From NCBI RefSeq assembly GCF_028641065.1, contig NC_073410.1:5828001-5892000 (forward strand): a DNA stretch of 64,000 nt, written 5' to 3'. The notes under the pieces are model-generated. The model was given only the letters and a program-made list of their open reading frames with translations, had not been told where the DNA came from and did not search any database. Below, piece after piece: positions 1 through 64,000 of this stretch (position 1 is the stretch's first letter; each line of letters opens with the position of its first letter). The stretch is from Leucoraja erinacea. Lineage: Eukaryota. The translations under genes were made by a program, and so were the position numbers.

Positions 1-149
1 GGTATATACAGTAATTGCTAAGTTGCCTGATGACACAAAGTGGGAAAGTAACATGTGAAGAGGTCATAAGGAGGCTATAGTGAACTAAAATATAGCAAAT
101 AAGAGTATGATTTTACAAATGTGAAATTAATCATTTTCATATGGTCATA

Positions 150-820
150 AGATCATAAGTGATAGGAGCAGAATTAGGCCATTCTGTCCATCAAGTGTGC
201 ACCACCATTCAATCATCTATCTCTCCCTCCTAACCCCATTCTCCTGCCATCTGCCCATAACCACTGACACCTGTACTAATCAAGAATCTATCTATCTCTG
301 CCTTAAAAATATTCATTGACGGCCTCCACAGCCTTTTGTGGCAAATAATTCCACAGATTCACCACCTTCTGACAAAATAAATTGCTCCTCATCTCCTTCC
401 TTCAGGAATGTCCTTTAATTCTGAGGCAATTACCTAGATTCTGCCACTCGTGGAAACATCCTCTCCACATCCACGTTTGCCAAGCATTTTGACAGTTAAT
501 ATAAAAGAGCATATTATCTATATGGTGAGAGACTGCAGCATTCTGAGATGCATAGGGATCTTGGTGTCCTGGTGCATGATTCATTAATGGTTAGTATATA
601 TGTACAGCATGTAATTATGAAAACTAACATAATGTCGTTATTTATTGCAAAGTAATGGATTACAGAAATAGAGAGATTATGCTTCAGTTTTATAGAGTGT
701 GGTGAGACCACAACTAGGGTACTGTGTTTAGTGAGGAAGGATGTTTATACGTTGGAAGCCGTTCAAACAAGGCTTACTAAAACTAAACAAATATATGGAA
801 TGAGCAGGTTGTCTTACATT
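150..820. mobile_element. Degenerate CR1 fragments in both orientations
   Basis: 150-480 resembles the reverse CR1 3' end also seen at 49150-49680; 540-820 resembles CR1 RT on the + strand. Confidence 0.65.
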
Positions 821-1099
821 TCTAATTCATATGTTTATATGTATATCAAGGGCTTGGAGGAAAAGTGAGGAGGATGCAAAGTGATTACAAAAAGATTTGG
901 TCAGGTTAAGTATGTGTCCTAGAAACTGGCAAATGGTGTATAGAGGAAAAATGTGAAGTTATGTGCTTTGATATGAATAAAAGAAAAACAAAATATGTAT
1001 TAAACCTAATAAACGTTGGCCAACAAATAATCCCCAGTATTCTGGCTCATGTGATATGAAAAGTAAATATGCAGGTACGGTAAGCAATTAGGAATACAG

Positions 1100-1560
1100 G
1101 TCTGTGAATCTTTGTCAGAGCTGTGAAAGAGAAGGTTACAGCTTTGCAGGGAACCAGTGTTGAGAATAATCATGAGGCTGTTTTGCTGCCTCTCTTTACT
1201 GATTTGGCCAAAAAGACTGGGATCCTGTTGCAGAATAGGTCCTGAGTCCTTGGTCTCGGAGTTTGGAGATTGCATTAGTGTAGGGCCGGAAGATGGCTTC
1301 TGCAATGCACTATTATGGCAGTAGGTGGACCACAGTGGATCAAGGCTGGAGTTAATATGAATTTGACTTGCCTCCTGAAGTACTTCACGATGGTGTATGT
1401 CATTAAGACACTCTACCTTATTTTTCTTTGGCACCAGTATGATAATCATTAGCTTAAGCACATGGGAACTACAGGTTATAATAAGGAGGCTAAAAATGTC
1501 TGTGAATACTTCTGCTAGCTCGTCCGTGCAGGTTCTGAGGACACTCTGAAAGTTGCTTCA
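1100..1560 (-). mobile_element. Degenerate Rex1/Babar-type LINE RT fragment
   Basis: IIILVPKKNKVECLND...HINSSLDPLWSTY resembles the Rex1 RT N-terminus. Confidence 0.65.
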
Positions 1561-3776
1561 TCAATCAAAAGAATTTGACACACAGCCAAATAACAAGACA
1601 AGAATAACAACAAGATGTGATAAAATCCTCGGTCAAAGAGATAAGTTTGAAGGAGATGGAAAAAGTTCGGACCAAGAGTTTTAGGAAGTAAAAGTCCAGA
1701 GGCCAAGACATGTAATATTTTTCATGTCTGTTTCAATTCTCACCAGAATATTTTTATACAACATGTTTTTAATTAATTTTTCATCATTTAATGTAATAAA
1801 ACATTTTTTTCCTGTCATGAAGTTCTCTTATTACCACGTGGAAACATTAAAGTGCTGAAAGGGTTTGTTCCCCCCAGATATCAACCAACCATTTTGTTAT
1901 TTTTAAGATGAAGCAATGCACGAAAAAATAGAGCAAAACTATCTGAAAGAAAGACAATGAAATAGGGGGATAAACTGCAAATCATAGTTCAAAAAGATGC
2001 TGTAGTACTCCCAGCTCACCAATTTTCACCCAGCTCACCAATTTGGGAAATGAGAGGGGTGGGTGGAGCAGTAAATAGTCCATTAAATCTGGACATTGAG
2101 TCGTAAAATCAAAAGAAATCTGAAAACACTCAGCAAATTAGAGAACAGGACATTCAGAACTGTCTTTGAACTGGTTAGTACCACAAAGAAATGTTCCCAG
2201 CATTTTAGACTTGTATAACACAGAAACTGGCATATTTGTTCCACCAAGTTGATGCCAACCTTTTGCCATCTACACTAATCCCATTGGACTGCATTGGGTC
2301 CATTTCTTTCTCTGTATGCCTTGCCTATTTAAGTGCTTTCTAAAAATGTCTCTTATATATCGTGATTGGATCTGACTGAACCATCTCCTTTGGCAAAGAG
2401 TTCCAGATACTGATCTTTGAATAACATTCAAGGAAGAATTGAATGGATAGTTTGTGATTTTGGAACCAGGTAATTGCATTACAGAATCTTATCCACCATG
2501 CACTTTAGTCAATTAAAGCGAAAATGGATACATTGAAATCTGATGTTCAGCGCCAGAAAAAAAACAAAGGAATGCTGTGCTTTTTTCCCCCAAGGAAGGG
2601 AATAATTCTTTGGTTCAGAATTTCACATTGTGTACAGTATCCAGAGACCAATGCTAATGCTCCCCACTGTACAAACAACGATAACAAATCAGTTGAACTA
2701 ATCATTAACTATAAACTATCTGACAGCAAAAAGTGTGTTTTTCAACGGGCAGATTGGTTCTCATGAACTGTTTGTCTTCTCAAAGTACATTTTATTTCAG
2801 CTTAGTCATAATTTCAGTAACTGACAATTTATCCCATGAAATGTTGCAAGTCTTGATTTATTTTACCCTGAAGTAAATCAAAGCACATCATAAATTCACA
2901 TACTTTGTTTTATGCGAACAAAAGGTTCCTTTTTCTCAGTATACTCTCAAACTGAAGGAAAGGGCATAGCCAGATGTGATGCTCCTTGGTGATGCTTCTG
3001 TTGAAATTATTTCTTTACTTCATGGATTCTTGGACCAGCTAATGTTTACATTAGAGTATGACCAATGATTGTGAAAGAATTGGATAAATAGTTGAGACAG
3101 ATGTTAAAAGCAATGCAAAGTGGGTCTGAGATAAGTTTTGAACGCTTCAGTTTAGTTTAGTGTCACGTGTACTGAGGTACAGTGAAAAGCTTTTGTTGTG
3201 TGCTAACCAGTCAGCAGAAAGTCAAAACAAAATTACAATCATGCCATTTACAGTGTATAAATACATGATAATGAAATAACATTTAGTGCAAGGGAAAGCC
3301 AGCAAAGTCCGATCAAGGATAGTACGAGGGTCACCAATGAATTAGATAGCAGTTCAACATTGCTCTCTGGTTGTGGTAGGATGAGGAACTGTGGAGAGCT
3401 GAAAGGTTCCTGTGTATGTGTACAATTGTAGTGGAATAGATTCTAATTAAAAATACATAAAATAAGACAGCTGCGAGATATTCCATTGGCAAAAGACAAG
3501 GAAAATGTAGGTATGACAATAAGCAGAATGCTGAAGGAAAGATATTAGACTTCCATTTATTTGGCACTTCTTCACATAACCTATTGAGGTATTTCAGCTA
3601 CAATATTTTAAATGCTGTTTGATTTTGCAGAACAGCTAACAAAATATGCCAAAGAAGATCAAGGAAACAGAAATGTAATATGTCAGTTAGTATATGATAT
3701 TGATTGAGGGAGAAATGTTGCCCCAAATAGTCATAGAAAATTCATTTTCTTTTACAGAAGTATGAGATGGTTAACA

Positions 3777-3984
3777 CAAAATGCTGGAGTAACTCAGCGG
3801 GTGAGGCAGCATCTCTGGAGAGAAGGAATGGGCGATGTTTCGGGTTAAGACGTCGCCCATTCCTTCTCTCCAGAGATGCTGCCTCACCCACTGAGTTACT
3901 CCAACATTTTGTGTCTACCTTCGATTTCAAGTTCAAGTGAGTTTATTGTCATTTAAACCAGCATCTGCAATTCTTTCTTACACA
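3777..3984. mobile_element. Short fold-back Penelope-terminus-derived insertion
   Basis: Inverted arms of about 60 bp; 16 bp TSD tatgagatggttaaca at 3761-3776 and 3985-4000. Confidence 0.8.
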
Positions 3985-6330
3985 TATGAGATGGTTAACA
4001 TCCATCTGAACCTTTTAGGATTTCAGTAAAGCTCTCATCTAACAGATAACATCTTTAACAATACACCACTCCTTCAATTCTGCATAAGCCTTTGCAATCA
4101 TATTCTGGAATGGGTCGTGAATGTTCAGGTCCTTAACTCAAATATGAGAATAGACTCCACAAGCCAAAACAAGCTTGCAAATGTAGAAGCACCTGTGGCA
4201 TTTGTTTTTGTCTTATGTACGTGTTTCCACACGTGGATCATTCAAAACAGTTTGAGAAACATATTCTGAACAAATGCACAACTATGATCAGAATAGCCAG
4301 CTTTTGCCACCACCTGGTGGCTAACATGAAGAATTTATCAGTAACATTCTTCCTATTCTTAATATTTATCCCCAGCAAGAAAAGACAGATAAAAACGTAC
4401 ATGTGCATTTCTCGCCCTTTAGATTCCACGTAATGATGATAGTTGATAAATCAGCTGATTCTATGTTAGCAATAAATCAAACCAACAGAAGCAACATATG
4501 AAGATCACATTCTGTTTCAGGAGAAGTAATTTACAACAAAAATATATCCAAAGATATGCAGTTACGTATTATTCCCTATCTCTGCTTGAATTACCACATC
4601 TGATGTTTTATTTTTACATTATAATATTGACCACATTTGCTTTCTAAACTTAGTAAACTTACCTGTGCTGATTTATTTTTTTGCCCTTCCAACATTAAGG
4701 ATGAGTGTGTTTCGATTAATTGAAAGATACATCATGGAAATAGCCCCCTGACCCTCCACTGATAACTTTTCACAGGATAACATATCAGTGCTATGTAATC
4801 CACCTTTCACATCCACTCCTTACACACTTGGGGCAGTTTACAGAGGCCAATTAACCCACAAACCCTCTCACCTTGGTAATGTGGGAGGAAACTGGAGCAT
4901 CCAGAGGAAACCCATGCGGTCACAAGAACATGTGCAAACTCCACACAGACAGCACCCGAGGTCAGGATTGAACCCAGGTCTCTGTTGCAGTGAGACAGCA
5001 GCTCCACCAGCTGTGCCACTAGGTTGCCAATGTTCTTGAAGCCTATTCCCATTATTTGTTTGCCTGTACAACCCCAAAGACAAAGAGGGAATTTTAAAAG
5101 ATGTTGAAGACCTTGAAACTCAAAATAAAATGTTAACATATTCCAAGAATGGTAACAAAAAGGAAATCATAGGAAAGTTGACAATGGTCAGAAATTATCA
5201 TTTTTTAAATCAAGGACTTTAAATTGTCCTGGGAGAAATCCCAGTGATAGGCATTCATATTAAAAAACTACTGGAACTCAGCAGTCCAGGCAGCATCTGT
5301 GGAGGGAAATGAATAAATCATGTTTCAGGTTAGGACCCTTCTTCAGACCATTTCCGTCCACAGATGCTTTTGGAATTTACTGATATGTCTTTTTGAAATT
5401 TGGAAGAAGTCAAATTAATAAAAGTAGCTTTTTATGATGCTATTCTTTCAACATTCTTATTTTTTACACACTGAATTTCATGTTGAAACACTGTACAGTG
5501 ATTCAGAAAATAAATATCTTCTTTGATGCACGATAAGTTTGCCCCGCAGACAATGAGGTGATTGCCATATGCCAGCAATATCCTGTAAACACCCCTGAGA
5601 TGAATGGAGACACATGAAGCTTTTATTTCTGGGATAAATGTTGACAAGTCATGTACGTGTCCTTCAAGCCATGGGACAACTACAGCAAGGCTGACCTTTT
5701 CTTTCTAGTTTCCTGAGCCAACGAGGAGAAGCGGATCATGAGATCCACCCATGCAAAATGTTTCTGCTATAAATAGTGGCACCACTATTCCACAACTGAT
5801 CATGCCTGGAGACCACACTACCATTAGCAACCAGGACTGATTTTGCACACAATATACCTATCGTGTAACTGTCATTCACTAACAACTCGACTGATACTCC
5901 CATCAAACTCGAGAGGCTCTCTCTCTGCTATAATTTTAGTTACGCTTGGAGATATTATTAGACGATTATATTTCTTTAGTTGACATGTTGCATAAATAGA
6001 CTGCTACAGTTTTGAATGAATATAAAATACAGTTTCACCTTGCCTCCAATGTGCGATTACTGACACTAGTGGGCAGTCAATTTCATTGATTTAGATGTGT
6101 AAGCAAGATTGAAGTGACAGGTCACTTCCAACCTAACTTATAGACATTTCAATTATCAGTATTCATATGCAAACCACGGTAAAATGTAGAAAGAGTAGTT
6201 GGAAGAATGGAGCTAAAGTACATAAAGTAGTGCACATGGACTTCACAGACCATTATCTATGCCTTTCGCTATTGTTGTTAGAAGAGTGAATATTGTGGAT
6301 AGTCAAATGTATTGACTAACATCCTCTTAC

Positions 6331-6422
6331 CTTGTAGCAGTAATCAGACAGGTAGAGGATGCTGACATTATGCTGGCTCAGGGTGTTATGCAGAATAACC
6401 AGGGCTTGATCAATCTTCAGAT
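6331..6422 (-). CDS. HGSNAT-like (heparan-alpha-glucosaminide N-acetyltransferase-like) coding exon 2
   Basis: Acceptor ttacctccag, donor AAG|GTAAGA. (D)LKIDQALVILHNTLSQHNVSILYLSDYCYK resembles recalled human [34 protein letters not shown], including the N-glycosylation sequon. Confidence 0.75.
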
Positions 6423-6829
6423 CTGGAGGTAATGGGAAACAAACGAACAGCAAATTGTCACATCTCTTTTTGATAGTCGTTCTATTTCCTCCCATCCATT
6501 GCACTGCATTAAACTGGAAGATTGTCTCAGTCCTAATCGTGGATTTGTGCACTCTGACAACAAGATTCAAGTTGAAAATTAAGCATAGTCTTTTCCTCGC
6601 ACAAGCCAAATTGTTTACGCTCAATTGCCTTGTAAATAACACGTCATAATGATGTACGAACCAATGACAGTATTGTACACTTTGTGTAGTGCAGATGTTT
6701 AAGTGTCATGACTTAATATCAACTCTTTCCTTAGCCCCAAAAGTCTGGCTGGATTAATTTGGCACATTTCTTAACTTTGACTCAAAAGCTCTTAACTGGC
6801 TCAGCACATTGATACAATCACAAAAATAT

Positions 6830-7140
6830 GTTAACCATGGATCTACCTCCTCCGAAGTTTGAGGAGAATCAGAATGTCACCGAAAGTTTATCGAACGTTT
6901 ACAATTGTACGGTGGAAAGAATTCTGACTGGTTTGGAAATTTGAACTTTCAGGGATGAAGGAGGTCACACTGGGTATTGCCCAGTGCATCACAGATACTG
7001 ACCTTACCATCGAAGGGGTCGACAGGAAGCTCTGCTTCAAGAGAGTAGCTAATATCATCAAAGAGCCACACCATCCCAGCCACACTCTCTTCTTACCACT
7101 ACCATTGGGAAGAAGGTACAGGAGCATGCGATTCATTGCA
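6830..7140 (+). mobile_element. Rex1-type LINE 3' fragment
   Basis: ANIIKEPHHPSHTLFLPLPLGRRYRSMR. Confidence 0.7.
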
Positions 7141-7980
7141 TGACTGAAAACGTGCTATTGTGTTAAAGGAGCTGTCTTGTTAATGAGATGTTAACCCATG
7201 AAATGTCTGCTCTCACATATGAAGTAAAGTTCATATGATTAAGTACGGCACAGTGGAAAGTCTTGCTTGCACAGCATTCCAGGCATATAAACCTAAAGAA
7301 TGTAAAGCTAAAAGAGCACGTTGTTCTAGAATAGATTATCTAGTTATTATCACACTGCTGCTTGAGGTAGCCTGCAATGTCTCTAACTTAGAGTCATACA
7401 GCACGAAAACAGAACCTTCAGCTTAATTCGTCCATGCCGACCAAGATGCCCCATTGCTACTAGTCCCTTTTGCCTGCACTACACAGCAGTCACCACAATT
7501 CATTGAGTGGAAAGTGCTCTGGGATCCTCTAAAAGAAAGGTGAAAGATACCATGCAAATGCAGCAAGCATTTGTCTTCTTTTTTAGAGTTGGAGCCAGTC
7601 TGAAGAAGGTTCGGCCCAAATCGTTGCCTATTTCCTTCGCTCCATAGATGCTGCTGCACCCACTGAGTTTCTCCAGCATTTTTGTGTACCTTCATCTTCT
7701 TTTTTAGCCTCTGCACAAAACTATACTTGATACTCAGCGATCCTTTATGTCCTAAAGTTCAACATTGTTTGCCAGCCTCATTCAACAGCAAAACCTGAAT
7801 CCATGTCCACAAATAAAAAACACATAAAACATGAAAAGCATGAATCCAATCTGCATGGCAGCTATCAAGTCTTAGATTTTAAACCAGGAGATATTCAATC
7901 CAACAGGTCAGTATGATATGAATATCACAACCAAATCACTGCTTTGCAATTCACTGTCAGTCTCCATTTGTATTTCTTAC

Positions 7981-8050
7981 CCAAAGAAACTCCCTGGCTA
8001 CTCATCATTGCAACGAAAACCATGCCAACCACAGCCTTTTTCACCTCCAT
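7981..8050 (-). CDS. HGSNAT-like coding exon 1 (signal peptide)
   Basis: MEVKKAVVGMVFVAMMSSQGVSL then G|GTAAG. The phase-1 donor matches the next exon (g+at = Asp). Signal-peptide-like composition; an alternative in-frame ATG lies at 8065. Confidence 0.6.
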
Positions 8051-8777
8051 GTTTGACAAGTGCATAAGGATTTGAACTTTGGTCTTTGTTTTAAAAGGCA
8101 AGAGCAAAGTTCAAAATCAGATAAATGGCTGCAGAAATAATCAAAGTAATTTGCTTTATGTGAGCACAATAAATTAGATATTCATATTTCAGTTTACACC
8201 TAAAGTCCTAACGTAATCCATAGAATTTATGTAACATTTGGCTATCTCTATTTGCTACATCGCATTTTTTTTCCATTTCAGTTAAACTCTCCATTAAGTT
8301 AATGTATAATTAAGGTTTGGGTTACTGCAGTTATAAAATTTCCTGTAATAACCCTACTTTCCATTCTGTCGACACTTTCCAAAGTACTTCACAGTTAATA
8401 ATGTTCAAGCATATTCTCAAAGCCCAATGGAGGTGGTGTACCATCCACACTACTTCTCAGAATCCGCAGTTTGTGACCACTCAGGATGGTTTAGGAATGT
8501 TCAGACTGGCACTATGAACTTTGCGCCCATTTGTCAGAAGTACACAGAAGCCCAAAGCAAATGGCAGAGGGAGTTCACCACTTCCCATTGACTCACCTGC
8601 CAAGCACCTCTTGTCCAGAGTCCCACGTGAGCCTCATAGTCTTCTCTGAACCCACCAAACTGAAGTGGAAGCAAGTCATTCTTGATCCTGTTGGAGAATG
8701 CTGATTTACATAAAAACACACAAAGTGCTGAAGTAACGCTTCTGGTCAAGCAACATCTCTGGTGAACGTGGAGAGGT

Positions 8778-8805
8778 GACATTTCGGGTCGGGACCCTTC
8801 TTCAG
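8778..8805 (-). ncRNA. Hammerhead-like motif (variant stem III)
   Basis: Minus strand reads GU-CUGAAGA-A-GGGU(CCCG)ACCC-GAAAUGUC-AC. Confidence 0.5.
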
Positions 8806-8999
8806 ACGGTGATCGTATGGGTGACATCTCTAGCTGATAAAGAAGAAAACGTGCTGAATAAATAGGATGTTAATGTAACAGTTCATGGTAATGCAAGTTG
8901 TTGATGTAAAAGCACTGTATAAACACGTCATGTTTCTTGCCCTCCTGATGCTTTGATCGGTGCTTCCAGTATTTTCTGTTTGGTGTACGATCAATTTAA

Positions 9000-9270
9000 C
9001 CACTGCCCTTGCTCACTCTAAACTAACCCCCTTTGCAGCACTCCACTCATCCTCACTTTCCACTGCACCACATTCAAAGGATCATCTTCCACAATTTCTG
9101 CCATCTCCAACAATATTCCCACAATATTCCCACATCAGACATAACTGCCCCTCCTCTTTAAACATTCCCAAATGATTGTTCTCTCTGTTTCATTCAGGGC
9201 ATTTTCCATTGCTACTACAGAAAATGCATCTTCCTTTTCACCCCTTACCTTCTTGTCATCTAGGGAACTA
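9000..9270 (+). mobile_element. Degenerate Penelope-like ORF fragment (RT-endonuclease linker)
   Basis: Broken frames give PLILTFH, IQRIIFHNFCHLQ and GIFHCYYRKC. Confidence 0.5.
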
Positions 9271-10714
9271 AACCAAAATACAGTGATAAAATGTTGTTGC
9301 ATACTGACCAGTCAGCGGAAAGACAATATATGATTACAATCAAACCATTCACAGTGCACAGATATGTGATAAGGGAGTAACGTTTAGTACAAGATAAAAC
9401 CAGTAAAGTCTGATCAAAAATAGTCAAAGGATCTCCAAATGAGGCGGATAGTCATTCAGGACTATTTATTCTCTAGTTCTGGTAGAGAGTACCAGAGAGT
9501 TCAGTTGTCTGATAATAGTTGGGAAGAAACTGTCCCTGAATCTGGTGGTGTGCATTTTCACACTTTTATACCTTTTGCCTGATGGGAGAGGGGAGAAGAG
9601 GGAATAGCCAGGGTGCAACTAGTCCTTGATTATGCTGCTGGCCTTGCCGAGGCAACGTGAGGTATAAATGGAGTCAATGGGAGGTTGGTTTGTGTGACGG
9701 TGCGGGCTGCGGCCACAATTCTCTGCAATTTCTTGCGGTCTCGGATGGAGCTGTTCCCTGAAGCTGTGATACTTCATATGTTAATAACTGGCACTAGATT
9801 GCAACTTCTCCGTTCTGCGTGGAATGGGACACAAAGACAATGACAGTGAATGTGTTGCTGGCAAATTCCTCAGATGGCTTCCGAGTGCCTGCCACATGTG
9901 TCAAGGTAAGGACAATGATTGTGTTGACAACTGATACTGGCTGGCATCTTCTGAACTTCACATGGATCGGAATGCAAAGATAGTGACAACGAATGTGTTA
10001 ATAGCAAGGTAGACAAAAGTGCTGGAGAAACTCAGCGGGTGCAGCAGCATCTATGGAGCGAAGGAAATAGGCAACGTTTCAGGCCAAAACCCTTCTTCAG
10101 ACTGGGGTAAATCGGAGGTATAATGCTAAAGACAGTGGGCTTGTTAAATGGCAAATATTAGCTGCTGTGTTGGTTTGAATTGAAGACTTTATTGTCACAT
10201 GTGACAAGTCACAGTGAAATTCTTTGCCTGCATACCCAGTTAATGAATTGTACACTTCCAACAGCTTTTTTTTTTCTTGGTTCTTGGTTTCTTGGTCCTC
10301 CAAAATATTCCAAATGGAATTTAAACTGGTGAAGGGAGGACTTAAGCCAGAGTTATTGGGAAGAAAGAGCTACTTTAAATTTAGTTGCATCTGGCTGGGT
10401 AACTATAGTAGGGTGGAGATTATTCCATGCTTTAATTGTGCGGGGGAAGAACGAATAGCTGTACACATCTGTAGCAGTATCTCTGGAGAGAAGGAATGGG
10501 TGACACTTCGGGTCGAGACCCTTCTTCAGTCCGAAGCATCACTAATTCCTTCTCTCCACAGATGCTGCCTGTCCCACATAAGTTACATGAACTACTCCCA
10601 CAGAAGGTAGTTGAGGCCACAGTTCATTGGCTATATTTAAGAGGGAGTTAGATGTGGTCCTTGTGGCTAAAGGGATCAGGGGGTATGGAGAGAAGGCAGG
10701 TACAGGATACCTGC

Positions 10715-11317
10715 CTTCGGTATCTTGTACAGGGTCTTGGTGAGACCACACCTGGAGTATTGCGTACAGTTTTGGTCTCCAAATCTGAGGAAGGACATTA
10801 TTGCCATAGAGGGAGTGCAGAGACGGTTCACCAGACTGATTCCTGGGATGTCAGGACTGTCTTATGAAGAAAGACTGGATAGACTTGGTTTATACTCTCT
10901 AGAATTTAGAAGATTGAGAGGGGATCTTATAGAAACTGACAAAATTCTTAAGGGGTTGGACAGGCTAGATGCAGGAAGATTGTTCCCGATGTTGGGGAAG
11001 TCCAGGACCAGGGGTCACAGCTTAAGGATAAAGGGGAAATCCTTTAAAACCGAGATGAGAAGAACTTTTTTCACACAGAGAGTGGTGAATCTCTGGAACT
11101 CTCTGCCACAGAGGGTAGTTGAGGCCAGTTCATTGGCTATATTTAAGAGGGAGTTAGATGTGGCCCTTGTGGCTAAGGGGATCAGGGGGTATGGAGAGAA
11201 GGCAGGTAGGGATATTGATTTGGATGATCAGCCATGATCATATTGAATGGCGGTGCAGGCTCGAAGGGCCGAATGGCCTCTACTCCTGCACCTATTGTCT
11301 ATGTCAATGTTTCTATG
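10715..11317 (+). mobile_element. CR1 LINE 3' end, 5'-truncated, young
   Basis: ORF LVRPHLEYCVQFWSP...FFTQRVVNLWNSLP; short-repeat tail; partial duplicate at about 10590-10710. Confidence 0.9.
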
Positions 11318-11440
11318 TTACTCCAGCACTTTGTGCTTGTCTCTGGTTTAAACCAGCATCTGCAGTTCCTTCCCACACACACACTTCACCAGGAGGTCAG
11401 ATTCAAACCTGAGCGGCAGTTGACGTTCTGTACGCGGTGT

Positions 11441-11757
11441 CGTCACGCGGGGGGGGGGGGGGGTGCCCTTCCGTGACGAAAGACGTCGCAGAGCATCCCG
11501 GGCGTGATTACGTCATTGGCACGATCACGTGACGCCGGGGGGGGGGAGGTGCCCTCCGTGACGAAAGACGTCGCAGAGCATCCCGGGCGTGATTACGTCA
11601 TTGGCACGATCACGTGACGCCGGGGGCCCGGGCGTGATTACGTCATTGGCACGATCACGTGACGCCGGGGGGGGGAGGGACGGGGGAGGCGTTTGAGGGT
11701 TGGAACGAACCGAGCGGAGGTGTTTTAGTGACGGACATCAGGCGGCGTTGGCCTATA

Positions 11758-11760
<3 letters not shown>
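11441..11760. promoter_or_regulatory. CpG-rich ECD promoter with three copies of a CRE-like/CCAAT/E-box module
   Basis: CCCGGGCGTGATTACGTCATTGGCACGATCACGTGACGCCGGGGG begins at 11497, 11582 and 11627, directly upstream of the ECD ATG. Confidence 0.75.
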
Positions 11761-27305
<15,545 letters not shown>

Positions 27306-29274
27306 AAGAACAGTCACATAATGGCTCTGTCAGGTGCACACCTCCTGCAACAGATTTTTATCATCCATTCTGTTACTTTTGCGTCACCTTCCAAACTCTA
27401 CGCGTGTTCCACGCTACAGTTAAACCAGGGCTGCTAGTCCATCATTAGAGACAAGCATCCATTAAATCTGACTTTGGTGCTGCTGTCTGCTTTAATTTGC
27501 CATGAATTGAAAACAAAGTACAGCAATCAGAGTGTTCACTTTTTCGTATTTTAATACTTTCATCAAAATATTACAGAAAATATTTTTGTAACTGTAAATA
27601 AATGAAAACTTAAGCAACAATTTCCAAATAATGTGGAGACGCTTGGTCATTATTGTTAAGATTATTCCTGCTGTGTTTTTTTTTTTGCACAATCCGCAGG
27701 CATTGCCACTTTCATTTCACTGCACATTTTGTGACAAATAAAGTTGACGACTTAACTTAAAAGAATCAGCAATGGGATTGTGAAGTGAATACATCTTCCA
27801 ACATCATTTTATCACCCATCTACTGTTCATAGATAATAATTATATTTTGCTGCACTCATTTAGACAAATAGGGAGTGTTTTATCACGCTTCTAATGGCTT
27901 CATAGTGGAAAAGGTTATGCCTTCAGAAGATATATCACTTTCCCCATGCTAACAAATCTCTGACTAGCTTTTCTAGCCACCATATTAACCTGGCTGTGTA
28001 GGAAAGAACTGCAGATGCTGGTTTCAATTAAAGGTAGACCCAAAATGAGTAACTCAGCAGGCCAGGCAGCACCTCTGGAGAGAAGGAATGGGTGATGTTT
28101 TCGGGTCGAGACCCTTCTTCCGACTTGGCTGATGCATTTGAGTTTCTGGTGAATAATGGCCCCCTTGATTGTGATGGTATTGACTCTAAATGTTAGATGG
28201 ATAGACTCCTGAATTGGAGATGGTCATTGCCAGGGGGTTTTGTGGTAAGGCAGACTGAGTTGGATTGCCACCTAATCCATGCTGAATTCAGGTCTCATAG
28301 TAGAGCAGAATGGGACAGTTTGCACCTATTTCTATGTTTGCAAAAGGAATGGGTGATGAATGCTGGGTCGACAGCGTGCGTCCCTTGACTTTCTGTGAAT
28401 AATGGCCCCCTTGATAGGAAGGTTATTGACTAAAGAAAGGATAGACTCTGGGGAATTGAGATGCATTGATGCCCATGCTGGGGTAATTGACTTTCAACAA
28501 CCACAACTGTTCTTCTCATAGTATGGCTTGGACAGTTTCATTTCTGAAAAGTTGCAAATTGTATTGAATGTTGAATTAACAAGTGACTTCCCCACTCACT
28601 AGGACCGTGCTTGGCCCATGGTGATTTGGGTACTCTGGGGAATTTTGCTGCTGGAACCCCATGGCAATGTGATGGATTTTTACATAAAACTGTAACATTA
28701 TGTTGTCTTCTCTTGTGTGGGTTGTGTAACTTCAACTGCTGCAGAAACGGCATTTCGTTTGGACCTCCAGGGGTCCAAATGACAATTAAATTGACTATTG
28801 ACTATTGACTGCACTCCTCATTGAAGCAATGTCAAGGAAATGCCAGGCCGTGAGGTTGCAGATTGCAATGGTGTACATTTCTGCTGCATTGGTCCAGTGT
28901 CACATGGATGTCTAGTTTGGTTTGCCAGGTCTACTCTGAATCTATCCCAATTGTCCCCAAGAACACAATATATGTTCATTACCAGACTGCTGTTTGTGAG
29001 AGCTTTCTCCATGCAAACCTGCTGCCACAGTGCTGTACACATGTCGTCAGAGAGCAACTTGTATAACCTCTGGATTTTGAGGCAGCTGGAAATCACAAGA
29101 GCCAGAAGTTATAAATGACCTTGTGTTGAATAGCTTTACATGATTTCCTAGTGAGACATGTATTTGGATGTGTCCTCTTCTCCACTGCAGCATCAGCGAT
29201 TAATCATTTGAGTGGCAAGGTGGAATACGACTCCCTGAGTTAAATTCTAATATTTGAAATATACTGAACATTTT

Positions 29275-29789
29275 TCAGAGTTTGAATCCCACAGTCTCGT
29301 TCCTCGTTGATTTATTTGTTTCTCTGCAATCTTTATATATAAAGATGCCCACTCCGCTGGCACTGATGAGAAGACTCGTGAGCTGTGATGGCGAGACTAT
29401 CCATTCACATGCAATGATGCTCCTTAGAGTCAGTATGTCCGTCTTCGCAACCTCCACCATGCTCGTCATCAGTGCTGAACTCAACAAAGTGCACATGCAA
29501 GCGAGAAGCTTCAGGAAACATCCCAGGAGCAGCACCAAGGAAAAGAAGCCCAAAAAGATCAGACTGGTCCAACTTCCCGAAGGGTAGATCTGATGAGTAT
29601 CTGGATGGAGAAGGCAGTACACAAGCAGCAGTGGGCAGCTGTTGATGGTACAGGTGTAGTGAACATCCACCACTGATGTCTTTTGGTCTTCACAAATCCT
29701 TTGGAGCAAAGTGAGATAAGTGCTCTCGAGCATGACGTTCATCAACCCATAGACGTAACCAATGGCTTCATCATTGAAGGTGTGGACAC
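29275..29789 (-). CDS. SLC35D3-like exon 3
   Basis: Acceptor cccttccttag; VHTFNDEAIGYVYGLMNV...ETVGFKL-stop. Confidence 0.88.
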
Positions 29790-32700
29790 CTAAGGAAGGG
29801 CAAATGAGAACAGTATTTGGTTAGGATTTATTAGTAGAATATTGGTCATGTTTTTCATTTTCTTGCTTTCACATTCTTCAAAACAATATTCTATTACAAG
29901 TGAATATCAGTTGAGATACTGGTGGTGAGAAAGTGTAGAAGAGGTTTAGCGGGATGCTGCCTGGGTTAGAGAGTATTAGGCACAAGGAGAGGTTGGACAA
30001 ACTCGGTATGTAGGAAGGAACTGCAGATGTTTGTTTACACCAAAGAGAGACACAAAAAAGCGAGAGTAACCTAGTGGGTCTGGCAGCATCTCTGGAGAAA
30101 AGGAATAGATGACGTTTTGGGTTGAGACCCATCATCAGAGAAGAAAGGTCTCAACCCGAAAATTCACCTATTCCCTTTCTCCAGAGATGCTGCCTGAGTT
30201 ACTCCAGGTTTTTGTGTCTATCTTTGGACAAATGGGTTGTTTTTAATGGAACGGCAGAGGTTCGGAGGAGACCTGATAGAAGTGTAAGAATTACGTGAGG
30301 CATACATAGGGTAGAAGTAAACACTTAGTACTATTTTCCCCAGTGACAATGTCAAAAACTAAGGGCCTAGCTTTAAGGTGAGAGGGGAAATTTTTAAATA
30401 CGTGTTGGGCAATAGGAAGAACATGCAAGCTCCACACAGGCAGCATCCCGGGTTAGAATTGAACCTGGGTTGCTGGAGTTTCACTGAGGCAACACTAACT
30501 GCTGTGCTCAACCATGCTGCTCAAATCCCAGTGGTTAATATTTGCCAATGTTCTGCAAATTATCTCTAGATTATCGCTGATAAAAGGTGGAATTGGTGCA
30601 ATTTTAATTATAGATAAGATAAAATGTTCCAAATTCTGGCTCGTGTTTGTTGAAAATCAAACTAGAGAAGTCAGCGAATTTTTGAGTTTAACATTAACTC
30701 TTTTGGAAATCATTCACGGGATGTGACAATCGCCGCAAGGCACTTGTTTTCTTTCTTCCTCCCTTCAGTCGTTGCCTGTGGCTTGGAGCACAATGACACC
30801 CTCAGGATATTATCGGGCAACTCTTATCTTCAGATGCCACTGTGCGAACACGATGTTTAAGGTCAGCCCCAGCTGCCTCAATGTGACAGGTCTGTACTTT
30901 GCTGAGTCCTTTCTACTTCAGTCTCTCGGGGGTTGGGAATAACTTGCTCCCACTCTGTCTTCCATGGTCTTGAAGTGACTGATGAAGCCAATTCTTCCAC
31001 AAATGGATTATGAGATGCCTGAGAGGATGGGCAGTTGAATGGTGTGTGAGATGGTGCTCTCATCACGACATTTACACTGGGCCTCTCTGTTCCTGCTACA
31101 CTGATCTGACATTCTTAATATCATCCCAATTGCTCCTTCTCCACTTTGAGCGGCCATAAGTTTGTGATTCCCATTAGTCAGTTGGAATGTTGTATTTCTT
31201 CATGGAGGCTTTGAGCGCATCCCTGAATGTTTTCTTCTGTGAATCTGTTAATCTCTTGTGCAAAGATTGGAATATACAGTGCCCTCCATAAAGTTTGGGA
31301 CAAAGACCCATCGTTTATTTGCCTCTGTACTCTACCATTTGAGATTTATAATAGAAAAAAAATCACATGTGGTTAATGTGCACATTGTCAGGTTTTATTA
31401 AAGGATATTTTCATAATTTTGGTTTCACCATGTAGAAATTACAGCTGTGTTTATACATAGTCCCCCCCCCCCCCCCCCCCTCCATGTCAGGACATCATCG
31501 TGTTTGGGACACATGGCTTCATAGGCGTTTGTAATTGCACAGGTGTGTTTAATTGCCTCCGTAATGCAGGTATAAGAGAGCTCTCGGCTCCTAGTCTTTC
31601 CATCACCTTTGGATTCTTTTATTGCTGTTTATCAACATGTCCAAAGTTGTGCTAATGAAAGTCAAAGAAGCCATTATGAGACTAAGAAACACAAATAAAA
31701 CTGTTAGAGACATCAGCCAAACCAAGCTTACCAAAATCAACCGTTTGGAACATCATTACAAAGAAAGAGAGCACTGGTGAGCTTACTAATCGCAAAGGGA
31801 CTGGCAGGCCAAGGATGCACAGTCACAGCTGATGACAGAAGAATTATCTCTATAATAAAGAAAAATCTCCAAATACCTGTCTAACAGATCAGACTCTTCA
31901 GGTCTGGTGTGGATTTGTCAATGACCACTGATGCCACCGCACAGAGGCTAAAATACTGGTAATGGATGAATGCCAAGGCGAAGGTACAAACTAAGATATT
32001 GTAGAGATGGGATGTACATTAGTTTAGGAGCTCGAACTTGAATCTACAGTCTTGCATCTATATAACAGAAAGTACTCTAAAGTGATTTATCAAGACTTGC
32101 ACTTAATTGAAATAACAGATTACTGGAATTGCCATTATTTGGAAGAAATATCAAACTAGGGTCTTAGCTGCTCTCTAAATGCAAAAGTTCTGGCAGTATT
32201 TTGGGAAACAAAAGCAGTGGAGTTATTCTCTCTATTTTGGGCAAATGCTGCTCCTGCACCCACCAAATCCAGAAATTGACTTAATGGGTTGGTCTCACAG
32301 TTTTTGATGGAATTGTTTTGCAAAGATTATCATATTGTTCACTTTACCGCAATGATAACACTTTATTGTCAGTTATGTACTTTGAGATGTTTTGAAAGTT
32401 TTAATGCAAATTAGTCAAACAAATTATCCATCATTGCATCTTACCTGCAAGAACCGAGCACAAAGTGACCAGGAGCACAAGGAAGGCACTGCCGGTAGAC
32501 GCTCTCTTTTTCAAGTTGAATGTTTGCATCAGGGCTAAGCTGGCCACTGGGGTGAACCGCCTGATGAAGGTGAAGACAGTGGAGCTGGAGTTGGTCACAG
32601 CCCACAGGATGAGGATGGAATGAAAACAGTAACAAATAGAAGGGAGCAAGAAAATCTCTCCATTCTCCAGTAAATAGGGCCGAATCTTCAGTAGCCCAAC

Positions 32701-34661
32701 TCGTTTGAGTAACTGCAGCATGCCAATGGTTAGTAGTGTCTATCAAAAGAAAAACAGTTGAATAGAACTGAATGTATATTTATGAAACATTGTCATATCT
32801 CCAAGTCTCAAAGTAAATGACTTTAAAACTGTATACATTAATGTTATTTGGTGCAAAACAAGCTCCCACAAATAACAATGGGATGACATATTTGGTCCTG
32901 TTTTACATACCATTAATTGATTTGGCAAGGACAGCGAGAGGATCAGTACTCTTGAAATGATACAGTGACGTTATTGAAAGGCAAACATGATTGTTTCAAC
33001 ACCGATAGTACAACACGCTACGCCTACTGTGTTTGCTCAGGTGTGCCACCATCCTCTGAATTCAAAGGTAATGTTTTTGTTATTTAAGAAAAATACTTCT
33101 TATTCAACATTGCTTGTCAATGAACCTGAAGGTTTCTAGTTCAAAGGGGCATAAGGAATCATAAAGAGTTATTTATTCAGTTTCTGAGTGTCACTGCTCA
33201 TCTCTAATTGCCTTGAGAAGAAGATGGTGAACTGCCATCGCGAATCACCCTCTGGTGAATATTCTCCCACCGTGCTGTTGAAAAGGCATTTCCAGGATTT
33301 AGTCCTGTGAAGATGAAAGGCCAGTGGATTCCTAAATCGGGATCGTGTGTGATTTGGAGCGAGCGTGTGGTGGTGTTCCGTATTTCCAAATCAATGATCC
33401 TGAGTGGCAGAGGTTCTGGGTTTGGAGTTGGAACTGGCTTGATGAGTAACTTTAGCGCATTTTGTTGGTGGTACACTGTATCAGTCGTGGAGGGAATAAA
33501 TTTACAGTGGCATCGATAAATGAAGTTGCTGTGTTCTGGAAGGTGCTGAGATTCAGGTTGGGACTCTACTCAGCTAGGGAATGTCCAAATGTTCTTTACA
33601 GCTAGTGAAGTTCACATTGTGCAACAATATTGTAACGAAGGGGACAGCAGCTAACTTATACACACAGAGTAATGTGAAAAAGAACAGATAACGCATTGGT
33701 TATTGTGTGAAGTCTAAATGTTGACTGAGGCTCTGGGACAAACACCCATGGTGGTCTTAAGTATATTTCCCTTTTATACTAGGCGACAACTTCTTGTTCA
33801 AAGGACAGCACCTCCAATAGAGTAATGCCCCTGTCCCACTTAGGAAACCTGAACGGAAACCTCTGGGGACTTTGCTCCCCACGCAAGGTTTCCGTGCGGT
33901 TCCCAGAGGTTGCCGGAGGTTGCAGGTAGGGAGACTAACAAAAATCTCCGGGAACCACACGGAAACCTTGGGTGGGGGGCAAAGTCTCCAGAGGTTTCCG
34001 TTCAGGTTTCCTACGTAGGACGGGGGCATTACTAACCCTCAACACTGGGAATATAAAATAAGATTTACCTTTTTAAATCGATTATGTATTTCATTAAAAG
34101 GTGTGGAAAATTTGTGCAAAGAGTGACATTACCGCACGATTATCACACTGATTAAGATTAAGTTATATACCAATATAACGCGGAGTCTTGGATTTTGTAC
34201 TCAAACCTGCAAGTACGACCTACTGACCAGGGTTAAAGATTACTCCGAAGCTAAAAGTGTCCCTAATTCGGGTTTTTACTGACAAACATCAAAGTAATAT
34301 CAAGTTTAAAACATTTGTCTGAAGCCCCGTTAAGGGTGAAATTTGTCACCCACTTATCAACAGCAGAGTGACGAACCAAGAAATTGTCCCGGGGAGAGGG
34401 GGGGTTGTATTCCTGCTCAGACACACTTGTCACAGTAACAGAGCAATGGCCCAGACCACCAACCCCTAGCTGTTTGCCAGCTCTACTCACCTGGCAGAGG
34501 ACGATGAAGGCAGGGAAACTGAAGCGGTACTGGCTGATGAAGACTTTGCTGACGAACTCTGAGAACGCGGAGCAGATGGTGTAGAGAGCCCAGGCTGAGA
34601 ACCAGCAGCCACACAGGAGCCACCGGTAGCCCCGCACCGGTGCGGGGACCTCTGCCGCCAT
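29275..34661 (-). CDS. SLC35D3-like nucleotide-sugar transporter (divergent paralog), 3 exons, 326 aa
   Basis: complement(join(29275..29789,32445..32739,34491..34661)); GT-AG introns, phases 0 and 1, 981 nt open, multi-pass hydrophobic protein. Aligns by eye with recalled human SLC35D3: KVFISQYRFSF/KFLISRYQFSF, LQLLKRVGL/LELLRRLGL, RRFTP/KRCLP, CSVLAG/CGAALAG, IGYVYG/IGYVTG, YLTLLQR/YLVLIQK. Confidence 0.88.
31277..31930 (+). mobile_element. Tc1/mariner left arm with decayed transposase N-terminus
   Basis: TA|CAGTGCCCTCCATA terminus; VKEAIMRLRN...KSTVWNIITK...RKGTGRPR (paired HTH and GRPR motif). Confidence 0.8.
32445..32739 (-). CDS. SLC35D3-like exon 2
   Basis: Acceptor ttttgatag; TLLTIGMLQLLKRVGL...LVTLCSVLA; donor G|GTAAG. 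Confidence 0.88.
33826..34028. mobile_element. MITE, PIF/Harbinger-like, in SLC35D3-like intron 1
   Basis: Imperfect inverted arms of about 80 bp flanked by TAA/TTA. Confidence 0.75.
34491..34661 (-). CDS. SLC35D3-like exon 1
   Basis: MAAEVPAPVRGYRW...FISQYRFSFPAFIVLCQ; donor CAG|GTGAGT; locally CpG-rich. Confidence 0.85.
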
Positions 34662-36106
34662 CCCATGGAATGGGGAAACGGGGTGGGAAATCAAACTGGT
34701 CAAATTAAAGATTAACCATGGGCCACTAAAATGTGGACAGAACCAAATTGACCTCTTGTAACGGACCTTTATTTTCACAGTGGTTAATGATTTACAAGGT
34801 TCGTCAAACCCTCCAGGATTGCAATTCAGAAAGATATGCTACGAATCAATAAATATATCCAGTATTTACTACACTAGGAGGAAAATGTTGATGAACTTCA
34901 TCTATAGAATGGCCTTAAATCAAAATTGAAAGGAGGTGGATTTCAATTCAATTGGATTTAATTATCTCAGGTGTGAGATTACTTTAAAACATATTTACTT
35001 TAGCACCTTGCGAAGTTTGGATTCTATCAAAGATGCCGTTTTATATTGGGGAGGAAAAAAACAAATGTCAGTCGGGTAAATTGGGGCTGTTCGTGACTGT
35101 TTCATCGTGACTCTTTTGAATTGATGGCCTTGATCTGGAAATGGCCTGTTTCTATTTTCAAATCGTTACATAATGTTTAAAAAGTCCAATATAAAAAATC
35201 GTAACAAAATTAAGATCACTTGGTCTTTGCTGGTCATAAAAGCAGCTATTGTGCAACACAACTTTGGAATTATACCGATTTACGGACAGGGTGATGGGTA
35301 TGGTGAGAAATGAAGTCGATATATCAACACGTTTTGGGGGGTTTTAAATTATTTTTCGTTTTTTTGTCTTTTTATTTTTTTTAAAGTTTTTACTTACTCT
35401 GTGACTACACTCTTTGGTAGTTTAGGGCTTCTATTTTTACACATTCACTCTTTCACTTTCTTTCTTTTCTGCTCTTTCTCTCTTTTTCTATTTCATTTTT
35501 GTTAAAATTAAAATGGAAGATGTACAATAAATGTATTATGTCATATGTATTATGTCATATACTATTGTACACTGCTTTTAATAAAAATATTTTTTAGTTA
35601 AAAAAAAAAATTAAAAAAAAAAAAAAAAGCCGCTATTAAACTTAATCCACCAACCAACACTAAACTGATTGTCGCCCATGTCACAACCTGTCAGCACAGA
35701 AACAGGTCCTTTATTTCATCTCAGCATGTTAACCGGTTTGTGCATTTACACCATTCCATTTGTCCAACAAAGATCTCCATCCTTTTATCTCTTGCCTGTT
35801 TAAGTACCTGTCAAATTTCCATCACATCCTCTGGCAATGACTTTAAGATTCAACCACACTAAGATTCAAGCAAACTTTCTCCTCAAATCCTCTTTAAAAA
35901 ATCTTTCATCTCACCTTAACATGCTGCCCTTCTTGTATTTGATACCTGTATCATAGGAAAAAGATTTTTATTATCTAATCCATTCTTACTATTTTATACA
36001 TCTCTATCAGATCATCGTTCAGCCTCCTGTTACAGGGAAAATAAGCTCAGCCTATCCAATCTTTCCTCATAAAGTCCTTCAATCCAGGCAGCAACTTGGT
36101 GAATCT

Positions 36107-36223
36107 GAAGGGTCTTGACCCGAAACGTCGCCGATTCCTTCTCTCCATGTATGCTGCCTCACTCACTGAACATTTTGTATCTACCTTCGATTTTACCAGC
36201 ATCTGCAGTTCTTTCTTAAACAA
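36107..36223 (+). mobile_element. Short Penelope-terminus-derived insertion nested in CR1
   Basis: 14 bp TSD aacttggtgaatct at 36093-36106 and 36224-36237; starts within the hammerhead motif. Confidence 0.8.
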
Positions 36224-38116
36224 AACTTGGTGAATCTCCTCTACTCTCCCCAGAGCCACCACACGCTATAATGTAGCAACCAGAACTATGCATATTAATG
36301 CCATGTATGACCTAATGACTGTTTTGTAAAGTTGCCTTGATTGGCCCTATGTTTTTATTAAAGTATATTGCCATATTTCCATATTTCCAGCTTGCACACT
36401 ATCAGGATTAGGAACAGTTTTCAGAAACTGAACCCTGGCATAACCTGCAGAGGACCTGCAAGTATAACTCACACATTTTTGGTGCCATCTATATTTTAAA
36501 TACTTTGCCAATATCAGCCACCTGCTTTAAATGAATTATAAAATGTGATGAACAGAACTGTAAGCATCACATTCTGTAGTAACAAATTTATCTCGTGACA
36601 AATCATCCACTATAACGCACACTGTTGTTGAGTCTGTTTCCTGCTTGAGGCTAAACTCAGATCCACGTATTATACTTAATACCCAATATTTCCAGCTCTG
36701 ATTTACAAAAAATGCTCTACAAACTTTAGATTAGATTAGATTAGATTCGTTTATTGTCATTCAGACCTTTCGGTCTGAACGAAATTCTGTTTCCCTGCAG
36801 TCATACATATAATTTTTAAAAAATGACAAAACACATAGTCAACACAAATTTAACATCCACCACAGTGAGTTCACCAAACACCTCCTCACTGTGGTGGAAG
36901 GCAAAATCTTAAAATGGCAAAATCTTAAAGTTGTTGTGTTAAAACAACACAACAACTTCTTAATTTCATCGCCCAAATGCTGACTCGTACCAAGTGATTC
37001 AGTTTTCCACTGAGAAAATGTTTTCATGGAATTTTTCATCATAGATCCATTTGCCAGCACGTGTCAGAGCTGTCACACTGAGATATGGTCAAGCTGGTAA
37101 TTTTTCAGGATCCGAAAATGGAACTGCCAATATTCCAGAATCCATTACATTTGTACCTGACAGGCCAAATGATTTCCTTCTTGAAGCTTCATACTCAAAA
37201 GCCCAGACAGCCAAACATTTTTTTTTAAACCATTGCAGAAAAAATTTAAAGTGAAATGCGATCCTGTATAAGATTTATCACCATTTCAGATCAGGAGGAG
37301 ATGTGTTGCTAATTGTCAACTCCTAAATAGTTAGAAAAAGGATTGGAACATTAACAGGAGTGAAGGATTGTAGTCGTGAAGAAAAAAGAAAAGCTATTAT
37401 CTTTTTACCTAGAACTGAGATGATTTAGGTCGGATTTTTAAAAGATTTTTTTTTTAAATCATGAATGTTACTTCACTGTTTAAGAAGAGAGGGAGGCAAA
37501 AGGATGGAAATTATAGGCCGGTTAGCCGACTTCAATGGTTGGTAAGATTTTGAAGTCCATTATTAAGGACATTATTATTACGGTTTCGGGGTATTTTGAA
37601 GCACATGATAAGATCGGCTGAAGTCAGCATGGTTTTGTTATGAGGAGAACTTGCTTGACAAATCTGGTGGATTTCTTTGAAAAAGTAACAAGCAGGAGAG
37701 ACAGATGCAATGCTGGCTGTTGTCGCATTCTGTATACTATGATTTTTATGCACCCATTTTGAAAGTTAAAATATTGAATATTCAATTTAGGGCCTGGTAT
37801 ACAGGGCATATAAAAGGATATTTAATTTACTAAATATTCAAGATTGTATGCCTACCTTGGGTGTTATCTAATCCTTCACTGATTCAATCTTTAACTGAGG
37901 TAACAAACTAAACATTCTTGTGAGATCCTGTTGAAAGTCAATTCTTGATTAAAAAAAATGACTAATATAAAGATGCAAGGAACTTTGTAATTAACTTTCC
38001 ATGTCTAATTACAGTAATCCACAATTTCTCTTACATAACGTTACTAGTCTAGACTAGTTTAGAGATACTTAAAAAAAAAAGACTTTATGAGCATAACTAA
38101 CTGTTTTAATGAATCA

Positions 38117-38505
38117 GATTATCAAAGAAGATCATCAAAGACAGCTCCCATCCTGCGTTTGGACTGTTCGACCTGCTGCCCTCTGGAAGGCGCTATAGGT
38201 GCATCAAATCCAGGACAAACAGACTCAGGAATAGTTGCTTTCCGAGAATTATAACTACTATAAATTCAAATTCACACATGCACTGACTACACGGCCCAAC
38301 ACGGACTTCCATCTGTATATATGTATATATGTATGTAGCGCCACAGAATTTGTGCACCTATTCACCCCCCATCTCCCTTCTGTTTTTTGTTTTTTCTGTT
38401 TCTTGTTTTTTGTGCTAAATTGTATGTAGGCATTGAGTACGAGCAGCTTTCAGTTTCACTGTACATGTATAGTGACAATAAATGGCATATCTATATCTAT
38501 CTATC
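38117..38505 (+). mobile_element. Rex1-type LINE 3' end with (CTAT)n tail
   Basis: IIKDSSHPAFGLFDLLPSGRRYRCIKSRTNRLRNS, followed by AATAAA and a microsatellite tail. Confidence 0.72.
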
Positions 38506-39104
38506 TGTGAACAAGATTAATTGAAAATAATGTTTCCAAAAACATGCATTAAAGATGACGATATCAGCTAGTGTCAAGGAATAAACATTTTTTTAAAAAC
38601 ACAATCCCACATTTTTCCTTTGGATGATTGATACAAACTATCAAACAAAAGGAAGGAGAGGGAAGGTGTAGGAAGGAACTGAAGATGCTGGTTTAAACTG
38701 AAGGAGACACAAAAAGCTGAATCTCAAAACCAAAAAGAATTTTTCCACACAGGAAGGTTTGGAAAGTTTTTTTTAATACTGAAAATCGGGTTTGAATGTA
38801 TTCAAATTGGTTGGTTGACTTTGTGGATCAAACGTTTAAAGCAGAAACAAGTTAAATACCACAGTATTATTATTTACTATTAGAAATGCACAATGACTTG
38901 TCTTCTTCCCTTCTCCAGTGCTATGAAGGAGACACAAAAAAAATGATATCTACCATTATGAAGGTCTTCAATGTGGAAAATATCCTGACGCATTCTATTT
39001 TTTCTTTGTGGCTAGCCCACATAAAATACCAAAGTGATGCAAAGAAATAACATCCACCCACTATCCAATCCCACCAAATGAGTCACTGCAGGATTTCAAG
39101 ACAG

Positions 39105-39275
39105 CTATTGCTTTTGAGTCCATTCTTTGATTAGATGATGTGCTAAAGCCCAGGGTGGTGGGATCCAGAAAGAAACCATTTCTTCCTTGCGAGGCATCTT
39201 GCGCTTCAAAGCTTCTGCCACTTCGGTAGCATCAAACCAGCGGGCATCCTGAAGCTCAGAGCGGTCGAACTGAAT
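39105..39275 (-). CDS. NUDT13: NUDT13 last coding exon
   Basis: [14 protein letters not shown]...[20 protein letters not shown]-stop. Confidence 0.93.
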   Translation of the reverse strand: MQFDRSELQDARWFDATEVAEALKRKMPRKEEMVSFWIPPPWALAHHLIKEWTQKQ

Positions 39276-42200
39276 CTGAAGCCATAACAAAATGCTTGTC
39301 AATGATATGGAAAATGCAGTGGTGGGAGCAATAAATATCTTTTTGCCAGATGCCAAGTACTGCACACAGGAATTCATAGCATGTAACAGATTTAAAAGTA
39401 GAAGATGTTGCATGTATTCGAGTGAGCTAGTCTGCTGTGTTAATCTGGCTGAGTTACAAGAGGCGGTTACCACTGCCTAAGGAAGGAAAAAAAAACTTTT
39501 GTTCAAAGATTAATGACCCTATATTTATCCTGTCATTGATGAATGATCTTCCATTTTCCATTGTGCCTTTCTCTTTAACTATGCATTAACCCAAATTCAC
39601 TTTGGGAAGAGTTTGTCAATTCTATTACAGCATTCCCAAAATATTAAATTACCATATGGAAATATGAATCGCAGCTGGAAACAGAATTTTGGTTTTGCCA
39701 AAAATGTACATGTGGAGAGAACAGTTAAAAGAGATTTGATTCACAATTTCCTGATCTTGTGACTTTCCTGTCAATTCCAAACGTTGATCACATTTTAAGC
39801 AAAAAGCAACTTTTCAACATAAATTCTACAACTAATTGGAACTGGTTTAAATATGTGCCTCTTGTCTTATCTTTAACATTTAGCACCGGCAAACTTTGCA
39901 GCAAGGAATGTCCTATTTGCATAACATATATATAATGCAGGCCAAAAGTGAAAAATAGTTAATCCTCATGTTAATATTTTTTAAAGATTGATAGACAAAA
40001 CTTTCCCCTTGAGTCAGAAGGTTATGTCATTACATAACATTGCATTATGGATCAGAGTCTCATTCTAATGTGCTATGGATTGGCTGTATCCTTCTAAAAC
40101 GCCCTCATGTAGCAAATTCTTCTTCTCAGCTGGGCCTCTATGGATTGGAACTAAATGGGGTCAAATTATTTTCATAAACAGAACACAAAACAGCCTTGAT
40201 TGGACTATGGTACACAAAAAAGCTGGAGAAACTCAGCGGGTGCAGCAGCATCTATGGAGCAAAGGAAATGTCTGAAGAAGGGTTTCGGCCGAAACGTTGT
40301 GTATTTCCTTCGCTCCATAGATGCTGCTGCACCCGCTGAGTTTCTCCAGCTTTTTTGTGTACCTTCGATTTTCCAGCATCTGCAGTTCCTTCTTAAACAC
40401 TTGATTGGACTATTCTTGTTATCTACTTGTGACTGCTTACAGAGCACCACAGGCATTGGCACCAAAGAGGTTGTCTATTATTTTATTCTGAACCAGAGAC
40501 AGGGCAAGTTGAAATGACTCAAACTAACAGTCAAACTTAATGAACCTTCACAGACAACATTTCCATGTTTCTGATGTGGTCATTGTTGATTTTCAGAAGC
40601 ATGCTCCTTATGTTTCTGCTCTCCAGGACTAATTTGTACCACACATTTACCTTGTTCTGCTTTGGCTGCACCATTGCATGGTATCCAATCATTAGGGAGC
40701 TGTTGGGAAAGGGCCAGTGTTGAGATGCTGAATAGACCAGCGATGTCACCTGCAAACCAACCTCCTCCGCAACCTCCCGCCGTACGGAGTCTTCCACAGA
40801 CTCTCCTGGGAGAGGCAAACAGAACAAGAAATAGGATTAGGACATGGAACAGTACAACACAGGAACATACCCCTTGGCCCACAATGTCCGTGCTGAACTC
40901 GATGTCATTAAACTAACCTCTGCCTGCAAGTGATCCATTTCCCACATATCTGTGTGCCTATCCAAAAGTCTCTTAAATACCAAAATCCGTGGTGCTGTGG
41001 GTAGAGTTGCTGCCTTACAATGCTTGCAGCGCCAGAGACCCGAGTTTGATCCCGATCACGGCTGCTGTTTGTACGGAGTTTATACGTTCTCCCCATAACC
41101 ATGTGGGTTTTCTCCGAGATTTTCAGTTTCCTCCAATGACGTACAGGTATGTTGGTAAATTGGCTTGGTATAAGCGCAAATTGTCCCTAGTATGTGTAGG
41201 AAAGTGTTAATGTGCGGGGATCACTGGTCGGTGCAGACACGGTGTGCCCAATGGCCTGTTTCCGCGCTGTATCCCTAAACTAAACTAAACTAAAATAATA
41301 TTGTATCTGATTCCTCCACCACCCACGGCAGTGCGATCCAGGCTGCACCAAACCTGTGCAAAAAAATCTTACCTCTATAAATGTTGCACCTCACTTAAAG
41401 CTATGCCTTCTAGTCGACATTTCCACCCGTGGAAAAAAGTTGCGGACGTCTACCCTATCTATTCTGCTAACAATTCTATATACTAAATGGTGTAATAAGC
41501 TAGACGGCATTAATAAACTTGCAGAGCAGGTAATGGACTGGAGGGCGGCATCTTCGGCCTGGATCGCCTCAGTGCAGAGGGAGAACAAGGAGGGAAGAGA
41601 CAGAGACTAAGACTTTTGCCTCCATCACAGTGAGGAGGTGCTTGGTGAACTCACTGTGGTGATGTTAACTTGTGTTTATTGTATGTTTTGTTATTTATTA
41701 TTATTGTGTATGACTGCAGAGAGGGAGAGGGAGATGGGGAGGAGAGAGGGGTGGGGTACGGGAGGAGAGAAGGATGGGGGAGAGAGGGGTCGGGTACGGG
41801 AGGAGAGAGGGATGGGGGAGAGGTGTGGGGGAGTGGGGGAGGGAGGGGAGGAGGGAGATGGGGTAGGGGAGGGAGGGGGAAGAGTGTGGAGGGAGGGGGA
41901 GAAAGGGTGGGGGGAGAGAGGGGAGAGAGTGTGGGGAGGGAGGGGTAGGGGAGGGAGAGAGGTGGAAGGGGGACAGAGGGGTAGGGGGAAGGGGGCGGAG
42001 GGAGAGAGAGGAAGGGGGGTGGGGGAGAGAGAGGGATGGGGGTGAGAGGAGAAGGAGAGGGAGAGGAGAGGGAGAGGGGTGAGGAGAGGGAGATGGAGAG
42101 GGGGAGGAGAGGGGGTGGGGTAGGGGAGGGGAGGGGGAGGGGGGGGATGGGGTACCACCATGAGGTACCAACTCCAGTTTAAATTCCAATTGGAATATTT

Positions 42201-45200
42201 TGGAGGACCAAGAAACCAAGAACCAAGAACCTCACAACGGGTAAATGAGTGTAGTTATAATTTGGTTGCATGAATATACTGTTGAGAAAGGACCAGTCAA
42301 AATTTGCTGTTGAGGGATGTAGGAGCAAAATGTACAAATGACTAAACATTAATCAATAAGCTCACAAATAATACCAAACTAAGCAATGGGACATTTTAAA
42401 TTTCAATGAATATTGGATTGCATTTAGAACAATGCACAAATATGGTGTCCATATAATTAACAAGATGGAGAAACATTGAGAAATATACTAAAACAGAGAG
42501 ATATTGCCAGAAATAGAAAAAAAATACGGATCAGGATCGATTAAACAGGCTAGATTCTCATTGAAAAATGTTGGCAGGTCTGAAGAAGGGCCCTGACCTG
42601 AAACATCACCTGTCCATGTTCTCCAGGAATGCTGCCTGGCTGGCTGTTACTCCAGCATTTTGTGTCTTATTGGAATGGATGGGATGAGGCTCCCATTATT
42701 GATGCAGACCATTTAGGACAAAAAGCTGTACATGCGAGGAATACGTGATAATCTATACAGGATACAATTCTGTGCCACAATTTCAAACAAGCTGTCAATC
42801 AGTGAAGCAAACACAGGCAAAACATTGGCACACAAGCATGAGGCATCATATATTGCCAACTGCTGAGGCAGTCATTATTCTAACAGGCACATTACACTGC
42901 AAATGCTGAGTTCTGTCTGTAATCTTCCACTCCATATAATCAGTAAGGAGCTGATTACCAATGTTGCAGAATCCAGCCAGTGCACTGTACATTCCGGGAG
43001 GAAATTGTTTCTGACGTGCCAGCAGGCAACGTGCTCCATCAGATACCAACATGATAACCACAGGAGACATCTGTTGATAATGAATCGGAGGAAGAACTTA
43101 GCATTTACATATCGTTACAAATGATTGCAATGAATATTTAGAACAGCAGGTGAGCTCACATTGCTAATCACTTACTAATAAATCAGGCATTGGTTAATCA
43201 AAAGCCCACTGAAGGTATATTGTATAAAACAGGGACACTATGATAATTAGGAACAGGCCATTTGGCATCTCATGTCTAGTGCACCATTAAATAGGATCAT
43301 TTGTAATCTTCTCAGCACTACATTCCTACACTCTCAGTATCCCTTGATATTCTATCTGTTGACTGAGCCTTCTCAGTGTTTTTGGATGAGAAATTTTTAA
43401 AAATCATCATCCACAAAATGTCTTCAGGGAGGAAGCGGCCGCTTCAGTCCAGGCCGCTGAAGAATGTTCACCTGACGCCGATGATCCAGCTTCGCGGCAG
43501 AGGGCCTGAGAACATCGAGTTGGCTGAGGAGGCCACATATAGACCCCGATCTCGGGTGGACTATGAGGGGGAGAACTGGATATTTTTAGTGCCTTCCCTC
43601 ACAGTGAATTCTGCTGTGGGGGGACGTTTCATGTTGATTTCTATAGTGTACTGTTCTGTGTCTTTTTTTCTTTTTTTTTTTTTTTTTTTTCTTTTTTTTT
43701 TTTTTTCTTTTTTTTTTTTTTGTTTTGTATGGATATATTGACATTTGGTCTGTTCTATTAATTTAATCAAACTCTGTAAAGCACTTTGGTTCAAATACTG
43801 GTTTTGTTGAAAAGTGATATATAAATAAAGATTATTATTATTATTATTATTATTATTCTCATCTCTGCCATGAATGGTTGCCTCCTTATTTTGAGATAGT
43901 AAACCCTGGTCCTACATACTCCAGCCAAGTGAAACATCAGGACGGCATTATTTTATCTGACAATCTTGTATATTTCAATGAGATCACAAATTCAAGAGGG
44001 TATGCGTCAAGTCTGCTCAATCTGTCCTCGCGTGACAAACATATTGTAGCTGGAATCAATCTGGTGAACCTCAATCAGAAGAATATCTCTCCTTAGGTAG
44101 GGGGACCATTCAAATGCAATAAATAAGCTAGGAAATATAAAGTTAGCTGTGAGCTAAGCAGAGCCATCCACAATGATTATCGTGTGTAGTAAGGAACTGC
44201 AGATGCTGGTTTACACTGAAGATAAGACACAAAATGCTGGAATAAGTCAGCGGGACAGGCAGCATGTCTGGAGAGAAGGATGGTGACGTTTCGGGCTGAG
44301 GCTTGTCTGAAGAAGGGTCTTGACTCGTAAAGTCACCCATTCCTTCTCTCCAGAGACGCTGCCTGTCCCGCTTAGATACTCTTGCATTTTGTGTCCGTCA
44401 CAATGATTACCTGTGGGTAATAGATTATTTCATCATTGCCACAGATTCGTTTGCTGCCGGATGCATTTTTCTGTGTCGGTTTTCCAGTTCTGCTGCAGTA
44501 GAGGTGTGTGCTGTGCCAGCGGAGAAGAGCCTGTGCCTAAAATACATCACATTATTGTGCCACGTATTCTCCACAAGTAGTCTGATCCAAAATATAAAGC
44601 TCAAAAGACAAAATACAAACTCAAGAATATCGATCTTAAATTTAAATTGTTAAAATCCTTTGTACCTTTGCAAACCCTTTTCACCATTCAACTGCAGAGG
44701 CCGGCAAAGGAAAAATAATCATCAGGATTTACCAGAATTTTTTTTTTAATGCACTTCTCAATTCATAGTCATGTTCAAAGTCATTAGTTTAGAGATAGGG
44801 TGTGGATGCAGCCGCTGGAACACAGTACAGCACATGAACAGGCCCTCGACCCATAATGTCTGTGCCATAAATGATACCAAAGCCATCACTTAACCACTTG
44901 CACATAAGCCATATCCCTCCATTCCCAGCCTGACCATACGCCAGCGCATTTCAGGTATTTACCACACTGTTAAAAACCTGCCACGCACATCTCCTTTAAA
45001 CTTTGCCCCTCTCACCTTAAAGCTACACCCTCTAGTATTTGATTCGATTGAACTTGCATTCATTTATATTTTTCCAATTTGGTGCTAAATGCAATCCACA
45101 GCAATACAAAAAAACAAATCCTCAGGCGCAGTCCTCTTTCTTACAGTTTGGCTTTCTTCCCAACCAATTGTTCAAGTGCTTTTGATTGCAACATGCGCCT

Positions 45201-48200
45201 TAATTTAGTTCAACAAAGAAACTGACAAGTTACTAAAGATCCTTTCCAATAAGTAAACTGGCTGTTCAGCCATGGTGAGTTATAGAGTGAAGCAAACACT
45301 TGGTTCAATAAAAGAAGTCTTGCCTCTGAATCAGAACTTTTCGGATAAGACAGATTCTCACAGCAGAGCCCGACTTCAAATTAAAACTGTAATGATTCTG
45401 CCATTTCAGTTTTTAATAAAGTTCTGAAAGCAACCTAACTCTGAGAAGTATAATAATATTGTAACTAAAAATATACGACACACATATATCCTGCGTTAAT
45501 AACACTGTGAGGAAGCGCATCCACCTCCTTTCCTCCAACACCCCTTCCTGTTTCAGCTAGACATCAAAACTATCTAAATTTGACATTGGCTTGCAAACAA
45601 TGAGACATGTTTCTAAATGTTTAATATTTGTTGAAGTTTTGCTCTTACCTGAGATATAAGGGATATATCATTTCTGTCTATGATGGTACAAGCTTTCCGA
45701 AATGCAAGAAACTTTCCCTTCAGAAGTAATTCTGCCCGGGCCTGTTCAGATTTTCCTTGTAGAACAGACAGGTTAGAACGTTGTCAGAGCACAAGAAGCG
45801 GGAGCAGGAGAAAATCATTTGGCCCGTCCACCATCCAACGATCACAGCTCGATGCAACTTTCCAACACTGAGCCCATATCCCAGGTTTCCCCATAACATT
45901 CCAAAATCTGTCAATCTCTGCCTTGAATATACAAGGTGACTGAGTTCCACTGACTTCGTCAATGGGGAATTACAAAGATTTACTCCCCATCCCCCCCCCC
46001 CTCCCCCACCCCCCCCCCCCGGTGAGGAAATGTCATGCTCTTGCAGTCCTGAGTGACTGCTCTCACCATGACACTGTGACCCCTGATTCTAGACACTCCA
46101 GACAAGTGAAATAACATCTGTGCATCTATCCTGCGCTACCAATGAGAATTGTGTACTTTTTCAATAAAATCACCTCTCATTGTTCTTTGCCGCATCTGCT
46201 TCATCCTCATCTGATATGATAAATCAATTAATCTGGGAATGAAGAAACCAGGATGCTGATGCAGGTTTGCAAAATAAGGCAGGAAACTGAAGGAACTTAG
46301 TGGGTCAGGCAGCATCTCAGGAGAATGTGAATAGATAGAGTTTTGGGTCAGGACCCTTCTTCATACTGATTATGTGTGGGGGGGGTGGGGGGGTTGGGTG
46401 AAGGGGAGGAAGTTGGAAGAGAGAAGGGGTAGGAGAAAGCCTGGCAGGTAATAGGTGACTCATGTGAGTAGGATCATTTGATAGGCAGATGGTTGGACAA
46501 AGGCTAGAGAGGAAAATCGAAGGTAGACAAACGTGCTGGAGAAACTCAGCGGGTGCAGCAGCATCTATGGAGCGAAGGAAATAGGCAACGTTGCCTATTT
46601 CCTTCGCTCCATAGATGCTGCTGCACTTTGGTCTACCTTCGATTTTCCAGCATCTGCAGTTCCTTCTTAAACGCTAGAGAGGAAAAGATAGAAGGTGAGA
46701 AACAAAAGGATTGAAGAGTTGTGAATTGTGGAAGGGGAGTCCATGTGGGGTGCAGGGGGAGTTGGGGGAGGGGGGGGGGGTAGAAGGGGAGTTGTATGGG
46801 GGAATACAGGAGAGGGGGAGGGTTATGTAGTTACCTAAAACTGGAGAATTCAATGAATTCAATTAGTTGGGTTGTAAGCTACCAAAGCGGAATTGGAGTG
46901 TTGCTCCTCCAGGTTGCATGTGGCCTCACTGTGGCAATAGAATCAATATGGTGAACTTTTTTTGCACTCCCTCTATGGCAAGAAAACGCTTCTTTGGGTG
47001 GGAAAACCAAACCAGTACACAACATTCCAGGTGCAGGCTCTCACTACAGTCCTATATAATTTGCAATTAGCTCTGTATACAAATCACTATAAGTTAACAC
47101 GCAGGCACAGGTAGTGAGAAGAAAGGCTAATGGTAGGCTGCCATTTATTGAATGAGGATTTGAGTACAAGGGTAGCTTATACTCAATAGAGAGCTAATTG
47201 CTCTGTCATTGCTCGGTCTCTGCGATCATGAACACCTATCACTTCCCCGTTTTTTAAAAATGCTTTTCTTTTTGTTTAAACCAAAGTAGATGACCAAATT
47301 TTTCTACCTTACAATCCATCAGCTATGTCCTCACCATTTATTTAGCTCATCCATATACCCAAAAAAGCCCCTTTTTAACAAGCTTAAAATATTTCAGTGG
47401 TGCTAAAAAGGTTCTAAGGCTATGCAAGAATGTCAATGAAAAGAACAAGTCTTGCTTAATCTTAAATAAACAAAGTGGTTTATCCTATCTCAGGCAATAC
47501 ACATTGCATGCATTATTACAATATGTATGAGGGAGTTCAGAAAATATGTTTCTCAGTGTAAATCTTTATATGCATTAAACTATATACATGTGTGTATGAT
47601 AGTCCAGCAAAGACGTACATTATAATGTATTGTAAGATAGTTGCATCAAGCTGTGTGCAGACCTTTGATAATAATCTTACCTATATCAAGTGCAAACTGT
47701 GGCACAAGACTCTCTGTGCAGCCAATTAGCACTGATTCCTCCGTCCACCTTTCTGCCAGGTCCAGCTTCTTAAGCTCTGGAACAGAAGATAATCTGCTTT
47801 AACACATCAGTTTGTGTAGGAAGGAACTGCAGATAGACACAAAAAGCTGGTATGACTCAGCATCTCTGGAGAGAAGGAATAGGTGACCTTTCAGGTCAAG
47901 AACCTCCTTCAGACACACATCAGTTTGTTTGCTACACTGAAGGAGACGAGCTTTCAGGGTGCTCAACTCGGAGTGCAGATAAATCATGGGACAGTCACAT
48001 TGTCATTGAAAAGAGGATCAAGCCTTTTCCTGCTTCATTCCCACATTGTAAAGTGCAAGAATTTGTCAATGAATATCCGGTCAGTATGGTCGATCCACCA
48101 GAGAAATAAACATTGTTTATGGTGCATTTGAGAGTTGATGTATTTGTGTATGGCCTCTGGACTCCTCTTATCATAATCATTATTACTAAATAAACAGCAG

Positions 48201-50678
48201 AACTATTTGGAAGTATATTTTTCAAGTAATTATAATGCAAATTGGTATCCAAAAATACATTATGGTTGGAGGGGAATAACCTATATGGAGGACATGGAGA
48301 AATTAGGAAGAATGCTCTCTTCTTCAGAACAAGATAAATAACCACTTGTTGAAACGTTTCAGCCTAAGTAGATGTGGCTCATGCTTAAGTTGAGATATTC
48401 AATCTGTTGGTGACCCTCGGACATCTATTTTCAGCTTCTGCAGCTCCTAGGTGACTGCTTTTCTCCAGCATTTATACCTGTTGCTGTCACGAATGGTGTC
48501 GTGTACTTGTTCTCAATCTTCTGCACAAGTGGCAAGAGATCATGAAAGAGCAGGAAGGTTCCGGAGCTGAGAGCCTTGCGGCAGGCTTCATCATCCTCTT
48601 TCAGCTCAGAGAGGTGACTGCAATACAGTGAAAAATGACAGATATTTAATGTAAACATGATCTACATCATCTCTTCCATCTTTACTAATATGCATTAGTA
48701 AACATGCAGCCTATCAGATGCTAACATTTCCCCCTGCTCTCTGATATACTGCACAATGAACCATTATTTGAAGGTTTGCAAGCCTAAAAAGCAACAATCT
48801 GCTGGAAGAACTCAGTGATTCAAACAGTATCTGTAAGTGGAAAGAAATGCTTGGCGTTTCAGGATAAAACCCTGCATCAAGACTCAAATCGTGATGCAGA
48901 ATTTTGACCCAAAATGATAACCATTTTCTCCCACCCACAGATGCTACTCAACCTGCTGAGTTCCGTCTGCAGATTGAGTGTTGCTCCAGATTCCAGTGTC
49001 TGCAGTCACTAGTGTCTCCGTTGTCAAGTCAAGGGATGACTTGATCAAAGTTTTTAAGATATTGAGGAGAACTAGAGTGTTTCTTCAAGTCGCAGCGGAG
49101 CAACAAATTAGCCCAATGATGCTTCATATAGCAACAAGCGTCAACATTTCAGGAGGTCACAAGTAATAGGAGTAGAATTAGGCCATTTGGCACATCAAGT
49201 CTATTCCACCATTCAATCATGGCTGATCTATCCCTCCCGCCTAACTCCATTCTCCTGCCTTCTCCCCATAACCCCGCCACCCGTACTAATCAAGAATCTA
49301 TCTATCTCTGCTTTAAAAATATCCATTGACAGCCTCCACAGCCTTCTGTGGCAAGAAATTCCACAGATTCACCACACTGACTAAATAAATTCTTTCTCAC
49401 CTCTTTCCTAAAGGAACATCCTTTAATTCTGAGGCTATGACCTAAAATTCGCACACAAGTGGAAACATCCTCTCCACATCCACTCTATCCAACCAAGCCT
49501 TTCAGTATTCAGGACGTTTCAATGAGGTTCCTCCCTCATTCTTCTAAACTCCAGTGAGTACAGGCCTAGCGCCGTCAATAATAAGTTATCATCATAAGTT
49601 AACCCACTCTTTCCTGGGATCATTCTTGTAAACCTCCTTTGGACCTTCACCAGGGCCAGCACATTCTTCCTCAGATATGGTACACAAAAGGGTCGTGATT
49701 AAATTTGTTTCCTTCTCAGGGTTTTAAGTGGCCTGTGTGAAATTGCATGGCAATGAACAATTATTTAATAGTAAGAGGAGATTCTTACTCATTCTGAGAA
49801 AGCCAATTGGACCATTGGATCCACGTTGACTCACGGAACTATACACGTATTCTCTCACACGTGTCCAACTTTGATTCTTTTGACACCTCACCTACACAAG
49901 CGTTAATCTACAGTAGCCAATTTGACCTTCTGGATGTCTTTGAAATGTGGGAGGAAACCAGAGCAGCTAGGGGAAACCCACAATATCACAGAGAGAGCAT
50001 GCAAACTCCACACATTCATTGCACAAATGGAAGTTTGGCCTGAGTGGCAAATGGAAATCTCTTGAAATTGGCAATGACAGTTTTGATACCTTAGTGTTAT
50101 CAATTTTAAATTGCATCTGCCGTGTACTTTGCTTGTTGGACCATTGGATCCACGTTGACTCATGGAATTATACACGTATTCTCTCACACGTGTCCAACTT
50201 TAATTCTTTTGACACCTCACCTACACAAGCGTTAATCTACAGTAGCCAATTTGACCTTCTGGATGTCTTTGAAATGTGGGAGGAAACCAGAGCAGCTAGG
50301 GGAAACCCACAATATCACAGAGAGAGCATGCAAACTCCACACATTCATTGCACAAATGGAAGTTTGGCCTGAGTGGCAAATGGAAATCTCTTGAAATTGG
50401 CAATGACAGTTTTGATACCTTAGTGTTATCAATTTTAATTTGCATCTGCCATGTACTTTGCTTGATATGCAGAACTATGCAAAATCTGGAACATTACTTT
50501 TAGTCAAAGAATGATGTTCCATATTTTGTATGGCTCAAACCTGAAGGGGCCAGTCGTTAGTACACAATGTGACTGAATAGATGCATAAAACTTACCGCAT
50601 CCGATTGACATAATTTGAAACCATTCTGCAGGATAACTGGAGTGCCGGTGTGTTGAAATTCCTCAAAAAGAAATGCAT
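39105..50678 (-). CDS. NUDT13: NAD(P)H pyrophosphatase NUDT13, 8 coding exons, 329 aa
   Basis: complement(join(39105..39275,40651..40805,42959..43070,44411..44536,45649..45755,47681..47776,48478..48617,50596..50678)); 990 nt open, GT-AG introns. Nudix box [23 protein letters not shown] and NADH-hydrolase motif SQHWPFPNS are present. [15 protein letters not shown] and AQALLRWH match NUDT13, and the gene is convergent with ECD as in human. Confidence 0.95.
40209..40399. mobile_element. Short fold-back Penelope-terminus-derived insertion with hammerhead motif (40272-40298)
   Basis: 14 bp TSD cttgattggactat at 40195-40208 and 40400-40413; near-perfect inverted arms. Confidence 0.82.
40651..40805 (-). 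CDS. NUDT13: NUDT13 coding exon 7
   Basis: [17 protein letters not shown]...[17 protein letters not shown]. Confidence 0.94.
40990..41293 (+). mobile_element. tRNA-headed SINE with (CTAAA)n tail
   Basis: A-box/B-box-like head and conserved body. Related copies lie at about 4790-5025 (-), 13370-13580 (-), 18930-18995 (+), 55300-55590 (+) and 58400-58620 (+). Confidence 0.7.
41717..42150. repeat. Polypurine (G/A) low-complexity tract
   Basis: Almost exclusively G and A, with many GGG runs. Confidence 0.9.
42959..43070 (-). CDS. NUDT13: NUDT13 coding exon 6
   Basis: [37 protein letters not shown]. Confidence 0.93.
44180..44398. mobile_element. Short fold-back Penelope-terminus-derived insertion beside a NUDT13 donor site
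   Basis: 11 bp TSD cacaatgatta at 44169-44179 and 44399-44409; inverted arms. Confidence 0.8.
44411..44536 (-). CDS. NUDT13: NUDT13 coding exon 5
   Basis: [42 protein letters not shown]. Confidence 0.93.
45649..45755 (-). CDS. NUDT13: NUDT13 coding exon 4
   Basis: [35 protein letters not shown]; donor gtaag; acceptor chosen by phase. Confidence 0.82.
46245..46942 (-). mobile_element. Penelope-like element 3' end (degenerate GIY-YIG C-terminus, 3' UTR, terminal repeat)
   Basis: Minus strand reads [30 protein letters not shown]-stop (frameshifted), then a pyrimidine-rich UTR and the same terminal sequence as the short elements. Confidence 0.7.
46517..46672. mobile_element. Short fold-back insertion nested in the Penelope 3' UTR
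   Basis: 14 bp TSD gctagagaggaaaa at 46503-46516 and 46673-46686. Confidence 0.8.
47681..47776 (-). CDS. NUDT13: NUDT13 coding exon 3
   Basis: [31 protein letters not shown]; donor gtaag. Confidence 0.88.
47816..47914 (-). mobile_element. Short Penelope-terminus-derived insertion
   Basis: 14 bp TSD acacatcagtttgt at 47802-47815 and 47915-47928. Confidence 0.78.
48478..48617 (-). CDS. NUDT13: NUDT13 coding exon 2
   Basis: [33 protein letters not shown]. Confidence 0.9.
49150..49680 (-). mobile_element. CR1 LINE 3' fragment
   Basis: Shares long stretches with 150-480 and the other CR1 copies. Confidence 0.7.
49807..50464. repeat. 329 bp direct tandem duplication
   Basis: 49807-50135 versus 50136-50464, with only about five substitutions seen. 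Confidence 0.92.
50596..50678 (-). CDS. NUDT13: NUDT13 coding exon 1 (possible mitochondrial presequence)
   Basis: [28 protein letters not shown] with an in-frame stop just upstream; donor CG|GTAAG; no acidic residues. Confidence 0.82.
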
Positions 50679-52258
50679 CACTTCTGATTTTCAAATTCAG
50701 CTTGTAGAATTTGACTAAACCTAGTCAATCTATTCTGGGCCGCTCAAAGAGGAACATAAGCTGCCGGAGAGAGAATCGAGTTATACCCCAAGTACATCCA
50801 ACCCTGTAGACATTAAACAAGAGAAAGTAGACAGCCAGGGGCAGTGGTACAATCGAGTAATATCTCACCTGCCTTTGGTGGCTTGGCTCAGAAGAACTCA
50901 GAAATGAAATTAATCACTAAGCTTCCCCACCCCCGAAGTCTCTTTGTAAAAATATGTTGGTGCAAATTAAAAACAATTCTCCTTACAGCTCTGAGTTATA
51001 AATTCTGCAATACCCTAACCAAAACAATAGGAGTATCCTCAGTCAGTGACAAATTGTTCAATAACTGACTCATCACCTCCTACTTAAATTAAATTGAATT
51101 GAATTTAATAAATTATTCAAGTACGTATACATACAAGGAATTTGCCTTGGTGCTTTGCTCGCAAGTAATAACACGATATATGGTAAATTAAAAATAAAAC
51201 ATTAACATTTAAACATGTGAAGAATGAAATAAAAGAGGCTACAGACTTTTGGCTTAAAAGATAAATACTGGTCTGTCATCGAATTATACAGAAACAGGCC
51301 GTTCAGAACTCAACTCAATTATGCTGACCCAAGATGTCCAGCTGACCTAGTCCCATTGCCACCTTGCTTAAACACCCACATCACTTAAAAACAAAACACT
51401 CTGGTTTTCTTGGATACTTGCTCCAAATATTCCAGGCATTTTAAAAACACCAGCATTTAGCTTCATTTTGTTGAGTTTTGCTGAATTACGTCATTCCAGT
51501 GGTAAATTATTCCTACCGGTACCTAAGGAAAGCTGTACAAGCATACCTTTCTACTTATAGCATAATTTAACGTTGTGAATTTCAAGGAGACTTCTGACAT
51601 TAATGGAAATGGAGCATGTTGCAAGTTTTGGATCTGTAGTCAGTGTGCAGTTGAAGGATGTTGTCTTTATCATTCTGACAGTTTCGTGCCAGGACCGTAA
51701 ATGCAGCAGTTCTACAAAAATAAGTGAAAAAAACAAACAGCTCAAAAACAGATATTTTACAATTGTTTCTCTCAATCCATAAAAATAAAAATCGATCGCG
51801 TTCCATGAAAACCCACTCGCAAGATGATTTAAATGCCCATTAATTTACGGGAATTAAACATTAAATTCCTTCCATTTGGCCTATAAATTCATGACAATGA
51901 GATTTAAAAATCATGTTATATTGTGAATTATTGTGTGAATGTTATTTGGACACTAAGGCTATTTAAAAATGTTAACCTTTTCTTAAGAAATGGATAGATG
52001 TTTAGATCTAGTAATTGAATTTTGTAATTAGCTACAATTAGGTAACTAACTGATTATATGCTTTAATATTAGGTCATCCAAGTAAGATTGTTTCATATTT
52101 GTTTCAGAATGCTTCAATCTATAATAACTGCACATTTCATTCAGTTCTCTTAATTTTTAAGAAAATTATGGGCTTTTCACTGTCCTCGATCACAGCTTTT
52201 CAGTTAAGTAAATGGAAAAGCAATAGGGAACAAGACGCTAATTTCAGAGTATGAAAAT

Positions 52259-52670
52259 AGAAACATAGAAAATAGGTGCAGGAATAAGGCCATTCGGCAC
52301 TTCAAGCCAGCACCGCCATACAATATGATCATGGCTGATCATCCAAATCAATATCCCTACCTGCCTTCTCTCCATACCCCCTGATCCCTTTAGCCACAAG
52401 GGCCACATCTAACTCCCTCTTAAATCTAGCCAATGAACTGGCCTCATCTACCTTCTGTGGCAGAGAATTCCACAGATTCACCACTCTGTGTGTAAAAAAT
52501 GATTTTCTCATCTCAGTCCTAAAAGACTTCCCCCTTATCCTTAAACTGTGACCCCTTGTTCTGGACTTCCTCAACATCGGGAATAATCTTCCTGCATCTA
52601 GCCTGTCCAACCCCTTAAGAATTTTGTAAGTTTCTATAAGATCCCCTCAATCTTCTAAATTCTAGCGTGT
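52259..52670 (-). mobile_element. CR1 LINE 3' end
   Basis: ORF 52329-52610 is nearly identical to the C-terminus of the 10725-11237 ORF. Confidence 0.88.
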
Positions 52671-53498
52671 AATGGCCATAACATTTTTAATACTGAAGAT
52701 ATGAAAGTGAATTAGATGTCAAATTAAACTTCTTTTTATGCTTTATCTGATGGGATAAATTGCAGACTTTGATTTTTTAAATCTCAAAACGTGGTAACAT
52801 TACTACTATCTTAAGGCCAGTGTGGGAATGGGAGAGAGGAGGGGGGGGGTGAAGTGCTGAGCTTCAGGATCAGGAGGGTTTAGTCAAGTCAAGTCGAGTC
52901 ACATTTATTTATATAGCACATGTAAAAAACAACTTGTGGCTAAGGGGATCAGGGGGTATGGAGAGAAGGCAGGTACGGGATACTGAGTTGGATGATCAGC
53001 CATGATCATATTGAATGGCGGTGCAGGCTCGAAGGGCAGAATGGCCTACTCCTGCACCTAATTTCTATGTTTCTATGTCTATGTTTCTAACTCTCGTTGG
53101 CCAAAGTGCTTTACACTTGTTATAGGAATAGCACAACAAAAACAGACTGATACATATATACATTATTAATCTTTTTTCTCAATGATTAGTGATGTACAGC
53201 ACTTTGTTGCAACTATGTTTGTTTTTAAAGTGCTCTATAAATAAAATTATTGTTATTATTATTATTATTACATGTAGCCCTCACTCAGAAGACGTCAGGA
53301 AAGGCTTGGGAGTTTAGGCCGGCTGAGCGGAGGAGCTTAGTGAAACCATCGCCGAGCCTGCGCTTGGTCTCGCCGATATCTGTCGTATTTCGTACCTTTA
53401 CACTTCCTAATCTGTCTGTGTCTCCATCTCCCCCTCACTCTGTCCACCTCAAACCTCAACCATAGAGGGTGGGCCGGACTGCGGCTGCGCTGTGATCC

Positions 53499-53935
53499 GG
53501 TCAGCCAGATGCAGCGCCACCCACCGGCCGGAGGACCAACAGCGCAGCCGGGTCGGTCAGCCAGATGCAGCGCCACCCACCGGCCGGAGGACCAACAGCG
53601 CAGCCGGGTCGGGTCAGCCAGATGCAGCGCCACCCACCGGTCGGAGGACCAACAGCGCAGCCGGGTCGGGTCAGCCAGATGCAGCGCCCACCCACCGGCC
53701 GGAGGACCAACAGCGCAGCCGGGTCGATCAGCCAGTCGCAGCGCCACCCACCGGCCGGAGGACCAACAGCGCAGCCGGGTCGATCAGCCAGTTGCAGCGC
53801 CACCCACCGGCCGGAGGACCAACAGCGCAGCCGGGGGCGGTCAGCCAGATGCAGCGCCACCCACCGGCCGGAGGACCAACAGCGCAGCCGGGGGCGGTCA
53901 GCCAGATGCAGCGCCCCCACACCGGTCGGAGGACC
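53499..53935. repeat. GC-rich minisatellite, 56-57 bp unit, 7 full copies plus 1 partial
   Basis: Unit ggtcagccagatgcagcgccacccaccggccggaggaccaacagcgcagccgggtc starts at 53499, 53555, 53612, 53669, 53726, 53782, 53839 and 53896. Confidence 0.92.
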
Positions 53936-54851
53936 GGAGGAGTTGGCAGCGCTGGCGGCGATCGGCGGTGTGTGAGGAACTGCACGTCTCTCACCGAGAG
54001 GGAAGGTGAAGCAAAGCGAGTCTAGACGGCGAGCCTGAGGGGGCGGTGAAGGAGGGCGGTGAAGGCCCGCCTCTGGGTAGTGGAATGACAGCCAAGAAAT
54101 CTCAGTTTTCCCTCAGAGGAAGCGAGCGTAGTTGTTTGTGTGAAAACTAGAAGAAGTCCTAGTTAGGGAGAAGGATTGAGCCGCGCTGTCCGCACAGGCA
54201 AGGCCTAGGTACGATTTACTGGAACTTTCTAACCGGCATATTACACATAATTATCCAAGTATTTCACTCAGTGCAAATGTTTAAACAGCCGTGTCAATAT
54301 TTATACAACTTTTAAATTCCGCTTCATTTCTTTTGCAAGTCCATACTAATTGGAAGTTTTCGTTCCTGCTATATATAATAAGTGTGTGTGTGTGTAGGAA
54401 ATAACCCAGTGGAGTTGCCAGATTACACACAGCAAGATCATATAATCAGACAACCGGCGAATCTATTCTTGATGGCTGATTGAGGGAAAGATGTTGATCG
54501 GGGTATTCTCTTCATCGTATCCTGGGGTGTTTTAAAGCACGCATTAAATGCAAATTTGAACTTCTGAAAAGTTCAAAGTTGTTTGACTTTTCAAATAACA
54601 AGGTATCCTGAATAAAGCTAGGCTGGTCACTTACTTTATAGACAAATCTCATGAACCAAAAGGCTCCTGACCTAGACAAACAGAAGCGTGCATCCAAATT
54701 TTTAAAAAAAGAAAGAAAAATACTGAAATTTATATATTATGCTAATTCGTCTTTTTATTGAGAATCTCTCAAGGTCTTTAAAAGCCAGGGGCCATTTTTG
54801 TAGTGTAGTCACTGACATGGTGAGAAACGGCAATAATCTCACCCAAGGCTG

Positions 54852-55168
54852 ATTCTTGGTTCTTGGTCCTCCAAAATATTCCAAATGGAATTTAAACTGG
54901 AGGTGGTGAAGGGAGGGCTTAAGCCAGAAAGGGTTATTGGGAAGAAAGAGCTACTTTAAATCATCTGGTTGGGTAACCATAGCAGGGTGGAGGTTATTCC
55001 ATGCTTTAATTGTGCGGGGGAAGGGAGGGCTTAAGCCAGAAAGGGTTATTTCTTGTGTTTAAGAGGGAACTCCAGATCTGGTTGGGTAACCATAGCAGGG
55101 TGGAGATTATTCCATGCTTTAATTGTGCGGGGGAAGGGAGGGCTTAAACCAGAGAGGGTTATTTCTTG
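54852..55168 (-). mobile_element. LINE 3' end with (CCAAGAA)n tail and internal duplications of about 113 bp
   Basis: Same family as about 10273-10470 and 42170-42230; minus strand encodes PRTIKAWNNLHP. Confidence 0.65.
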
Positions 55169-56846
55169 TCAGGGCTGCTTGTCCCGCTGAGTTACTCCAG
55201 CATTTTGTGTCTATCTTTGGTTTAAACCACCATCTGCAGTTACTTCCGACACATGTTGTATTTGAGTGTCAGTTTATAATCTTTGGATCCCATGGGACCA
55301 GCACGGTGGTGCTGCCTGACAGCACCAGCGACCCAGGTTCGATCCTGACCACAGATGCCTACTGTGCGGAGTTTGTACATTCTCCCTGAGACCTGTGGGT
55401 TTCCTCCAGGTGCTACAGTTTCCTCCCACCTCGGTTTACTCCAAAGGTGTACAGGTTTGTAGGTTAATTGACTTTGGTAAAATTGTCCTTGGTGTGTGTA
55501 GGATAGTGTTAGTGTGTGGGGGTTCGCTGATTGGGGTTGATTCGGTGGGCCGAAGGGCCTGTATCTCGAACCTAACCAAAACCATTTAACTTATGGTAAT
55601 ACAATGTGGAGAATTGTATTAATGTGTCATGCTAATCAAATTATACTGCTCTTCAGTCACTTGGCTATATGACTTTTTACAGATGAAAAAATAAAATTTA
55701 AGCCTATAAATTTTAAGCCTAGAATGTTTTATTTCTGATTAATACTGTTAGCTTATTTCCACTGTGGCAGAGAAAGGTATAACATTTGGCTTAATTGTCC
55801 ATATTCAGGGCCAAAATTTACTTTTTTTTCCTTGCCTCTCTTGAACTAACTGTGGATGTTGATTAAGAAATGGGTCATCTCTTTTTTTAATCAGATTTTA
55901 GTAGAGACAGGTCTTGGTCCTTGTAGTGAGTTCCAGGTAGATAGTCAAGTAGCAATATTTCTACCAGGTAGATAGTTAAGTAGCAATGTATTTCAATGTT
56001 GAATACGTGCCAGCATTCTTGGTGCTTTGTGCACGTAACAAATAGGCTCTGCAAAAAAGAATCGTGGAAGTGTGTCCCAATTGTGGCCTGGATTTTTGTT
56101 TAAAAAGAAGCAAATAAAAGTTTACAAAAATACTCAGCACTTTTTTACCCCAATCACAAAATACTGTAAAATTAATTAGAAATCCCACTGATTAAAATTC
56201 CTATTTTATTTTTGAATCTTGTGAAGGCTCAACTTATTACTTCCAACCTCATCTTCCCTTAGACATAAAGCACAGAAACAACATCTATGGGTCACGACAC
56301 GAAACGTTGCCTATTCCTTCTCTCCATAGATTCTGCCTCACCTGCTGAGTTTTTCCAGCATTTTTTGTCTATCTTCAATTGTTCCAGCATCTGTAGTTCT
56401 TTCTTAAACAAGCAGAGAAACACGTCAGGTTGTCCAACAGGACTGTGCTGGTGATGAATTACATGAGTTTCCTTCCGCTTAATCTCAACCACCCTACATA
56501 ATATTGTTTTCATAGTCATAGAGTCTTACAGCGTGGAAGCAGGCCCTTCGGCCCAACTTGTCCAAACCGGGCAATATGTCCCACTTACACTAGTCCCACC
56601 TGCCTGCATTTGGCCCATATATCTCTAAACCTGTCCTTTCCATGTACCTGTCTAAATGTTTCTTGAAAGTTGTGATAGTACCTGCTTCCACTACCTCCTC
56701 TGGCAGCTTGTTCTGTACACCTACCATCTATTTTCATGAAAAAGTTACGCCTTAGGTTCCCATTAAATCTTTCCCCCCATCACCTTAAACCTATGTCCTC
56801 TGGTTCTCGATTCTCCTATTTTGGCAAAACACTCTGTGTATCTACC

Positions 56847-56947
56847 GACATCAGTCTGAAGAAGGGTTTCGGCCCGAAACGTCGCCTATTTTCTTCGCTC
56901 CATAGATGTTGCTGCACCCGCTGAGTTTCTCCAGCAATTTTGTGTAC
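56847..56947 (+). mobile_element. Short Penelope-terminus-derived insertion nested in CR1
   Basis: 13 bp TSD ctgtgtatctacc at 56834-56846 and 56948-56960; intact hammerhead core. Confidence 0.8.
56856..56883 (+). ncRNA. Minimal type I hammerhead ribozyme motif (Penelope-associated)
   Basis: CUGAAGA-A-GGGU(UUCG)GCCC-GAAACGUC: complete core, stem II hairpin, and palindromic ACGU in place of stem III. Confidence 0.65.
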
Positions 56948-59789
56948 CTGTGTATCTACCCGATCTGTTCCTCTAGTGATTTTGTACATGATGTACATTT
57001 TGTCATGATTTTCTCTCGTACTTACCTGGTTTCAGTGGCATTTATTCTTCTAGTATCTGCCACTTTTCTGTGGTAACAAAGGTTGCAAGGTGCAATTATC
57101 GCATTGCTCAACAAGCAGGTTCGTATCTGCAGTTGTGAGAATGGGAAAAGTAAGAAGTGAACAAATTTATTCTGAGATGAGTCAGATTGACCCTCTGGCA
57201 AACAACTGAGTGAAACATTATGGGAGATTGGTCAAACAAATAAATTATGTATTATTTTTGCCTGGTTTTATGAGGCTGTACAGAGCCTTTCTGGGGGAAA
57301 ATGCATAGGTACAGAATCAACCCATTCCTAACCTGAAACCAATTCAGGGAGGCCTAACGTTAGAGGCCATCTATGTGGCTTGAAGCTGAGGGAGATGGTC
57401 TTACCTATGCTTGAATGAATTATTTTCTGGTAGGGTTTGGTATATTTTAATTTATTGGGCCTCAGGACTTAGAAAGGGTTACTTTAATGCCATTCATTTG
57501 GCGATAGCTTTTAAATGAAAATTCTAGAGTTACTACTGACAGTGTGAGGTATTTAAAACCAAAGAATTGAAAACATTTCCCTTACGTGCCCCACAAAAGT
57601 TAAATACATAAAAGGAAACTCCTGCTGTTCATCCAGTCTGCCAAGAAAGCTAAGCATAACCCAATTAATAAGCTGGTAATAGGATTTTCCTTAACATTTA
57701 CAAGACAAAAATCTAATTTTGCAATCATCTCTCCATATAAACAAGGTTCTACATTTGCACTCGACTTATCCCAAGCTCCAAGGAGGTTTCCAAATATATT
57801 TTGGAAGGTGGATAAGATTTTTAAAAATGTAAGTATAAGTGCGTTCTTGGGTAGTAGTCATGGAATATTGAGAGATCATCTTACAACGTAGAGACTTTCC
57901 TTCTTTAAGTAAAATCTATCTCTTTACAATTTTGGAATAAATCCCAGAAAATATATTTGGTCTCATCCTCTTCCTAAATTAACGACTCAAGCAAGCCAAG
58001 ACTATAGAATATTATGGCCCTACCTTGTCTCACGGAGCTTCTTAACAATTAGATATTGCCCAAATGCACAGTGTTTCACAGTTGTATATTGTTTTGCTTC
58101 CCCACTAGTTAGCAAATGTAATTAAAAACACGATAGATGAGGCCAGCTTTATTTTATTTATGTTTGTATCATGTGATTTGAAAGTACCCATCATGTGTTG
58201 GAATACTAATGATGAAATGTCATCATGGATTTACAAACAATTAGTCATGTTTGGGACAATGACCCATCATTTATTTATTTTCCTCTGTACGACACAATTT
58301 GAGATTTGTAATAGAAAAAATCACATGTGGTTAAAGAGCACACTGTCAGATTTCATTTGACATTTTTATGCATTTTGGTTTCACCATGTAGAAATTACAG
58401 CTGGGTGCTTGTCTGTGTAGCGTTTGTACGTTCTCCCCGTGACCTGCATGGGTTTTCTCCGAGAACGTTGGTTTCCTCCCACACTACAAAGACATTGGTT
58501 AATTGGCTTGGTATAAATGTAGAATGATGTCCCAAGGATAGTGTTAATATGCAGGGATCGCCGGTGTAGGTAGGCTGAAGGACTTGTTTTCGCACTGTAT
58601 CTCTAAAGTAAACTAAACTAAAATCACTGTTATCATTATGTTACCGGCAACAGTGGGCCATGTCACTCTGGGCTCATCACCCTGCCCAGAAGTCTACACT
58701 CATCTGAGCCAGAGTCCAGAGACAGTGGATGGCCACAGACACTGCCAGCAGCAGCGAGTCTGGAGCAAGTCTCATTTACCTATTACCCACTATACTTGCT
58801 GATCAATATCGGCTCCAGAAATATCAACACCTGAGATTTAAAGATTCTTCTTCTCAGGTGTAAATCCAGAAGAGAGATTCGTTCTCCTTTGGTTTAAAAA
58901 TATTATTTTCTCTTATTACACTCTGCAAGATGCCCTGCGATATTTCACTGCACCTAAAACGCAGGTTGTTGATACTCTGAATGATTTTGAATTTCGGGTG
59001 GGTATCCAAGTGGATGGATCTTGCCTTATTCACTGGAAGTGGCTTATGATTGATGGGTACCGTGAGTGATGTAATGTTTTATTTGTACCAAACTAAACAT
59101 TTCAATTCAAGGTCAGGTTATAGTGCTCCCTAAAATCATTGCGCTGATCTCATCAATCAGCTCAAGTGAAATAGTACGTTCTTTTATACAATGCTGGAAA
59201 CTTTCCATGGCTAACGGATAATACATTATTCAGGATAGTAACTGATTTATTATTAATAATTTGAGGTCAGGATATCTTGATTTCCCCCCAAAATGTCAAA
59301 TCTTACTTATTGGATCGTACACCTACTTGCAATGTACATCCATTTTATGTGTCATTTCTTAACCGTTTTCTTGGGTAGACCCACGGGCACTCTCTATAAT
59401 ATTTGGTCACATAACCTGAGACGTTAGTAATGTTTCTGGAATATTACATAAATATATAGTAACACAATTTATGTTCCACAATATCAGGTATTGACCAAAA
59501 ATACAGTATGCCTGTGTGCTTTATGGGAACCAAGGCTATGAAAATATACAAAACTGGGAGAATAGTGACCAGGAGAGAGAGAGAAAGCAAGAGATTATCC
59601 ACAGAGCTGTGGCTTCGCAATATTGGGGTAAAATGGAAGCTCGGAAGGGAAATACTGGCGATCAGGAGTTGTGTATTTTCACAGAGCATGGGTCTAGTTT
59701 GGTTGAACAACAGGGATCAGCTGCCAGGAAATGTTTTAAAGTTTATAGTTGCCCAGTTAAGAGGTATCCTGTTGTAAGTGTAATAGACA

Positions 59790-60083
59790 GTCTATGATCA
59801 AAGTCGCTAGAGTAGGGGTGGCCGACATCTGCTGTTTTAGAGTGTCAAACGCTGTCTGTTGTTGCTCATTCCACGTCCAAGCAGAGTCTTTGTGTGTGGG
59901 ATGGTGCAATGGGGTTGATATTTCGCTGAAATCTGGAATGAATTGGCTCAAATACTTCGCCATGCCAAGGAACCTCGGCAAGCTGGGCACATCCGTGGGT
60001 GCTAGAAGTTCATTAATAGCACTGGTTTTCGCTGGATCAGTTTTCATGCCATCCAGTTTAAAATGAATTTCCTTCACACCCAA
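59790..60083 (-). mobile_element. Ty3/Gypsy RT thumb/connection fragment
   Basis: DPAKTSAI...RFLGMAKYLSQFIPDFSEISTPL...WTWNEQQQTAFDTLK. Confidence 0.85.
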
Positions 60084-60599
60084 AATTGGTGTACCCTGTT
60101 GTAAATTCTAAAATTAAGTTTAATCATATAAAATGTCATTCAAAATGATGTTTATGTTACATAAAAATTGTGGCGAAAAGCTAACTGATACAGTGACCAG
60201 ACAGAAAAGGGATGAGACATGAAGTGAGGTTTACTCAGGCCAGAGGGGAAAAGAATACAAAACGTAGCGTTAGATCAAAGAGGATGATGCTGTTTCTACC
60301 GTTTACCTGGTGGGATTTTATTCTGCAGTGAAATAACTTTATAGAAACAAGGAACTGCAGATGCTGGTTTATCACAAAAAAAGCACGAAGGGCTGCAGTT
60401 CATTGTATCTATAAAGTTATTTCACTGCATACAAAAGATGCCCTAATTGTCAGATCTTCGCCTGGATCCGAATATAATAAACATGCTTCACGGACACTGA
60501 ACATAAACACTTTGATTTATTCGTCCACTATTCCTTTTCCCATGTGTCCTCTGACCTCAAACTCGTGCATTCTTGGCTCCTCAATTTGGTAGTCTTGAG

Positions 60600-61300
60600 C
60601 CTGATCCCCCACAGTCTCAACTTCAGTTTGCAGTGTCCTTGGACTATCACAACAGTTGTGCTGTGTGTTGCAAACTCTATATGCTGCCACATATGATAAG
60701 AGCATCTCCTTCCAATCTTTGCCTTCTGCTTGGGCAATTCTCAACCTCTCCTTTGGAGATTGGTTCTAACGTTCCACTTATCCATTAACTTGCGGACACT
60801 TTGGTGTAACTTCGTGATGGTACATACCTGTGCTCTTATTGTAGCCGGCAAACTTCTGAGAAATGAACTGAGGCCCATTGTCTGAATATAATGTCACTGG
60901 TAGACCGTGTCTTGCAAAGATTTCCATCAAAACTGCTACAATCTTTTCCGATGTTGTAAACTTCATTATTGCATACACATAATATCTGCTGTAGTAATCA
61001 ATCACAACTCATATTGATTCTCCTGATTGACGTGAACTAAGAAATTCTACAGCAGCATCTTCCCATGGACCTGTCGGTAACAATGTGCTTGCTATTTGCT
61101 CAGGTGGTATGGGTCTGCTTACCATCTGACATCCATGGCATGACCTTGCATGTCGTTCTACACCTTTTTCCATCCTTGGCCACCATACTTTCGTACGAAG
61201 ATTTTGTTTGGTTCCAACAACTCCTAAATGTCCTTTGTGAGCCAACAATCATCCTTGATCTCAGCTTTGTTGGCACTACATGAAGAACATAGGTGTGTTC
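60600..61300 (-). mobile_element. Decayed Ty3/Gypsy integrase
   Basis: AHKGHLG...WWPRM...CHGCQ zinc finger, then IDYYSRY and SDNGPQF core motifs; stops and frameshifts present. Confidence 0.88.
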
Positions 61301-61494
61301 CACCACAAAGTTACACGAGATCCCATCCTTGTTGCCAATGTCAGATCCTTGCCTTGATATGAATGCAATAAACACGCTTCAAGGTCACGGAACATAAACG
61401 CATTGGTTTATTTGTCTGCCTTTCCTTTTCCCTGGCAACATGTGTCCTCGAACCTTTCTGACTATAGTAACACGTGATACATTTAAACATGTTA

Positions 61495-61772
61495 AGGGCC
61501 TGTCCCACTGTACGAGTTAATTCAAGAGTTCTCCCGAGTTTCCCCTGAATCGAATTTGGAGAATTACGGTAATAGCCGCTCGTAGGTACTCGGGAGAATG
61601 TTAAAAAATCTTCACGAGCTTACCGCGTATCCCGAGTACCTGCCGTTGGCGTTACGAGCCGGTAAGAGATGTCCCGAGCTCCGACGTACCCACTACATAC
61701 TTACCACGAGTTTGATTTTTTTTTTAAACTCGGGAGAGCTCTTGAATTACCTCGTACAGTGGGACAGGCCCT
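61495..61772. mobile_element. MITE, PIF/Harbinger-like
   Basis: TIRs of about 45 bp (agggcctgtcccactgtacgag...) and a TTA duplication. Confidence 0.8.
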
Positions 61773-63212
61773 TTACACTGACACTAATCACTTTGCCATA
61801 TAAAAGATCCCCTAGTCACTTTGCCATACAAAAGATCCCCTAGTCAAGCCAGGCAGTAATTTACTTTCTGGCCTGGTGTGAAAACATAGCTAGGTCGGTG
61901 AAATTTACTCCGACAGCACTTCTCCCAACATTTATATACTACCAGAATACCTCTAAATGCTGCTTTTAATAAGTCACATGATACATTAACCTTATTCAGT
62001 AAAGACCGACTTGGGTAACTCTGTGTTTAAATGTCATTTGCTTAATTTGTAGTTGGCAGCAGAGGTTTTTAATTTCACATTTCAGATAAGAATAATTCAT
62101 CAATCATTGGTGTTTTGCATTTATTATAACGACATTTGGAATGTCACAATGTACCATTTTTAATATATTTGCTAGTTAAGATTAAAATAGCATCATGCCC
62201 AGAACAACCTTGAAATTGCAATTGTTCTTAGTCGGGGTGGTTCTTATAAAATGAAAGTCGAATTAGCCAGTTTGTTACTGATTCTACACAGCCTTTGTAA
62301 TTTGATTAAGGATGATACTGAACTTTTTTCCAAAAATATGTATGTATCCCGAGGATTGAATAGCAAACAATTAACGATTCTTTGGAAAGATTTAACAATG
62401 TTGTGATGAGTAACATGTTTATCTTGTTTTATTTGGCTTTTAATACCTACATTATGAGGATTCTGAGCATTTTCCTGTTACTAATATTGGCATAACTGAT
62501 CCTGAAGTAAGGTTGGAGCTTCATTTGTGTATATTATGTACACTGTACATTAAGCTTTTGGTGAACTGCTCAAAATATTTATGAATTCTTCATAAGCATA
62601 CCTCATAAGTTCTTGCTGTAATCTCCTGAAGGATTCTGGAAATGGCCATCTGTTCTAACAAGATATTTTAGTGTGTGGTCCATATTCTTGACCTAATATA
62701 ACTGGAACTTATGCATGTTAATTTTAGACATTTTAACTCGCTAAGAAATTGCAAACAGGAGAATATTTCTTATCACATCCTTTATGGATTTAAATATCTT
62801 TTATCTTAGAATTTGTTTATCAAGAAGAGCATTGCAAAACATTTGGCGAATTGCTTTAAGTAAAAAACAAACAATGTTTGCCTATTACAAATTATTTGTG
62901 GTACCATTTCACTTTATCATATCTTTAAATAGGAATCAAAGTAAAATGAGTGTGTTGCAATAATAATAACATTTCAGTTTGCTTTCTCTCCCTGCCTCTT
63001 TTCCTACCTCCCCTCTTGTTATCTTGGGAATGTGGTAACGTTGCCTGCCACATTGCTGCTAACTAGAAAGCTGCAGGAATTTGATGCAATGAGGGTGAAA
63101 ATACAGCTGTATGTTCAAATAAGGATAATTCATGGTGAGGCTATTTTGCATCTAATTCTCTTTTATGTTAAATTCTTGAGAGCACTCATACTGCTGTGTT
63201 GGAAAGCAATCA

Positions 63213-63481
63213 CAGTGCCCTCCATAATGTTTGGGACAAAGACCCATCATGTATTTATGTGCCTCTGTACTCCACAATTTGAGATTTGTATAAACTTTGA
63301 GATATGTATAAACACGGCTGTAATTTCTACATGGTGAAACAAAATTGTATAAAAATACCCTTTAATAAAATCTAACAATTTGTACTTTAACCACGTGATT
63401 TTTTCTATTAGAAATCTCAAATTGTGGAGAGGCAAATAATTAAATGATGGGTCTTTGTCCCAAACATTATGGAGGGCACTG
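63213..63481. mobile_element. Tc1-derived MITE
   Basis: Terminal inverted repeats cagtgccctccataatgtttgggacaaagaccc; same terminus as the 31277 element. Confidence 0.85.
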
Positions 63482-64000
63482 TATTTATTTGTTCTTATTA
63501 AACTCTACCTATCAGTGTTTGCCCACCCTACCTGCAGGATATTTCAAATCTCAGCACTGATAATAATTGTCTTCAAGTCCTATACTTGTCTAAATTGCTT
63601 TCTGCTTACCTGTTCATTCTAATTTACCATTGAACTGCAGCCGTCAGCTTTTACTCTGATAATATGCATCAGGAATGTGCATGTTTCAGAATTAAAATAA
63701 TTAATATTTGAAAGTGCAAATGTTCATGTGCAGAATTCTAAATGGCCCAATTTGACAGGGCTTGCCTGCACTTGCCTGGAGGCTAGATTGTTTGATACCC
63801 ACGCCAAGATGATGCACCTTCAAGTCGAGTTCAAGTGAGTTTATTGTCATGTGTCCCTGTATAGGACAATGAAATTCTTGCTTTGCTTAAGCACACAGAA
63901 AATAGTAGGCATTTACTACAAAACAGATAAATGTGTCCATATACCATGATATAAATATATACACACATGAATAAATAAACTGGTAAAGTGCAAATAACAG

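Follow-up and report, generated by a model that had tools for sequence, protein, structure and literature searches.

A dense family of short insertions in the skate window

The 64-kb stretch of the skate Leucoraja erinacea analysed here (the window) carries 28 loci of one repeat family, part of them lying across two mapped host genes, ECD and NUDT13. BLAST searches with six window copies as queries returned 32 merged intervals, which were reduced to 28 loci by uniting two halves (21404 and 21481) and removing matches of 21–35 bp at 25830, 55053 and 63816. The first-pass annotation had claimed at least 15 related elements; the count is now higher, and all belong to a single family of ~134 nt present as insertions of 100–230 bp, at the very high density of about one insertion per 2–3 kb. 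A hairpin with a tail-like core and long inverted arms (60328..60425), a tail-only pair, was excluded from the arm counts, leaving 37 arms from 27 loci, with a single arm in 17 loci and a head-to-head pair in 10. Positions are numbered from the G of GUC as +1 (56854 in copy 56847), and the consensus starts only at −6. Two subfamilies were distinguished, subfamily B including the copies at 10006 and 7587.

Tailed single arms lie at 36107..36223 (+ strand; start within the CUGA box, 14-bp target-site duplication, TSD), 47816..47914 (− strand, sense in a NUDT13 intron; start exactly at +1 after a 14-bp TSD, with a mutated core and internal deletions), 27995..28128 (− strand; from −2, U4 mutated) and 56289..56411 (+ strand; from +11). 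Old single arms are found at 8698..8807 (− strand; start at +1) and 42575..42671 (+ strand, antisense in a NUDT13 intron; from ~+1), and a strongly decayed one at 48902..48985 (+ strand). The arm at 12724..12831 (+ strand, sense in ECD intron 1) starts at +1 and has a broken stem II and palindrome, while the subfamily B arm at 7587..7694 (+ strand) has a broken core, a 13-bp TSD and 8 extra bases at its 5′ junction. The shortest pieces are a tailed 3′ half (55174..55253, + strand) and two tailed 3′ ends (11318..11380, + strand; 38666..38719, − strand), none with a hammerhead, and a tail alone (18281..18318, + strand).

The seven TSDs reported by the first-pass annotation are real, measuring 16, 14, 14 and 11 bp at 3777, 36107, 40209 and 44180, and 14, 14 and 13 bp at 46517, 47816 and 56847, and we found two more, of 13 bp at 7587 and 9 bp at 30006. 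TSDs of at least 9 bp (range 9–16 bp) flank 9 of 28 loci compared with 4 of 400 random intervals, a test that is partly circular because the element bounds were set by hand. Their composition is 65% A+T (118 bases) against ~60% for the window. For copy 56847, which sits inside another repeat, other copies of the host repeat without the insertion serve as the equivalent of an empty site (joint 56813–56948, loose end 56818).

The hammerhead motif and its decay

The shared motif fits the published minimal type I hammerhead of Penelope-like elements (PLEs). Its majority sequence has the core boxes, an extra base after A9, G10.1–C11.1 and a palindromic 15.2–16.2, with a stem I of 2 bp only and no helix III, and a strict descriptor matched the window four times, whereas 200 shuffled sequences averaged 0.005 matches. 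The whole core is spanned by 15 of the 37 arms and is intact in three of them (10006, 12059 and 56847); core boxes, extra base, G10.1–C11.1 and palindrome occur together in 3 of the 15. The motif is less widely shared among the TSD-flanked loci than had been proposed, the CUGA box being absent at 3777 and 46517 and broken at 36107. An Rfam search at E ≤ 10 returned nothing for the hammerhead; miRNA-like matches fell under gathering scores, reflect hairpins and were dismissed.

The copy at 56847..56947 (+ strand) is a single arm from −6 to +91 with an intact minimal hammerhead and no tail; C3 is at 56856, the predicted cut falls after C17 at 56883, and the 13-bp TSD occupies 56834–56846 and 56948–56960. 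A second single arm at 12059..12178 (− strand) has an intact core (CUGAUGA, GUC), no tail and no TSD that we could find, and lies antisense in ECD intron 1; ~20 nt of pyrimidine-rich sequence stand upstream of it. The third, a subfamily B single arm at 10006..10106 (− strand), has an intact core with GUU at the cut site and likewise neither a tail nor a TSD that could be found. A Pfam scan of 80 of the 138 open frames mapped no host gene around 10006 or 56847. The suggestion that some intronic copies are catalytically competent is not borne out: 12059, the sole intact copy in a mapped intron, is antisense to ECD, and the other two lie outside mapped genes. The monomer hammerhead fold is predicted to lie 7–10 kcal/mol above the best fold, and GUU occupies the cut site in about half of reads.

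All five stem II variants quoted previously are present in the window, but every stem change is one-sided (to G-U/U-G) and pairing is not above shuffles. Across 15 arms, none of the six stem pairs shows a compensatory change on both sides. Raw conservation is higher in the core (0.937 versus 0.870; permutation p 0.007–0.015), and shared variants fall on 0 of 10 core sites versus 29 of 98 others (p 0.06). Private mutations per base, however, are equal across core (0.045), body (0.051) and tail (0.053; Fisher p 0.87), and some of the tail matches the core in conservation. We therefore reject core conservation as selection on these copies, and, given the equal private rates and the lack of compensatory changes, the variation in the stem does not support such selection either. 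The copies decay neutrally, and most are already decayed.

Two 3′ ends and head-to-head pairs

The 3′ ends of the arms fall into two classes, at +83..+101 (16 of 37 arms) and at +125..+134 (15 of 37), with six arms ending elsewhere. The classes are ~40 nt apart, matching the 30–40 bp tail of PLEs. Exactly one arm is tailed in 7 of 10 pairs and both in none, and a one-tail inverted pair is the published PLE signature. Together, the hammerhead, the two 3′ ends and the inverted partner arm place the elements with PLEs, as had been proposed.

The one-tail pairs lie at 3777..3984 (tail-less arm to +13, tailed arm from ~+27; 16-bp TSD at 3761–3776 and 3985–4000), 40209..40399 (NUDT13 intron; tailed arm from +1, tail-less from +35; 14-bp TSD), 44180..44398 (adjoining a NUDT13 splice donor; tail-less arm from +1, tailed ~+20; 11-bp TSD), 30002..30223 (tailed arm from +2, the other from +6; 9-bp TSD), 12481..12667 (ECD intron 1; no TSD of at least 9 bp), 22938..23024 (a short pair without hammerhead in an ECD intron) and 46517..46672 (a young pair nested in the UTR of a long copy; 14-bp TSD), the last with the palindrome of the stem III position as its apex. 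The remaining pairs are one with both arms tail-less in an ECD intron (21404..21529), a decayed one with one arm to +1 to +3 (10470..10586) and an old one with one arm from 0/+1 (5255..5395).

Paired arms are 0.82–0.98 identical, against a median of 0.75–0.83 to other loci, and the within-pair value is the higher in 10 of 10 pairs. In four of the seven one-tail pairs, the tail-less arm (at 3766 for pair 3777..3984, at 44182 for pair 44180..44398, and in 12481 and 22938) extends further 5′ than the tailed arm, so that in those four neither arm was copied from the other; the tailed arm reaches further in two pairs, and one is a tie. The inversion apexes sit on the hammerhead hairpin or the palindrome, and inversion junctions and internal deletions all differ between window loci.

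A sharp 5′ step upstream of the hammerhead

The 5′ ends cluster at the ribozyme, in support of the second of two origins offered earlier, namely truncation and inversion products. There are 16 ends per 158 arm-bases at −10..+8 versus 20 per 2608 at +9..+100, a rate ratio of 13 (binomial p 3e-11, paired arms counted as independent). Ends at −5/−6 are lower bounds, the consensus limit being −6, and for 10 of the 16 step ends the boundary is fixed by a TSD or an inversion junction. The ends lie just before the motif and not at the predicted cut site, where three ends at +29..+38 represent no enrichment (p 0.33). Only 1 of the 15 core-bearing arms in the window extends far upstream.

Two raw RNA runs chosen by species label, one bulk (oligo-dT) and one single-cell, were compared with the step. 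Among the loose ends listed for the bulk run, 1207 before +1 (agreement 0.34) and 1435 before position 0 (0.42) have mixed flanks, while 1656 before −2 (0.50) share a pyrimidine-rich upstream sequence; among those listed for the single-cell run, 2779, 1328 and 1110 loose ends (0.59–0.65) likewise enter a common pyrimidine-rich sequence. Thousands of RNA reads continue into a common upstream sequence, and longer copies therefore exist. At a threshold of one fifth of depth, neither run shows a pile-up of RNA ends at the cut site or at position 0, a weak negative. The single-cell run has a strand bias of 6:1 of which the direction is not assignable.

The step coincides with TCAGTCT, with A at position 0, which we take to be initiator-like on a consensus that occurs at 1.2% of positions. 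The sequence before +2 also resembles a 3′ splice site (pyrimidine tract, CTRAC, YAG), and the RNA loose ends may for that reason include spliced host exons. In D. virilis Penelope the transcript starts ~120 nt before the hammerhead from an internal, TATA-less promoter, and helix I marks the end of an intron.

A long copy links the module to an ORF remnant

The long old copy at 46254..46945 (− strand, sense in a NUDT13 intron) has a mutated hammerhead and body and extends ~570 bp upstream through a pyrimidine-rich UTR to the broken end of an ORF. The remnant (46831..46945, − strand), some 36 broken codons, is spread over three frames with two frameshifts and one stop. By eye, against the alignment in Fig. 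S2 of PMC8557442, it resembles the C-terminal E...N end of the GIY-YIG endonuclease of Neptune-type elements. With phmmer it retrieved three unrelated repeat proteins only, a word search gave no candidate, and a pattern scan for intact-ORF relatives found none in viral contigs and none in metagenome contigs. No reverse transcriptase (RT) was seen linked to the family, nor any full-length element. Joints 'going back 571–575' were considered as circles and rejected, since these reads switch between two homologous copies in the stretch. A family cut off from longer Penelope copies is not supported, as 46254 reaches the ORF remnant and many reads enter the common upstream sequence.

Proposed origin of the short copies

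We consider it probable that the loci represent the end module, pLTR and tail, of an autonomous PLE, likely of Neptune type. Its RT-endonuclease would copy this module from two internal starts and, in most cases, run off at a defined 5′ end of the RNA immediately ahead of the hammerhead; the ribozyme itself seems neither to cut nor to define the copies. For PLEs it is published that the RT begins copying at two internal sites, which set the limits of the tail, that nicking and extension occur on both DNA strands, and that elements with a mutated hammerhead retain the ability to insert (PMC11167929). On the skate target, the endonuclease would nick both strands 9–16 bp apart. Priming from one nick, at the tail end (+134) or the tail start (~+95), would give single arms; priming from both, one per site, would give two cDNAs that join head-to-head, often at the hammerhead hairpin or palindrome. 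Copying would stop near 0/+1 since transcription from the upstream pLTR probably starts at that point, on the initiator-like TCAGTCT, and priming in the downstream pLTR would yield longer, 5′-truncated copies. Selection would maintain the hammerhead in source elements only. The origin of tail and inverted repeat is contested between self-priming on an antisense template, as published for such inversions (PMC3846280), and two-strand priming from two RT starts (PMC11167929), and the dense skate insertions give junction statistics able to separate the two models.

The 5′ step points to either the start of the template RNA or a copying stop. In the latter case the PLE origin is kept and the step is a barrier, at which the RT stalls or switches template on the C-rich tract, at the hammerhead hairpins or at a 3′ splice site ending at helix I. 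The long C/T tract upstream, the splice-site-like motif before +2, the D. virilis intron end and the apexes on hairpin or palindrome make this possible. We nonetheless find it doubtful: the +1 arms have no common first exon upstream, the loose ends there are mixed (agreement 0.34, among the loose ends listed), and the boundary is no strong block because many copies read past it into the tract.

An extended form of our interpretation, which we think rather unlikely, sees the PLE cycle fossilized in the short copies, with an initiator before the hammerhead, run-off cDNAs of ~95 and ~134 nt that are primed at the two RT starts of the first pLTR and integrated unchanged, and fold-backs by twin priming of a PLE dimer, one strand per site. 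Each copy, holding promoter and both RT starts, could then act as a minimal Pol II-driven, non-autonomous SINE-like element derived from a strong-stop product. What is left of the distinct non-autonomous family proposed by the first-pass annotation, given that its isolation from longer copies is not supported, is a short self-propagating subfamily that combines an internal promoter with both RT start sites, is transcribed on its own and is remobilized in trans by PLE protein. The 28 loci in 64 kb, the sharp 5′ boundary, the two subfamilies and the single far-upstream extension among 15 core-bearing arms would suit it, and in the literature pLTR sequences are enough for trans mobilization in rotifers and Chlamydomonas has non-autonomous PLEs. 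It is unlikely, however, in that long copies carry the same module and no short structure is seen amplified in the window, every inversion junction and internal deletion being different. No locus has a tRNA-, 5S- or 7SL-derived head in Rfam (E ≤ 10), which also led us to reject a SINE with a Pol III head.

Like animal non-LTR retrozymes (PMC7229834; bioRxiv 10.64898/2026.07.22.740005), the skate copies are short, ORF-less and pLTR-related, with a type I hammerhead and long TSDs, but they are non-tandem, common in introns and not set by cleavage at their ends. Tandem units cut by dimeric hammerheads, circularized and reinserted as monomers are very unlikely as their source. A few DNA contigs do join tail end to hammerhead start (4 + 4 + 5 + 4 contigs) or carry a 35–40 nt hammerhead in tandem, and retrozymes are present in one chondrichthyan genome according to the literature. 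The window, however, shows no tandem repetition of the family; in bulk RNA, two of the tail-to-head joints listed have one read each, at a depth near 10,000; neither 5′ ends nor RNA ends concentrate at the cut site, where about half of reads have GUU; and the hammerhead is minimal, with its 2-bp stem I, whereas the canonical retrozyme hammerhead is type I with helix III and loop 1–loop 2 contacts. For most of the family, the retrozyme reading, part of the earlier proposal, is largely refuted. That the fold-back loci, whose long inverted arms have folding energies of −98 to −126 kcal/mol, are MITE-like DNA transposons is extremely unlikely, given TSDs that vary from 9 to 16 bp, asymmetric arms, junctions that differ per locus and 17 of 27 loci with a single arm.

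Relation to published Penelope-like elements

The loci are known biology, hammerheads in Penelope ends, in one more lineage. The available passages on truncated and inverted insertions of EN+ PLEs (PMC8557442, PMC3846280) describe the same terminal-repeat hammerhead, 30–40 bp tail at one end, TSDs, heavy 5′ truncation, head-to-head inverted partner and palindromic apex; unlike those insertions, most skate arms are only ~95–134 nt long and step sharply at the upstream edge of the hammerhead, a step absent from these passages. The literature covered, with Dfam, Repbase and most subscription papers outside its scope, yielded no skate or shark PLE hammerhead family and no 5′-end step.

The skate motif shares with metazoan PLE minimal hammerheads, in the passages available of Cervera and De la Pena 2014 (PMC4209133), the core boxes, the extra base before stem II, G10.1–C11.1, the palindromic 15.2–16.2 and the lack of helix III. 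Those hammerheads are mostly single, dispersed and attributed to truncated PLEs, with some close opposite-strand pairs; neither skates nor sharks appear in these passages or in two supplement files. Helix I is 2 bp in the skate, as in D. virilis, and helix II 4–5 bp, compared with 4–5 and 7–8 bp in Schistosoma, and the skate copies differ from those published there in lacking compensatory changes and in the frequent GUU (PMC4209133). Poseidon PAc of Anolis (Frangieh et al. 2024, PMC11167929) likewise has its hammerhead ~110–150 nt before two tail-delimiting RT starts and no RNA ends at the cut site, but the skate ORF remnant is, by eye, Neptune-like and not Poseidon-like, and an AUG is missing from the hammerhead of most skate copies.

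The skate copies carry a warning that most such genomic minimal hammerheads are decaying passengers and not active ribozymes. Where fold-backs lie in introns, transcription of either strand would yield long double-stranded RNA.

The copies as probable Penelope end modules

The family is real and abundant, and most likely a set of Penelope-like element (PLE) end modules that carry a known minimal hammerhead. BLAST searches with six window copies as queries gave 32 merged intervals, of which 28 loci were kept; 27 of these yielded 37 arms (single copies of the unit), and at 10 loci two arms lie head-to-head as a fold-back pair. Numbered from the G of the GUC ahead of the CUGA box (+1, position 56854), the unit spans about 134 nt and comprises the hammerhead (+1 to +32), a body and a 3' extension. 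The arms are 67–92% identical to the majority sequence, and copies of a younger subfamily (B) are 90–99% alike. All seven target-site duplications (TSDs) listed by the first-pass annotation proved real and two more were found, so that TSDs of 9–16 bp flank 9 of 28 loci versus 4 of 400 random intervals, with element bounds placed by hand after inspection of the copies. For the copy at 56847, the insertion site is present as a single occurrence in other copies of its host repeat among the reads and contigs.

Arm 3' ends fall into two classes, at +83 to +101 (16 of 37) and +125 to +134 (15 of 37), with six elsewhere, and the sequence between the two classes forms a tail. Exactly one arm is tailed in seven of the 10 pairs, both in none and neither in one, the remaining two being decayed. 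PLEs are described as often 5'-truncated, with an inverted copy next to them and a tail of 30–40 bp on one end (PMC8557442; PMC3846280). For a lizard PLE in vitro, reverse transcription from two internal sites that bound the tail is reported, as are nicking and extension of both strands and equally good insertion with a dead hammerhead (PMC11167929).

The copy at 46254 extends about 570 bp further upstream, through a pyrimidine-rich region into some 36 broken codons in three frames, and has a young 170-bp pair nested inside it. By eye, these codons are closer to the GIY-YIG domain end of the Neptune than of the Poseidon rows in Fig. S2 of PMC8557442; database searches with the ORF remnant did not confirm the Neptune GIY-YIG likeness. 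In the pair at 3777 the tail is interrupted by about 25 unrelated bases (3930–3955). A hairpin at 60324–60429, located within an LTR-retroelement remnant, has a tail-like core and outer inverted arms of about 30 bp that are absent from other copies; no TSD was found for it.

Arm 5' ends and the origin of fold-backs

The earlier suggestion that copies start preferentially at the ribozyme is borne out: 16 arm 5' ends fall within 158 arm-bases at −10 to +8, compared with 20 within 2608 at +9 to +100 (ratio 13, p = 3e-11, a value that counts paired arms as independent, which they are not). A TSD or inversion junction bounds 10 of these 16 ends; as the consensus reaches no further upstream, the ends at −5/−6 are minimum estimates. 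At the predicted cut site there is no excess (3 ends at +29 to +38, p = 0.33), indicating that the copies are not defined by cleavage. Literature searches for this 5' step, or for a skate PLE hammerhead family, turned up no paper on either.

In the mechanism we propose, the PLE endonuclease would introduce staggered nicks in the target, and reverse transcription would be primed at either the end or the start of the tail. The 5' step would, on the reading we favour, reflect run-off at the RNA start. The sequence TCAGTCT, with its A at position 0, fits the initiator consensus, matches to which occur at 1.2% of positions. An internal promoter is described for Drosophila virilis Penelope (PMC2377424). 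Counting against run-off, no RNA start at position 0 was seen in the skate reads. The main rival is that the step marks a stall or a splice-related boundary: helix I is where an intron ends in D. virilis (PMC4209133), and the corresponding skate bases resemble a 3' splice site.

Fold-backs have been attributed to self-priming on an antisense template (PMC3846280). Among the seven one-tailed pairs, the tail-less arm extends further 5' in four, the tailed arm in two, and one is a tie. In the first four, each arm therefore has sequence missing from its partner, making it more probable that RNA was primed twice than that a single cDNA folded back and was copied. Together, the 5' step and this arm asymmetry offer useful leads on how PLEs work, and ones that can be tested.

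Structure and conservation of the hammerhead

Like the minimal hammerhead of metazoan PLEs (PMC4209133), the motif combines core boxes with an extra base ahead of stem II, G10.1–C11.1 and a palindromic 15.2–16.2, and it lacks helix III; stem I is 2 bp. A strict descriptor matched four times in the window versus 0.005 in shuffles. Rfam, to which the first-pass annotation had pointed as a check, gave no hammerhead match in the window. The whole core is covered by 15 of 37 arms and intact in only three of the 15. The stem variation noted earlier does not support selection on these copies: the changes are all one-sided, none of six pairs covaries and pairing does not exceed that in shuffles; transitions in the stem 3' strand, the commonest of them at a CpG, produce G-U pairs automatically.

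Conservation is higher in the core (0.937) than in the body (0.870). Private mutations occur at equal rates (0.045 core versus 0.051 body, p = 0.87), and variants common to at least three arms spare the core (found at 0 of 10 core sites versus 29 of 98 other sites, p = 0.06). We read this as selection on the hammerhead in source elements followed by neutral decay of the copies.

Folding, in a model that leaves core contacts out, predicts a competing hairpin, with the monomer hammerhead fold 7–10 kcal/mol above the best fold. At 56856–56900, in both subfamilies, the purine-rich core is able to pair with a pyrimidine run directly after the cut site, and this hairpin is predicted to hold the hammerhead unfolded. 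At position 17 (56883), about half of the reads and the majority of subfamily-B copies have U in place of C; a GUU cut site may mark the younger subfamily.

Reads over a hammerhead copy

Four runs were aligned to 56200–57050: a set of DNA contigs, a bulk oligo-dT RNA run sampled at 5%, a single-cell RNA run sampled at 1%, and RNA-like contigs. The family occurs at very high abundance in the reads, bulk RNA reaching a depth of about 10,000 across the hammerhead, the same on each strand. No pile-up of molecule ends reaching at least a fifth of depth was seen anywhere in this interval, predicted cut site included. As cleavage at a low level and RNA lacking poly(A) would go undetected, this negative is a weak one. 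The single-cell run shows a strand bias of 6–8:1 over the hammerhead end (56838–56895, 56287–56344), which bulk RNA does not.

Loose ends, taken from the six positions listed for each run, form two populations. One, in bulk RNA, has mixed flanks, with 1207 reads directly before +1 (agreement 0.34) and 1435 before 0 (0.42); the other shares a pyrimidine-rich upstream sequence (1656 in bulk, 0.50; 2779, 1328 and 1110 in single-cell RNA, 0.59–0.65). Tail-to-head joints appear in 4, 4, 5 and 4 DNA contigs and in single RNA reads. The loose ends and the scarcity of joints imply plentiful longer copies and few tandem units. In a few DNA contigs, a 35–40 nt hammerhead unit (56850–56891) is repeated head-to-tail, with one joint adjoining the predicted cut site; dimeric ribozymes could form at a minority of loci.

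Non-LTR retrozymes are described as tandem repeats with canonical hammerheads and circular RNAs (PMC7229834; bioRxiv 10.64898/2026.07.22.740005), whereas tandem units are rare in the skate family and its hammerhead is minimal, so the retrozyme reading offered earlier fails on both counts. Passages of PMC6155905 and a term search of PMC5499810 added nothing to this comparison. A SINE identity was rejected for want of a Pol III head, and a MITE identity because the loci lack MITE uniformity.

Host genes and other repeats

The window is vertebrate DNA (~40% G+C). ECD occupies 11773–27302 on the forward strand (13 exons) and NUDT13 runs from 50678 to 39108 on the reverse strand (8 exons), its last exon showing 95% identity to a protein named for Rhinoraja longicauda, a skate, and 72% identity to one of a stingray, which makes a skate the most likely host. 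Between them, at 29275–34700 on the reverse strand, exon-like frames with an EamA domain mark a solute-carrier-type gene, inside which the pair at 30006 probably sits. The proposal of competent copies in host introns was not upheld: the sole intact copy in a mapped intron, at 12059, is antisense to ECD, and both single-arm sense copies in NUDT13 introns are broken, as is a core-bearing sense copy in ECD. No host gene could be mapped around the intact cores at 10006 and 56847. The fold-back at 44180–44398 (44169–44411 with its surroundings) sits some 12 nt inside a NUDT13 intron. Because its TSD begins at position +2 of that intron's splice donor, most of the donor region is present twice.

Broken LTR-retroelement pieces lie at 59757–61250 on the reverse strand (RNase H-like connection domain, integrase zinc finger and integrase core). 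We take 10671–11237, 52329–52671, 46940–47033 and 56517–56830 to be CR1-like LINE 3' fragments together with a further repeat of very high abundance. Tandem arrays occur at 49807–50464 (329 bp, two units) and 53498–53935 (57 bp, 7.7 units).
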